Of a stretch of DNA of 64,000 nt, positions 1 through 64,000 are shown piece by piece. The stretch covers positions 75,268,001 through 75,332,000 of the forward strand of contig OZ260663.1 in assembly GCA_965285935.1 (NCBI GenBank), in the 5' to 3' direction. The notes below the pieces were generated by a model. It was not told the DNA's origin and did not search any database. It saw nothing but the letters and a program-made list of their open reading frames with translations. Source of the stretch: Ophelia neglecta (taxonomy: Eukaryota). How positions within the stretch are numbered: the stretch's first letter is position 1; each line of letters begins with the position of its first letter. Both the position numbers and the translations under genes were made by a program.

Positions 1-72
1 ATGGAAGCCTTTTAAGATGACGGTCATGACGGGGAGAAAACAACAAAGACACAGTTAGGCAGACATACTTAC

Positions 73-154
73 GCAGTGTACATGCGAGTCATAAACCACT
101 ACTCTGTATAAGATGAATGATTAGAGGAGGGAGTCTTCTGAGACCAAAGGCAAT
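73..154 (-). other. Candidate exon of the same minus-strand gene (UTR, possibly with start MTRMYT...)
   Basis: It has a ctcttcag acceptor and a GC|gtaagt donor. All three frames have stops, but a late ATG stays open to the donor. Confidence 0.35.
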
Positions 155-840
155 CTGAAGAGTGCCTCACTGAATAAACTGGTAGTTCTGTTTTTTAGCA
201 ACTGATGCATGGTTCTACAGTGAAAATAGCACAAAAGTGCACAATAAGTCATGAAATAGTTTATGCACATGTAAATGCACATAGCATATATCATATTCCA
301 CAAGGCATTACAATGACATATTTGTTTTAGCAGACTGAACTTAAAAATACCCTTGTCAAGTTCAAGGTCCATTTCTGATGGAGAACTTCAAAATACACAT
401 ATTTATTTTGGTAAGTCTACCTGAGTGTACTATAACACCACCAAAATGAATAGGTATTGGAAATCAGGATACTGACCTTCGAAGTAGGTCAAGGTCAAAT
501 CTTAGGTCACCACTAAAAGATTCTTTGTATATATGACTTGTTTACTTTGGGCCAGCAATACCTATGAAGATGACACTAGCTAGTTTGAAAGAGTTGGGTT
601 AAAAACTACACATAGCCTGTACTGAATATCATGAAGCTGAGAAATAACATTCCTGCATTTTTTTGCTTAAAAATGGACTTTCAGTAGCCAAACATTCATC
701 ATGACTAGACAATTTTGAAAATCAATTTGTCTGTTATACATTACTTTAACAGGACTTTATTTTTTGCAATTAAGTGAACCTCTCAAATTTGATCCAATTC
801 AGTTGAGGCTTACCGGTACATACCTATCAACGTACATACA

Positions 841-1013
841 CACTGAAACCTGGGAATTGAGACCAAACATAGGGGCTGGACAATACTGGTCTGATAAAAG
901 CAGGTGGTCTGTTTAGACAGGTTACTTTACACTAAAAAGATAGTTTTAATATTAGTTGTCTGAATTTACTGGTGGTCTGATTTTAGAGGAGGTCACTAAG
1001 GAAGGTTTCACTG
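841..1013. mobile_element. Third, inverted and more diverged copy of the same MITE
   Basis: It reads CACTGAAACCTG...GGTGGTCTG repeats...AGGTTTCACTG. Confidence 0.7.
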
Positions 1014-4000
1014 CAAAAGGAACAAAAAGTCAATGCCTAAGTATGTGTTGAATAATAAGAGCAGTACAATAAAGAGCAATAAGACACTGTCCAGTTACCT
1101 GGCAAATAGCCTCGAACACAGAACATTGATCCCTACAGCCCATCCCAAATTAAGTATTGCTTTTATGTAATCCCTCTAGTTGACTTGGGGATTTTTTTAT
1201 GCTTATTCTAAAGCAATTTCTATTCATCTTCTTTTTAGTCTATATCTGTATGTACATGTACAAATTAACACTAGTTTCACAAGCATTCCCTGAAAATGAA
1301 TAGCCTTTTTCACACATCCTCTGTTTATTTTCCTTTTTTAAAAAAGATTAAAACTTGGAAAATTGTCTGAATAATCTCTTCCCCTATTAAAACATTAATT
1401 TAGCAGCACCAGGATTACATAACTGAACAGAAGTTTGCAGATTGATTGACAGACAAACTTTGTTTATTTTACTCTACATTTGGCACATTGAGCCGACTAG
1501 TGAACTAGTGGCCATTTAAACGTCTATTTTAAAGGTTAAACGTCTAATTTGGTGAAATAATTTTGTGGTCTTAATTCCATGGCACCTATTAAATGTTCAT
1601 AAACCCACTGCAATGAACAATTTCTTGGTATATTCAGTATAAATATGAACAAAACTAAAAAGAAATAACCTACAAACTTGCCATGTTCAAGTGAGGAAGA
1701 CAACTATAGGGTGTAAGTTAGATTTAATTCATTTACATGTATACCCAATAAATTTAGCCCTGACCGAATGTTATTTCACATTTCAAAGAAACCAAAAGTA
1801 TCCATTAACAATTTGTTGGTTATTTTTTAAAAAGTAACTTTCAGCTATGGAAAGGGACAGTGTGTTAGCCTGCTAAATATCAATGCAAATGAAGTTGAGG
1901 TCAAGTTGGATGAATTACACTTTTGCTCCTGTGTCAGTTTGGTTGCCATAAAGCACAAAGGGGAATCTTGATCTCCATGCTAATAGGAGCAAGGACACAC
2001 AGGCTATCTCTGATTGCCCCTTGTGTCAATAGGCGGGAAATGTATGAATGTTCATGAGGAAAAAATCCCAATAGGTCAAAAAGACTAAGCTCATAGACCC
2101 AGAAGGCTTGGGTAAATCAATGAAATCTGAGTCGGTTGGGCCAACGCACCGATCGCACTAACTGAAGGACAATTTGATATGGGCCCTAAGATACTGATAT
2201 GGACACAAACTGTATGGACACTTCCTATTCCTCAGAGTCAATGTACCATTTACAGTCACATAAAACAAGTCAGAAATGCCAGAGATAATCAATTCTTTTT
2301 CTGTTGCAATGACAATGACATTTTTCCATTTATTCATCGCCTAATCTCCGACGGATTCCTTGTCAAAATACAATCACTCTGGAGATGAGTTGACTACCAA
2401 CTTTGTCCATATATGGGTGAATGCAGTCAATTGCACTTGGAACACAATGGTTGATCATTTTCAAAGAACTTAAGATGAATAGGATAAAGGATGAGCAATG
2501 CTTCCTAAAAATGGCACCATTGCATATTGACAGGAACAATTCATTATTTTCAATATGTATGTATAGATGTGAAAATGTACATTGTGGTAAATTATTATTT
2601 TCAATTCCCATATATATTTGATTGCATGTATATCTTGTATACATGCACTGTACATGTATATAGTGAAACTTGTTTCCTACAAATGTCGTCTGGAGAACTT
2701 TTAAGGCAGTTTGTATGCTATGCAGCCCTTTTAGTTATAGCCTTGCGGTATAGCATGAGGTTTGATATGGCAAAGAACACCTGTCATCATGCATACAGTA
2801 TCAACTCTCCGTCTGCTCCTCATAACTTACCGATACAGGACCAGGGTAAGACTCCCTCTCAGTTCTAGCAGACCACAGCCAGGGTCACAGTCTATAAACT
2901 TGTGTAGGACTTATAGGTATGCACAAGATTTACCATTAAGTGAGAGAGCTGCTGCCGACCCAGAAGAATATGAAACATTAAAGATGCTAAATCTAAGCTA
3001 TAACAATTGATGAGCAACACTCTTAAGGGAGCCTTTAAAAACTTACAAATCCAGTTGGGACTCTCATCCCTGTAAATAAATTACCATCCAAGGACTGCAT
3101 TGCTTGCTTCTTCCTCCAAGGACTACTTTTCTGCGGCGATGTGCTGATACAATGGCTCTCCGCTCCGCTCAAGTGCCAGTCCATTGATAGCAAACACAGC
3201 ATAATTGATACCTCCCCAAGTATCACTGGACTAAGAGAACATGACCCATTTACCATCATGGAGATACACAATATACTGTTAGGCAACTGATCAGTAAGAA
3301 AAAGCATTTATGCAGCTTTTTAACTTATTGTATTCTTGCAGTTGCATATCACTCCTTGAAAATGTTCACCAGAATATTATCACAAAATATTTTAACCCTT
3401 GTTAAACTGTTAAACATTCTGCAGGTAATGTAGCTAATATGAACAGTCTACAAAAACTAGGTCTAGCTTTCCTTTGCCATTTGGTTTAAATGTGTACATG
3501 AAGGTTGGCTAGGTGATTGTTGCAGGAGCTTGGGGCTCTCTCTGAGCATAGTTGGCCATGCATCATAACACCATCTCATCCACTGTGGGACCCTAATGGG
3601 CAAGAATCTCCATTCCATATATATTAGCCACCGCTAAACAGGAGTTTGCTCACCAGTGGGGTCAATAGAAGGCCTAAGGTGGAAGGTACAATACGTGTTC
3701 ATACCTACCTGATGTTGCCACTACCATTGTGGCCTGCCATAACCACCATCCCATTATCCTAATAAAAGTGGGATGAGGAAGGAAGACCTCGGAGGAGGAG
3801 CAAGTTGATAAACTGTAGTCACCTTGGCAAGTGAAGATGGAACATGTGAGACCAGCTTAGGACATCACTAAATTAATATAATATTCAGCTGTTGTAGAGT
3901 AGGCTGCTGGGCTCCCTAACTCAACCAAATTCAGTCATCCAGATTAACAGAATATGTTTATTGTACATTGAAAACTCACATTTACCACTGTATGGTAAGA

Positions 4001-7000
4001 CTTCTGTGTAGTTAAAATTCATGCTAGACAATATTATACCATTTTGAATTTGATAGTGTTGAAAATGCAACAACCTGGTGAATAGAGTGTTTTGATAACT
4101 GTAATGTTGAAGTATATATAAGATTTCTAATTATGATCAGGGGAAAAATACAATACAGTTAAAAACAGGTATTAATTAATTATACTACAAAGTTTATATG
4201 AGCAAAATTCTTATTTGAAATTCTACCAAATTGATTAATTTGAGCTTTGAAATACAAAAATAGAATTTCTTTTACATCTAGCTTTCTGTATGCAAATTTT
4301 CAATATTTCACCAGAGAAAAATAGGATGGCGCAGACTATTGCATATGAGACCGGAAAACAAATTTTGAAAGGCTGCAGTTTCAGTGGCAAAAATAATATA
4401 AAAAACACTCTTTTTTTATTGGACATACCAATATGCCGATACCTGTGGGTTTATAAACCAAGGAATCAAAACATGAATGCCCAAAATGTTTTAACTGTAC
4501 ATAAAATGCTATAATAAAAAGAACCATGAAGTCCTGAATGAATCCACGTACATTCCAATTTGTAATATCACATGATACATGTATTACATCACATAATATG
4601 AAGTCCTCTTAAGTGACATCACCAGAGTCAATGTCACCTTGCTCAGATTGTCACAGCAATCATGAAAACTCTAACCTGACAAATGAATTATATATTTCTG
4701 AAATTTAAGTTTATTTGTTGAAAAACACCAAATTTGCATTTTCTTGTAAATAAGTTATATGTGTTTTTCTATATACTTTCCAAATTCTCAAAGCCCTTTT
4801 CTTCATCTTACATCTGCCTATAATGATCACTTGTAATGATTTGAATTGCAACCTTTCAATGGTTTTATTGAGTATTGACTTGAAATTTAATTAATAATCA
4901 ATCCATTGCTGCATTTATTTAAAGTGTCAGGTTATTATTCATAAAAATACATACCTGATTACCAGCCTGTTCAACTACCAGTAAACTTGTACTCTGTATA
5001 GCAAAATTCAGTTTCATGTCAGACTCTACGAGTGATTTATCTGGATGTCTAGTGCTTGAAATCAAGTTTGTAATTAAGGCAAAGGTTCCTTTTTGTCCAG
5101 CCTGTTTAAAGTGCTATTAGCCTGTAGTTTACTCAGTTCGACCAGACATGAGCCCAGATTGGAAGCTGTGTCTTTAGTCATCCCAGTCACAAGCATGTAC
5201 AAATCACTTTTTTAATGGTCCTTACATTTATCGAAGGACCCACACGGGCTGAGTGCAGTGCATGTATTGAGGGAGACCCGTCACACGCACACAGGGCAAG
5301 ATACCATTCTCCTGATTTCAACACCAATAACCCATCAACAGGAACAGCAAGGACAACAAAAATGTTTTACTGAGACAAAATCTAGTATTCATGGGAGGAA
5401 TTCTCAACAGTCGAGCAAAGTAATTGGTGAGGTTGCATCATGACTTGGTTTTGAATCTCCTTTCTAAGATACCATATTGTAGTTATTCCTTTAATAATTG
5501 TGTCATGTCCCCAGGAAATAGCCAATGGCACTTTTATGCTTACCCATACTAAACTAACATCCATGTACATCTTAATGTGCATGACCTTGTACATGCTTAA
5601 CAAATATACCTAATTTCTAATTATAAGCTAATTAAAACATAGTCTGAAAAAATCTTAGGGCCAGCAATTTGTACTCATCATTGGATCAGTTGCCTGATTT
5701 AAGAAAGATAAAGAAGAAAATTGGGCTATAATCATATAAAAAACATTCACTTTTAAGACTATTGTTCAAATGTTCAGCCTCCCAGCCTACGTATATCAAG
5801 ACAATTCTCAGTGAGGTAACTATTGATTTAGATCAAATACAGAGAGCAAAGAGAAATTGCAAGTACTTATATATATATCAACTAGATCTGTTGAGCAAAG
5901 ATTTATGGAATGGCTGAAATATTTGAAGAAAAAGAATTTGATTTCTGATACGGCAGTGAAATTATACACTGTTGATTATAAACCCACATGTATTTACCTA
6001 AATCAATATTTAGATAACACAGAAAAAGTACCTGTGACTGTTTTCATTACAAGCTCTGGTTCAATAGCAGCAGCAGATTATTAAAACTCGCATACACAAC
6101 TGCCGCTGACATTCTCAATCCTAAACCCTAATTCTATGCTATTCATTGTCCAACAAACATGATTCAACAAGCTAAAATTAGCTTGCTAATTGTGTTTTCA
6201 CTCTTTTTTGAAGAATTATTAGCAAGCAAAATTAGACTAAGCTTAAATAAATCTCCTACCTTCTGATAAGCCTGAGCATTTGTGCCAGCGTCGAGATAGA
6301 GGTTTAACGTAGCTATTGATCGGAGGATGCAGTCAATTTCCTCGGCACAGACAACTCACAAAGTGTATTTCCAACATTCTCTACGATCATATCAGCCAAA
6401 CACAATTACAGTGATCAGAGTGGAATGAATAAATTCACTCAAATGGGGTGTTTTCACATGTATTTCTCGAGTGTTATCACCTCTGGAGGGTAACAATCAG
6501 TGTGGAGCGTCGCAAGTCACACTCATATTCTGGTATTGTGTAAACGCAGATGATACTTAGAATTCACACTTTGTGTACAGCAAATCAGAATATCAGAAAT
6601 TTTCAAATCCAAATAATCTAAGAAATGTTGAATTAAAAGTGTGTACCTCTAAGATAATGCTGGCACAAGAAAACTAACACATACCATTTGCTGCTATGTA
6701 ATGTACCTGCATGCTTTGTATGATACAGCAGTATTGGAAAAGACCATTGTCTCTTAATAAGAGAAACAATGAATTTACATGCAAATGGGGCTACTTGTCT
6801 ATTTTCCTCTTCAAATAACACCCATCTACATGTAATTACAGTATAGAGTAGTCAATGGTTTCCCTTGCTTGTTACCACCTTTGAGGTTTCCTCTCACTGT
6901 ATAGCAGCTTCCGGTAAGATAATAGATGGTGGAATTTAGAAGACAATTCTCATAGTGGGCAGGAGTTTGCTAACGCTCAGATGACTTGTCACACTGGGTG

Positions 7001-10000
7001 GGAGCAATACACGATACCTGTCACTCTAGCATCCGCAATCTAAGTCAGTTGGCAGCACTTTGTGAAAATCTCATGCAATGCCATGTTCCAAGTCGCTCGA
7101 TCTTCTGCTGCAAACTGGCCAAGCCTTCGTAAACGATGTTGGACATTAGACTGCAGCATCCAGTCTGACATGTACAAGTGTGTGGAGAAGTAGTCAATGT
7201 TTCCCAGCAGATTCAGCAAAACTGCCACCCAAAGTTGACCATTTGTCAACTAAACTGGTAATCAAACTAGAGGACAGTTGTTAATAGTGTATCCTTGAAA
7301 AGGTTCGTTACTGTACAAGTATACAGGAAGACTTAATTCAGTCATCCACCTCCAAATCCAATGGAATTAACTGTAGAAAGATTCAATGAAACACTCGGGA
7401 GAAGCCCAAGCGAGCTGAGACAGTTTCAATAGCAGACAACAAGATTAGTGTAAAGAGCTTTTAGCTCTAGCCTCTCAGCGACAGCTTTGCTATCAATTCC
7501 GTCACCACACAGGCTTCTTAATGCTAAGAGCCTACCAGAAATGTGTCCGATTTGCATCAGCGTGTGACAGAAGTGTGACTGCATACGGCAACCCACTGCA
7601 TTGTATGTGGGCCGGGGAGAGAACTGTCTGTGGGACCATCTTGCTGGCTCACTCGCAGTGCCGGAGGAATCAATATGACCTGCAAGTGATCGGCAAGGCA
7701 TTACCCGGCAGTGATCACTGGGGCTGAATGGGGCTGAAAGCTAGAAGGTAGTAGGCCATACTTACCTCAAGTCCTCATTTCACACCTTAGGTGGCAATTG
7801 ATGGTAGGACCAGCCCACCTTAAAGGGAATGTACATGTAGGCCATTTTCTGGACCTAATTTTAATGCCACTAGCAGTTATCCAAAAACAACTGTAGAACA
7901 TGAAACTTTGCCCTGCATTAAATTTTTGCTATTTTGTCAAACAGTACATATTTTAATGGAAAATTTAATTTTGCCCATTCTGGGAAATTTGATGTTTTAC
8001 ATTTTCATTTTTCTTCTATATTACTGGTAAGTGGTTGAGTGACCTACATTTCAATCTTTTTAACCAATGATAAACTAATATCAGTGCAAGCCTCATTTTT
8101 GACAGGAGTATAACGGACCAGACAACAAGTTAAACCATTTTTGTTGTTGTCTTAGGGACCACCATAGGCCAAGATTATTCCTAGGATGGCTTCATTGAAA
8201 TGAGATGAAATAATAGATCTTGGCAGCTTGGGGGCCTACAAAAATGAAAAACTCATGAAATGCTCTAGCCTGGCACAACTAATAGCTTCAACTGTGGTTG
8301 AGTCGAAATTAGAGGACTTAATCAGTGTCAGCCCCCGCTCGTTATGATAACCAATCATCTTGTTGCACTTCACCATTACATTACAAAAAGAGGCAGTCGA
8401 TTTCCTTGGGAGAACGGCAGTGAGTGATGGGAGAAGTGTCGAATGGTCATGAGGAGCTGAACGAGGAAACCTGTTGGGGATGACAAACTCGAAGCAAAAA
8501 ACTCACGCAAAGTGGTGGAAAGACTGATAGCACTAGGGCGGGTTTTCTACAAAACCTATTAGGCAAGCATGTATGATATTGATGGCAATTGCTTTCTAAT
8601 TATGGGCAGGAGAATTATAAATAAATCATATTGCATTAAAAAAAATAGCTGAACTCTCTTGGTCAGACCAATGTGAATAAGAATTTCTAAAGGAAATAAG
8701 TCTAAGAGCATCTACATTATATACCTTAAACATGTACAAAATACTATTTACTTCTCTCCGATCTACATTGTATGTCACTATTTAAAGTGAGACAAGGACA
8801 ATTTAATTAGGATCATATGATGAATTTGTTCAAGATGTCTAATTTGATGTTTGTTATCACATTCAATGACCTAGCCAGCTTATTCTATCCTGTATAAGTA
8901 GATCTGATGTAAACTAGCAGTGAGACACCTGGGACTGACATGGCCCTGACTTAGGTCATGTACAGCTGTAAATTCCCCTGACAAAGTGACATAAAACAGA
9001 GCAAGGGATTATAAACCTGGGTTTAGAATGTTGCAAGGGAATAGCAGCCACAAATGATCATTCCTGGCCTTGAACTTATGATTCTTGTCATTTGTTTCCC
9101 AAATGAAAAATGAAACCTCCTCCTTCACCATGGCTGAGGTGATTCAGGTTGAAATTCATACCATACATATCAATCTCCCTTGAGAGTTAATTTTCCTTTG
9201 GTATAACATCATCTGGGTACACCTTCCACCCGAATGAAGCCTACAAAAGTAATGCCCTGCCTGGATGAAAGCAAATTGTCAGCACAGCACAGATCAAGTG
9301 CCAGGGTCAAGCCATTATGAGGCTTGTGGAGACTCATCACCCAAGTCAGCAATTGTTTTGAACACCCCATTGTGGCAGCACTATATCGGAGTTATAGACA
9401 TTGGACGTAGAGGAATTGCCGGCAAAGACAGCCATAAGCCTGCATAATAGCTGTGTGAAGCCTTAACCTGTTTGGCAAAGAAACCATCAATGTGGTGCAA
9501 ATAATCTGTAAAACCAACAATTAAGGGTGATAATCACACATTACACTTGAGATAACAGTCAGAAGACTGAGATCTGCTTGTCTTCATGTATACATGTATA
9601 AGGCCTGAGAGTTAACCACATTGTTCTCATTTAATCCAGAGAGTCTCGGTATTGACATCCAATAGATAACACTTAAATGTATTCAAAAAAAGTAATTAAT
9701 ACTAATTAAATTTAGCTGTATATAAATGCACATATAATTAAATATATAAGTAAGTATGAATTGGGAAGGTGGAAACTTTGCCTTCACCATTGGTGTAAGA
9801 TATAATGTTAATTATTATGCTACACTATATTGGATTCAATATCTGATATGCAAAATAGGGTAGTATCCATTGTAGCTTTGGTTTTTCTCATTATTTTCAA
9901 ATTTCTATACAATAACTAATATATTGAATTTGCACTGATTGATTTGAGTCATTATATCAAAGATTATTATGATTGATTCCCTCAATGCCCTTGTTTCTAT

Positions 10001-13000
10001 TTTGAAAAAAAAAAGTTACAAATAGTTTTTCTCACTAAAATTCTACAATGGCTTTCAAAAGCCAAACTGTCAGCAGGCATGCTGCACTTCACCATATAAC
10101 CTTATGACGTCTGACTATCCCTCCAATGGGGGTACTAAAAGTTACTCAGATTCAATTATCAGAACTGTATCACCAAGTGTCATACATAATGCATATCATA
10201 GAATAAACCATGCAATAATGAAATTGCTTCCAGTAAAAAAAATCATGAATATATTAATAAATGAATGTAAATTTTTATATTAAGTTATGTCACTTGGGAG
10301 TTAAGCATACACGTTTCTCCCAAATTGTTGCCAATTCACCTCTAACTTATGTAAATAAATCTTTCCCACTGTCATCAGAGTAGATTTATGTCGTCGTTTC
10401 CCACTGGACAACAACATCAGTCTCCTCATGGCTCCAATGGTCATTCTGTCTGTCTTAATCTGTCACATGGTACTTGACTTCTCATTTGGGGCCCATCAGC
10501 TTAGTAATGATAGGCCGACCAGAAAATATAGCAGTCCCTTATCAAAGTGGCCCTGTTATATACTGTATATATTTTATTCAACTTTTTAGTAGGATAAAAG
10601 TGTATTGACCGTCTTTAGGCATACTGAAAGCCATTAAGGCCCATATCAATCAGTGTCAGTAAAGAATAACTTCATGGTCCATTTAGCTAGACTCTGTTAG
10701 TGGGAAGTCATGTGATATTGCGACACTCTTTTCAGAAACCCATGCAATTTCGGTTACTAAAACATTAGGCATAAATGTTTGCCTGCTGAAAATATTGATA
10801 AATTTGATCACTCTCAATAATTTCTCAGCTTACATTAATTTGAGTGAAAAAGATCAGAAACTAAAAGGCCAAAAGTATCTCATACAGGTCAATCAGCTTT
10901 GAAATTTATACAATGTACATGTATGTATAATAAATGGAAATTTAGGGTTTGGAATCCATGCAGTAGATATCGAAGGCTTATACAGATGAGTCTATATATA
11001 TATATGTACATGGGGGAAAAACAGTCTTGGTATTGAAATTAATAAACAAATATAAAAAATTACAATGGTTTGTCCTTGTGACATTTTTTTTATTCATTTA
11101 GTATGAAGAACTAATATATTCTTTCGATATTCAATCTTCATTAAAACGAATAAGATGCTATGCTATGATAAATGCACTAATTAAATGTACAGGTTAAGAT
11201 AGGGGAGATATTTGTAGGTTTGCTATAAGACTTGCCCCCACCTTGAGTCTCTGACCCTCTCTATACATGCTTGCTTTGCAGTGCTGCGGGCAGGTGAGCC
11301 CTATTGTTATTTGTATTTTAGGTGTGACCCAGAGCTTGGAGGGACATTGTGTAAATTATATATTATGTGCACTATTATTCTTTCATATTAACATTAATTT
11401 CAGCTTTGTGACAAGAAGATATAAAAGTTGGATTGATAGGATTATATTAGTATAATGAGACAAGCTTTATTCATCAATATGTGAAAGTTCTCATGTTGTG
11501 TCAATTAATAAAAAAAATTAAAGCTAAGAAGAGCAACTCTTTCTTCATTACTTCCCTACTGTTCCCAAATTCCCTTTTTACCTCCACATTTAGCTCTGCT
11601 GCAGACATGCAGTCTAGACAGAGAAAAAGTCCAATTATCCTCCAAAACAGGGAATATGCTATCAAACATTGTTCTATCACACACAAACCTAGTATTCTTG
11701 AGGTGACAGATTGAGCCCAGCAGAAAATAATAGTCATTTTCAACTCATCACTTTCATAGCCGCATTACCCACATATTAAGGAACATAAAAATGGTGATCA
11801 TGAGATGAATCAAAGGTAGTCCTCAGTCCAACCATTAGAATACAAAACTATACAGCAGACAGTACTTCCTTTGTTCAAATTATCACACAGTCAGCGATAC
11901 ATCATCATGTAGCATGAGTTAAATTCCGGAAAAGGAAAAAAAAAGATAATATGGCATCTACAAAATGCACAGTATGTTGAGATGTGGAAATCACAGAATA
12001 GGAATTTAGCATAAAACACCAGATCGCTCAATCAGACAGCAATAAAATTTCTACAACTTTTTCTGGTATTATCGATATTTTACAAATGAATTTAAAGCTA
12101 TTAAAATGTTAAACAGGACACTTTTGTTTGCCGCAAAAGGTGTCTAGTAGAATTTGCTCACGTCAAATGTTTATGAGGAATCCTAGTCAAGGCAGGTTTT
12201 TCTCCAGTTATTAAACACTTCATTAAAATAAATCAGGGCACTAGCACAAGAATGGGTTTGTCAACTCACCTTCAAGTAGCCCATATCACATGAACACTGT
12301 GATAAAACCAGTGGTCAGAAATATGAAAAACACTCAATTGGATCTAATACATGATTAGATCAACTCTTTCTTTTTCAGGTCTAGAAAATAAACTTTGCAC
12401 CAAACTTAAGGATGCATCTTGTGTTGGAATAATAACGTTCCTTTAGATATGACTTCAATCATAAAAATCCAAATATAAACTATGGCCAAAAATAGGTCAA
12501 GGTCAAATTGGATGAAATGACTAAAACAATGGTATATTGTATCTTTTACATGCTGGCAATATCTTTATATAAATAGACTAGCTGATTTAAGCAAAAACAT
12601 TTTATATTGTTGCAAATGTCACTAAAAACAAGTATTCTAAGTGCTGATGGAAAATAGGATAAAAAATGCTTTAAACATTTTTTTTTTATTATTTGTTTTT
12701 ACCATTTAGTTTGTATCTGGGAATTAGTCAGCCTGCTTATTTGACCGCCAAAAATGGCTAAATATAAGGGAAAAGGTGCCAACATTATAATATCACTGAC
12801 TCATTGTGTACTTGGACCTTATGTACCAAATCTGGCTGTTACCTGTGCAAACTATTTGCCTAAATTTGTTTAATACATACACTGATATGGCTGGTCTGTA
12901 CATGCAGTTGCAAGATGAACAGCATGTCCTAAGAAGAGAACGGCTTACAGAACCAGGTTTGCTGTATTTACCTAAGAAAATAATTGACATTTATATTCAT

Positions 13001-16000
13001 TAAGGGAACACTATAAATTTCCCTCTACACTCTTGATAAAAGCTACAGGTTAGAGTGTATCTTGTGTTATCATTCTTCTTCCTATTAGTACTAAACTCAT
13101 TGACTTACAGAAAAGGGCTGGACAGCTTGTAAATTACCTAAATGGAGGAATGGCAATATAATAAGGGTGCAACACCATCAGTTAAAGAGTGTCTAAACTG
13201 GTAATGTGTTTACACAAGGGGGTTCAAACTCTGGCAAAAGAAGACTTAGTAACAGATCCGTCCTAGCAGGACTCTAAAGTCCTTAGGAGTTCCAGTTGTA
13301 TTATTGCCTCAGATTTTACTGGGTCAATATGTGGGTCCATCTGCCATGACATAAATCCTGGCCATTCACAAAGCAGTCCCCATGGTAATAAGAACCTAAC
13401 CCATGTCCTGCTCTGCTCTGGTTGGTGGTTTTTGACAAACCTCCCGGGGCCTAGAGTTGGCTAGTTAGAGCAGGTAGTCCATTCAGCTGGCTAAATGATT
13501 GATCGCTTGTTACTGACCCCAGGTGAACAAAGCCATCCAGAATGTTAACTCCCACCCAGGAGCTTTATGTTAGCCATTGCTGAGTCAAAGGTTAAATTCA
13601 TCCTTCTTGTCTACATTATACCCACTGGGAAAAACTACTTATGTGCAAAAATTATATGATTTGGTATCTTAAATTTGACATGAAAGTTATAAATGAACTG
13701 TCTGGCATTAAATTGGCAGCTAGCAAAGATTTACCGATATCCATACCAATCATACATTATTAAGCAAGTTCCAGTATATTTGAGTATAATCAAGAGTGGC
13801 ATATTCATGTACATGACTATTAGGTTTATTACAGAATTCTCTGGTGCTTTCTGTTTTAGGGTTTGGAGACCATAATTATTTAAAATGTCATGAATTTCTC
13901 CACAATCCTATCCAAAAACAACAAAGGGCCCTCGGCAAAAAGGTCACGTCCTGGGCAGCATCACAGAGAGACCTTCAGAGAATAGGCCAGGGTATCAGAA
14001 TGTCAAACTCAACATGTCCTATCCATCAAACAATGACAGTCTCCACCCTACTATAATTACAATTCTGACCAGTGGGTATACTGTACCAAATCACATCAGC
14101 CCTGGCTATCTCTTCAGGGCAGAGGGTCAGGTCAGAGGTGACCTGTCTTACTACAGCTTTAATACTGTACAGCACAAAAATTAGTGCATGTATTTAATTT
14201 TGGATTGTTTCATGAAACCATTACTTTTGCGAAGATTGTTTGATTAAAGGAGGTTTCCCTATTTAGCTGGGTGCGGTACCAGGGTTTGTCGGCCAGTAAC
14301 CTGCAATGGGACTGGGCTGAATGCTTGTGGCACCTATAATAAACCCAGGACCCTGTCTTTGTTAATACCAAAATCCTCAATAGATTTGTTAGAGAAGTAT
14401 AACACCCTGGTCGTGGAAAAGGCTGCAAACTACTGCTATATGTCCACGGTGACAAATCAAGTGGCAGACAGACTTTTCATGCAACAACTAAAATGAATAG
14501 TAAGAACTAATACCACAATAAAAAAATGCCAGAAAAAACAACATATTGCCTTCCAGATATCACATATTTCTGAGAAAATCTATGATTAATTAAGAAAGTT
14601 GATGCTTCTGCTGCTAGGTGCTCTTCATGCAAACTGGGTGCAACAAATGAACCAGCACTCTGAAGCTTCTTGTCCCTCTGCATGCATGTACAATTCTTTG
14701 CGATGCCATGATCTATCTGACATTGACAACTGATAATGGCATGCAGCAGTGTTTAAAGATGAAAATAAATGACAATGTCCAAGCCCTAATTATATATATT
14801 ATATATCACATGTGTTACAACATAATAAAAGAAGTAACAAAACATAAAGTGAAATCAAGGAACTATTTCTAATTTTATAATCATCATTATAATATAAATA
14901 ACTAAGGGACAGGGATTATCCATTGCAAGCAAAACACTTACAAATGGTTCTAACATCAATGAATAACTAACAAAATGTATGTGGTATCAGTAACATTATC
15001 TGAGTCAGTATATATATCCACAGTCTGGTAAGTCCTGTGTCAACAAACTTGATGACTTTTAAGAGCTGCATATAACATTCCAAACAGTGACACAAGGGCA
15101 CACTTATGAATCTCAAGTCATCTTTAAATTAGCCAGATTGAGACTCGGCCAGAAAGCTATTGCTCTCTGCTCCAAGGAATTCACTGGGTTTCGAGTCCCA
15201 AGGCTCAGCTAACACTAAACATCGGAGGGCAGGTCTACTTCTTGTGAAGGGACATGGACGCAGCACAAGGGCTAGGGAGTATTCATGTTCATCTTGGAGG
15301 TGAAGGACCTTGACAAAATACGTGACATTAGGCGATGAATCAAACCGACAAACATACATGTCTTACATGGTTTCAAAACTTACATATATATGTACATGTA
15401 AAGTGTTCTACACAGGACTATAGAGAATGATGGTACTCTAGGGATCTATTTGACTCTTGCTGTGAATATGGGAAAAGCAATGGGCTATATCTACATGTTT
15501 ATACATAATCCAAAGCCCTAAGAAGGCTCAAATGCAATCTGCCTGTGTACAAACATGTACATTATAAGTATAGAAATAACACTCTGGGGAGCATATCTGG
15601 GAATGAAAGCAAGCACAGTGTTAATAAACATTTGACATTCTATAGCAGGGATCTTGAAGGTCAATTAATCAGTTCATACAACATTAACAAGAAACTTTTA
15701 AAGCTGTAAATTACTTTTTATAATTTTAAGCAGATTTTTATATTTACATCCTGAGCCAAATTAGATTATGACAAAATCTGCCATATTTATAACTTCCTGG
15801 ATACTAATGGCAACAGCTCTTGTATACTTCTTAGGCATTCAAGTATTGAAACCTGATTCACAAACCCATAAATAAAATGGACTTTTGTCAATCCTTTTTA
15901 TACTGACCGCTGGTCAATAAGCGTTACTATAATTTTCATTGGACATATGGACTGCATGTGCAGATTTGTATTAAGGCAGAGTGTAGTTAAGGTGGTGTGG

Positions 16001-16559
16001 GACCTCAACAATAGCTTTTAGACATAAAGTGGTCTCATTGGAATCCTAAAGTAGCAAATAAGTAATTTGTGTCATCATACATTGCGTTCATGCATCTAGT
16101 TTACATACAGCGGTCTTTCCCCCCAAAAAATCCCAAAATGTTGACTTTATTCAACTTTTTGTGTAAAAAAAATGCAACTTTTTTCAATCGCTCTCAGAAA
16201 AATATGGAACATGTTATGAGAATGACAGTTGGCTAAATATGTTCATAACCGCCTATTCTAGAAGACGGTCATACAGTTTTTCTTAAATCCTATCCTAAGT
16301 TGTGTTTTTGGGGCCATGATGACCCTAGTCATCAAAAAAAGTACTCATTAGTGCGTCTAAATCTTTACATGCCATTTAAAAAACGAATGAAAAGGTGTAT
16401 CAAAATTCTGAGACGCCGTCACCTAGATCTAACTGCTGCAAACAGTTTCCACTTTACAAAATTCAATTATCTCAATATTTGACTGCAGTAGCTCGAATGA
16501 AAAATTGTGTATCAGTTGTAATTAATTAAAATCGGCTTGGTTAGAAATCAACAAACAAG

Positions 16560-17350
16560 GTTCCAGAAGGTAGTTTTTCCCACCTGAACTAGACGTAGCG
16601 GCGATAAGCTTTCACACATTTTTGGGAACCTTGAGCCAGATTATGTGACCACCAATTACACTAATTGTCATTAAAATCGCGCCAATGAAAAAGTGACTTT
16701 TTGACTGATTTATCGTTGAGCACCAATCATATTACTGTCAATCGCCCAGAAGCACGTGGTCGAGCCACGCTGATCCGAGACGTGACTATGACGTCAGGCC
16801 TAACCTGGGCTGGATGGGCGGAGCAGAGATCACCGGCCCGGCGTATGACCACAATAGGTGCTAAGCCCATTATTTACGGATTAAGCCACACACTCTTGAT
16901 AGCTCTAGACATACACGGATCTTTACACTTTCACACTTTTATACTTGTTTACGAACAAATATTAGGCCCACTGGATAAAATGGGAAAAACAAAGCGAGAT
17001 CGCCGCACATGTGTTTTATTGCGAAGCCTAGTACCATGCCCGGAGACGTCGCCTTAAATAGTTATTCGAATCCTAAAGACTTTCCCGATTGATCCCTAAA
17101 TCAGAGCTTATCCCTGCTTTCTCTGGTTCGTAGCGCCCTGAACTGTTGAATTTTAATGACAACTACTCACCTTCCCAGCTTATGCCATAAATACTGTCTG
17201 CTGCGCGGGAAGCAGATTCGCTGGCAAATACCAAGGACGCATATGCGGTGGTAGGCAATCATGTAAATTACCAGTTCGTGTTGTTTAGAACTTGGACAGC
17301 TGGTAGTAAACGAGTATTTACAACTATCAGTGATTACTTTCGACCCCGCG
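16560..17350 (-). promoter_or_regulatory. CpG-rich internal promoter with candidate first exons on the minus strand
   Basis: There are three CCAAT boxes (16652, 16682, 16723), CACGTG at 16753, TGACGTCA at 16789 and GGGCGG at 16816. Minus-strand donors are AAG|gtgagt at 17170 and CAG|gtggga at 16583. Confidence 0.65.
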
Positions 17351-17901
17351 TATTATTTGTGATTTCACAAACACTATAGTATGTGTATGTATCTCACCTG
17401 TCATATATACAGCTTATCACAATTATCAGTGGACAGGTGAGAACAGGGAGGAGCCTAATTGCCATTGCTTAATGGATGTTCATGCATGGCTGAACACGAT
17501 AGTCATGTGACTAACAAGACCATAACATCTCTTGTTTGTAAACAAACATTTAGCTGTTAGGCATGAATAAAAACCCTTTATTTGAGTAAATAGAAATAAC
17601 TAAAAATGAAAATAAACACACCATTGGATAGAGCAGAGTAAGCTCTATCTAAAACAGTACATTTTCAAATATCACCCCATATGACATTTAATCATCAATT
17701 AGGGGTCCCACACCACCTTAATAGAATACAGTAAATTGTGCTAAGTTAAATGTTTGGCAAGTTAAATATATTTCATCTGTCCTACCTTTAAATTATCTCT
17801 CAATTGTTTTATGTCAGTTTTGAAATATTCATTTACAAATAATTGTTGCTAAAACACCCAGTTATACAAGACCAGTTATCAAAAAAAAAAGGTTACATGA
17901 A

Positions 17902-18084
17902 CAGAGAAACCTGCCTTAAAGACCTCCTCTATATTCAGACCACCTGGCAATTCAGACCATAAATATGTATGACCATTAAGTTCATTTTATCAAAGTAAAT
18001 TAACCTGTGTACACAGACCACCTTCATAATCAGACCAGTATTAATTCCAGTCCCTTGGGTGGTCCTAATTTATAGGTTTTACTG
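17902..18084. mobile_element. Second copy of the same Tc1/mariner-type MITE
   Basis: It reads CAGAGAAACCTGCCTTAAAGACC...AGGTTTTACTG|TA and is collinear with the 34585 copy. Confidence 0.8.
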
Positions 18085-18609
18085 TACTTAAACTTCAAAG
18101 GAAACTTTGTTTTATATTCTTGTTATATGGACTGTACATGTATATTGTAAGGCAAAACTTCATGCCCCAAAAACTGAAAATGTAAACATGCACTGTACAC
18201 ATATTTATTACCCATTTGAGCCAATATGGTTTATATTCAGAAAAGTGTAGGTGGCAATATTTTCATGGCCCAGAAAAGCTTTGGTTGAATGAAAAATGCT
18301 AATAACATCAATAAGGGTTATGAAACAGGATATTATTGATTTGATAGGCGCCGAGTGAGGAATATGGTTCTGAGAGGAAATAGAAAAAACTCAATTTATT
18401 GTGGATTTGATAATACATATGCTATGGTCATGCAAAGCATAACCAAACTGAGGAAATCATATTCATTATCATCTACATTTAAAGGATAAATTGAGCATCT
18501 AAAGGTAATCCCACAGGCAGTGGAATATATAATGTTGTATAACCACATCAATCTCATCCATCCATAAAATGACTGCTTGTTGGCACCCTCTTTAATACAA
18601 ATCAAGGCA

Positions 18610-18699
18610 TTAACTCATTCACTCCTGAATTAGTTGACACAAACCTGACCTCTGTTAAGCATGGATATAGGCTATCCATCCATAGCACACAATGGGTTA
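18610..18699. mobile_element. Small TTAA-flanked (piggyBac-like) MITE remnant
   Basis: It reads TTAACTCATT...AATGGGTTAA. A similar structure lies at ~27744-27824. Confidence 0.4.
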
Positions 18700-21432
18700 A
18701 TTATGTCTCCTGTTAGTGGTAGAGGGACATCCTGTTTTTCAGCGACAAAATCGATTCTGGCATCTATTTGTCATGCGATAAGAGAAAACGCTTGCAGTTT
18801 TTCAATTCAGTTTTAGGCACCTAGAATATGAAATAATCTAATGTTTTTGAGCAGCCTTTGTAACAGCAATATGGCTGGCCTGTAGCCAAATACAGTCTCC
18901 TTATGCCTTTTTTGTGCATTTGTAGTTTTTTTTTTCGGTCAGTGCCTGCTCTAGAAAGTGCCCAAATTTGGTCTTGGTTTGTTTTAGAGCAAACTCTGTT
19001 TTTATTGCTGCAACAGATTCTGAAATGAAACAAGGTGTTTAGAAACACAAGCCCCCTCACCAATTAAAAGGGATACTACACATATCTGTTGTAAGGTCCA
19101 CACCTGGCAAATTCAAAACCAGAGAGATCTTGTCTATCTTTATTTTTAAAAACTTGCTATTATCAAAAGCCAGGTAACATGCCTCTTTTGATAGAACCCT
19201 CCCTTTTCTACAACAAATCACTGAAATCATCCTCTATTTTAGAAGCTGGAGCCTATAGGAAACCACCTCATGTGCATATCTGGAGCTGCACAGATTTGGT
19301 GTGCACTTACAATAGCCTTGAGTTTGAGGGTTTCATGAGCTACTTGCTCTTGTACCAGTACATGTAAGAATAGCTGTCAGGTTGCCTAGCAGGCACAGCT
19401 ACCTTGAATTTAGTGTTTCAGTTTGTGAGGCCAAATTGGTTTCTATATTATGATATGTAACCAGTTGACTTTCCCTTGAGAAAGATTCAATGGCTATCTT
19501 CATGAGGCAGACTGCTAGCCAAGAACAAAGTGACTGGCGCTCTCATGGTGGTGTCACTATCTTTATGTAGGTAGTATGCCATTGGTTCCTAGTTATTTCG
19601 TTTTTTGGCTCCCTGTCATTCACAGAGCACGGACTATTTGGGCACATTCCCCTTTCACCTATTGGTGTTTCCTGGTATATATTTTATTAGTGCCCTCTCT
19701 AGTTGATTCCTCCAATTTTATGCTTATGCACTTTTTCTTTTCAAAGTACATATACATGTATTACTTGTTGATAATATTGGATACACCAGTCCATGTATAT
19801 AAACAGACAAAGCAAACTACCGTATTCTCTTGAATAATAAGGTTGTATTGCAACTGAACAATAAGGTATCCATCACCTCAATATTCAAAAAAGTATATAA
19901 AGTGATCAGCTTGTTTCTTTTTCTACTGTGTATTTAAGTATTGCATTTACACAATTTTTTTTAAAACTTTTGTCTTTTGCTCAAAGGAATGAATTCTGTA
20001 CATAATTACCTAGCCTGGTGATGATAATCTTCACCTGCCTCTTATGTTCATTTAGTTATGTAAAATGTCACAATGCAGGGTATCACTTGGAAAAGCATTT
20101 GTATTTGGGGACATTAATTCTCATTTGGGGTACACCAGCAGTCAGGATAATTAGCGGAAGCCAACCTGAATTCCAATCAATAATCATGCCTAAAACATAG
20201 TGTGCCCGGATCCTGATCACTCATATCTGACTTTTTCATGTTGAATAATCTACTTGTACATTGTATAATAGTACTACCGGTATTATTTCCTGTAACAGCT
20301 TAAACATAAATAAAAAGAGTAAGAAAAGAGAAAGAAAAAAGATGATAAATATGTTGTCCTTAACATCCTGTTTTCCACCACACAATCATTTATCATACTG
20401 TGTGGTAAGAGCAAAAAAAAAAGTTACTTGCTGGCCCATGCCTATGAAAATATGTTAAGGATGAGGTACTTGTACATGTAAATGAACCCCTACATACACA
20501 AAGGCAGAGGCCTTTAGAGGGAAGCCTGCAGGCAGGTCGGCCGTGGTGCGGAGCACATCGATCACAGCAAACCTTATGTTAGAGGTTAGATAACTCCTCC
20601 ACACTACATGGCATGAAAGACAAACTCAAACGAGCTTCAGCACAACAAGCCACACGGACATGGGCCTTAACCAACAAAAGCTCACAGGAAGTTTATACAC
20701 CAGTGTGGCAAAGCCGGAATCAATAGGTGCCAAACTGAGATACATGATTAGCAGCATGCTCATACAGAGGGTCTTACATCTATGCAATGAAAGAAACAAT
20801 TGAGCCTTTTATATATCAGCTTAAAGAATGAACAAGTGCTAAATCTCTGGCAATTAGCACTGTATCAAAACAGCGATGTCCAAGCTTTGATGTGTAAGAT
20901 CCTAGTACACGAATGTACTGCATGTAAGGTCAAAAGCATTTATATCATCATGGCATGGGTGGCACATCCACAAATTGCAAGTACAAGTCTAAACGTGGAA
21001 TCAATTTGCTCTCAGCAAATTATTTAAAAATAATTGTTTCATGACAGGTCAGATTGATATATGGCAGAAAAACTGCACAATTCTCCTATCAAACAGCTCA
21101 CAGCAGCATGTTTCCTGATTTAATGGCCTCAATTTACATTGGACAGCAGCTACTCAAGTGTACCAAGACTAATGTGAAGTCAACTACATCTCTATAGCAC
21201 AAATAAATGATGGACTATTATGCTCTTATTTTGTTACCTTATAAAATAGTATTCTCTTAAAAAACAATAACAACGCTTTACAAGTTTCACAATGAATATT
21301 TAGAAACTTTATGATTAGGTTTAATCAGGTCAACAAGGGGTATTTCCTCTCGTGGATAACTTTCTGAATCTGCTCATAATAATGTAATTTTTATCACTTA
21401 GAAAATTAAAATAAATCACGATTTTGATCCTT

Positions 21433-21660
21433 TATACAGTAAAAAGGACAATATAAGTTTGGCCCAATATATGACAATGATGATAGATAGTTCTTTGACA
21501 GCCTTTGGATTCTCAGTGAAAACTCTGACAAATATTAAAATAAAACACTGTTTTGGTCATTCATACAGTAAATAGGACACTTTAATTTTGTCCAATATGA
21601 CAATGATGATAGATAGTTCTTTGACAGGCCTTGGATACTCAGTGGGAATACTGACAAGTC
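21433..21660 (+). repeat. Diverged direct tandem duplication of ~100 bp
   Basis: ATACAGTAAA.AGGACA...ATGACAATGATGATAGATAGTTCTTTGACAG...CTCAGTG...CTGACAA occurs at ~21433 and again at ~21562. Confidence 0.85.
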
Positions 21661-24600
21661 TCAAGCATGCTTGAGAGAAGTCAATAACGAGCAATCCCTG
21701 GCACATGTCTGCGGATTATCTGAAATGACACTGATGGGAAGGTGACATCTTTGTCTGTCTGGAGATGAATGCAAATGAAAGTTGGCAGTGGAGACAAAGT
21801 CTACATTTAATGTCAGTCCAATAAACATAAAATTGGCAATAAACCCACCTCCTTAAACACTCCGACTTCCTGTCTAGCTCAATAAAAGAGAACCACCACT
21901 TAAATTCCCCATATGCACTACAATTTTTATGAATGAGTTTCAAGGGTGGGATCGCCATTGCTCCCAGCGAGATTCAATCAGTACCTCTAAGAAGTTAAGA
22001 GACACATTCTCTTAAACTTGCTGTGATATGGTCAAGAAAAAATAACACTGTGATACTTGGGATTAGAATCAATTTATAAAAAAACAGATGAAGATTGCAG
22101 CCAAGAAAGGCCCTTGGGTGCATGTAAAAATCTGACATTCTGATTTGTAAATATCGGCCCAAGTACGAGCATATACCTATGCTTATGAGTCCTTAATATT
22201 ATATTTAAGCGGTATAGGACGGAATGCAGCCAACATAATCCCAATCTAGAAAAGGATGGGTAACAACAAGTGATTATTATTGAGTGGCCATGTTTGGAAA
22301 TTATAGCTTCTTGTATCTTGGTTATGCAATGCTAATGTTCTTGGTAAATCAAACTTGAAATTCGTAAGTAGCATGATGTAGTAGAATTCTGCTAGTTATA
22401 TGAACATGTATACTAGAATGTTTGCTAATTTACATCATGTTCCTACAATTTTACAGAAAAAAACGTGGATAGGTTGTAGGATTTGATCCCAGTACACAAT
22501 GTATGTTTTTTTTGGACAGATTACCATTTATAAATAACATACATAGTGTCACTATAATACTGACAGTTGGAGCCCACTAATTTAATTCCATAGTGAGTAA
22601 TATCTGACAAGTAAAGTTTGGTTTATTCCACACCTCCTCCGAAATATTTACTACTAGTATGCCAATGCTGTTTAAGTCCAATTTGAACTTTTAGCGTTAT
22701 ACAATAAATAATCATACATGTAGTTCATGTATGTATACATGTTGGTGAATGCCAAACATCCAGACACAATTGACCAGTATGAAGTATGTACTGGTGGTTT
22801 CTATAGGTTCCCAAAGATTTTATAGACTAGCTGGCCGCCGCTCCAAACAATAAGGCAAAAATCTTAATTTTAGCTCAATGTCAATTTTGAATGTATTTCA
22901 GTATAATTTGTGTGTAGGCAAATAGAAAATCATGCATTTTTTGGACACATGCACATAAAAAAAATTTGCACACATATTTATGTTATGGTGATCCCAGCAA
23001 TTTTAATGTTGATTCTGATTAGACCTAAGTCATGGGGATGATACCTAGGGTTTGGAAGCTGACTTAGCCATCAGGGATGAAGACAAAAGTCATTAACATA
23101 ATAATGGGTTTGCAATTTGAATATTTGTCTCATTTTCTGTGTTATGTCATATATTTTCAATTTGTAACCACGGCAATGGGAGACAACCTTTTCTCAGGTC
23201 AATATCCATAATGTTAATGGCTTTGACCTTTAAGTCTGGGCAAAATTTCATGCCTGTATCCGAAAATGCACAATATGAAACCGTTTTCGGGGCTTAGGCC
23301 ACCCTATGCCCTACTGTATGAGGTTTCATATAACTTCTCAGTAAGATTTATCCGGTCATAAAAATGTGGTTAGCTTTAACATCCATGTTACAAAAACTCA
23401 AAGTTTCCAGGACATCCATGCTTGAAACAACACTATTAAGCAAGATTAAGTCCATGTTTTCAGGTCAATATCTATATGTAAGTATACTAACTTACTATAG
23501 TAGTTCCCCACCTAATCCCCACCCCATCCCTCAGGGAGGGAAGTATAATTATCAGAAACATCTGAGACATGTGAATCAATGAAACAGATACATGTGCATG
23601 TAATTAACTGATACTAGGATTGCTATGTGTTTTGACATTGCATGGAATGCTTAGGGTGTGACATGTTGACATGACATAATGCATGATTGTCATTCATTAT
23701 TACCTATTATTATCCTAGATTCAAATTGGAGGACTCAGTGATAAATGGTGACCTGCTGGCCTGTTAGATTGCCAATTATGACCACATGAACTCCAAGCTG
23801 TGTGCAGAATCCCAAGGTTTGACTTATTTGAATGCACCCCAAGCCTAGCCTGTCTCTTTAGTTGTCAATAGCTGAAATGTCGGTATCATTTATCAAATAC
23901 ATCCACAGAGTCAGCCCCCTTCTGACATGACCCAAGTTGGCATTTCTCATTGAGGGCTCACCTAAACAGTTGGCATTTAAATGATCTTACATCCAGACAC
24001 AGCATTATCCGCACTGGTCAGCAGAGGCTTTCCATTGAGACTAAATCCGGCATTTAACACTTTTGATACAGCCACAGCATGGGGGGAAATCTTACTAGTT
24101 TTTACCTCAAGTGTGGAAAATTTGGTCTTTGGTCCCACCTTAGTTACATCGCTTGCCTTTTTATTAATATGAGTAGCCATAACTCATCAAATATGGCTCG
24201 ATTGAGCATGTGCATAGCAAGAAAAAGATTTCCCGCAAATGTGCTCAATTTTATAATGAGCTAACACTTATGATTGTGAATAAAATTGTTTTTACAATTA
24301 ATCTTGTAATACATACTATATATATGGGATGAAAGTGAGCTTTTGATGTACCTTAGGCCAACAACTAAATATAGCCGAGTTTTCTAAATATTTCAAATAT
24401 GAAAAACATCTTGGCCTTTAATAGGCAAAGAATCCAAGCAACTTTTTGTTTCCAACAAGTCTAGATTTAATATATGTATATGTACTGCCTTAATTTCCTT
24501 TTCCTGATTTGACAGACATCTGAGTAATTTTTTGTACTTTCTTTCTCTTCATCAAGGGAAATTTCACATGACTTGCTTCACCTGATAAATGTGACTCACT

Positions 24601-27300
24601 TCTATTCAATCTAATTTGGAGAAATCAAATTCTCTTACTCGAGGCTAAAAATTCTCCTGGGATGAAAACACTGCTGCTGTTTGCCAGAAGTGCTGGTTAG
24701 CTGCAAGCTTCCAAGGTAAACATACTACTTTAATAAAATATAATTCTCATGAAATAAAAAATTTAAGATATTTCCGATTCTTTAATGCATGGTTTCATTG
24801 GGAATATGTACTACTATTGTTTGATAGATGATACCTTAGTTCCAATGGTTATTTTTTATGATATTGACACATACATGTATATATATCTAATTCGATATGC
24901 TAGGTACATACTAGATGGATTGTGTTTCAGCATATATCTTTAAGCTGTAATCATGGTCTGCACTATTAAACCGTGTGTCTTAATGCATGTCACTGGTAAA
25001 TCAAACTAAAACACTAAGCTACAAACATTTGTACTTACATGCAGATACTATAATTTTACCTAATGATTTACCAATTTCCCTATCAACTATAATTAAAAAG
25101 GAACGCCCTAGGTAGTGTGTGTTCACTAAACTTAACTCATAATTTCCATGTGGGCATTTTCATGTCTGCCCTGCAGCATCTGCCATCGGCTGGGCATATG
25201 TTGGCCTTTTTATATCTATAGACTGTTGCAGATAGGCCCTTCCTTGGGCAGATACTTCTGGGGATATGACAATGCTGTGTGTTATTCAGTAACCGGCAAC
25301 TACAACTACCTGCTTCATAGTTTTCAGCTTGCCTGAGAATATGTATCTATGAAAATGAAAAAAATTAATGACATGAGTTTTTCTGAAAACCCGATTGGTT
25401 GCTTGAAAAAAACCAACAGGAATACCTCCTGGCTATGTAAAATAAATTGTTAGTTCCTATCTTCGGATTGGATAAATGCTGTTGGCTTTAATAGACAACA
25501 ATGTCTTTGTCTTCAAAAATAGACTATTGGTGATGACAAAGGCATTGTTCCATGCACTTAATCTTCACCCAGGGGAATTCATTCTTCCTTGGATTAATAG
25601 TTATCCCTCCTTTAATACAGGCACACTGTTTTATATACATGTACATGTAGCTCCTTGGCCTGTCAGGTGAGGTGCACTAGCTGCGGCATCTTTATGTTAG
25701 CACTTACAGGTATAATGCCTATCTATCAAACCCCTTGTAATAGGTAACGTTACAATACACATATAAGTTGCTGGAAGGATGAGATGACTGAAGAACTCTC
25801 CGCATAAATGTTAATTAGTAAGACAGACAAATTATAAGACACACAAAAAAATAAACTGTTAATGCAGTAATTTAAGTAGGCTTACATCAGTATTTGAAAC
25901 TATGAAGTAGTTGGATTTTAAAAGGAGAATCCAGGTGTTCTTCTCCAGTAGCCTAGACCTACCCTGCTCATATTTCTGGTGTCATTTATTACCCTTGTCC
26001 TGTAGTAGGTAAGGGTCTTTGAGCAGGGTACCTTGGCTTTGTCTACCATGAAAACAAATTACTGTAAAATGACATATCTTTGCTAATATTAATTTTCACA
26101 TTTTCTTAAAAAAGGTCATTTTGCTAAAATTTAAATGGTTCCGGATTACTACCGGTAATACTGTAAGCCAACAAAATTTGGTGCCTATTAACACCAAACT
26201 TTGTGGTTTTTCTTCAGTCACAAAATTTGCTAACTAAAGCACTCAAAAATAATTAGCATGTTACATTAGCCCAATTGACTGATCAAATTTTTAATGAACA
26301 TAACTTTAGCATGTTCTGCACAAGCTAAAGCAGAAACAGGTGCAACTCCAACCAAGTCAGAACTCAATAGGAAAGTTATATACATGTACATGTACTTGTA
26401 CATAAACATAAAGGTGTACAACCGTGATCAAGAAAGGTTATTTATTAATCCATGAACCAAGCTATGACAACATCTAGATCTAAGATAAAACATGTAAGAA
26501 GCTGGTTTTGTTGACAGATGGATCATGGGGATAACCATCAAAACTGCTTCCGAAAGTTTCCAAATTTTATTTACTGTTTTCCTCCAAACTCCATTACAGA
26601 GCTAAAACACATATCTACAGAGACAATGACCATAAACTTGTCAACGATGACTATCTTTTCCTGTCCAATTTCCTTAGGCTTACTCAACGTTATCCTATAC
26701 AACATAATACGGACTGCAGTATTTTTGCCAGTCTCGTAACTTGTCTCATGCCGGCACTCTGAGGGATGGTTTAAGAGTACTTTACGTGGCGCTTTCTCAC
26801 CTCTCAGCAATTATTAACATATAAACAAGTAGTATAATTTCCAGAGGCTAGCTACGTAAAGAAAAGGGAAATGGTACAAGGTTTACAAGCTTCTTGTTAT
26901 GAAAACCCGCAGTTTTTTGGATTTCGATTGAATTGTTGCCCTTAAAAGTAGTTGTTTATAAAGGTTGCTAGGGATATTTTGTTTTATTAACCCTCAGTGG
27001 AGAAGTAAATTTTCACAAACCACCTGGCTGTGTTAAAAAATGATCAACTTTTATTATTTCAGAAGATGCTTAACTGTGCCTGTGCCTCCTTAATAACAAA
27101 CATTTGATTAAACTTTTACTATAAGTATAACCACAATGTGCACAACCTAAAGTTGGAAGCCATGCAGTGCACTGTGCTCCACTACCAAAAGAAAACAATC
27201 AGACTAACAAAAATACAGCGTCTGTCTCTGCAGTGATTTTAATCTCAATAAGGCTCCCTCTGTACATGTTTTATGAGGTTCAAATATTTTTTTGACTTAC

Positions 27301-27587
27301 CTTGTCAGTTGGTTACTGCTGAGAAATCATTGCTTCCTTTGGGAGTCAAGGCTACGTGTGTTAGTTTAGAGTGGGAGATGGTGCCTTGCTCAGGAAGTGC
27401 GCCTGACTTGATAGTTTTCCACCATCTCAATAGGTTTGTGCAGCTTGGGGACTGTTGATATATATAAACTTCTCAATGAGGATGGTATATGTCAAGACGA
27501 GGCAACCTATCTGATGGTAAAAGGGACATATCTGACACCATAAGCATGAGACGTGGAGCCTCTCCATGTCTAGACATCACAGATCAA
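27301..27587 (-). other. Probable non-coding (5'UTR) exon of an unidentified minus-strand gene
   Basis: It has a tctttgcag acceptor and an AAG|gtaagt donor, and contains only short uORFs. Confidence 0.5.
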
Positions 27588-27963
27588 CTGCAAAGATTAA
27601 AGTGTAAAAATCATATTCAAGATATCCAGTCAAGTTTTTACACCTAAACATGTGTTTTGTTCACTGATTACAACACTACATGGCATTAACCTCGAGAAAA
27701 ATGGGAAGAAAATCCAATTGAAAGATTTCTTTTGATGAAATGGTTAACCCTTACAGTCCTTTTCCCCCCATACACATGAAATATTTGGATCATGGAAACT
27801 TTGACATTGAACATAATGAGTTAAATGGGAAATTATAAAGCCTGATTTTTATAAGACTTATAATTCATAATACCTAGGTGAACAAAAATTGACCATAAAA
27901 TCTAAATTTTCTTTTTTAATTCAAAAATCAGCTACTAAAATTAAATACTTACCACCATAGCTT

Positions 27964-28046
27964 GAGGATGTAGCATCATTGATAGAGTTGCTGATATCAC
28001 TGGGCTAGGCTGTTGTCTAGCAAGGGTTGTGGGTTCAAATCCCAGC
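27964..28046 (+). mobile_element. tRNA-derived SINE head (degenerate)
   Basis: It has an A-box-like TAGCATCATTGATAGAG and a B-box GGTTCAAATCCC, but no complete cloverleaf. Confidence 0.55.
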
Positions 28047-28575
28047 CAATTCAACACACCTTTGAATTTTCAATATTAAAATTAAAGATTGAAAGAAAAA
28101 TTACAATATTTATGTATATTTAGTTTCTTGTTTAAACTGACAAACATTTAAATGGTCCCATTAAACCATGACAATCTCTTATCATTTCTTGATAGTAATC
28201 TTATATATATTTATATTCACTGAATTCCATAATATTTTAAAAAGATTCATGATTTGGGACTCGTGGTTAAAATACCAAAATAAATGTCACATTTAGAGTT
28301 GGTGCTTCTTAATTTATAGTTTTGTTTTTATTAAACTACATGAATTTGTACTTACATTTCCAAATTTGTTAATATTATTGGGTTAAATTGTATTAAATTT
28401 TGTCAAATCATAGAAAGATCTCCAAATTCGTCATTGCCTGATCTAAACAAAAACCATTCAACAGAATTTTTTACAGGCTGAAAACAATTGTGCCCCCCCC
28501 CCCCCCCCATCATATTTGATGCAAGAACATCTTTACAACAACCATGAAACAAGACTTATAGACCTGGTGAATATA

Positions 28576-28910
28576 CCCTGGGGGGGGGGGGGGTGGAGGG
28601 GGGCACTATCCTATGAAATTTGGGGGGAGGTTTCTTAGAGCCACCAGTGGCAAGCAAGGGAACTGAATAGTGTGTGCAAAAACAAAACATAATTTAGTGA
28701 TAAGAGCGAGTTTTGCTAGAAAATGACAGTCTAAAGCAGGTTAATCCGGAGCTTCTATAGAGAGCCAGTCCATTCAGAAAGAAAAGCCCAATGTTATGGA
28801 TATTTACTATGAAACAGGGGGGGGGGGCTTGGGGGGGGGGAGGCTTTACGACAGAACCTTCCCAAACCAACCTTATATATAGCAGTGTCCCCCCCCCCCC
28901 CCACCCTAGG
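28576..28910. mobile_element. MITE-like element with poly-G/poly-C inverted termini
   Basis: The inverted ends are CCCTGGG(n)...GGGGCACT and AGTGTCCC(n)...CCCTAGGG. Confidence 0.5.
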
Positions 28911-29321
28911 GGATTATACCTAACCCCACTTTACCCTCCCATGAAGGGAAGCAGAGTATATGTAAGCACAGATGCATTACTTTATGGGTTATTCATTTAT
29001 ATAATGTTCAGACTAAAGAGTTTAGTAAGGTATACTGCACTACTTACCTACTGTAGCTTAGTTGTCAAGCAGCATATTCTTATAAATAATTTGGCGCCAG
29101 ATCTATTTTCATTGTGTTCTGTTGGAATATTTTTCTGTGGTAGGAAAATGAACATAGCAGAAATTAAATGTGCATGCTAAGGTTAGGCTTGCGAACTCTA
29201 TTCGGCAGTGGACCACCGCAATTTACTCATTTCCCCCGCAACATCTCATTAATCATCCCCCATTTTCGGCAATTTTCGATTTTTTTTTTGTCTATATTGG
29301 CATTGCCGATGGGATTCCAGC

Positions 29322-29546
29322 GGCTTTGTGTTAACTGCGAAAGCGAAAGCTTCGGCGAAAGCAGCATTGGTGACACAATAATCTAAAATATCAGTTATTC
29401 TATAACCCAACCCTAACCCAGACATCGCAATTTTGTTTTTGATATAAATGGGTAAGGGTAGGGTTATTATTGTGTTCATATTAGCTCAATTTAAGCGGCC
29501 ATGCGGCTTTCGCCGAAGCTTTTGCTTTCGCCGTTAACACAAAGCC
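29322..29546. mobile_element. MITE with ~45-bp TIRs and 9-bp TSD (Mutator-like)
   Basis: The ends are GGCTTTGTGTTAAC.GCGAAAGC... and ...GCTTTCGCCGTTAACACAAAGCC, with TSD GATTCCAGC on both sides. There are internal inverted ccctaaccc/gggtagggtt motifs. Confidence 0.88.
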
Positions 29547-32500
29547 GATTCCAGCTTCTTGGACACGTACCCACAAGGCAAAACTTTTATCTTGACCACC
29601 TGCGACACAGAAAAAAGCAAATCCCCCGCAATGCCATAGGAAGAACATGTCAACAAGATGTGGCTTGCTTGCACTTACCTTTTTTTTAAATTTTGACCCT
29701 CTGGTCAAGCTCCTGTGTCAAACTGCCCCCGAGCAACTAATAAATGTAGGCTACGTAACGACGAGCTGAATGGAAGCTTCTTTGAGCTTAATATTGGATA
29801 GACCCTGGGGTATCACGAGCATTAATGACTACATAAATAAGTACCCCGTAAGTACACATAATGATAGGCCTAGTCAACCCAATACTGATAAAAACTGAAG
29901 ACAACCAATGACAGAACAATAACAAGTTTCTGGAATCATTAGTGGCTATTTCCCCGGGAAACTTCCCGTCTTGATTTCAAGCTGAGCTGAGATGTAGCTT
30001 CCAGTATGCCTATAGTTTGAACTTCAGACGACACTTGCTTTACGCACTGCGTTAGCCGCGCGGAACTACCAAACGATACTGACCCATCACCTCGTTACGC
30101 GAAGCTTCCGGGAAAAAGATTTAAATCTCTACTTTCTCCCCTGGGTGTGTGTGTGTGAGGGTGTGTGTGTGTGTGTGGGGGGGGGGGGGGTGAGCTATAA
30201 TATATAAATATACTAGTATATGACCACGAGGGTTAATGATCTTTATGCCAATTCTCATAAATTCAACCTGTTTTTGATATTCTTGTACATAAAAGACTAC
30301 AAAGTAGGCCTAATGTAAAAAAATACCAACCTGCCAGGAGGTAATGAGGGGGGGGGGGGTCCTTAAACGGGTTGCGCCTCCCCGCATCAAAGCTCCGCAC
30401 TGTGGTGCTTTTATATGAAGCAATGAATGAGAGAGATTGCGGTTTGGGTGGGGCTTGATACAATAATACAGCGGTTGCGGATTTTTACAGACGTTAAGCT
30501 TATAATATTGTAATCTCCAAAAGGTCATAATACTAGTATACAAAAGTATACACAGAGCGCATGGTGTAAGGGGGTAAAAGGGTGAGATGGTAGTAAGATG
30601 ATTAAGCTGACGAATCAGCCATACAATAAGAATGAAGATAATCAGACAGTCGGGCTGTCAAGCGAAAAAGAAAAGAAAAAAGGTTTTAGTTGAGCTATAT
30701 AAATATATAATTAAGGTCCCGTATAAATTTATAAATGTGGCAAATTTGGAAGGCACGGAGGTGCGGGTATGTCACCTATCCAAACGAACTTCGTTGTGTC
30801 TATAATGAATGGTGGGAGTTCTGAGAGGTTTCACCAAGGGGGGGGGGGGGGGTATTAGGCTTTTTATCATAGGGTTGTCGAGATAAAACGGCTACGTATA
30901 TTGCGGGTTTTGTGCGAGAGTAAGACATATGTACAGCACAGCATGCTGCACCCTCTGGGCACATCACAGACCCTACTACAAATACACTACTTTCTTGACA
31001 ATAGGCCTAACGTTACTACTCACCCTGCCGGCATGCGGTTCTAATCAAACTGGACATAGTTTTGTGTGACTGTCTAGGTCTAACATTGATTAAAACTGAT
31101 TATTTTTTAATTGACTAGTATTGTCCCTGTCTAGGTGTCTAGGTGTTAAGGTACTACTCGAAGAAGTGAACAACTTTTACCTTGGCGTGATAAAAATTAT
31201 ATTTTAAAAGCTTACGAATAATTATACCTATGGCGTTCTATGAAATGCATTTCGGCCCAACATAGGCTTAAAATACTAAATACTGTCCTACATCGATGAT
31301 CCTTACAAATATAATCTAATATTAGGCTTTGTTCCCCCAAATAAAAGAAAGTAAAAGCTATATTTTATGTAGAATCGGTACCTAGATTATTCAATTATCA
31401 TTATACTGATATTAACTAATATGACAATGTAACACAGCAGGCCTTGGTACGCGGGGGTCATCTGGCCAACTAACGGGATAGGATACCCGGCAGATTAATG
31501 CAAACAATAGGGACAGTTGAAGACATCACTAAGTCTAGAAGAGCTTCTAACCTAGCAGAGACAGCACCTCATATGACAAGTCCACAGCATTAGTAGAGCT
31601 AAGTGACATGCAGTGCTGGCATGTTCATTTTAATACACGAATGCCTATATAGGCACCGGACAAAAATTAAAATCGCATAATATTTGGAAATTTCTTGTAC
31701 ACAACTTGAGGCTAGGGTGTCTATTAACACAACATAACTGGAATAACTCATATAAATATATACAAGAGCTACCGGTATGGCTTGGTATAATCATGCACTG
31801 CGTGAACATATCATTTATTCTCTTTTCGGGCCTGCTTAGGCCTAATATTAGACATACTAGCTGAGGAGAGGTTAGCCCAGCGGGGAAGCAGGAACCTTAA
31901 GCTTGAGGAAAAGGACTCCTCAACATTATATTGACACCCATTCAATTCAAACAACCAATCGCATGACTAACGTTACGATCCCTAGGGTTAAGATGTTAAT
32001 TTCCAATAGGGCTGGCCCTTGTATATAACTTTGTTGAAGGACCATATATGTAATGAGATCAGTTTGTTTAGCTCATTGCGTGACCTTCATATTTATTTTA
32101 CATGTTTCACTAGAAGTGTAAATGAACATGGTCACGAATGTGATAAATCAAGCAGATAGTGGACAACCGGCCGACATTGCTCAGTTTATCCTTTATTTGA
32201 ATGTCTCGGATCTGCAGGCTTTATAAATATATTTTTTCATACGGCCGTTTAATTTCCGCTCGAGTTTTAGCCGACTGACAAAAAAGACACGGGGAACATG
32301 TTACTGTGCCTAGGAATTAACCCAAAAAGAATAAAGGACCAAACATAAGTTAGCTGACGGTTGTCAGTTAAATATATTCGAAGTGTCATCTACAATAGAA
32401 ATTAGCAGACTATTCCGTTGATAATTCGAGTTGAAAACACAGAACAATAGGTACCACTCATTAGCATTTATATCTGCTTCTCAGCATACTGGATACAGAG

Positions 32501-34584
32501 GCATATAGTTTTGAAGATACACGACATTGACACTCCTCGATACTATTCCCTGTATCTTAACATGAACTTCGAAGACCTAGTACCTCTTAATGTGAGAGAC
32601 AGATATGGCAATCATCTACTATACCTGAAAATGTCAGCATAATTAATGCATTATTTATGAATTGGCACGCAGTTGACTATTCGAGTTTTGCCGGGAACTT
32701 CACCCCGGCTGGCGGCTCTCAACGGTCCGGAGAGGGAGCGCGTCTGCAGACCTACAAGCAGCCCCGTGCTAAACACATGGGCACAATTCAATACAGTGCA
32801 AAAAAAAATTCCTATCTCTTAGCAATCAACAGGATTGAGAGATGAATAAACAAGGTAGATTTCCTGAAAATTACCGCCAAATTCAAGAAAAGAGTTTTTT
32901 GCCGAAAAATCTCTAACCCCGCGAGGCTCACACATGGCCAAGTCGCCCGCGTCCCGTTTTTTTAGAGGACCTTTTTTCCAAGTTTGTGCTTTATCAGCCC
33001 TCCCTAGCTAAGGGCATTTTTGCAAATTTATGGATTCTGAACCTCCAGATCTACACCCGTTTTCAAAATGTTCGGACGAGCTAACCCCCCCCCCCCTAGC
33101 ACTTTTTGTAGCATTTGGAAATAAAATGAGGTCCTTAGGCCTAGAACATATTTATAACCACAGCAGGCGGTAGCGCAGTATGGTTAAATGACGTACTCTG
33201 AAGGCTTACTACTCTTACTACCGAATCTCATCATGCTGTGTGAACATACACACAAACACTGTCAACAGCCTTGACCCCCTCTGCTAGCTGTCAGCCGTTC
33301 CAGTGTTGCGATGCACGACTGCTGACTTGACTGTTTTGAACGACTAAGATCATAACACATCCCAGTAGACATAGGACATCAAATTATTAAAACAGGTCAC
33401 AGGTATAGTACTCATAAATATAGTAATCATTCTAAAGGCTCTTTATCAGTGGTCTGCTCTTATTGTAGGCCAAATTGATATAGGGCTAGGCCTATTAATA
33501 ATTGACCGAATTCTTTCGATGTTGTCACAGTTTAGTGATTTGAAGGAATTGGCAAAACATGTCACGGCATAAAGCCTAATCCTTACTAGTCTATCATGTG
33601 TTGATACGACATTAGACATGCATCATGCTCACGATAATGTACTCTTTCGTTTCTCTGACACTACCCTTATCAATACCATTTGGTCTATAATGTAGCGATA
33701 ATTCGCTGTCCACAAGATGCAAGTAATAGGCCCATTCTTGCATACAGTGGTTAGCAATATATTATTTATGTCTAAGATGTATACTGTATAGGATACATGC
33801 ATAGGCCCAGGCGACCAAAATGATGTGTTTCGACATTATATTTTTCATTGACAGTAAACGTTATAGTATGGTCTTCATATTAGTCATGCTTTTCACTGTA
33901 CCTGTCTTTGAGACCTGTATTTACTAGCCCTTTAGACAACATCTGATTATCTACCTGAAAATACATGAATTTACTTTCCTGTCACTCATTCATGGAGATA
34001 AGGATTAATATGTGCATACCAACCAACAAAAGCGCAATTGATAGAAGTTCAGAGGGTAGATATGATGTGGGCATAAAAATTAGCCAGGGTGACCCTATAT
34101 ACTAATGCTGATACGAATTTAACTGTGTAAAAACGAATAGTAGAAAAGTAAATGTCGTTGGCAATTTCTCATTAAAACGGGCTAAACTTTGATTAAAGTC
34201 CTTAGTTTGTGACACAACAAAACATATCGCAAAATTGGCAGTGCAAATGATTTGTTTTATCGAGGAGAAATTGGCCCTTATCAATGTTGTGCAGCGGTCA
34301 CTGCGGCAAACAGCATTATTGTACGGCTAGAGCATGTCTTGAGCCCATTCATATAAAACAAATAACCAGAAAACCTGGGGTTGCTTCTATTGAAATTAAG
34401 TACATGTATAGTATAAGTATTGAATTGCCACATTTTTTTGTCGTTGTTGAATATAGCATGTTTAAATTTGGATCTTCATTAAAACATAAATTATCTGTTG
34501 AGAACGAGATAGGGAGGCATTTTGCTCACTGTGTAATTGCAACCATATCATAAAAACAACTAAGTTACATATATTAATATAATA

Positions 34585-34762
34585 CAGTGAAACCTGCCTT
34601 AAAGACCACCTCTATAATCAGACCACCTGTTAATTCAGACCACTAATATGAGGATTATTTTGCATACTTTCAATGTTAAATAACCTGTCTAAACAGACCA
34701 CCTCAGAAATCAGACCAGCATTTCCCAGTGCCTTTGGTGCTCTTAATTCACAGGTTTCACTG
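34585..34762. mobile_element. Tc1/mariner (pogo/Tigger-type) MITE
   Basis: The structure is TA|CAGTGAAACCTG...CAGGTTTCACTG|TA with internal AGACCACC repeats. It ends ~35 bp upstream of the first coding exon of the ubiquitin-domain gene. Confidence 0.85.
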
Positions 34763-34798
34763 TATATGTATACCAAATTCGCAACACTTTTCCTAGGC

Positions 34799-37700
34799 AT
34801 GGAGTCATTCATTCCGGATTTCAAGGGGGTATCCTTAGCTGGATATGGAATCGAAATCAAAGAAGGCAAGCATATAAACACACCCCAGGGTGAATTTGTG
34901 GAGCTGAGTCATGGGAAGGAATATAGCCTTGAAGTGATCAACTTCAACTGTCACAGGTGTAGATTCAATTTGAACATTGATGGGTATGATCAAGGTAGTT
35001 TATAATTTACCTTTTCAGTATCTTACATAATCCCCAAAACGCTTGGAATAACAAGAGTTCCATAAATGAGTGTAACCAAATGTTCTGGTCTATCCCTAGT
35101 TCGACCCAGTTGCAGTTTTACCTGTATAGTATCCACTATGTTGCTCTATCCTCCTTAATAGGAACAGGCTAGTGTAGGGAGAAAGTAGGCTCAGGGTAAC
35201 CAGAGTAATTATTTACATTTCATACAAAAGTAAATTTGTACTATCAGATTTCATACTATATTGATACGTTATGTTGCCGAGGAAATATGTAAGCTAATTG
35301 AAAAGTCATTTCAATTTTTTTACTACAGGGTCTTGGCAAATCGGACCTCTTAGCACAGGGAATATTGAAAGACCAGCAGATGTTCCCAAAAAGTTCACAT
35401 TTTATCGAGTCAAATTTGCTCCCGATGGTTCTGGAATCAAAGCAGGCAGAAATGAAAATGGTCTTATCACTTGTAGTTTCGTTCCGGAGGTGGGAGCTAG
35501 TGCGATTGATGTAAGTAAAATAATTGGATATGTGTAAAAGGTATGTCATGAAATTGGTTGGTCGATGTTTATAATTTTTATTTGGCGTTTCTATATAGAC
35601 CACCCCCTCTCCTTTTAGAGGTGAGGTAAATTGGAATATGTAGTATATAGAGGACCAAGGCAACTAAATCCATGCGAGGAAATACTTTGTCATCCTTTTT
35701 GTTTTTTTTAGTAAAAAATAATCTGCGTATTAATTTAACATTGTGATAGTTCCTTATTAAACTTACCTGCTAAGCTTAGTCTTTCCGCCTAGTTTTGTGA
35801 GTACTCAGCCTCCTAGGCCAAAGGATTTTGGAAAGTTGCCGTCAAATTCATTCTTGGTTTTAACCTATGCTTTATTCCAGTTTGTTTTGTCAGTTCCATG
35901 TAGTAGCCCAGTTGTCAATTCTGCCCAGTTCAGTATGTTTTCGAAGCACTCGACTAAAGACTTGGCTGACAGAACTAAGGGAATACTAACATCCAAATAC
36001 AACATCTCAGATATTTCTGAGTATGAAGTCATCCGATGGCTCTCCGGAAAACCCAACAGCTGCATGAAAGATTTTTTAAACCTGGAAGGAGACAATAAAA
36101 CCTTTCTGCAGTAAGTAAGTTTGTTAGTAATTATGGTAGAAAAATCAAGCTCAGATAGATGGGTTTGTATCACATATATAATGGAAGTGAAGAAGACTTC
36201 ATATTGATTGCTGTAATTTCAGATAAAAAATGTAACAAAGGGGATTAATATGATTGGAAATGGAGGATTTGGGCATTCATGTCCAAATTAATTTTCATAA
36301 TACCTTTAAAAGTGTTAACCAGTGAGAAAGAAATGGTGTGTTCGTGTTTGCATTTGTGTGTATGGTTGCCTCTGTCCTGTCCTGTTGGGGCAAATGTATG
36401 TATGAATGTATACTTGTACCTGTGTATAAAAAAGTCAAAACAATAATGACAAATTAAGAGAGAAAAACAGTTTGTTAGTAATTTTTAATGGTATCAATAA
36501 CGCACAAGAAGATTTTTATAATATTTTGATGCAAATATTCTATGTTGTTAACACCTTCTCAGCAATTCCAGATCAAAACTGTAAAACCTTATTAAACCTA
36601 ACTGTGGTTAAGGTTAGTACACACAGGTTTAATATATAACTTTTATTACACTCACTTTTAGATTTGATGGCTACAGAGAGGATGAGATGTGTTTCATAGA
36701 TTGCCTTCCAAAGCTAAAGTCAGTCACCATAAAGTATAAAGGAGACACAATAAATCACAACTTGCTGTCTGCGCCAAAAATTAATGATATATTGAAGCTG
36801 ATAGAAAACTTTGAACTGCAAGACTTTTGTTTAGTAACAGAAAAAGGAAGGCCTTTTTTCCTTTCGCCTTGGGCCAAGGTAAACATGATACTTATAAGAA
36901 GACAATTTATACCCTTCATGGAAAGTATATTAATATTCGCATAACAGATAGTATGTGTGCTGAAATAACCTTCGGGAAAACAACCCCTGCTCCTTTAAAA
37001 AGTCCGCATCCTGAACTTTACACATCATGGTCACAAATGTGTTGCAGATAGTTTCACTGGGCATACTGTAAACCTTATACAAGATACAAGGGGAATTTAC
37101 ACATACATGTATACTAAACAAATAGATAGAATTGGCTTGTGAAGGGGTTGGGGGTCGGGTTTTGTTGATGATCAACAGAAAGGTTCAATGTTTAATCCTT
37201 ACCCCCATCTCAAACGTAAACAAACAAAGAACCACATTTGTTCATACCTTGTATCCTGCTATCTAGTTTCTGGTAACTTTTGTAGGATTTTATAGTATGC
37301 AGGTTCAAGCTGTCTATGACTATACATAATATCACCACCAAGCTACTGCAGTATAAAACTAATCTGATCCCCTCCTTCACGCTTGACATGGATATAATTT
37401 TTTTATATCTATTTTCTGAAAAATGGATATCATAATCATGCTTGTTAATAGCTTTATTTTCTTCAAAGGTGTTTGATTTGACATGAATATTTCAACATTA
37501 ATATTGTCTAGTCATTCACGGCTTCATCATTAGTGCCTCTGGTAGAAATATTTTTGCGCTTACCAGAATGAAGCACCTTGGAATTTGGCCGTTTATATGT
37601 CTTTAATGTCTCCATTCAGACATTTGGTGAGGAGCATATTTACTTTCTCCTGAGGAAAGCTGAAATAGTTGATTGTGCAAGAGGAGGAATACTGAAAATA

Positions 37701-39195
37701 GAGGTCTTTGATGAAAAACCACACTCTGATTCGTGCTTTGAGGTAACTGGTAATTTATCAATTATCCAACAGACAGGGTGACATAAAAGTACATATTATG
37801 AACATTACCATATAATAGATGGATTGAAAAAAATGTATGCAACCGGAAATATGTATACAATATTGTCTGCTGCTTGTTTTTTCTGAAAGGCACATGTCAG
37901 GACACTGACAGGAAAAACCATAACTTTACTATTAACCGATGACACCAGCATTTTGGAAATTAAAATAATGGTACAAATGAAAGAAGGCATACCACCAGAC
38001 CAGCAGCGATTGATCGCATCTGGACTGCAGCTAGAGGATGGGTGTGAGGTTAGAGATTACCCCGGCATCAGGGAGGAGAGGGTGATGCATTTGGTATTGA
38101 GTAAGCAATCTTATGTACTTTATCTTCAAACTTTACTCTTTGGGCCTAACGAAACATTTGATTTTCAATAAGAATCGGTTTATATGAGTAATACTCTAAC
38201 TCTATTCTTTCAGGGTTACGTGGCGGAGGTATGGACCCTAATCTGCAAGTTAAAGCTGGCGATATTAGCTCAGGTAATTTAAAAGTGATGTTCATTTGGA
38301 TTCGTTATTTATTGATTTATTGAATTTCCTTATCCTGGGTAGCCCTACCAACTGTTATTCTTGGTGGTCCAGTTTACAATGCACACCTACAATGGGGTAT
38401 TGATTTTTAAAACATTAAGCTGGTGTTGATTGTTGATTGTTGATAAATCTGCTGTATTATTTTCCCCTCTGTGTCTATCTGTTAAACAGAAAGTGACACT
38501 TCTGCCAAGAAAACACTGAACGCTCCCGATTCAAACTGGGTGTCAGGCGCCACTACTCTAGGACAGGCCAGTCAGCAAAAATTTCAAACTGTGAAAGCAA
38601 TAAGAATTGATCCCTTAAAGGAAACAAAAATAATCTTGAGGCTGGTGGCTAGGCAAGTAAAGGTTTTGTCATATTATATTGAACTAATTTACAAATTGAA
38701 AACAAATGCTAGAATTAACATTGACCTGGTATTTTTATTCCACAAAATATTGCGAGCAGAGTGTAGAGGTCGCCTTGCTAAGATTGTAATGTTTGAAATT
38801 GGCATATATAACCATTGTTGTGAGCGAAAGGAATTCAACGGTTGTGATGTGATAATAGTCTGTGTTGTAGGGGAGATGAACTGGTAGCTCAAAATCCAGT
38901 AGTCTGCACACAAGCTATACAGTCAAACCAATCTACTCCGGCAGTCTCCAATATAAGGGACTCGACCAGCGGCAACATAGCTAGGTTGGTTGAGGATGAA
39001 GCAGGGGACAGAGATGGTGTCAGGGACCAAGCATCATCTAAGAAGAAACTAAAGAAGATCAAAGGGAGCTGTATTATAATTTAAAGTAAAGTTTGTTTGG
39101 TTTCCAGGGGAAATGAGCTTCTTGTATATCCACAAGTGGACCAAGTTGAATGCACCCCACTTTCATCTCAAGTGCCTCCTGCAGTGCAAGACTAG
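34799..39195 (+). CDS. Ubiquitin-domain-containing protein: uncharacterised beta-rich N-terminal domain, 2 probable degenerate UBLs, 1 clear ubiquitin domain, C-terminal segment; two alternative last exons (531 aa CaaX form or 489 aa form)
   Basis: Phase-consistent exons are 34799-34994, 35329-35510, 35881-36110, 36662-36878, 37620-37742, 37890-38100, 38214-38273 and 38490-38652 (GC donor), then 38871-39084 or 39108-39195. The ubiquitin domain reads [15 protein letters not shown]...[21 protein letters not shown]...VMHLVLRLRGG. An acceptor just before the ATG implies an upstream exon that I did not identify. Confidence 0.85.
37890..38227 (+). other. Ubiquitin domain with intact LRLRGG, internal to the protein
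   Basis: Splicing 38100 to 38214 gives [13 protein letters not shown]. The segments TLTGKTITL and [11 protein letters not shown] are identical to ubiquitin. Confidence 0.9.
38871..39084 (+). CDS. Alternative last exon A, ending ...[16 protein letters not shown] (polybasic stretch plus CaaX)
   Basis: The acceptor is tgtgttgtag. The exon is open in phase 2 from the GC donor at 38653 and stops at TAA 39082-39084. Confidence 0.75.
39108..39195 (+). CDS. Alternative last exon B, (R)[28 protein letters not shown]
   Basis: It has a strong acceptor (gtttgtttggtttccag) and the same phase as exon A. Its peptide resembles the start of exon A ([13 protein letters not shown]...TPAV). Confidence 0.7.
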
Positions 39196-41246
39196 TAGAT
39201 TCGATGGAAAGAAAATGCTGGATTTATAATATGGACGGCCACGAAATAAGTACCCGGTACATAGTGTAGAATTAATAGAAGTAACAAGGTTAAAAAAACA
39301 TTATCTGCGCATTTGCCTGTAAGCAGGCATGAACAATCTATTGCAAATAGAAGAGAACTTAACCCACTGCTGCTGTACTCAAATGACATAGACGTGATAT
39401 ATCTATGAACTAGTTCTTAAAGTAATTATATCCGCGAAATGCGGATATTATGGAAACTATTGCACACATTCGCGGATATACCCTTTGCTGTCAGCCCCCC
39501 GACAGTGTTGGCCTAGTTTATTATCCCAGAGTGAATAGTTCTGAAATGTTTATTTTTACCGGAGAGTGTAATGTTTGAGAAGGATATTTTAACAATATAG
39601 TATAAGATACCATTAAGGAAAAATCGTCGCCCTACATGAAACATTTATGCAAACTTGTTTTGGATTACCTTTAAATGTTTACTTTGAAATAAAATGCCAC
39701 AATGCAACCCTTTATTCCTTATTTTACACATTCCAGTTGATGAGCTTCACTCTTTAACTGCCAAATATGGTATTAATTTACTCATAGTTATCGGTATTAA
39801 ACTTCGAGATTCCATAGGTAACGTGTTAAGCAGCATAATTAAATTCTGGCAGTTACCATAGTAATTTTTGTGCTACTTGGCATGACATCACAAATGGCAA
39901 CGAAACATGTTGTCGAAAAAAGTCGACATGGTCAGTGAGAGATAAGGTAGAAAGGAATTCTAGTGCTAATGACATGGGGGTGGGGGTGGGTGCAATTATT
40001 TTATAGAGTAGTACTAGTAGGAGTGGCAATGTTTATAAAACATCATGTATGCACATGCGCCTATATAAGGGTTTAAACAATCCATTGCAAATAAAAGAGA
40101 CCTTAACATACCATGGCTTATTTCGAATGACCTGAATTGAATATTATAAATCTATAGACTAGTTCTGAAACTAATTCGTCTAAGCCCGCATGGTCCTGAA
40201 ATTTTCACTTAACAAGTTTTAATTTTTGCGAAAGAAATTCTTGACATACTCTACTACCTAGAAAAACGTCATCGTACACGCAACATGCACGCTTTGGGGG
40301 GGGGGGGGGGGGAGGAAGGGGCTTGTTTCCCTCAAATGTTGACGTGTGAAATAAAAGAAAGTGCCATAAGCCAATCGCGTTATTTTTGTTATCTTTATTC
40401 ATGATCCTAAGTGATAAAACCAATGTTGATGTAATTCTCAAGGACTTTCACAAGTCATACAACGTTTCATTTCATAATTATTACAAAATAACACCACAGG
40501 GCTATTATTGAAAGAAGGACCCTTACAACTGGGAGATCGACGACATAATTATTATAAAGTACGGTGTTCGCTAGGTGTATGTACATGCCGTTTTTATTCA
40601 ACCGATTGTGTAAATAAATATTGCACTTGGATAAATACTGAACGCTGTTGAAGTTCCTCTTTGTTTGATATGCGCATACACTATTTTGATACCGGTACTA
40701 AACTGCCTACACCTGAAGCGTGGTATAGAAGCACAGCATACATAATTTGTCATTTTAATGTATGCATGCTAATTACACATTAAATAATAAATTAGAAGCT
40801 GGCCTAAATTGGAGGTTTCACAATGAAAATAATCCTGTAGCATGACTCAAATTGTTATTTGTTTGGAATAGACATTTATAGCTTTATAAATAAGTTTATT
40901 AATATTCTGCAAAAATTGAGGAGTGAATTACAGAAGTTTACCAGTTAATTTTGTAATAGTTACACTATCACTATTTAATAACATGTTATATCACTGGCCA
41001 GTGACCACCTCATTTCTTTGTGCAAATACACTGTACAATCACTGGGCATATATGCGAGGGGGCAGTCTACATGAACCTGAGCTAATTAACCTGATCATCC
41101 AGACTATGACTTAGACTTATTGATGAGAATATATTTACATTGCCGAATCATACGCTTAAAAGCTGATCTATCGTGGTTTAATTGTAAGTCATTTTTGTTT
41201 TACGTGAAGACAAGTTGCCCAACTACTTGATTTAGGTCCATGGAAT

Positions 41247-41509
41247 TCAAACGTTCATTATATGCGCGTTGACGTAAATACTTTCGAAGACTGCAGAGCA
41301 CCCTGTACATTTCCAAGACCCTTCTGTCAGTTGTTCCTCATTTATCTGCTCTGGAGGAAGACATGTTTTGTGCCAGCTTTTCTTACAATCTGAGCACATG
41401 ATACATGTAGTGTCCGGCATCACCAGTCTGGCTGTGCATTCAACACAGTTGATTACTTCTACTTTATCCTGAACTTCTTGAAGGCTCACACTTGAAACTT
41501 CCCGAGCGC
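41247..41509 (-). other. PHD finger (C4HC3) terminal exon of the pseudokinase gene
   Basis: The peptide is CVEC-x12[14 protein letters not shown]15-WKCTGC, preceded by a phase-1 acceptor (tctatttttcag). Confidence 0.8.
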
Positions 41510-44500
41510 CTGAAAAATAGAACACCTGAAATAGTGCTGTTCCTTACATGGCTGTAGATTGAGATGTATTTATAGCAAATTCAACATGATGGTAAGTTGA
41601 AATTATAATGGAGACCCTCACTAAGATTTAGGTAATCGCTAGCGTGAGAGCCACCATAGACTTTTGTCATTTCACGATTATCTGGGACTTGTGTCCACAG
41701 TAACTGCGTTCCAATGTTACTTTTATGGTACATGATTATCATGCATATAAGTACTTGTGTCCGAAGCTGTGTCTTTCTCTGGCTCCATAAATTTGACGTT
41801 TTTTCTTCTGGCTGGTACGGGCAATTCATCGTCACTAAATGCTAGGTTGTCCGCTCCGTTCTCCCCAGTTCCTGTTGAACGTTCTGTTCAGAGCGTAATA
41901 CAATATGACAAGTTATGGCCCGTTTTAGAAAAGGATGTTCATATGTTTGTTACTGTACATCTAACGGATAAGAACTTACGCTTGAATGTTCGTGTACTGA
42001 TTCAATGTCGTTTGTGCTCGGAAACTGTGTCCTTCACTTCAACTGTAGGGAGTATTTAATTCCTAACGAATTCGGACCGATTTAATTGACATTTCCTGAT
42101 TAATGATTTTGTATTATCTGACGGGTAGTGACTCAAATTTTTAAGATAAACACCAATATATATTCTACTACTGTGTTTTGCCGGTTTTCAAAACTCAATG
42201 GGTGCAAACTCTTCTCTTAACTAACAATCTTAATAGTGCAGAGGAAATGTTACCGTTTGAGGTGATGTCTAGCTGATGACAACTGATTTATATTAAACCA
42301 ATTTAATAACCACAGCACATTTGGATAAAACAACCAGTGATTAACATTAGTTCAGGGCGGATTACAGTTCATTTATGCGGACAACTCCGCATGGGGAACT
42401 GTGTAAGCACTAATGGAAAAACAAAATGTGATAACGTCATACTACTGCTATACATAATTAGCAAACATACCTTTTGGTGCCTCTTCTGTTTCACGAAATA
42501 CGACGTGTTTTTGACTGTTTTCCTCATTAATATACTCCATTGTATTTCTTATCTTTGAAAACTCAGGCCTTTCCTTTGGGTTTTCTTGCCAACATTGTTG
42601 CATGATAAGATAAAGTTGATTCGGGCAGCCGTCGGGTTTTGAATGCCGGTAGCCTTTCCTCACACTGTCAAGAACCTGCTTGTTGCTAAGCTTTTCTGAA
42701 ATTAAAGTAAAATTCACTCCTATTGAGGATCGCGTAAAATTGAATTGCCTACTTAAGCAAATACCCCAAGTGAAGGGACTCTTAAAGCAACATGTACCAT
42801 ACAAGAAGGCACTCAAACGGTTGGAATTAGTGAGGTTTGGAAATTATATTTGTATGTGTTGTAGTCGACTAGGTAATTGCATTTAAGGAAGTAATCACAA
42901 ACCGCTATGTAGTCTTAGAACAGACCTGGGTAAGGGATTTCTCCCTTTGTAAATATTTCCACCATTGTGATACCGTAAGACCAGACATCTGACTTGTGTC
43001 CGAATTGTCTTTTTAATATCGCTTCCGGGGCAGCCCAGCGAATGGGAAGCTGGACAGATTCATCTAGAATAAAGTATGCACAAATTGGTTACATGTGCAT
43101 GTCCCTCGTAAGCAGTGTATATTCCCGTAATATGCAAGATTACTGAGCAGGATATAGTCGGAAATTACTAATATGCAATTGGTAGTTAACTCACTGACAC
43201 TGTCAGAAAGAATTAATAAATTCTATAGTGAAAAGTATGGTTGTACTAGAAGGTCCTCTTATGATGTTAATTGGTTAATACGACAGGCTGCTTACAATAC
43301 AATTGAATTGCATTTTACGATGTTTTTATTTCGAGTTTTTATTTTACTTCAATTTAGATTTTGTATCAATTAGAATATGGTATATTATTCTCACCAGCTG
43401 TCGCATAGATAGATTCTTCCATCAGACGAGAGACGCCATAGAGACTGATTTTGACTCTGCGATTGGAGTCAACCATAACATTCCTGGCCGCTACATCTTT
43501 GTGAACAAATGAATGTTCCTCCAGATAGCTCATACCACAGACTATCTGCAGTTGAAAATATAAGATTAGTAACTTAATAAACGTATATGGTGGCCCAATG
43601 ACATAAATAATATTATTTTACAACATGGAATCAAATTAACGTCTGGTAATAAACTGGGGGTCAACAAGAAATTTTCGTTGTTGATAGGTTAACTCGATTT
43701 TTGTTCGTTTAGTGCTAAGTTACAGCACATATAATAAATTGCTAACCGTTTTAGTTTTATTAATAACTAATATTGGCTACCTGTGTGGCAATATCTATCA
43801 AAACCAAGAGGTCCAAGTCGGTTCCTGCGCCATCCCGAAGATAATGAAGCAGATCTCCATTTTCCATCCACTCAGTTATAATACTAATGAAGGATGCTCA
43901 AATAAATATTGACAAAACAAGCACCAAAAGAATTTCGTAGACAACTTTATTTGAGATGTTTAAAATGCTGGTTTCCATGGTAAAATAAAATGTGTTTATT
44001 AATTACCTGTAAGGTTCGCTTTCTACTACTATGCCATAAATGCGGAGTACATTGTTATGTTTCAAGGTCTTCATTTGTTTGCACGTATTTTCAAGTGTTC
44101 CTTTTTCCAACAACCCGTCTTTCAACACTCTCGCACATACAAGTAATGTGTCGTTGAAGTTCCCTACCGTATCGGATATATGAATAAGCTCTATTAATAA
44201 TTCAACCCGATTAACATGTGTGTGTGCGTGATGATCGAAAAGTCAGGCCTCACTGGTAAATAAAAGCCGTGAGGCCAGCGAGTCTTATGTTATTAATGAA
44301 TATGCATTACTGATACAGTAACGTTGGTCGCCCCCCTCAGTTTAAAGTTTAAGCATAATGACTTCAGCAACACAAATCTTACCCCGCCATACTTTTACTA
44401 GTTTCCCCTCGTGCACATTGTCTTTATATGTCAGGTAGTTTTCATCAATGGTGACTTTATTTTGAAAATTCTCACTCAAATCCCACAACATCGGGGGTTG

Positions 44501-47500
44501 TTTCTTGATGGGGTTCTCGATCAATTTCCCTGTGATTTTCAGACACTTCCTTTACATACGAGTATATGACAACAAATTTCTTATTTCCGCGAGGAGGCGA
44601 TATATGCTCTCAGTACTAGTACTATTATGCTGATAATAAGGTAGACAAAATGCCCACACAATTTTTAAGAAATTGGGTTTTAGCACTACAAAACATATCC
44701 TTCGGTAACAAAGTTTCTTACACAAGTTTCCCATGACCAATCAATTGTGTTTGTTGATAATGATAGTAACGCAACAGACCCACCTTGGTAGTGTTTTATC
44801 ATAGCTTCTAAGTTCTGAAAGACCTGGTCGCTTTTAATATGGTATCCCTTGGAGGAATGGATTGGGTACTCGGTGACGTATGGTCCTTTTGAAATGTCGT
44901 AGGACCGCAAAGACAAAACCAAGGAATCTGCAACACCTGAGTAACTTAGAATATCTTTTTTATACCTTTCTATACTGGTACAACTACGCAGAAACAGTCT
45001 GGCAATTGACATATAAAACAAAACCTAACCATTAAAGTCACTTCTTTTTGAAACTAGATAGTCGCCAGTTCGTATATTGGCGGATACTATTCTGCTGAGT
45101 GCCTCACGTCTCGTCAAGTTGCCATGATACCACCTACAACAGCCAGAATTAAGTTACAATTTAAATCTATAAGGCACAAGGGGCATTGACTTTAAATATG
45201 AGACTTATAGATTCGTTGTATTGTATCAGAGTCGTACTCGTAGTGTATGTTATCTTCTTTTGCAGCAATACAGTTGCTAGGTATGAAGCCTAAGCTGTTT
45301 GTTTTGATGTTCCTTACGTGCGACCAGTCGCCTATTCTGGAAGTAGTCCGACAACATTGTGATGCAAAATTTTAAGTCATTCCAATATTGTATCGTTTAT
45401 AATTAAACCATTTTTGGTTTCGATTTTATGCAATGAATGGGCAATCAAGGTAACAGAAACAGTATAAACACCCTACTCTTTTATAGATTCAACAATATCT
45501 CCTTTCGAAAAAGATGCATCGGTCGACCCTCCTTTGAAGTCACAAATTACCATTTTCGTCCCCTTTCCTATCAATTTCACAAAAATAATTCCTTCATAGA
45601 ATGCATGAAATTTTTTATATCACTAAGTTTTATTATATATATATAGCCAAAATCAATATGGCCGTTATGTACGAACAAATTTTTAAGTAAAATTAACGTA
45701 AACTTACCGCCTTTCAATAAATTTGATATGACTGAGGGTCGTGCTGCAAGTGGCGTTGGAATGTCTTCATATTCGTTTCCTAAGGCTTCTTCCGTTTTCG
45801 TCATAAAGGAACTGTCTCGGACGGCCAACTCTGAAGCTACAAAATTCATTGGTACATATCCCACTTCACCATCTGTTTGCCGCTTGCATTTCTTCCAGTT
45901 GCCTTCATTCCTGGTAGAGACATGTAATGTAATGAGGAAAGATGTAAGGTTATATTTATATGAACCAGGTCGGTCATTATAATAACTTATCAATATGCTC
46001 AACAGGAAATGTATAGGTATAAATACACGTTTAAGAGGACTGAGTAAAATGTGAATTTTGAAGGGGGTTGAAAACATTATAACAATACAATTCAATACAT
46101 TTTAATTTTGCCAAGAAACTAATGCAGAATATAGCTGATTTATTATATGCAAATACATAAGTATTCTTATCAAAAAAGGATTGACACCATATGGTATATA
46201 TACCCCATTCTTATTTTCTCTGCGGAATTACATTCCGTGGGGAAAAGAAACAAAGAAGATAAAATAAAATGAAAATTACATTTGAAAGTATAAGACCAAT
46301 TTCAATTGTCACAAACAGTATTTCATGTTATAACCTCCTGATATGACACTGCTTTTTGGGAAAGTCTAAACCTTGGAACATGCACTAGATGATGTGTTCG
46401 CCTAGTTATACAGGAGTGAACATCACAGTTCATAAGGAACATGCCATTAAACAATGCAGGCAGCTAGTTATTTCTATGTTAATATATTACTATAGCAACC
46501 TGGTGTTTATAGATATTGAACAGATCCAGCATTTTCAAGTTTTGAAATATCAGCTCTGTACTTGCTCAATATGGATGACATGATATAATTCTAAAAGCTC
46601 CCTTTTGCAATTTAAACAATAAGTCAAGTCTCTTTTGGTTAGACCCAAGACCTAAATTAATACAGGTTATAAGCTAAGGATAAACAATACAAATACAGAG
46701 CTGTTAAAGCATTTTTGTTGAGTATCCCTTTTGGCATCCATATGATCCCGAAACCTTAAGAAATCTTAAAAAATATCATATTTACATGGTCAGACCAAGA
46801 CAACCTTGAGTCAATGAGGACACACAGGAACTTAGTGGAAGACTAAACACCATGAATTGAGTTTTTTTTTATTGATAAAGGTAATTTATCGGCTTCTCAC
46901 CATGTGGCAATGTTCTTAAAATCCTTATTTATTATTTCTAACACTTTTCTCTCCACATTTATCAGTGACAAATACATAAGTGTCATCAGCAAATAACACA
47001 GAGAAAATTTCTATGGGCCTTGTGATAACTTGTAAAGCTAGAAAGGTTTTTGCAACGGATATCCTCATCTCACTCTACTAAACATGTTAATGACATATTG
47101 TATTAAGGTTTGGGGATGTACTTATTTTTATTTTTTTTCATAGTGGTAATTTTATTTCAGCTTCATCAGTTTCATATATTATCAATGTTGGGGATGTACT
47201 TATGACTCGAAAATAGATTCTATTATAAAAATACAGAAAAGAACAGTACGCGTAATCACTGGGTCGTCGGGAAAAACTCCAACAATTCCAATCTCCGTTG
47301 AAAATAAATACCCATGCCTAGTTTACATATCAGGATTCTGCAATGGCCTCTTGCCACAGGTTATATTATCTATGTTTACATTTTAATTTGGATCTGCTCT
47401 ACTATCACACCTGGCAGGCCGGGAACTCTCATGTGAAGAAACACCAGACTAATATATTTGGAAAAGAAGCCTCATTTGAAACTATATATGTCTGCTCTCG

Positions 47501-50500
47501 TCAAGCGTTCAGAAGGTCTGCAAGGAATTTGTTCATTTCCAAATTAACTGTTCAAATTGACAGGCTATAAATCAAACCTTTATTACACCCCTATGCAATG
47601 CACCTAAAAATATAATACGTTTGGTATTTTCTTTTTATATATATATTGCCACCCTATATGTATTGCTTGTGTCTTCCTTATTTATAATAGACATATAAAC
47701 CATAGGCTTCCTGTTAAGCCAATAGTATTAATCATATAACTGTAAAGTCTCGATTGCCTGTAATTGTATATATATGGCAATACCATTCAATAGATTTAAT
47801 TCAATAGATTCAAGATCATACTTGCAACACTGGAGAGATCATTTAGATATAGAGCAAAAAGAAGTGGTTTTAATATTGATCACTGAGGAACCACATAAAG
47901 TAAATTTCTTAATAGATTTTGTTATAAGAGACAAATTAAGAAAGTCTTTAGAGATAACTCTCAATCAAAGCATAAACAGTGCCACGTTTTCCATATTTAT
48001 ACAATTTTAAAGAAGTATAGAATAATCTCATCACTATTATAACTTAAATCAGGATCTATCTCATCAAAATCAGAGTTAAATTTTGAACTGCTATCATTAA
48101 GTTCAAAAGGATTCAGAAATCTTTCTCTTAGTGCAGACCAACTCAATTTTTCTGGTTATTTTAAATAGTAGAAAGAGTATTCGTGAACTCATCACTCTCT
48201 ATAAATCGATAAGTTCACCAGGAAGTGCATTCTTCTTACATTTAACACAACTCCAATTATTTTGAATAGATCCTGTATATACAGGATTTTTTGCTGAAAC
48301 ACCTGACAGTCACTTTATATGGCACACTCCATAACAAACACCACAGCCAATATAATGAGGCACCGACATTGTATTATGATATCAATATAGATATGCAATC
48401 TAACTTGGACATTTGGAATCAATCAACTAATCTAATTTTTTGAAATAGGCAAGCACATATGAACCAGATTCTGGGTTCAAATTTACTACGTGAGATATTT
48501 CCACCGTTTCCCTGGGATCCCAACCGGACAAAAGGTCGATTCCATATTATTTGAGGCCATTAATTCTCTATATAATTGACCTACTTTATCTTTAGTTGCC
48601 AGTTAAATGTCCTTCAAGGGGGCACTAATATAAGATTTGTCAGCGAAAGCATATGGCTGTGCAATGCTCAGTGTTTCACGATTTGTTTTTTCATTGTAAC
48701 CCTATCCCAATATTTAATGGGAGAGTGTTTGCCAACTCTACACAATTGGGGAAGGCATTGGGGAACGTTTGTTTCAATGTAACAATTGCATGATAGACTA
48801 TCAATAACGATCAACTGTACTTTGTTCCCTAGATGTTTGCTTTTTTTCCTGTCTATTGCGCTTTTCTTTCAGGGATACTGCGAGCGCAGAGTAACTGATT
48901 TGTCTTAACTGACTCGTGTTTATCAAAGACAGTTAGGAGAACTACGAGAGTGTATACTAGGCAGACAATTGAAGCAAAATCGTTAATCAACAATAGCCAG
49001 TTACATCGGTCCGACCTCATCGGGAACAACATACTGAACCACATACTGGCCCACGTACCTTAATCCCAAGCTCCCAAACTGTGAGTGAACTTGTAATGCT
49101 AATAAAAAATGAAAACAGATAAATAGGATTGGAAACCTTTAACCTACTGCATTAGGTACTTACTCTGAGAGTTCTTTGAATTTGTCCCCTTTTTGGAATG
49201 TTAGAAGACCTTCGGAAGGCTCATCAAAGTCATAAAGTGCCACAAATATTTTGGATTGTCTGTCACCTAAAAGTTGATCTTATATGCAATGTCCATTTAA
49301 ATATGTGTGGTAACACTGACAGGCTTAACATGGCTTGTCTATATTTAAATCAAATTTCAATATTAATCTTTCTGTTTTACCAATATAAGTAGTGTAGGCT
49401 ATCGCGTTTTTCAAGCGAGAGAAATAACACGTTAGATCATTAATGAAATAACCTGGCTTATTAGAAATTGATTCGGGAGCTCCAAGTCCGTCTAACGGCA
49501 TACTCGGCTTATTTGGTAGTGGTCGTCTCTCGGAAGTTCCAACCTGGCCTGAATCCGACGTGTCACTTTTAAGCAAACAAACACAATTATAGGTTATTTC
49601 TTTTTTTCTCTAAATGGTTCAATCTTGGAAAAACATCTAGTTTGTAAATAAGGGTATAGTTCTTATTGTTTATTTACAATTTAGCAACGGGGCAAGTTTT
49701 CTCTATTTAATGAGATTTTATAGCCTACAAATCATCATTTTAACTGTACATCTCGAACCGAAATATATTTATAACTAAGCCATACATCGTTGTAAGTGTG
49801 TTTGTATATGAAATATCAGGTGCGGCTGGAAAAAAAAAATCGAATGGTGCAAAATTTAAAATTAAGAAGCAATTGTGAGAATATTTTAATGTCCTTGGAT
49901 TATAAAGAAATTAATATCAATAAACAATGGTAAATTTAACCCTTCATATTCAGATTCCTGTTCCCTGGCCATCTCACTGACGTCCGAGTCTCCGGAACGA
50001 GGAGGCGGAGCGGCTGGCTTACGTGCAAGACTGCTCGGATCGGCTGATTGCATTGGTTTAACCTCCGTTGGTTTCGTCTCCACGATCTCCACTTTCTCCA
50101 AACAGGCCCAATAAACAAGTAAACCTTTAGGATCTTCCACCTCATCATTGGAACTGAGGTTGATACACTTGCATTTAGGGCTGTTATTAACATTCCTATT
50201 GAAGAAGAATACGAATCTTACATACCTTACTTTTAGAAAATCACGCACTTTTCACGTGTCAATCACTAATAAGACGTCACAAGAAGAGAAAGATTCACAC
50301 CGTATCTCGTTAGGCTTATTTGAGAAACCTTTAAGGGAACACAAATGCTCTACAAAGCGAATATTTAGTTGCTGATTTAGTATAAATGTTGAGCATGCGT
50401 GCGTAGTGAATCAGTTGCTCTTCAATCTTAATCGATAATTGTTCCAAGCAGGCCCTCTTGAATATCACACGGGTACAAAAATAGGTAAATCAAATGACTT

Positions 50501-52627
50501 TTGCAAGGGGGCGAGAGGGCGAGGCGGGAGATGTAGGATCGTGTACTAAAGCTTCAAGTCGACCGGTTTGAGGTTCTACCTCTTGAGACTAGTCTCTGTT
50601 GGGTTCGAGTTGGGTGCCGGCTACCGAAGCCTCAATATCAGCTGCTGTTTGAGGCTTTTTGTCAGGGCTAATTAAAGGCACTGTATTATCATGTATATGC
50701 ATTTTTGCCATGCCCCTTTATCCGCTGAGGCAGGTATTTTTCGTTACTACGGAGCATGCAGTTTTACATGCACAATGTCATACCGATTAAGGCAATATGA
50801 GTAAACCGAGAGTCGGGTAATACTCTAATGCTGGGGTGTACGTAGTGTATTGTTATTCTCTTCGTACACACGTATGTACGATTGGTCAACTTCTCGCCTC
50901 GCTGCCTGCCTCTTCGCATGCTCAAGCATCGGAAGAAATGTTTAAACAGGTTTGGGTGCTTTGCACCCTTTTTTGCACCTTTTTTTTATAGACAAGTACA
51001 AAATGTTAAACTAGTCACTGTAACTAATTTCTTCGGGTATAATCCAAGCTGTAATCTCCGGGTCAATTATAATTATCAAATATGAAAATACCTTATTCCG
51101 ATTAAAAGAGCCACCTAAAAGAGGCACACTGCAGTTTAATTACCCTTCATTATTTTGGCCCTTTACCTTTTTCGAAGAAAAATGGCTAGAGGCGGCATGT
51201 ATTGGGCCTCGAACCACGACGCCGGCTACGCCGCGTCTGCCGGCCTACTTCGTTTTGCCCGGAACTAAGCAACGCCTTGAACCAAAGCCCCCAATTTGTC
51301 TTTTTTAATGTATTTGGAACTTGCAGTTTTTGTGTGGATACTTTTTATAAGCTAACTACTTCTATTACTACTCTTAGTGTACACTTCTGCTTGTTCTTTC
51401 TTCCTTCATTTCTATTCATTGCAGGTGGTTTGAAAGAAAATCCTGTTCTTAACCTTTTACCTCTATCTAAGCTTTTACCTTAGAGTATTCGGACTTTAAG
51501 GACTGTCCGAACACCCATTTTTACCACCCCCTTTCATTGATGGGGAACGGGGGGGGGGGGGAGGGGGGGGGGGGTCTCGAGTTTTTAAAGCATTGTGTAA
51601 CAGGAAGGACGGTGATTTACACATACTCGGGAATTAGTTTGCTTTTGATAGTGCCGAAGTTTTTGGTATATCACACAGTCTCGATAATAATCTTTTTTTC
51701 TGATTTTCGGCCAATTGAGATGGAAAAGGCCTTTTTGACACGGAAAATTGAGCCATAGGTGTGGCTTGTAGCGTACTAATTTAAATCGATTTTAAAAACA
51801 AGTTAAGCGATACAATTTGCATCCCTATTTGATACTAACCCTGATACGACCTCAATTATATCTCCCTCGTTGTAGCTTAGGTAGCCTTTTTTCTTTGACT
51901 GATAGGTTCGCTTGGCAGAATATATTGGTTTGCCTGGAATACGATTTCTTGTTGTTATCTTTATTATCAACATTACAGATAGCTAAGTTTCATAGCTCTA
52001 GGTCCATTTCTAATGTCATAATGGTTGGCTATATATTACTTGGGACCATAGACCAATGGAGCGAGCCATGTAGTCGCTGCGGTGAAAGCCGAACTTTTTC
52101 CATATTTGCACCTGCAGACAGCATTTCATAGTCTGTTGAAAACATTTATTTACATACAGATGTGAATTTATTACACTGAATCGACCATGATGAATCGATT
52201 GTTCATTTGTTCAAGTGTGACTTCTCTATAGAGCCGGCAGAATAGCGCCTTTTCGGTAGGTGGAAAAAGTTCGGCTTTCACCGGAGCGACTAGATGGCTC
52301 GCTCCATAGCTCTATGTATGGTCCCAAGTAATATATAGCCAACCATTATGACATTAGAAATGGACCTAGGGCTATGAAACTTAGCTACATTACAGACTGT
52401 GCTAAGTTAATTATAACATGTTGATTGGTTACAAAAGAAAAATGACAAGATAATTAGGCCAAACTTAGTAGACGAAGATGAAGGATTGAACATCCATAAA
52501 AGGTACAGAAATACATGCCTTTTGCCACCATGTCATTCACCTCATTTGGTGTCAAAATGGTCGCAGCGTATTCCAACTCCTGTCCGGGTTCAGATTGGGC
52601 TTCCGGTTTACTGTCACAACACCCCAT
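41247..52627 (-). CDS. Src-like non-receptor tyrosine pseudokinase, ~865 aa: MGCC anchor, Pro/Tyr-rich linker, SH3, SH3, SH2 (Arg-less), pseudokinase, acidic linker, PHD finger
   Basis: Exons on the minus strand are 52627-52515, 50195-49941, 49565-49453, 49266-49164, 45910-45708, 45567-45477, 45336-45238, 45133-45030, 44927 (or 44936)-44784, 44529-44383, 44163-44007, 43883-43781, 43545-43395, 43063-42926, 42695-42471, 41883-41755, 41681-41622 and 41509-41247, all phase-compatible. Motifs seen: ALYDF...[60 protein letters not shown]. The first junction and the linker exons before the PHD are less certain. Confidence 0.85.
41980..42042 (-). other. Candidate 63-nt cassette exon with in-frame TGA ([13 protein letters not shown])
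   Basis: It has a ccctacag acceptor and a gtaagt donor, is symmetric phase 1-1, and lies between the kinase and PHD exons. Confidence 0.55.
46500..48460 (-). mobile_element. Decayed, internally deleted CR1/L2-clade LINE in the intron that splits SH3 #1
   Basis: Minus-strand remnants include a PHD-like [11 protein letters not shown]...WSCVKC (~48230-48370), FLNPFELN...DEIDPD (~48050-48120) and the RT motif VLFADDT (~46980-46998), with many stops. Boundaries are approximate. Confidence 0.7.
51980..52387. mobile_element. MITE with ~120-bp TIRs and 9-bp TSD (Mutator-like)
   Basis: TAGCTAAGTTTCATAGC...GAACTTTTTCCA is mirrored by TGGAAAAAGTTC...GCTATGAAACTTAGCTA, and CATTACAGA flanks both sides. 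Confidence 0.88.
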
Positions 52628-52679
52628 GTCGTTTACATTCCGTTTTGTAAAGCAAAAAGGCTCCAAATCTAATCACCTA

Positions 52680-55600
52680 TGTACAAAATAAAACACATAT
52701 AAACTGTAATTATCTTCACGAGATAAACAAGTACACGCTAACATCAATGTTACGATGCAAGGGAAATCACGGGAACAAACTATACCAATACACAATAAAT
52801 AAAACCTCTATTGACTTTTTCCCCAAAAGAAACAGTATGCCCTTCCAGTAAAAACGTTCAAGTTTTCCTACATTTCCAAACTAAAATATGGATTAATTAA
52901 GGGGAAGGAAATAAGCTTAACTTGACCATTCACCAATATTGACAACATATGCAAATTTTGGAACGATTAACACTGGAGGGACATTTATCAATATACATTG
53001 TGACGTTGTTTTTCTGGGTAAAAGAACTACAGATAGTTTCCAACTGGTCATATTAAAATATCCAGGGCGGAATTCTGGTTTATTGTAAGGTTGCTTTAGG
53101 ATGTTGAAGCTATTTCAATTTGTACATATGGCAACTATCACTCGTAGATTTCACGATTTTTTTGACCGTGTTAGAGAAAAAATAATCATAACTCGGGCCC
53201 CTTTCTTTAAGGACATAACACATCTGTTATTGTTGTTGAAGTAGATACATGGTTGTATCAATTTGTAGTTCTTTCAATTTAATTTAATATCAAATAGAAC
53301 GCCTACTTCACTGTTTAGACAGAGCAATGGGTGTTTGAAAACCCCCGTGTTAAATATATTTTTAAAAATGCCAAGGAGCATCTGGCACCACAGTAAACAA
53401 AGAGATACAAAGGCATATTTTAGGCATCATCAAAGAATCTGCCAAGCCTGACTCGATTTTCCCGTTGGTTTGATAATATAATCTTTTTTAATGTATCTTT
53501 AAACAGGTTCTTTTATGTTTGTGCTAGAAGTACATTCTGATGCTTTTACTGACAATGTTGACATTTATTTTACTGATTAATAAAAGCTGTATCTTCATAA
53601 CCCTCACTTAACATCTATGTTATAAGCTAATAGCATCTCATAGTTTCTGGTAGTTGAACTGATTATCCTCGTCACATCAAACCTCCTATAGTTATGTAGG
53701 TATACATTATTATTGTACATTATACAGCGCAATAGAACACTGTAAATGTGGATAAATTCTGAAAAGTAATAATAAATGACATTTATAATAACGAATGTCA
53801 ATTGTACTACAATTAAGCATGCAAGCAATTGTTTCGTGTGGCCATTTTGGAGACTATTAGACAAATTGAGACTTACCTGTGAATCGTAACATATCCTTTC
53901 ATCGATGTCGACTTTAACATTTCGATAAAACAAATCCAATCAGGAAGTTCAAAATATGTGGACTTAAAATGGAAGATAAAGATCAGACTTGAATTTGAAG
54001 AGGATAAGCAAGTTGAGAGGGCTCGTACTCGAGACTACACACCAACACACTCATTTAAATGTGTACATGGTACTACTAGATGCATGCTGGTATATTATAA
54101 ATAAATATCATTTGAAACAATACGCATCTTGGCTACTTGTTTTCTTCCTAGATATATTTTACCTGTTTCTTTACTCTCAGGCAATAGGTGTGTGAATTGG
54201 AAGTTATAGCTTAATCTTTCTAGCTTTATCTACCGCTCGCTGAAATGATTGGCTTTGTAAATTATCTGCAAGAAAATAATAGGAGCGTTAGCAGTCAAAC
54301 ATTGATTACCCTGTCCCAAATAGTCAAAAAATCGCCATGGATGTTTTATATAATTGCTAGTACAAAACGTGCAATAACTATCTTTCAGATACGCAATAGG
54401 GGCCTACAGTAAGACACGAATCATCGCATTACTTGAAGTCATCTGGGGTTAGACTTTGCTCTTTTCTGTACGTGTCTAAAACAGCGTCAACGACACAAAA
54501 ATAACAACTGCTTGACGTTAACCCTGTGTCGTAGGCCACTCACCATGTATCAGGAGTGGTTTAGTCTGTACTGATTTAAAGTAATGAAAATATTTACTAA
54601 GTTATTACTCACTGTAAATTTGTGAATATTGGCATTTGGAATTAAAGTAGCAATATCAGTCCAAGATTCTTGCCCAGGCCGATTCTTAGGATTATAGTAG
54701 ACATGTTACAGGCACGTTCGTTTAGTAATGATATTGACTTTAAATGTGTAGGTATAGCCCTGAATCTTAAGGAATTTTCGCAAATCGTTGTTCTTCAGAT
54801 TGATGGGAAGGTATTGGTGGTCCTAGCAAAGAAAGCCTATCATATTTGAAATGATTGGTCATTTTTAATAATACTTTTGCCTTATTTTTTGCCATAATTG
54901 CCCAACTAGACTAGCCCACTTTCTTCGTACTAACGTTAATTAATACGCAATTAAAGAATGCCCACATGACTTAGATATCAGCGTCATATGTCCTTTACAC
55001 CTCTTCAGCCAGACAAAGATATTTATTAACATTGATCTTATTCAATGTTCACTAACTCCTTAAGACCTAATTCTGATATGTTTTGAGAGGACCATGCACA
55101 TTGCCTTCTTCAAATAAACGTGTTATATTTAGATACGAAGAAAAAACATGCATATCTGTCTAGATACATGTAGTTAACAAGGAAACTTTGAACGCATACC
55201 AAGAAGGATTCAACAGTGGACAGGATAATATATAGCTATGCAAAAAGAGCAGTCATTGTCCCGAAGAGGTTGAAGGTTCCTAAATTATCAGGAGGGGTAG
55301 GGGTGGGGACGTGTAGATTTAGAGGGGATCCACAGGCTCAGAAAAAATTAATTAATTAACCGAGTACTGAAAGAATGTACAGCCATATGCATAAACCTGA
55401 TATATCAATTTTCCATTCGGTCATTTTCAGTGGTTTCAACAGTACCCGTTATGCATCAAAACAAATTTACAGATATTAAAGGAAATTAACCATAGGCACG
55501 TACTACAGTAAAAACAACAACATTTCCTAATTAGTCCATCAACCCTTGATGTGGACCTGACTTGCCAGCTTTGTATATTTCACTAATGGATGCAAAACCT

Positions 55601-56860
55601 GAAATTAGAAAGCGGTTAAATTATATCTTAGAAATTCAGAATTGATCTCCAGGGACAGTTAAATACCTCAAAAGTAAAAAATTGCCAAAATCTGGGCAAT
55701 GAGAAGAAGTATCGAAAATACGCCTTTATACTTGATAGTGGAAATAATACAAACGCTTTCTTTTCATATGAATGTCGAGTTTCTTGTTGGACAGTATTTT
55801 GTTCCGGTTGGGGGTGGGGGGTGGGGGTGGGGGGAGGATGTTTCGACAAGTTAATTGGAACTACTGTGCTCCTTTCGTCACAGGCTTTGTACGTTATCTT
55901 TATATATGATTGTATAACCAATTTTGATGATTTATTTCAATTCATTAATAGATAATTCAATATGTGATTTTCATTTAACCGCCGTTTAAGAACTTAAATA
56001 TACCACTGAAAGGCTGGAGAGAAGTATTTATGTATGTGTTTTTCTTTAAATAAAAACAGCCTTTTAAATCACATCTATATGACAAAAGAAAAGATTTCAG
56101 TTTTTTTAACTTTAACTACTCAATCCTTCTAAGCAACATTCCCATTACTCCTACAAATGGGTTGGAAACTTCGAGATGTATTGTCATTGCCGGAGCATAT
56201 GCATGTATGTCCCATTAAAGCAGAATACAAGTGGCCTTGGTGTCCAAACTGCAGTTTGATACTACATAAGAGTCACCTGGACAATGGTTCTGTAATGATA
56301 GATGGGCCAAACGTGATGGTCACTGGCGCAAGTTGTCTAGGCTCCAATAAGCTACGATGTTAGTGACTGGTACCTGGGCTAGTAGTACAGTTTTAGAATT
56401 GTTGACAAGGAACGAGCCTAAAGGAGCGATATAAATTTATTTTTCATTAGAAGTAGTATCAATATGCCAATTGTTCATGATTTCACAAATCCGCTCTACG
56501 TCGAGTGGTTGGTGACGAATGAAAATTAAACTACCTGTCTATGATACTACTGGAACGTCTGAATCACAATGTCGATGCAATATGTGTAATGTACTTCACA
56601 TATCAATCCAGAGAATGTGGACTTTTGGCTTATGTCTGCATGTGTGTACCAATACAAAACTTGATGTGTGATGTTTTTGTGTACATAATCAAAGTGGATA
56701 ATCTATTCACATTAAAAATAGCGCCCACGAATTGCGACAAAGTACGAGCAGGTCTTAAATTGAGGTCAAAGTTAACCATTTCAGCTAGTTTGGAATGGGG
56801 AAGTAGATGGTTCATTTTAACGGCAAAGAATCATGAGCAGAATAATTTGAACAATCTTTA
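52680..56860. promoter_or_regulatory. Divergent intergenic/promoter region between the two kinase paralogs, including a probable non-coding first exon of the pseudokinase (minus-strand donor near 53872-53877)
   Basis: The two ATGs at 52627 (-) and 56922 (+) face away from each other. A minus-strand acceptor lies at 52677, a minus-strand CAG|gtaagt at ~53877, and an ETS-like CAGGAAGT at ~53941. Confidence 0.5.
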
Positions 56861-56921
56861 AAAAGGTTCTACAAGAAGGTGTGCTTTGACTTTGATCGTA
56901 ATAATTGGCTGATTCGATGAA

Positions 56922-59900
56922 ATGGGTATTCTTTGTTGCAAACGTCCAGCCGTGGAGGCAACTGAACACTCTGATATACACGATATACGTCTGGATATAC
57001 CCGCTCATCCAGAACAACAACCACCGGAAGGTATAATCCAAGGTTACAATATTTCCTTACATATGGCCGTACTTTTAAAAGAATTAAGGGCAAGTCGGAT
57101 ATGTTTCATACTGCTGACCAACAACCACTTTTCTTAACCTCCAAAGCAGATTGCAATTAAAAGGCAGTGGTAAGGCTGGGATAAATGGGGCTACTTTCAG
57201 CTGTTCATATGGGAATTTAACATGGGAATGATGTTTTAAAAGCCCTTACTCAGTGCTTGTTGAAGTAATCAAAACAAAACTTTCAGGGATGATTAACATT
57301 TTAGAGCGCTTTCCATTCAGGTAAATTTCACATTTGTGTGATAGCTACAGGAACCGGAACCGCTGCAAATCTGTAGTCTAGCCCCACATTCAAGTGCAGA
57401 CTATTGGTATGCAGTGCTGTCACCACCTTGCTAGCAGGCTGAACTAGAATTATTACATAATCCCCGACTGACCCTATTGCCTACAACACAGTGTTTGTCC
57501 TAGAAATAACAAATGAGTAGTTTAGGCCCTGCTTCCGCTTCCTGTCGAAATTTTTCGTTCCCCTATTACGTACTATTCAAATGTATTACTGTTCGTGTGT
57601 CAACAAGGGTACAGCTGTCGACAATTTAAGATATATTTTCTTACTAGATAATAGGACCTACAGCTGCAGGCCCTCAAACAACAATCCCTAGCTACACAAT
57701 ACTACTGTTACTAAGTTTGTTGCGAAATATAAATCGGATTGATAAACAAAATCTGATAGCCTTTACTCGTGATCTCTTAGGTCAAACCAGTAGTACAATT
57801 TGAATCAAATTCAGTAAACAATTTGAATTTCTGTAGATGGAATGTTTCAAAACATCCAATTCCATTCCAGCCGTTTTTTGATTTGAATATAGAATACCGA
57901 ATTGTTTTCACTTGGCATGCAGTGCGTCTACGTTTGTAATCCATGGGATAATATTTTTTTCCATAGGACAATGAATCTGCCCGTGGAGATTTACACAATA
58001 GCACTGGCGGTATAATTGACATATTCACAGAGGGATTTAACTATTGAACCATTAATATTAGCTTACTTTAATGAGAAAAAGAAATATTTTTTTCACTTCA
58101 CCTGGTACAATGTGGAATGCATTCTCAAATAAACAGTCGTTTTCCTATTTAGCGAGGTTGGTCATTTGAAACAACATGAATGATAATATAAATATCGATG
58201 GGTGCATAAAAATTGTAAGCTTAGCCTACTAATTTCACTAATCACTTTTTAGGATTGTACACAATTATTAGGCTTAGCCTAACTATTTGACGAATTTTCA
58301 TTTGTCACAATTTATCACATTTAATTTGGCAGATTATAGTGCTTACAAAATACAAAGTTTCTTCTGACGTTTTTTATGTGTTGGGATTCATGTTATATGT
58401 TTGTTGTCATACGTTACATAACATTTTCTTCTCCCTATATAACAGTGTCTACAGCTTCACCTAATAGCAGTGGAAGCATCATTCCAGAACATCAACGGTA
58501 AGGGTTCATGCCTGCCTTTGATATAGATAAAGATAAATAAATTATTGCACCAAATGAATATCAAAATTAAACACATATTCGAGCTGAACTGTTAGGCCAA
58601 TAATTATCAATGAATAAAAACATGTTTTTTTTTTCATGGACCACAGATCAAGTACTTCATCAGATTCTCTTAGCCAACAAGAACAGCATGAGATAGAAAA
58701 TAGCGAAGGTGGGTAAATAGCAAAAGTTAGTTCATGTGGTAAGATCTGACGCTCTCTCTTTGACTTGTACGCTTCCTCGTTACTTGAAATATTACGGTAG
58801 TTCATCGACCGCGCCCGCGCAGCCGTTAGTCGAAAATTGCCGAGTCTTAATATTTTGTAATAAACAAGCAAACTAAGGGAGACCTGAAAAAAGTCCTATT
58901 ATATCGTCCACTTTACCGTTGAGTCTTGTGAATTCACAACGAGCCATGGCAGGAAGGCTGAACATTATAAGGGTAAGCTTCAACATATCGGCCTTCTTTA
59001 AGTGTGCTATAGGCCTATATATATCAAATGCAAATTTAAACCACTGAATGTTTAATTATCATGACCTACAGTGTGGAGTTGGCATCTGGTGCTAACGATG
59101 GCGCCGGCGTATGCCGGCTGCTTAGAGAGTCCATGGTTTACCGTAAATATGTTTCTCGAAATAATTACATTACTTTACATGTATCAAAGATCATTTCCGA
59201 GTACTAGTGATTTAAGCTTTTGGCATAGAAAATCCAATTCATAATCATTAAATATTTCTTAAACATCCTCCCACAGGGGGTCACTGGTAGGTGGGTGTTT
59301 ATTTTCCAGGGCCTGAAGTGATTTACACAGCTATGTTTGACCTAGAGCGTTTGAGAGAAGACTGTCTCAGTATGAAAGTAGGGGATCGCTTCAAGTACAT
59401 TTCTACGTAGGTGAAGGCTTCCTTGTTTGTTCTGTAGTTTCGCGGTAAACTCCTCTCGTGTTTATATTGCAAGTTATATAATATTAAATTGATTAAATAA
59501 GTTTTACTTAAGTTGTGAATTTGGTTGTTGTTCTTTGACCGAGGTTGTCGTATGGTGGCCTGAAGTAGATGGTCTCTTGGGACCAAACGGACATTGTTGA
59601 CCATAATAATTTTTCTGCCGGTTATCTATATATTCCCGTATTACTGATTTCTCATCAGTCTACTTAATGAACTTTTCGATTATAGAAGCATCACAGCTTT
59701 CGTAAATTATCAATTCGTATTTTAGTTCTTATCATTACATATTTTAGAAAGGACACATGGTTGCGTCTACAAAACTACAAGACGAAGGAAATCGGATACA
59801 TTCCAAGTAATTTTGTCCAACTAGAATCGAGTATTGAGTCGTGCAGGTAGGTTAAGTGGCGATTCCTTTTGGAAAAAAGATAACAATTATTCTGTTGCAT

Positions 59901-62900
59901 CACAAATGCACCCCCTGCGATATGGTCTTTACCGCTTGACTCTGTACATAATGTATGCCTTTAGTCTTGTATTCAAAACGAAAGGGATCATTCAATTACA
60001 TTAGAATATTTTCATTTTTTCAGCTGGTTTTATGGGATGATAACACTGAAAGAGGCGGAAACATTGCTCGACGAAAATGAATATTCAAATGCGTTCTTGG
60101 TGACAGAAAGAAAAAAAGACCCAGGCAAGTGTCCTGTAAAGTCGGAAGTATTGCTTTCATTTTCCATGCGTAGAGTCACATGAGTTGTCTCGGTTTCGCT
60201 GGCGAGCTAAATCCCTTTTTGTTAACTAACCAGTTAATCCTTATGCCAGATTTTACAGTACGTTTAGATTGGTGTTAATATCACAATTTATTGTAAATCA
60301 TTATTTTTGTTACAGAAATGTGTATATACTACAATACTGAAAAGATCTTTTTGTTTCTGATAGGTTCGTACACCCTTTCGTATAAAGCCATTGACAGTAG
60401 AATGGCTGTTATACGCCATAAACCTATACATTATGACGGGAAGGAATACTATATTACTGGCGAACCCAAATACATCTCATTAAAAGAAGTTGTAGATCAC
60501 TTTAAGGGTAAGATACAAAAACAAATATCCCACATCCATGAAAGATATTGCCAATGCATTCGAAATAAACTTTCAAATACGATCTTTTGACCTTGTCTGT
60601 GATGTTAGAATAACACTTTTCCTCGGTTGGGTTTTACTGAAATTGTTCGCATTCACTTGGATCCTAAGTTGCCTGTTCTGGTCTTAAATCACAGTAGAAC
60701 AAATATACAACCTTTACAAATAACAGACCCATGGCACCCTATAAACATTCCCCTATGGACCAGACCCATTTTATGAACAGCGCATGACATTTCTTCAAGC
60801 TAAGTACTAATGATTGTAAACATTGTAAGCGTATGTGTTATTATTTACGGCTGTTCTATATTTATGGAGGCAATATGACATATCAAAATATATTCTAGAA
60901 TGATATTTGTTTCAGACAAAAATTCTTTAGGGAACCATACATGTACCCATCCAGAGCCCACAATATACGGCTTGACAACTACAGACGACAAATTACATAT
61001 TTCATTTGATACCCTCACACTGGGGAAGGTAATCGGAGACGGTAATTTTTGCACGGTATACGAAGGTAAGAATGACGGAAGAATGTTAGGTCACGCTTAC
61101 GCTGCTTTAAAACCTACGACATGTTAAAGTTATGCGAGCTTTCGATCACGGACAACAACAGGAATTGATACCCGGCAAGCAGATAAAGCAAAAAAACTTA
61201 TCAGGAACATTCCATTGAATAAGCCCGAGATTAATCATCAGGAACCACAAGCACGCATAAATCTATGATATGTATGAATATGTACCAATTACACATTAAA
61301 TCCGAACAAAAAGCAACTCTTTCTCCTGGGCCTACACCACGACATTGTAATATTTGCATGCAGACGATTATGATTGACAGGTACATGCACATTGATCGGA
61401 GGGCGACAAGTCGCTGTAAAACAGCTGAATGGGGAATGTGTCAACGAAACATTGTTAAACCAAGAAGTAAACGTAATGAAACAGTTACGGCATGAAAATG
61501 TGGTGTGTCTTTTGGCTATCTGCATGGAAAAGGGTTTTTACATCGTCACAGAACTGATGGCAAGAGGCTCTCTTTTCACGTATCTACGTATTCAAAGCCA
61601 TAAAGGTGGCCTCAAAACTGGGGACATATTGATAATTGCTAAAAAGGTAAGAGTTGTGGTAAAAACGTTGGATAATTTCTTGAAATTTTATGTATATACA
61701 TTCCCGGAGGTCCTGTTACACTTTGCCATTTCGGTTGCTTAAACAATAAATATTCGAATTTAGATTGCTGCGGGCATGCAATATTTGGAAAGCAAACACT
61801 TTGTCCATCGCGATCTGGCGGCCAGAAATGTTCTTCTTGGAGAACAAGGAAAAGTGAAAGTCAGTGACTTTGGAATGGCCAAAAAGATAAAAAACGAATT
61901 ATACATTTCACCAGGTAGTGTGTAATTTGTGATCAAACCATGGTTTTACAAAGCAAAACGACTCTTCTGTAATCAGGTGAGGCAGTGCGTCTTTATGTTA
62001 AAAAAAACCTGTTCCTTTCAGATGAAAAGGAGCCTAAGCCTATTCGATGGTGTGCACCAGAAACATTGCTTCCGACAGATCCGATATTTACCCATAGTAG
62101 TGATATTTGGTCTTTTGCCATCGTTTTGGTTGAAATGTTTCAAGATGGAGAACAACCTTATCCCGGTGACTTTTTAAAAATGTCAATTTCACATAGTTGT
62201 AACTTAAACATCTTATAATTGTATGCCTCTTATGAAGTTAGGGATTAATAAAAATTAAATGAGTTAAATGATGTGTAGCGTAAAAAGGAAATACCTCTTG
62301 ATGTTCTCCTTTCTTTGGAGATACCGACACCGTCTCGGAAATGGTTTATGCATCGATTTCACTTTATGAATAGGAGATGGTTATTGCATCCTGACTCCTC
62401 ATTAAAAAAAACACTAAAATTACACACCTGTAGGAGTATTAGGTTAGACGACACACTGAGAGTAGCAAATTGTAAACCACGACACGAGGTGCTGTTATGA
62501 TCACCAGCATCTGACCACCTGCATCCTTGAATTTTAGCATGTTCATTTATTCTTGGCCAGCTTGATCTACTTTCATACCAAGATCACGATACTATCTCGG
62601 AATTTTAAACGCTCATACCTCAGTGATATATAGAGACATATTTCAATGAAGTTTGTTATTGTGTGGCCTGTCCACACCGGTGCCGCTTGTGCACTTTTTG
62701 CTGAGAAGGGGTGATATTATTTATATTCGCCTGCAATAGTGCAAATTTGAAACCTAGGTCTAGCGGCTATTTTGATACTTTGAAAGCTTCTCTAACCTAG
62801 TAAACCTAGCTAACCGTGTCTCAAATAACGTTTTTATACTACCAAATGCATCCTCATTACAAATTTTATATTAAGTTTTAACCTATCCAATTTCATGTTT

Positions 62901-63678
62901 AGGTTTAAGTACGCGTGGAGTGGTGGATTTTGTCCAATCAGGAAAACGTCACGAAAAGCCTGAAAAATGTCCGCCAGGGGTATATCGTTTGATGAAGCTT
63001 TGCTGGAAAGAGCAGCCAGAAGAACGGCCAAATTTTTCTGACGTATATGACAAAATATTCAAACTCATCGAAGAAGGTATAAAACTGCAATCGCAAAACG
63101 GATTTAGTCGTAGCAAACTGGTAACAATAATCACTAATATACCACATTAATGGAGCCCTGTTTAATTATACATCCTTTCCCAATCTTTCTATCGTTCACT
63201 AGGTACACACGACCAAGTGCACTTTAATGTGGCTTTTGACTCCAGCGACGAAGACACTGATAGCATTCCCTCCGAAAATCACTCATCGGATGGAGGTATC
63301 CTCTAACAAATGCTTCCAGCGCTAATTACACTTTACAGTAAGGGATACGTCCTACCGGTGTGCCAGCTCTCTAATTCTTTACAGTTTTATGTGTTATGAT
63401 ATGAGGTAACTTGTTTTGTTATTTAAGGAGACAAATCTGGGACAGAATGGCGGGACCGAGCCCATGACTCGGAAGATTCCAATAATCTTCGTCACGTCTG
63501 CCCTGTATGTAAACAACGTAGAAATCACAATGAACCACTGGATGGGACCTCGTGGAGAAAATGTGTTTCTTGTGACTTTTGGTTCCACGCACTATGTGTA
63601 ACAGGTAAACCAAAAGATAATGGCAACAGAGATGATGATTTATTTATGTGTAATCGCTGTCGACGATTAACATTTTAA
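56922..63678 (+). CDS. Src/Frk-like non-receptor tyrosine kinase, ~630 aa: MGILCC anchor, SH3, SH2 (Arg-less), active kinase, acidic linker, PHD finger
   Basis: Exons are 56922-57030, 58446-58497, 58647-58708, 59310-59406, 59748-59846, 60024-60124 (GC donor), 60364-60507, 60916-61065, 61381-61646, 61764-61914, 62022-62165, 62903-63076, 63203-63295 and 63428-63678, totalling 1893 nt in one open frame. Motifs seen: [59 protein letters not shown] is at 63851. Small extra linker exons are possible. Confidence 0.88.
63428..63678 (+). other. PHD finger terminal exon of the active kinase (absent from the ORF track)
   Basis: Read in phase 1 it gives ...[61 protein letters not shown]. Confidence 0.85.
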
Positions 63679-64000
63679 GAATCCAGAACGTCATTCCAGG
63701 ACAAAGGTATAGGATTGGTTAACTGTTTCAACAAAAAGAGATTAATACTCAATGTAAACAAATGCTGTTTTATGAAAAAAAATCATAATTGATCGTACAA
63801 TTAGAGATAATTCTAATGCACCTTATATCGACATGCATGACTCAGGTATTAATAAAGGTGCCAATGTACAAGCTTATATAGTGAGGCCAATGATCCAATC
63901 AATGAAGTTCACCTTTGCTAAATAAGGCTTTGAAAGTAGTCTTGTTTGTTAACATTTATATTGATTTGTATGATAGCCTAATTGGTGTTAAATTCAACCT

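Follow-up and report, generated by a model that had tools for sequence, protein, structure and literature searches.

An internal ubiquitin-like domain ending in an intact di-glycine interrupts a predicted split beta-sandwich in Ophelia neglecta

Results

A modelled nine-exon gene encodes an internal ubiquitin-like domain

The window, a 64,000-nucleotide stretch of Ophelia neglecta contig OZ260663.1, harbors a + strand gene that we modelled as nine exons (34799-39084) joining 531 codons in one open frame with zero stops. The motifs quoted by the initial annotation lie on this strand at the positions it gave and fall into this single frame; its gene extent of 34799 to 38652 holds through exon 8, but a modelled ninth exon carries the gene on to 39084. 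The features are as follows.

34799-34994, + strand: exon 1 (aa 1-65), N part of the predicted beta-sandwich, first half; the paralog exon is 74% identical
35329-35510, + strand: exon 2 (aa 66-126), remaining half of the N part, with motifs ERP..KKFTFY and NG...F.PE
35881-36110, + strand: exon 3, which opens a 190-aa loop insert; paralog identity 41/72
36662-36878, + strand: exon 4, loop insert; paralog identity 36/72
37620-37742, + strand: exon 5, which closes the loop insert; paralog identity 22/40
37890-38100, + strand: exon 6, ubiquitin-like domain (Ubl), from Pfam PF00240 and alignment to ubiquitin
38097..38227, + strand: LRLRGG (aa 386-391), interrupted by intron 38101-38213; splice modelled
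38214-38273, + strand: exon 7, the remaining Ubl tail, then a linker
38490-38652, + strand: exon 8, C part of the predicted beta-sandwich (about 38537-38652), with motif GATTLG..S.Q.F...LRLVA and a GC donor
38871-39084, + strand: exon 9 (modelled), a disordered tail with a Lys-rich stretch, then CIII (a CaaX-like prenylation signal)

Of the introns, seven have GT-AG borders and one has GC-AG borders, the exon-8 donor being GC here and GT in a paralog on contig C7. A second, independent contig spans 34746-38981 with zero differences. We rejected an endogenous viral insertion, given the eight introns and the neighboring tyrosine kinase gene. The C7 paralog has the same exon pattern (dN 0.32, dS 1.66), its Ubl tail reads LRSR with the di-glycine lost, and its exon-6 donor carries a 4-base shift; since its core branch in our tree measures 0.63 versus 0.04 for the gene in the window, this copy may be decaying. 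At 33 bases upstream of the ATG sits a high-copy inverted-repeat element, which would fit a silent gene or a wrong splice model, in which case LRLRGG would never be made. We regard this as highly improbable given the 531-codon open frame and consensus splice sites, the shared exon pattern of the paralog, whose exons still show a dN/dS near 0.19, and the contiguous homologs P0076 and P0210, which have the same N-Ub(LRGG)-C order.

The 190-aa insert encoded by exons 3-5 gave no significant match to Pfam or Ubl profiles; judged by eye, it could consist of two decayed beta-grasp domains. No death-effector domain (DED) was found in the gene, and a search for a DED exon across the window and ahead of the paralog found none. 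The modelled C-terminal end, which depends on the GC donor, is polybasic and terminates in the CaaX-like CIII 136 aa past the di-glycine. A CaaX is present in 1 of 84 family members, and homology of the exon-9 tail fell short of significance, with 249 of 1000 shuffles scoring equally well. If prenylated, this modelled tail may possibly hold the product at a membrane.

The initial annotation held that the insert ends in a ubiquitin domain with a perfect LRLRGG, and this is borne out, the splice being modelled. Exon 6 matches Pfam PF00240 at 59.3 bits (curated cut-off 25.4; E 3e-16) and is identical to ubiquitin residues 5-71 at 39 of 67 positions (58%). The Ubl spans aa 316-391 and is internal, between the two parts of one predicted fold. 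Its LRLRGG is created only by splicing, with the Arg codon divided between 38100 and 38214-38215, and we infer this exon 6-7 junction from frame continuity and the same exon pattern in the C7 paralog. The following residue in the modelled protein is Gly, a non-proline as ubiquitin-fusion precursors need, which places a putative cut site after G391 (codon 38225-38227); the modelled protein continues for 140 aa after the di-glycine and contains the conserved C part there. Ubl positions L8, I36, R42, I44, H68, V70, R72 and R74 are kept, and these form the enzyme-recognized surface; we take R72, R74 and the di-glycine to be the E1-read tail and I44 to be the hydrophobic patch. By comparison, lysines K6, K29, K48 and K63 are lost.

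The flanking parts are predicted to form one fold

Searches with N and C profiles agree that both flanking parts belong to one unnamed family, as the initial annotation had suggested, and the Ubl occupies the variable loop of that family. In an AF2 model of the minimal member P0130 (pLDDT 85, loop blocks at 54-64; pTM 0.78), both parts contribute strands. When exon 8 was docked on exons 1+2 by structure prediction, the score was 0.64 versus 0.28 for the best of three controls, with at least 57% of contacts common between runs and a partner pLDDT of at least 43; the docking mark was reached by 51 of 78 solved pairs and 2 of 108 mismatched pairs. The last strand of exon 8 is predicted to pair with strands of exon 1 and exon 2. 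The N and C parts are accordingly predicted to be a single beta-sandwich, in line with the original suggestion. No Pfam family scored above cut-off for this host domain (20 proteins), and PHROGs (7 proteins) and NCBIfam (8 proteins) returned zero matches. Neither sequence search nor Foldseek found a solved relative; the best solved-structure match, at Z 7.0, was to generic Ig-like MSP domains, and P35 was absent among the best 50 PDB fold matches listed.

Family members occur in corals, a protist and beyond

A first family search gave 131 matches, many of them repeat proteins aligning in several short stretches, and 55 were kept by eye; in the later set, 163 of 239 sequences were picked by N and C profiles. 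Members occur in corals, where they include DED fusions such as Dendronephthya XP_028399128.1, in a chrysophyte, on a phage-like contig and in Gemmatirosa (E 3e-5), and predicted structure extends the family to giant viruses, a spread of the kind that the initial annotation had proposed. When single exons or P0130 were used to search viral contigs, phages and plasmids, one Gemmatirosa match was the sole result, single-exon word-index homolog searches gave zero matches, and the ESM Atlas returned hypothetical clusters only (phage, Gemmatimonadota) at low recognition. A 'Marinicaulis' match was not counted as bacterial because its neighboring genes look giant-virus-like. The literature consulted, mostly outside subscription journals and without supplements, yielded no description of the family or its architecture. 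In a 44-sequence tree, all 15 Ub-bearing sequences fall within one clade of 20 (support 0.998), and the Ubl-in-loop arrangement seems to go back to the ancestor of a eukaryotic clade.

The di-glycine is retained in most loop Ubls

The initial annotation staked its proposal on conservation of LRGG in orthologs. The di-glycine ends the loop Ubl in 28 of 29 homologs that have both a loop Ubl and the C part, but it is not universal because it is lost in the C7 paralog and in the stony-coral tandem Ubls of P0136, P0154, P0066 and P0141. No Ubl was detected in 40 of 69 full homologs. Among soft-coral-type DED fusions, which diverge to pairwise identities of 48-88%, the di-glycine is invariant in 22 of 22. 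Pfam missed the Ubl in both soft-coral-type sequences tested, yet it folds as ubiquitin (Z 11.9). In P0151 the Ubl is 76 aa long with the di-glycine at 75-76, and conservation falls to a mean of 0.38 directly after it. Its invariance is tempered by the fact that 16 of the 76 columns of the soft-coral-type Ubl are invariant in any case. The di-glycine of these death-effector fusions outlasts the rest of the domain. Because soft-coral and other relatives keep the di-glycine tail, this tail is likely to be a built-in protease cut site in the family.

Retention of the tail could also arise if the Ubl, left uncut or cut to no consequence, were an integral domain engaging ubiquitin receptors or the proteasome, with a di-glycine that came along with the ubiquitin insertion and persists as a flexible linker at the exit. 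Loss of the di-glycine in the C7 paralog and the stony-coral tandems would fit such a role, as would the soft-coral tail, which reads G-G/V-x-G-G rather than LRGG, lacks RLR and is glycine-rich enough that it could be explained as a flexible linker. In P0041/P0132 and P0013, moreover, the ubiquitin sequence itself is interrupted by the N part, which may hinder protease recognition. Against this stand the di-glycine, which keeps exactly to positions 75-76 in all 22 diverged soft-coral-type Ubls with conservation falling directly after, and the whole RLRGG tail in a gene that has lost K48 and K63; we consider this explanation unlikely, if well short of negligible.

Viral proteins match the predicted fold

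Searching BFVD with the predicted P0130 fold gave 31 viral proteins at E<=0.001, among them giant-virus, iridovirus, nudivirus and WSSV proteins. Marseillevirus A0A481YTN3, Pithovirus W5S497, ISKNV ORF098 and Penaeus monodon nudivirus A0A076FE02 match at E 4e-16 to 2e-11, TM 0.65-0.74 and 24-26% identity, and their database entries are uncharacterized. WSSV wsv390 (ORF390/AAP-1) matches P0130, used as a stand-in for the gene, at Foldseek E 5.3e-6, probability 1.00, TMq 0.47 and 13% identity, in a comparison of one predicted structure with another. We found no sequence-level homology of the family to wsv390, as profiles did not rise above shuffles and the register was ambiguous, and we found no wsv390 relatives for profile building. 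wsv390/AAP-1 is described as a caspase-cleaved inhibitor substrate and is reported to act like P35 (PMC3317351). Like wsv390/AAP-1, the minimal family member has a beta-sandwich in which an exposed region would be open to cleavage, but in our gene the putative site is the di-glycine of a ubiquitin rather than an Asp site. Nor is the exposed-loop Asp site of the baculovirus substrate inhibitors P35/P49 a trait of the family: the caspase-type motif DxxD[GSAN] is not enriched in Ub-less loops (2 of 40, 2.5 expected).

The fold match to a reportedly P35-like protein, together with the coral DED fusions, raises the idea of a regulated tripwire or P35-like trap, in which only the protease of an invader, or one that has been activated, would cut the loop, and the cut would either trap that enzyme or free the N piece from a membrane-anchored C piece to signal. 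Consistent with this, [RK]GG occurs in 6 of 40 Ub-less loops versus 1.4 expected (p 0.0015; a post hoc result for one of seven motifs tried). A near-ubiquitin tail is, however, an expected substrate of housekeeping deubiquitinases (DUBs), which should already cut it and leave little room for regulation. Moreover, sequence profiles could not place the DEVD caspase site of wsv390 in the loop, and the CaaX on which membrane anchoring would depend is confined to a single family member; we rate this scenario as quite improbable.

Discussion

The reading that we favor, while judging it somewhat less than evenly probable, is that host DUBs would cut the internal Ubl after Gly391 and that the two halves would stay clasped, giving a nicked, bait-like protein as opposed to a freely released modifier. 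The pieces would likely remain together because the strand that follows the cut site is predicted to be a core strand of the N-terminal fold. Such a two-chain protein would expose a free ubiquitin-like di-glycine end, might possibly be retained at a membrane through the modelled CaaX tail, and would likely serve cysteine proteases that process ubiquitin as a bait or substrate, in defense or cell-death signaling. Clasped bait is supported by retention of the di-glycine and of the enzyme-recognized surface while K48 and K63 were lost, and a defense context is suggested by the coral DED fusions and by the fold match to viral proteins including wsv390. It is weakened by the paralog and stony-coral tandem Ubls that lack the di-glycine and by the many homologs without a Ubl.

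The initial annotation had also entertained a large modifier precursor. In such a scheme, the 391-aa N piece would be E1-charged and placed on lysines in the manner of chicken OASL and, in soft corals, would deliver a DED tag to targets. The E1-read tail (R72, R74 and di-glycine) and the I44 hydrophobic patch of ISG15/OASL-type modifiers are all kept in the gene. Ubiquitin E1 reads the RLR of the tail, however, and soft-coral tails are without it. Chicken OASL is described as a large protein with a pro-form and with an LRLRGG tail through which it conjugates, mainly with itself (PMC8764230). ISG15 and avian OASL resemble our protein in carrying LRLRGG on a larger protein and in an immune context comparable to that of the gene's relatives, but their pro-tails are short, whereas here 140 aa including a predicted core strand follow the di-glycine (PMC8764230). 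That extension weakens the modifier reading, which we deem improbable.

As in the ubiquitin-fusion precursors UbL40 and UbS27a, to which FUBI-eS30 and Sde2 can be added, a ubiquitin fold here ends in a di-glycine and is followed in frame by a non-proline residue and more protein. In those precursors, however, the Ubl is N-terminal and separate from the downstream fold, and the cut, as is normal for ubiquitin fusions, lies between two independent proteins; here the Ubl sits inside another domain, and a cut would split one fold. An internal di-glycine cut with fragments that remain together is known from USP1, which undergoes autocleavage and is in this respect like our clasped product, but the gene in the window encodes no protease domain. 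UBL3/MUB proteins are CaaX-anchored Ubls that, like our model, combine a ubiquitin fold with a prenylation signal, except that the CaaX here lies far beyond the di-glycine and lacks conservation across the family. Should cleavage prove true, it would represent a new use of ubiquitin processing, namely the nicking or arming of a domain, and the first testable activity for an unnamed coral, protist and giant-virus family, and it might provide a host-side structural relative of the shrimp-virus caspase inhibitor AAP-1. A broader proposal, which we think doubtful, is a superfamily of cleavable-loop beta-sandwiches in large DNA viruses and eukaryotes whose loop would be a swappable protease bait, with a caspase site in WSSV AAP-1, a di-glycine Ubl sensing or trapping ubiquitin-specific proteases in the eukaryotic clade, an added DED in soft corals and a membrane anchor in Ophelia neglecta. 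Cytopathic pestiviruses offer a parallel, since their inserted ubiquitin is, as in our gene, internal with a di-glycine followed by more protein, and it serves as a working cut or processing signal (PMC8310069).

A modelled nine-exon gene places a ubiquitin domain inside a host domain

The window DNA is of animal type (contig C5 of a 762-Mb assembly), and the coding pieces listed separately in the initial annotation join into one open frame. We model it as a single gene at 34799-39084 with nine exons, 531 codons and zero stops; its introns are all GT-AG except the eighth, which is GC-AG. Exon 6 encodes a ubiquitin domain (Pfam E 3e-16) identical to ubiquitin 5-71 at 39 of 67 residues; it retains L8, I36, R42, I44, H68, V70 and the whole tail and has lost K6, K29, K48 and K63, which fits enzyme recognition better than chain building. 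The domain lies in the loop between the N part (exons 1-2) and C part (exon 8) of a host domain, after a 190-aa insert (exons 3-5) that matched no Ubl profile and stays unassigned. Because LRLRGG (aa 386-391, ending in G391) crosses the exon 6/7 junction, the motif depends on the modelled splice. An independent DNA contig matches 34746-38981 with zero differences, and exons 4-7 carry none of the 40 allelic differences listed, out of 55 in all. The gene model is further supported by a paralog that shares the first eight exons:

G000:C7:4624952-4619968 (L003), minus strand: paralog, exon pattern the same as that of the gene for the first eight exons

The two copies differ by a dN of 0.32 and a dS of 1.66, and the gene's GC donor position is GT in the paralog. 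That the gene model is wrong, and with it the splice on which LRLRGG depends, is therefore highly improbable. The paralog reads LRSR where the gene has LRGG, has a 4-base shift of its exon-6 donor (reproduced by a run contig), a weakened ERP motif and a candidate last exon without CaaX, and is possibly decaying.

The end of modelled exon 9 is rich in lysine and closes with CIII, which resembles a CaaX signal. Homology of the exon-9 tail was not significant, and CaaX occurs in 1 of 84 family members. Of the allelic differences listed, seven fall within 53 bases of exon 9 (38982-39034), and six of these change a residue; a single listed difference in the CaaX codons is silent. From 38653 to 38887 the exon-8 reading frame runs on across the GC-donor intron for 78 codons before any stop, so that a transcript retaining this intron would encode a different end that lacks CaaX.

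The N and C parts belong to one family and are predicted to form one fold

An exon 2 search against 1.84 billion representatives returned 131 matches and a profile search 108; local N and C profiles identified 163 of 239 sequences as members. Both parts were present in 69 homologs, in agreement with the proposal that they constitute one family. In its layout, an N part of ~95 aa and a C part of ~40 aa enclose a loop of variable length (in 38 plain members, 29-91 aa with a median of 55), and in the proteins tested the host domain matched no Pfam, PHROGs or NCBIfam family. The patchy spread suggested earlier, across invertebrates, protists, bacteria and giant viruses, stands in part: named members come from stony corals, soft corals and a chrysophyte, the match in Gemmatirosa is weak, and viruses enter through predicted structures. 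A phage-like contig also carries a member. Another (L016, contig JAJFFX010000023.1) lies on a contig binned as Marinicaulis, possibly by mis-binning, beside repeat-protein genes that look giant-virus-like. In a separate locus (L004, ~848-925, minus strand), a short C-part-like stretch (tblastn E 0.034) ends at GT and may be a remnant or chance; it lies past exons that look sulfotransferase-like.

AlphaFold2 folds a minimal member as a single beta-sandwich built from both parts (pLDDT 85, pTM 0.78), with a low-confidence loop. Given as separate chains, exon 8 and exons 1 and 2 score 0.64 against 0.28 for the best control. In the calibration, which is only roughly valid for three chains, 51 of 78 solved pairs attained the mark, as did 2 of 108 mismatched ones. 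Docking runs of exon 8 have at least 57% of their contacts in common with partner pLDDT of at least 43, and its last strand is predicted to pair with strands of both exons 1 and 2. These predictions support the expectation that the N and C parts form one fold. Solved structures offered no close match, the best being generic Ig-like domains at Z 7.0, and a library of viral predicted structures gave 31 matches at E<=0.001, including Marseillevirus, Yasminevirus, Pithovirus, ISKNV ORF098, nudiviruses and WSSV wsv390 (E 5e-6, TM 0.47, 13% identity).

Most homologs with a loop ubiquitin retain the di-glycine

A ubiquitin-like domain (Ubl) was detected in 29 of the 69 full homologs and none was detected in the other 40. 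Six have a near-canonical ubiquitin tail with GG (P0076, P0106, P0210, P0013 and the near-identical P0041 and P0132). In P0013, P0041 and P0132 the ubiquitin sequence is itself interrupted by the N part; ubiquitin 1-57 comes first, followed by the whole N part, the GG-bearing final strand of ubiquitin and lastly the C part, such that two domains are threaded through each other. A soft-coral-type clade (P0151, P0155, P0177 and 19 relatives; one named, Dendronephthya) comprises 22 fusions to a death effector domain (DED), a domain that the gene lacks. Pfam calls no Ubl in the two loops tested, yet the loop is predicted to fold as ubiquitin (Z up to 11.9), being 76 aa in P0151 with GG at 75-76. 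This GG is invariant in 22/22 at pairwise identities of 48-88%, and mean conservation drops to 0.38 directly after it; since 16 of 76 Ubl columns are invariant, the retention is suggestive, not overwhelming. Of the LRGG whose conservation the initial annotation made a test, GG is kept in the six near-canonical tails and the DED fusions and is absent from the paralog and from P0136 (stony coral, tandem Ubls). P0154, P0066 and P0141, in which no C part was detected, also lack GG. An integral Ubl that is never cut would accommodate these losses, sits less easily with the invariant GG, and is on balance unlikely. Stony-coral locus tags lie close together, which suggests gene clusters.

We built a FastTree tree (148 columns, rooted at the midpoint) from 44 core sequences, selected so as to leave out most fragments and near-duplicates. 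All 15 Ub-bearing sequences fall within one clade of 20 (support 0.998), with branch lengths of 0.04 for the gene and 0.63 for the paralog. The simplest reading is a single old insertion followed by several losses.

Cleavage would probably leave a clasped two-chain protein

Pestivirus polyproteins contain internal ubiquitin that functions as a signal for their processing (PMC8310069), and by this analogy the gene product is likely cut after G391, within the loop. Given the core strand predicted in the downstream piece, such a cut could not by itself set a modifier free. This strand would keep that piece with the N-terminal one, yielding a nicked, clasped two-chain protein with an exposed Ubl di-Gly end. 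We tentatively favor this product. In it CIII, a signal resting on the GC donor and the modelled exon, may anchor the C piece. A large conjugated modifier resembling chicken OASL (PMC8764230) would likewise use the di-Gly end, and we consider it improbable given the core strand downstream. The product would work like ubiquitin-fusion precursors, but its Ubl is not N-terminal; nor does it have the short tail of known Ubl classes.

The coral DED fusions and the fold match to wsv390/AAP-1 point to a possible defence role. PMC3317351 describes wsv390/AAP-1 as an inhibitor that, in the manner of P35, is itself a substrate cleaved by caspases; the two names are also equated in PMC3171479 and PMC6683665 (see also PMC6950620). 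By eye, DEVD272 of wsv390 would lie just before a C-part-like end, but profiles did not outperform shuffled sequences and disagreed on the register. Caspase sites occur in 2 of 40 Ub-less loops against 2.5 expected, hence without enrichment, and [RK]GG, one of seven motifs tried, in 6 of 40 against 1.4. A regulated tripwire or trap, to which the P35-like precedent lends itself, is decidedly unlikely.

We found no description of the host family or architecture in a body of literature that took in few subscription journals, and passages of PMC8195603 and PMC10871703 mention neither. Both the architecture and the retention of the di-Gly are real and can readily be tested, whereas the function is inferred.

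Genomic neighborhood

Features flanking the gene are as follows.

34582-34765: MITE-like element of very high copy number, bounded by 15-base terminal inverted repeats that match perfectly; it stops 33 bases short of the ATG
41250-41543, minus strand: ORF that stands alone and matches the PHD finger (E 3e-5)
~42450-52000, minus strand: gene for a tyrosine kinase, in several exons (Pfam PK_Tyr_Ser-Thr), downstream of the ubiquitin-bearing gene

ORFs upstream of the tyrosine kinase, for which the scan gave no confirming match, look SH3/SH2-like by eye.

Follow-up and report, generated by a model that had tools for sequence, protein, structure and literature searches.

A head-to-head pair of Src-module kinase and predicted pseudokinase genes with terminal PHD fingers in Ophelia neglecta

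Organization of the locus

The window, a 64,000-nucleotide stretch of Ophelia neglecta DNA, contains two kinase-like genes on opposite strands and arranged head-to-head, one oriented rightwards (+ strand, coordinates 56922–63678) and the other leftwards (− strand, coordinates 52627–41247). Their start codons (56922 and 52627) are divergent and 4,295 bases apart, close to the ~4.3 kb given in an earlier note on this DNA, all of whose statements about the sequence were located in place. The + gene model has 12 exons and 586 aa, and the long version of the − gene model has 18 exons, 17 introns and up to 874 aa. Both have the same order of parts: Gly2 with a Cys-Cys pair, SH3, SH2, tyrosine kinase, an acidic linker and a PHD finger. 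The SH3-SH2-kinase order by which Src-module tyrosine kinases are recognized is present in both, as read from exon-by-exon Pfam matches and phase-consistent models. The splice phases suggest that all exons of each gene are within one polypeptide, and the exon joins (including those of the PHD exons, two GC donors, and exons 2–6 of the − gene) are similarly deduced from the DNA.

The spacer between the start codons (52628–56921; 4,294 bases) is present as a single copy in the genome, has a G+C content of 0.35 and a CpG observed/expected ratio of 0.69, and contains no CpG island.

The rightwards-oriented gene encodes a predicted active kinase

Exon 1 of the + gene (56922–57030; 109 nt) begins with MGILCCK, in which Gly2 and Cys5/Cys6 form a predicted acylation site, and ends with a phase 1 donor (G/GTATAA). 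The SH3 domain is split between exon 2 (59310–59406; 97 nt; first half) and exon 3 (59748–59846; 99 nt; second half, GYIPSNFV); its Pfam match is sub-threshold only (SH3_3, E 0.046) and the assignment is based on an alignment of the SH3 repeats. The SH2 domain is similarly divided between exon 4 (60024–60124; 101 nt; FLVTER) and exon 5 (60364–60507; 144 nt), with Pfam E values of 9e-4 and 1e-4. For the intron within it, a GC donor at 60125 (CAG/GCAAGT) is the most likely; were the GT donor at 60170 used instead, the SH2 domain would gain an insertion of 15 residues.

Exon 6 (60916–61065; 150 nt) encodes the SH2-kinase linker and the glycine loop GDGNFCTV, and exon 7 (61381–61646; 266 nt) the N-lobe, including VAVK and the alphaC Glu. 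Exon 8 (61764–61914; 151 nt; Pfam E 4.5e-20) carries an 11-residue motif and the activation-loop Tyr, and exons 9 and 10 (62022–62165 and 62903–63076) the C-lobe, from PIRWCAPE to a 10-residue motif; exon by exon, the tyrosine kinase matches range from 6e-14 to 4.5e-20. Exon 11 (63203–63295; 93 nt) encodes a 13-residue acidic stretch containing NVAFDSSDE and has no Pfam match, and exon 12 (63446–63678) encodes the C4HC3 PHD finger and the stop codon (Pfam E 4.8e-6).

In an HMM-anchored alignment, with motif states read over 30 residues, VAVK, HRD, DFG and the alphaC Glu are all intact in the + gene, just as the earlier note had it, and the catalytic loop is HRDLAARN. Because every catalytic motif and the activation-loop tyrosine are kept, the kinase is predicted to be active, and these motifs make an active tyrosine kinase, acylated at its N-terminus and associated with the membrane, the most likely product.

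The leftwards-oriented gene encodes a predicted pseudokinase

Exon 1 of the − gene (52519–52627) is also 109 nt long and encodes MGCCDSK, with Gly2, Cys3/Cys4 and Ser6, so that a Gly2 with a Cys-Cys pair is present at both N-termini, as proposed previously; acylation is again predicted from the motif. The first intron most likely has a GC donor at 52518. Downstream are candidate exons 2 and 3 (51933–51840 and 50195–49941), with a degenerate SH3-like repeat A (SH3_2, E 0.02) and a Pro-rich linker, and candidate exon 4 (49453–49565), a linker with an RxxPxxP motif (RRPLPNKP); inclusion of these three is uncertain. Exons 5 and 6 (49266–49164 and 45910–45708) encode SH3 repeat B (ALYDF ... GYVPMNFV; SH3_1, E 2.5e-4 and 2.5e-3) with a linker, and exons 7 and 8 (45567–45477 and 45336–45238, the latter 99 nt) encode SH3 repeat C, the counterpart of the + gene SH3. 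The − gene thus very probably contains two to five additional upstream exons, made up of SH3 halves and Pro-rich linkers, and its product of up to 874 aa probably contains one or two SH3 domains beyond repeat C together with the proline-rich linkers. These additional exons are single copy in the genome and thus are not transposon-derived.

The SH2 domain, with YLVSKR, is encoded by exons 9 and 10 (45133–45030 and 44936–44784). Exons 11–13 (44529–44383, 44163–44007 and 43883–43781) contain a degenerate glycine loop, a 12-residue motif with Lys changed to Arg, and an alphaC Glu changed to Thr. Exon 14 (43395–43545; 151 nt; Pfam E 7e-17) has HKDVAARN, and DFG is replaced by SLY; exons 15 and 16 (43063–42926 and 42695–42471) encode the C-lobe, from PIRWAAPE to a 10-residue motif. 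The acidic linker NLAFSDDE is in exon 17 (41755–41871; 117 nt) and the C4HC3 PHD finger and stop codon are in exon 18 (41247–41509; Pfam E 3.3e-5). Pfam matches in this gene comprise SH3, SH2, tyrosine kinase (E 7e-17, 1.6e-17 and 1.3e-13) and PHD. The acidic linkers and terminal PHD exons reported earlier for the two genes are therefore both accounted for.

The same HMM-anchored alignment, with motif stretches of 19 residues (Glu to Thr) and 11 residues, gives VCAR, an alphaC Thr, HKD and SLY, and the glycine loop is lost; the earlier description of all four catalytic motifs as lost or altered is borne out. A pseudokinase is recognized by loss of the VAIK Lys, the HRD Asp or the DFG Asp; here the HRD Asp is kept, but Arg stands in for the Lys and Ser for the DFG Asp. 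The residues that define the fold (HxD...N, APE, DVWSYG and CW...RP) are retained. The frame has no stops or frameshifts in 650 homology-defined codons, or in the 874 of the long model, at a stop density of 0.066 per codon in the introns; splice sites are usable at all 17 introns, and exons have a higher G+C content than introns (0.44 versus 0.35). The open frame, the usable splice sites and the raised exon G+C support a pseudokinase gene that is not decaying. From its motifs, the product is most likely a non-catalytic, membrane-anchored adaptor or scaffold.

Shared structure of the two genes

The two proteins are 33% identical over 443 aa (E 7e-69). The genes share the 109-nt first coding exon, the 99-nt exon (59748–59846 in + and 45336–45238 in −) and the 151-nt exon (61764–61914 and 43545–43395), of which the last two and the common intron phases had been observed earlier. 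Intron phase is identical at all introns that the two have in common, the − gene having one more intron in the N-lobe, and the PHD exon begins in phase 1 in both. In neither SH2 domain is the FLVR Arg present, as the earlier note had noticed; the + SH2 has Thr at this position when aligned with FLVRES of the SHP2 C-SH2, and the − SH2 has Ser in alignment with the Syk SH2s. Homology of the two genes within one family is indicated by their matching exon lengths and phases, together with the SH2 lacking Arg and the PHD exon in phase 1. Their kinase domains have 11 rare residues in common, compared with 1–9 in the other pairs counted.

The Pfam PF00628 scores of the fingers are 26.9 bits (+) and 24.3 bits (−), against a gathering threshold of 24 bits, and a C4HC3 regular expression matches only at the two PHD exons within the window. 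Pairwise similarity of the two PHD exons is not significant (BLASTP E 0.15), nor is that of the linker exons (BLASTP E 2.4), and what the PHD exons have in common is limited to their phase and the C4HC3 ligand pattern. The PHD structural model is of low confidence (pLDDT 59), and all of its listed Foldseek matches are PHD fingers (E 0.02–0.2).

A four-gene family

Two further genes with SH3, Arg-less SH2, kinase and PHD, designated L022 and L023, are located in tandem on the same chromosome 50 Mb away (G000:C5:25.39 and 25.42 Mb). In each, the second half of an SH3 and an intact kinase are present, with a C4HC3 finger exon downstream that starts in phase 1 as in the window genes; the SH2 domains have FIISER, with Arg replaced by Ser. 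The L022 finger (15.9 bits, E 0.014) is below the Pfam PHD threshold, and the eight zinc ligands are invariant in all four fingers; a profile built from these found no fifth copy beside a kinase. All four genes have PIRW in place of PIKW and a His in a G-x-R-H-x-K-P stretch, and the acidic linker before the finger is seen in the two window genes. Since four genes have the same architecture, this is a four-member family and not a unique pair, and the notion of an exclusive, purpose-built pair is not upheld: the architecture recurs in L022 and L023, near which there is no pseudokinase among the kinase matches of the genome.

In a kinase-domain tree the + gene groups with L022 and L023 (support 84/92), and the − gene is on a long branch (1.61) with no firm placement. 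The tree does not reject monophyly of the family (p-AU 0.53, with a likelihood equal to that of the free tree), nor + and − as sisters (p-AU 0.21). The earlier note, which had proposed a kinase phylogeny, called the two genes paralogs; they are homologous members of one family, while the sister relationship of the two is not recovered, the + gene leaning towards L022 and L023.

Comparison with known kinases and PHD fingers

The SH3-SH2-kinase order is that of Src-module kinases of the Src-family and Frk/Brk/Srms types, the SrcM subgroup in Yeung et al. (2021, PMC8662651). The N-terminal Met-Gly with a nearby Cys resembles Lck and Fyn, and the exon sizes (99 / 101–104 / 144–153 / 147–150 / ... 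/ 151) resemble those of vertebrate SRC, in which exons 4–10 measure 99/104/150/156/180/77/154. Among solved structures, the N-lobe exon matches CSK, SRC, PTK6 and ABL best, with nearly equal scores, and among named database proteins Src, Fyn, Yes and Src42A-like come closest, although the kinase is no more than 36–45% identical to any Src-like protein.

There are also clear differences. The catalytic loops HRDLAARN (+) and HKDVAARN (−) depart from the HRDLRAAN of SrcA/B, which is found elsewhere in this genome (L024, L025 and L032). The FLVR Arg of the Src family is lost in the window genes, L022 and L023, and in the window genes the kinase domain has no tail tyrosine motif behind it, but an acidic linker and a PHD finger where the Src family has its C-terminal regulatory tyrosine, the residue bound by the protein's own SH2. 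No C4HC3 finger is present in any of 152 database proteins (the 150 best matches and two cluster members), and the SH3-SH2-kinase-PHD combination was not found in the literature searched or in the nearest database proteins; the architecture looks new.

The combination of a competent kinase with a homologous kinase fold without catalytic residues resembles JAK JH2/JH1, HER3/HER2, STRAD/LKB1 and PEAK, and the − pseudokinase has additional interaction modules as the PEAK scaffolds do. It differs from these systems in that the genes are separate, adjacent and divergent, and in that any interaction of their products is hypothetical. The literature searched yielded no case of a Src-module pseudokinase that is paired with an active paralog. 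Predicted Src-type pseudokinases are not unique to the window, since four other Src-like genes of this genome (L026–L029; G000:C5:3.28–3.60 Mb) also have altered catalytic motifs (HRN, and AGF or DFA for DFG). These form their own clade in the kinase tree (support 100/100), and the 10-kb pieces around them show no C4HC3 finger, nor does a profile search reveal a finger of the family type there.

The fingers have the C4HC3 ligand spacing of the PHD fingers of TAF3, BPTF, MLL, Pygo, UHRF1 and ING2, and, like the chromatin readers, a Trp or Phe before the His (FWFH, KSWH). PHD fingers are normally chromatin readers, whereas the finger here is on a predicted lipid-anchored cytoplasmic kinase and not a nuclear chromatin protein. 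It has no obvious ligand there. The ING2 PHD finger has been reported to bind phosphoinositide, and by analogy a phosphoinositide is one possible ligand.

Origin and possible roles of the gene pair

The reading that we think probably correct is that these are two old paralogs in a small four-gene family of Src-module kinases with an Arg-less SH2 and a PHD finger, the + gene encoding an active kinase and the − gene a non-catalytic scaffold. The PHD exon would have been fused once, prior to diversification of the family, such that a PHD-type zinc finger replaced the Src-type C-terminal tail in all four genes, and an inverted duplication would later have placed two copies head-to-head. In the − copy, fold, frame and splice sites stayed intact as the glycine loop, the Lys that anchors ATP, the alphaC Glu and the DFG Asp disappeared, and internal duplication of the SH3 exon pair would have given this copy one or two more SH3 domains and proline-rich linkers.

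A more elaborate proposal, developed from the earlier note, is a dedicated co-regulated module in which a bidirectional control region drives both genes and, at the membrane, the dead paralog serves the active one as a binding partner, restraint, scaffold or decoy, with immunity as a possible setting. The head-to-head placement is maintained despite divergence to 33% identity, the same predicted acyl anchor could bring the two products to the same membrane, and the RxxPxxP motif and several SH3 domains of the − protein could engage the SH3 or linker of its partner; the number of shared rare kinase residues, the largest among the pairs counted, and the p-AU of 0.21 for a sister relationship are also consistent with it. 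However, bidirectional promoters usually have a short spacer of under about 1 kb, and this one is 4.3 kb without a CpG island. The active-looking L022 and L023 have no pseudokinase neighbor, the free tree joins the + gene to these and not to the − gene, and nothing points to immunity, with no immune domain or context seen. The module is thus speculative and on balance unlikely, and specific action of the − protein on the neighboring + kinase is a possibility. Somewhat less likely still is a fuller version, in which the latch between the SH2 Arg and the phosphotyrosine tail was exchanged for an acidic serine-rich linker and PHD finger, and an ancient inverted duplication yielded a lipid-anchored three-SH3 pseudokinase that is co-expressed with the neighboring kinase and allosterically controls or scaffolds it.

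We regard as improbable that the − protein has atypical activity or binds nucleotide, the locus then encoding two kinases of different specificity. WNK, CASK and HER3 lack canonical residues yet have activity or nucleotide binding, and the − protein keeps the catalytic-loop Asp and Asn (HKDVAARN) and the activation-loop Tyr (ESIYAT), with a conservative Lys to Arg change in VAIK. Against this, the protein lacks all three of the glycine loop, the alphaC Glu and the DFG Asp that binds magnesium, and in known cases this combined loss is accompanied by loss of nucleotide binding. Least credible is that the − gene is a relic without function, a duplicate that is unexpressed or decaying and whose motifs have simply eroded: five catalytic features are lost, the tree branch is long, and the sample's public DNA contigs show three non-synonymous and two synonymous differences in − exons (one a Cys to Phe change inside the finger region) at equal density in exons and introns, albeit over only 16 sites, but the uninterrupted frame, usable splice sites, retained fold residues and coding-like exon G+C all argue otherwise, and the altered Cys is outside the C4HC3 ligand set.

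Src-module kinases offer a textbook case of modular autoinhibition. Under the favored reading of a four-gene family, both halves of the SH2-tail latch are lost and a PHD finger is in their place, and the family would illustrate a different means of controlling or targeting a Src-type kinase; the adjacent pseudokinase with multiplied SH3 domains would be a natural experiment in how a signaling enzyme turns into a scaffold. The distribution of the family may not extend beyond one invertebrate lineage. The only homologue of the + gene found outside this genome, on a 1.2-kb contig from another sample, is 61% identical, has the same exon boundary, and has HRDLAARN and DFG intact.

Organization of the two divergent genes

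Of the two divergent, head-to-head genes, one is predicted to encode a complete Src-module protein and the other a catalytically stripped one; as read from their sequences, each has an SH2 domain lacking its arginine and ends in a PHD finger. Exons are short in the window, a stretch of AT-rich animal DNA (G000:C5:75,268,001–75,332,000). Both models were built from stop-to-stop open frames on both strands with codon-level inspection; splice dinucleotides, phases and open reading were checked by script. The gene on the forward strand (the + gene) has a predicted 12 exons (56922–63678) encoding 586 residues, and the gene on the reverse strand (the − gene) is predicted to start at 52627 and end at 41247, with a core of 13 exons and 618 residues collinear with the + gene. 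GT is present at eleven splice donors of the + gene. Its SH2 intron is most likely a GC-AG intron with a donor of perfect consensus (CAG/GCAAGT at 60125), with which the SH2 is normal; the GT donor that comes next would add 15 residues. A second probable GC-AG intron follows exon 1 of the − gene (donor AAAG/GCATGT at 52518).

An earlier note had described the genes as paralogs with start codons ~4.3 kb apart and common intron positions. The start codons are separated by 4,295 bases, both genes have an SH3 exon of 99 nt, a catalytic-loop exon of 151 nt and a first coding exon of 109 nt, and phases are identical at every shared intron. These equal sizes and common phases, with 33% identity over 443 residues (E 7e-69), support paralogy. 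The exon sizes also match the pattern of the Src gene. With start distance, exon sizes, phases, domains, motifs, SH2 arginine loss and N-termini all checked, the earlier observation is confirmed.

Domains and catalytic motifs

Pfam was run on single exons, and joined models were used for local alignment and trees only. Tyrosine kinase matches are the strongest (E 6e-14 to 4.5e-20 for the + gene; 7e-17, 1.6e-17 and 1.3e-13 for the − gene), followed by SH2 (9e-4 and 1e-4; 2e-3 and 0.04). SH3 matches are weak in the − gene (E 2.5e-4 to 0.02), and the SH3 of the + gene is a sub-threshold match to SH3_3 (E 0.046) that rests on repeat alignment. The terminal PHD fingers reported for both genes score above the Pfam cut-off of 24 bits, at 26.9 bits (+) and 24.3 bits (−).

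Catalytic motifs were read from an HMM-anchored alignment, which bears out the claim that the + gene keeps VAVK, the alphaC glutamate, HRD and DFG and that the − gene is altered at all four. The glycine loop reads GDGNFCTV in the + gene and HEGKLVKV in the − gene, the VAIK lysine motif VAVK and VCAR, the alphaC position Glu and Thr, the catalytic loop HRDLAARN and HKDVAARN, and the DFG position DFG and SLY. Both keep APE, DVWS, CW..P..RP and the activation-loop tyrosine in the same alignment. In alignments with SH2 domains of solved structure, Thr (+) and Ser (−) stand in place of the FLVR arginine, as expected from the description of both SH2 domains as lacking arginine. The N-termini, MGILCC (+) and MGCCDSK (−), likewise contain the reported Gly2 and cysteines, in a pattern like that of acylated Src kinases.

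Additional SH3 exons of the − gene

The − gene is predicted to be more than a one-to-one copy of the + gene: five additional candidate exons, all in phase, sit inside what would otherwise be its first intron and give a total of 720 or 874 residues. Exons 49266–49164 and 45910–45708 form a second, well-formed SH3 (ALYDF ... GNW ... GYVPMNFV; Pfam SH3_1 E 2.5e-4 and 2.5e-3); the linker following it ends in a consensus GTAAGT donor, and its phase fits the next SH3 exon. Exons 51933–51840 and 50195–49941 resemble a degenerate third SH3 with a proline-rich stretch behind it, and exon 49565–49453 contains an RxxPxxP motif. All three "first-half" SH3 exons begin in phase 1, matching the end of exon 1, and their alternative use is possible. 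An origin of the additional exons as transposon debris was rejected because they are single-copy sequences in this genome.

The PHD finger

The finger pattern, C-x2-C-x13/15-C-x2-C-x4-H-x2-C-x17/19-C-x2-C, fits a PHD finger, as does an aromatic residue ahead of the histidine. Pairwise BLASTP found no significant similarity between the + and − PHD exons or between the + and − linker exons. An AlphaFold model of the finger from four sequences is weak (pLDDT 59); the Foldseek matches listed for it are all PHD fingers, including MLL3, TAF3, Pygo, MLL1, BPTF and UHRF1 (E 0.02–0.2). The PHD exons might be taken for separate genes, but this was rejected because those of the + and − genes have no usable start codon before the finger and the finger exon begins in phase 1 in three lineages, the same phase as the end of the preceding exon.

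Maintenance of the − gene

The altered catalytic residues raise the alternative of a decaying pseudogene. Against it, neither stops nor frameshifts interrupt the 650 homology-defined codons of the − gene or the 874 of the long model (stop density in its introns is 0.066 per codon), and all 17 introns of the model have usable splice sites. G+C is 0.44 in its exons and 0.35 in its introns, and the losses in the kinase domain are confined to catalytic residues, with fold-defining residues kept. Because of the open frame, splice sites, exon composition and retained fold residues, we read the pattern as that of a predicted, maintained pseudokinase.

Three public contig sets of one sample served as comparison DNA. 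Over 41247–47246 they differ from the assembly at 16 sites, 5 exonic and 11 outside exons, which are too few to test constraint; the exonic differences are 3 non-synonymous and 2 synonymous, numbers too small to weigh. At 41404 the contigs have A where the assembly has C, giving Cys823Phe in the − protein; this is the first cysteine of CIMC, outside the assigned C4HC3 set. The last intron of the − gene contains a high-copy short repeat: within 41447–41846 contig depth rises into the thousands, compared with ~25–40 elsewhere, and many loose ends lie at 41608 and 41658.

A four-gene family

When paralogous kinase loci were scanned for motifs, a C4HC3 finger exon was seen 3′ of two tandem genes at 25.39 and 25.42 Mb on the same chromosome (L022, G000:C5:25390001–25400000; L023, 25414001–25424000), which are 85% identical in the kinase domain. 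Each has the second half of an SH3, an SH2 reading FIISER (Arg to Ser), a kinase with all catalytic motifs intact, and then the PHD-like finger, whose exon begins in phase 1 and fits the last kinase exon. The eight zinc ligands are invariant in the fingers of all four genes, which also have in common PIRW and the histidine in G-x-R-H-x-K-P. For L022 and L023, the 10-kb pieces examined yielded neither an acylation motif nor an N-[VL]-A-F linker, and no pseudokinase adjoins either gene among the kinase matches in the genome. Single-exon and four-finger profile searches of the genome recovered only these four genes, the other PHD matches having no nearby kinase. The window pair is not unique, then, being two of four predicted genes with this architecture in the genome.

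Phylogenetic relationships

The kinase domains of the + and − genes are 38% identical and no nearer to each other than either is to other Src-like genes. The only close foreign homologue of the + gene found is L021, a Logan contig of 1,159 bases (sample ERR14113986), a length too small to reveal a PHD exon or a neighbouring gene. Over the N-lobe and catalytic exons it is 61% identical to the + gene, sharing its exon boundary and retaining both HRDLAARN and DFG. The kinase-domain phylogeny called for in the earlier note placed one member of the pair: in a maximum likelihood tree of 26 kinase domains the + gene groups with L021 (support 100/99), joined next by L022 and L023 (84/92), and the − gene lies on a long branch without a resolved position. 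Two constrained trees were compared with it and neither is rejected: a single clade of all five PHD-family rows carries no cost (p-AU 0.53), and a tree with the + and − genes as sisters is 2.5 log-likelihood units worse (p-AU 0.21). Counts of shared rare residues between kinase domains give a weak signal. An N-lobe intron is present in the − gene and absent from the + gene, L021, L022 and L023, and would fit the − gene having branched first if the intron is ancestral. We infer a single PHD fusion and a single loss of the SH2 arginine, with a later split of the family into no fewer than three lineages. On this reading the two head-to-head genes are old paralogs and not recent duplicates.

Comparison with known proteins

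Among named proteins the nearest are Src, Fyn, Yes and Src42A-like. The window genes depart from the Src family proper in three tested features: the HRDLRAAN loop, the tyrosine of the tail and the FLVR arginine. The nearest known kind is the Src module of the Src, Frk, Csk, Abl and Tec families (PMC8662651). An exhaustive protein search with the N-lobe exon of the + gene gave a best identity of ≤56%, and none of the matches fetched has a C4HC3 finger. Word-indexed searching with the two PHD exons and the − gene catalytic exon returned no match, a result of little weight because the method sees only proteins of similar length. A metagenome scan returned only distant kinases (36–47% identity). 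In the literature searched, neither a PHD finger on a Src-module kinase nor a Src-type kinase/pseudokinase gene pair was found described.

Proposed roles

To judge from its motifs, the + protein would be an active, acylated membrane kinase. It is probably unable to use the Src/Csk latch because it has neither the FLVR arginine nor a tail tyrosine, and its acidic linker and PHD finger may provide targeting or autoregulation in place of the latch. The − protein may be an adaptor anchored at the membrane, combining two or three SH3 domains and proline-rich motifs with an SH2, a dead kinase fold and a PHD finger. That it regulates the neighbouring + kinase, as had been proposed, is speculative and rather unlikely.

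Other Src-like loci

At least four closely related Src-like genes (L026–L029) lie at G000:C5:3.28–3.60 Mb. In these genes HRN replaces HRD, and either AGF or DFA replaces DFG; they appear to represent a local expansion of predicted Src-type pseudokinases lacking the PHD finger. In another Src-like locus (L030, G000:C5:4287001–4297000, − strand) three copies of the beginning of the catalytic-loop exon (THTTFLQ..GM.FMEYNR.VHRDLA) lie ~110 bases apart. A true Src-family gene with HRDLRAAN (L025, G000:C5:58073001–58083000) has its last kinase exon in two alternative-looking copies ~1.8 kb apart, which could be mutually exclusive exons or a duplication remnant.

What the first reader, a model, noticed from the sequence alone, without database searches (positions are those of the whole stretch)
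63203..63678. SH3-SH2-tyrosine kinase-PHD: an architecture I do not recognise
Seen: phase-1 splicing (63076>63203, 63295>63428) joins the kinase to CPVC...[15 protein letters not shown]...FMCNRC. The paralog independently has CVEC...[13 protein letters not shown]...WKCTGC at the same position. All 8 zinc ligands are kept in both despite strong divergence, which implies selection. Established: Src, Frk, Abl, Csk and Tec kinases have no PHD. PHD or PHD-like fingers bind histone tails or phosphoinositides (ING2), or act as E3 ligases (MEKK1). Inference: on a membrane-anchored kinase this finger is more likely a lipid, protein or ubiquitin-pathway module than a chromatin reader.
Basis: partly seen in the sequence, partly recalled or inferred. 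Interest (0 to 1): 0.85.

Follow-up and report, generated by a model that had tools for sequence, protein, structure and literature searches.

The report
Src-type tyrosine kinases ending in PHD finger
An invertebrate (probably annelid) genome holds a small family of four membrane-anchored Src-like tyrosine kinase genes that each end in a PHD-type zinc finger, a domain combination I found described nowhere, but no RNA data exist to prove the finger exon is spliced onto the kinase.

Summary
At 63428-63678 (+) an exon with a phase-1 acceptor encodes a C4HC3 finger that passes Pfam's PHD cut-off. It follows the last kinase exon (donor 63076, phase 1) and a 93-base acidic linker exon (63203-63295, phase 1 on both sides). 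A stop and an AATAAA signal come after it. The diverged neighbour on the minus strand has the same layout.

New here: a tandem gene pair 50 Mb away on the same chromosome repeats the arrangement, so the family has four members. Finger identity between the groups is 15-22%, yet the only invariant columns are the eight zinc ligands. The spacing x2/x4/x2/x17/x2 and the phase-1 junction are also shared. All four SH2 domains lack the phosphotyrosine-binding arginine.

Not shown: splicing. The only public runs are DNA. No homologue turned up in any protein collection, and no paper describes the architecture, though length limits weaken these blanks.

Function is inferred. The spacing is PHD-type, not RING-CH or C1, and there is no polybasic lipid patch. 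Gene A's finger keeps both cage tryptophans of KDM5A PHD3, which points to docking on a methyl-lysine-type peptide.

The parts
56922..57030 (+). Gene A exon 1, 109 bases, phase-1 donor. It starts MGILCCK, a candidate site for myristoylation and palmitoylation (SH4-like).
   Evidence: motif read from the sequence
59277..59846 (+). Gene A SH3 domain in two exons (about 59277-59406 and 59748-59846; borders approximate). The second exon holds GYIPSNFV.
   Evidence: Pfam on the split pieces is not significant; the domain is recognised by homology to the SH3 exons of paralogs B, C and D.
60024..60507 (+). Gene A SH2 domain in two exons (about 60024-60169 and 60364-60507). It reads FLVTER where FLVRES is expected, so Arg betaB5 is replaced by Thr.
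   Evidence: Pfam SH2 at E 9e-4 and 1e-4; alignment to the SHP2 C-terminal SH2 domain
60916..63076 (+). Gene A tyrosine kinase domain in five exons (about 60916-61065, 61381-61646, 61764-61914, 62022-62165, 62903-63076). It keeps the G-loop [20 protein letters not shown], a Tyr in the activation loop, and WCAPE. The last exon ends in phase 1 at aag|GTATAA.
   Evidence: Pfam PK_Tyr_Ser-Thr on each exon, E 5e-14 to 4e-20; PDB matches; splice sites
63203..63295 (+). Acidic, Ser/Asp-rich linker exon of 93 bases, phase 1 on both sides, so it could be skipped without breaking the frame. Its motif VAFDSSDED matches LAFSDDELP in paralog B.
63428..63678 (+). Terminal exon with a phase-1 acceptor. It holds 23 linker residues, then the PHD-type finger (core Cys24-Cys77 = 63499-63660), then the stop at 63676-63678.
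   Evidence: (PHD 27.1 bits)
63851..63856 (+). AATAAA polyadenylation signal, 173 bases after the stop codon.
52519..52627 (-). Gene B exon 1, also 109 bases with a phase-1 donor. It starts MGCCDSK and lies head-to-head with gene A, 4.3 kb away.
42471..49279 (-). Gene B body (borders approximate). It has two SH3 domains, an SH2 domain reading YLVSKR, and a kinase-like domain with [11 protein letters not shown] in place of DFG, and a degenerate G-loop, so it is probably a pseudokinase. The last kinase exon, 42690-42471, ends in phase 1.
41755..41883 (-). Gene B linker exon of 129 bases, phase 1 on both sides, homologous to gene A's linker.
41247..41509 (-). Gene B terminal exon with a phase-1 acceptor and a PHD-type finger (core 41447-41298). 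An ATTAAA signal lies at 41182.
   Evidence: (PHD 24.3 bits)

Best explanation
The finger is the true C-terminal domain of a 12-exon gene (56922-63678, + strand). The gene encodes a lipid-anchored kinase with the Src module (SH3, SH2, tyrosine kinase).

Origin (inferred). An ancestor of a four-gene family gained a terminal exon for a PHD-type C4HC3 zinc finger, behind a new phase-1 intron at the end of the kinase domain. This is ordinary exon shuffling. Since then the zinc scaffold and its loop lengths have been kept by selection, while the surface diverged to 15-22% identity.

Linked changes. The same family lost the SH2 arginine that grips phosphotyrosine. Genes A and B also have no Src-type tail tyrosine. 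The classical latch between a phosphorylated tail and the SH2 domain therefore cannot work here.

Mechanism (inferred, not shown). The finger is a small peptide-docking module. It either brings the membrane-bound kinase to a partner or substrate, or takes over part of the tail's regulatory role. In gene A it has the two-tryptophan cleft of KDM5A/B PHD3-type readers. Its most likely ligand is therefore an extended peptide carrying a trimethyl-lysine or a similar cation. Paralogs B, C and D lack the full cleft and probably bind other peptides.
For: Gene model:
- The donor at 63076, both ends of the linker exon, and the acceptor at 63428 are all phase 1 with good consensus.
- Neither the linker exon nor the finger exon has an in-frame Met ahead of the finger, so they cannot form a gene of their own.
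- A stop and then AATAAA follow the finger.

Recurrence:
- Paralog B in the window and the tandem genes C and D at G000:C5:25.39-25.43 Mb show the same order: SH3, SH2, kinase, phase-1 junction, finger exon, stop.
- In the alignment of the four finger exons, the only invariant columns are the 8 zinc ligands.
- All four share the spacing C-x2-C, C-x2-C-x4-H-x2-C, x17, C-x2-C and an aromatic residue two before Cys7.
- Profile and single-sequence searches of the whole genome find these four fingers and no others.
- The Src-like genes at C5:58.07, 58.10 and 63.56 Mb have no such finger in the 10-kb stretches fetched around them. For the Frk-like (L050) and FAK-like (L023) genes only about 1.5 kb downstream could be read, and none is there.

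Fold and type:
- Pfam PHD scores 27.1 and 24.3 bits against a cut-off of 24.
- The best PDB sequence matches are KDM5B and KDM5A PHD3, PHF2, PHF8 and KDM7.
- Protein-language features point to PHD clusters at 0.93.
- The top Foldseek matches are all PHD fingers: TAF3, MLL1, MLL3, UHRF1, Pygo.

Cage: the two Trp residues of KDM5A PHD3, W1625 and W1635, form its trimethyl-lysine cleft (PMC9172573). They align with the Trp in SWRKC and the Trp in FWFH of gene A.

SH2: Arg betaB5 is Thr in A and Ser in B, C and D.
Against: - No transcript evidence of any kind exists. The only runs holding this DNA are genomic contigs.
- No relative of the finger exon was found in 1.84 billion representative proteins, in the word-indexed collection, or next to 16 metagenomic kinase loci. 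Conservation outside this genome is therefore unproven.
- Genes C and D are recent duplicates. Their finger shows 6 amino-acid changes against 1 silent change, which gives no sign of purifying selection on that time scale.
- The fingers of C and D fall below Pfam's PHD cut-off (16.4 and 15.2 bits) and score about the same for C1_1.
- The AlphaFold model is weak (pLDDT 62). No Foldseek match reaches E 0.001. The structure search of the ESM Atlas returns PHD, RING, SLX1_C and MYND fingers alike.
- The two-Trp cleft is present in only one of the four genes.
- A myristoylated protein is an odd place for a histone reader.
Confidence: 0.6

Rival explanations
1. The finger exon is not part of the main kinase product. 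Transcripts would end in the short read-through tails after 63076 (24 more codons) or after 63295 (...DGGIL, then stop). The finger exon would then be a relic, a rare alternative 3' exon, or part of an unrecognised neighbouring transcript.
For: No RNA data exist. The linker exon is phase 1 on both sides and therefore optional. No database protein carries a related finger.
Against: An unused exon would not keep an open frame, all eight zinc ligands, the same loop lengths and the same intron phase in four genes whose fingers are only 15-22% identical. Neither the finger exon nor the linker exon has a start codon of its own. A polyadenylation signal follows the finger, and I saw none before it.
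Confidence: 0.15
2. The finger is an intramolecular latch. Together with the acidic linker it folds back on the SH2 or kinase domain. It thereby replaces the phosphotyrosine-tail/SH2 clamp of Src and holds the kinase in an off or on state.
For: All four genes lost SH2 Arg betaB5. Genes A and B have no tail tyrosine. The finger sits exactly where the Src regulatory tail would be. The losses and the gain occur together in the same family.
Against: This rests on correlation alone. The finger surfaces differ greatly between paralogs, while the kinase and SH2 domains are better conserved. Paralog B is a probable pseudokinase that needs no catalytic latch, yet it keeps the finger.
Confidence: 0.15
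3. The finger is a membrane or lipid-binding module (ING2-like phosphoinositide binding, or C1-like), or a RING-like E3 ligase domain as in MEKK1 or RING-CH proteins. This is what the first reader preferred.
For: The protein is probably membrane-anchored (MG..CC start). The fingers of C and D score as well for C1_1 as for PHD. The Atlas structure search returns RING and SLX1_C fingers along with PHD.
Against: The spacing is Cys-x2-Cys-x4-His, whereas RING-CH has Cys-x-Cys-x7-His. The aromatic residue two before Cys7 is a PHD hallmark. The C1 pattern needs a single Cys seven residues after His-x2-Cys, and that Cys is absent. All C1 and RING scores fall below Pfam's cut-offs. No polybasic stretch flanks the finger.
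Confidence: 0.1

Closest known systems
Src-module non-receptor tyrosine kinases (Src, Frk/Src42A, Abl, Tec, Csk)
   Same: The order SH3, SH2, kinase. An N-terminal Met-Gly plus Cys lipid-anchor motif, as in Src-family kinases. The HRDLAARN catalytic loop, as in Frk, Csk, Abl and Tec. An activation-loop tyrosine in gene A. The closest canonical gene in this genome for the HRD exon is Frk/Src42A-like, at 59% identity.
   Different: A C-terminal PHD-type finger behind an acidic linker. No C-terminal regulatory tyrosine in A or B. SH2 Arg betaB5 replaced by Thr or Ser in all four genes. Exon-level PDB matches do not settle on one vertebrate subfamily. One member (B) has two SH3 domains and a degenerate catalytic core.
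H3K4me3-reading PHD fingers of the KDM5A/KDM5B PHD3 type (also PHF2, PHF8, TAF3)
   Same: C4HC3 ligand order and spacing. These are the best PDB sequence matches (E 0.005-0.1). Both cage tryptophans of KDM5A PHD3 are conserved in gene A. Foldseek's top matches are H3-tail-binding PHD fingers.
   Different: The similarity is weak, at 20-21 bits. The finger sits on a probably myristoylated cytoplasmic kinase, not on a chromatin protein. Paralogs B, C and D lack the full cage. No binding was shown.
MEKK1 (MAP3K1), a kinase with a PHD/RING-like finger
   Same: A protein kinase and a cross-brace C4HC3-like zinc finger in one chain.
   Different: From established knowledge, not tested here: MEKK1 is a Ser/Thr MAP3K. 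Its finger lies N-terminal to the kinase and acts as an E3 ligase. It has no SH3 or SH2 domain.

Membership tests
PHD finger (Pfam PF00628) | Eight zinc ligands in the order C4-H-C3, with Cys-x2-Cys ... Cys-x(1-4)-Cys-x(4-5)-His-x2-Cys ... Cys-x2-Cys | tested here: met
   All four genes match. The ligands are the only invariant columns.
PHD finger (Pfam PF00628) | Aromatic residue (usually Trp) two positions before Cys7 | tested here: met
   A has Phe, B has Trp, C and D have Tyr.
PHD finger (Pfam PF00628) | Profile score above Pfam's gathering cut-off (24 bits) | tested here: inconclusive
   A scores 27.1 and B 24.3, so both pass. C scores 16.4 and D 15.2, so both fail, with C1_1 scoring about the same.
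PHD finger (Pfam PF00628) | Interleaved (cross-brace) two-zinc fold with a short two-stranded sheet | tested here: inconclusive
   The AlphaFold2 model has pLDDT 62 and two short strands. The top Foldseek PDB matches are all PHD fingers, but the best E-value is 0.012. The Atlas shape search mixes PHD, RING, SLX1_C and MYND.
H3K4me3-reader subclass of PHD fingers | Aromatic cage for the trimethyl-ammonium group (in KDM5A PHD3: W1625 and W1635) | tested here: inconclusive
   Both Trp align in gene A. C and D keep only the first. B keeps neither in register.
H3K4me3-reader subclass of PHD fingers | Binding of the histone H3 N-terminal tail | not testable with these tools
   A complex prediction with this genome's own H3 residues 2-36 gave 'no answer'. 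That counts neither for nor against binding, and methyl-lysine cannot be modelled.
Src-family kinases in the strict sense | N-terminal Met-Gly myristoylation signal followed by SH3, SH2 and kinase | tested here: met
   MGILCCK in A and MGCCDSK in B. Domain order.
Src-family kinases in the strict sense | Catalytic-loop signature HRDLRAAN | tested here: not met
   A has HRDLAARN, C and D have HRDIAARN, B has HKDVAARN. The genome's canonical Src genes do have HRDLRAAN.
Src-family kinases in the strict sense | C-terminal regulatory tyrosine that binds the protein's own SH2 domain, and an SH2 domain with Arg betaB5 (FLVRES) | tested here: not met
   There is no Tyr between the kinase and the finger in A or B. 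The SH2 motif reads FLVTER, YLVSKR or FIISER.
RING-CH / RINGv E3 ligase fingers | C4HC3 with Cys-x-Cys-x7-His spacing between ligands 3, 4 and 5 | tested here: not met
   The spacing is Cys-x2-Cys-x4-His in all four genes.
C1 domain (phorbol ester / diacylglycerol binding) | His-x12-Cys-x2-Cys-x13/14-Cys-x2-Cys-x4-His-x2-Cys-x7-Cys | tested here: not met
   There is no Cys seven residues after His-x2-Cys; instead x17 is followed by Cys-x2-Cys. Pfam C1_1 scores 15-17 bits against a cut-off of 26.5.

The most novel reading that the evidence does not exclude
A lineage-specific family of lipid-anchored Src-module kinases gave up phosphotyrosine-tail/SH2 control and uses a C-terminal PHD finger instead. 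In at least one member the finger reads a methylated lysine or an H3-tail-like peptide. That would wire lysine-methylation reading directly to tyrosine phosphorylation in a single protein.
Probability: 0.15. Interest if true: 0.8.

Novelty: new variant of a known kind. Interest (0 to 1): 0.55.

Why it matters
The SH3-SH2-kinase unit is one of the oldest and best-studied signalling modules in animals. Its known add-ons are few: PH-TH in Tec kinases, the actin-binding domain in Abl, and lipid anchors in Src kinases.

A family that adds a PHD finger, a module otherwise almost confined to chromatin proteins, would be a natural experiment in rewiring Src regulation, all the more so because it has also lost the SH2 phosphotyrosine pocket and the tail tyrosine.

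If the finger of gene A really reads methyl-lysine, it would be a rare direct link between two post-translational codes. It would also give a handle on non-histone or cytoplasmic PHD ligands.

If the finger exon proves to be little used, this is only one more case of lineage-specific exon shuffling.

Tried and rejected
1. RNA evidence. The look-up of sequencing runs listed only three runs of one sample, none recorded as RNA. Laid on 58001-64000, they are genomic contigs that cover introns and have no joints at the proposed junctions. They show only heterozygous SNPs and two intronic indels.

2. Relatives elsewhere.
- phmmer of the finger exon against 1.84 billion representative proteins gave one spurious low-complexity hit.
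- The word-indexed search with the finger exon, with the N-lobe kinase exon and with the four-finger alignment gave nothing. That tool sees only proteins 0.55-1.75 times the query's length, so full-length gene models were out of reach.
- A metagenome scan with the last kinase exon returned 16 other kinases, none followed by a finger.

3. More family members in this genome. The loci I could see were a FAK-like gene (L023) and a Frk-like gene (L050), neither with a finger within 1.5 kb.

4. Selection test on the recent duplicates C and D: 6 amino-acid changes against 1 silent change in the finger, and about 5% divergence in the intron. This is uninformative.

5. Complex prediction of gene A's finger with this genome's own H3 tail: 'no answer', score 0.00. 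It is evidence neither way.

6. C1, RING-CH, FYVE and Rubicon-homology readings were rejected on ligand spacing and on scores below Pfam's cut-offs.

7. The joined (spliced) protein was never assembled or searched. Every search was made exon by exon, by reference. As a result there was no whole-protein Pfam architecture scan, no full-length homology search and no concatenated kinase tree.

Full report
**What is in the sequence.** The window is intron-rich animal DNA at G000:C5:75268001-75332000, from a 762-Mb assembly. Earlier notes of this scan call the animal 'probably an annelid'; I did not test that.

On the + strand, open stretches between 56.9 and 63.7 kb encode, in order:
- a start MGILCCK;
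- two SH3 pieces;
- two SH2 pieces;
- five tyrosine-kinase pieces with [15 protein letters not shown] and WCAPE.

The last kinase exon ends at 63076 (aag|GTATAA) with one extra base. A 93-base exon at 63203-63295 is phase 1 at both ends and encodes an acidic Ser/Asp-rich stretch. The exon from 63428 enters in phase 1, encodes 23 further residues, and then reads C-x2-C-x17-C-x2-C-x4-H-x2-C-x17-C-x2-C. It stops at 63676-63678. AATAAA lies 173 bases further on.

The finger passes Pfam's PHD cut-off, 27.1 bits against 24. Neither of the two last exons has an in-frame Met before the finger. They therefore need upstream coding exons, and the nearest on that strand are the kinase's.

**The paralog.** Head-to-head with gene A is gene B, whose exon 1 is also 109 bases and starts MGCCDSK at 52627 on the minus strand. 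Gene B has:
- two SH3 domains;
- an SH2 domain;
- a kinase-like domain with [11 protein letters not shown] in place of DFG and a degenerate glycine loop, so it is probably a pseudokinase;
- a last kinase exon ending at 42471 in phase 1;
- a 129-base linker exon at 41883-41755, phase 1 on both sides, whose LAFSDDELP matches gene A's VAFDSSDED;
- a phase-1 finger exon at 41509-41247 that scores 24.3 bits for PHD.

**Is it chance?** No. The window has two C4HC3 matches among 1186 open stretches, against 0.003 expected after shuffling. Each lies just 3' of a kinase's last exon, on its strand.

**New evidence: two more genes.** I searched the whole genome with gene A's kinase exons and fetched the best loci. 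This turned up a tandem pair, genes C and D, at C5:25.39-25.43 Mb.

C and D have the same exon order as A: SH3, SH2 reading FIISER, then a kinase with HRDIAARN, DFG and WAAPE. Their last kinase exon again ends in phase 1. A phase-1 terminal exon follows that encodes a C4HC3 finger and a stop.

In the alignment of the four finger exons, identity to gene A is 15-22%, and the only invariant columns are the eight zinc ligands. The spacings x2 / x4 / x2 / x17 / x2 and an aromatic residue two before Cys7 are shared by all four.

Searches of the genome with each finger and with the four-finger profile find these four and nothing else convincing. The three canonical Src-like genes have no such finger in the 10-kb stretches fetched around them. 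For a Frk/Src42A-like gene and a FAK-like gene only about 1.5 kb downstream could be read, and none is there.

An unused exon would not keep its frame, its phase, its ligands and its loop lengths through that much divergence in four genes. This is my main argument that the finger belongs to the kinases. I put the gene model at about 0.8.

**What could not be shown.**
- Splicing. Only three runs of one sample hold this DNA, and they are genomic contigs.
- Conservation outside this genome. All protein-collection searches were blank. The metagenome scan gave only other kinases.

These blanks are weak for two reasons. The word-indexed tool cannot see proteins much longer than an exon-sized query.

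The recent duplicates C and D are too alike for a selection test.

**What kind of finger.** Several lines point to a PHD finger:
- Pfam;
- protein-language features, with PHD clusters at 0.93;
- the PDB sequence search;
- Foldseek, whose top matches are all PHD fingers, although none reaches E 0.001 on a model of pLDDT 62.

The Atlas shape search returns cross-brace fingers of several families, so it does not separate PHD from RING. The fingers of C and D are below Pfam's PHD cut-off.

The Cys-x2-Cys-x4-His spacing and the aromatic residue before Cys7 argue against RING-CH. The missing Cys seven residues after His-x2-Cys argues against C1. No polybasic patch of the ING2 kind flanks the finger.

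Gene A's best PDB matches are KDM5B and KDM5A PHD3, PHF2, PHF8 and KDM7, which are all H3K4me3 readers. The two tryptophans that form the trimethyl-lysine cleft of KDM5A PHD3 (W1625 and W1635; PMC9172573) align with the Trp in SWRKC and the Trp in FWFH of gene A. C and D keep only the first, and B keeps neither in register. A complex prediction with this genome's own H3 tail gave no answer.

**How it most likely works (inferred).** The family shares three changes at the regulatory end of the Src module:
- the SH2 arginine that binds phosphotyrosine is Thr or Ser in all four genes;
- A and B have no tail tyrosine;
- a finger has been added where the tail would be.

I read the finger as a peptide-docking module that supplies targeting, and perhaps regulation, in place of the tail/SH2 latch. 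The ligand is probably methyl-lysine-like for gene A and different for the others.

A pure intramolecular latch, a lipid or E3 role, and non-use of the exon are kept as rivals.

**Comparison and novelty.** The proteins work like Src-module kinases. They fail three defining tests of Src-family membership in the strict sense: HRDLRAAN, the tail tyrosine and the FLVRES arginine. Their nearest canonical relative in this genome is Frk/Src42A-like.

Five full-text searches found no paper that describes a tyrosine kinase with a PHD finger. These included surveys of holozoan tyrosine kinomes, in which 'PHD' does not occur.

I rate this a new variant of a known kind, pending an InterPro architecture query and cDNA. 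Lineage-specific domain shuffling is common in invertebrate genomes, and expression is unproven, so I score interest at 0.55.

Noticed in passing
window 42471-44551 (-): Gene B's kinase-like domain has [11 protein letters not shown] in place of DFG, and a glycine loop reading HEGKLVKV. It is probably a pseudokinase that still keeps the lipid anchor, SH3, SH2 and finger. It lies head-to-head with the apparently active gene A, 4.3 kb apart, and both first exons are 109 bases.
   Followed up: partly
window 45258-49279 (-): Gene B appears to have two SH3 domains. The halves lie at 49279-49163 with 45936-45820, and at 45619-45476 with 45371-45258. Gene A has one SH3 domain.
   Followed up: partly
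window 60024-60169 (+), 45028-45153 (-); L008:9912-10000 with L009:1-19, and L011:3644-3751: In all four family members the SH2 motif FLVRES has Thr or Ser in place of Arg betaB5, and an Arg two positions later (FLVTER, YLVSKR, FIISER). This is a shared derived change that should abolish canonical phosphotyrosine binding.
   Followed up: partly
L009:4616-4700 and L011:8087-8175: In genes C and D the linker just before the finger holds a tyrosine motif, EQEYDYIP in C and EDQYDYIP in D, which recalls a kinase tail phosphorylation site. Genes A and B have no tyrosine there.
   Followed up: no
window 58161-58218 and 62723-62838: The DNA runs of the source sample carry a second haplotype. It has many SNPs, a 56-base deletion, and a replacement of 114 bases by 5, both in introns of gene A. 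Heterozygosity is high here.
   Followed up: no
G000:C9:11.23-11.40 Mb and 13.51-13.65 Mb; C2:7.25-7.32 Mb; C1:120.9 and 124.6 Mb: Long tandem arrays of histone gene clusters with periods of about 6.6-7.8 kb. The H3 gene at L052:1483-1893 encodes the canonical 136-residue protein.
   Followed up: no
L050 (G000:C5:44990096-44993242): A canonical Frk/Src42A-like kinase gene ([17 protein letters not shown]) is the closest relative of gene A's catalytic-loop exon, at 59% identity. It is a candidate for the parent type of the finger-bearing family.
   Followed up: partly
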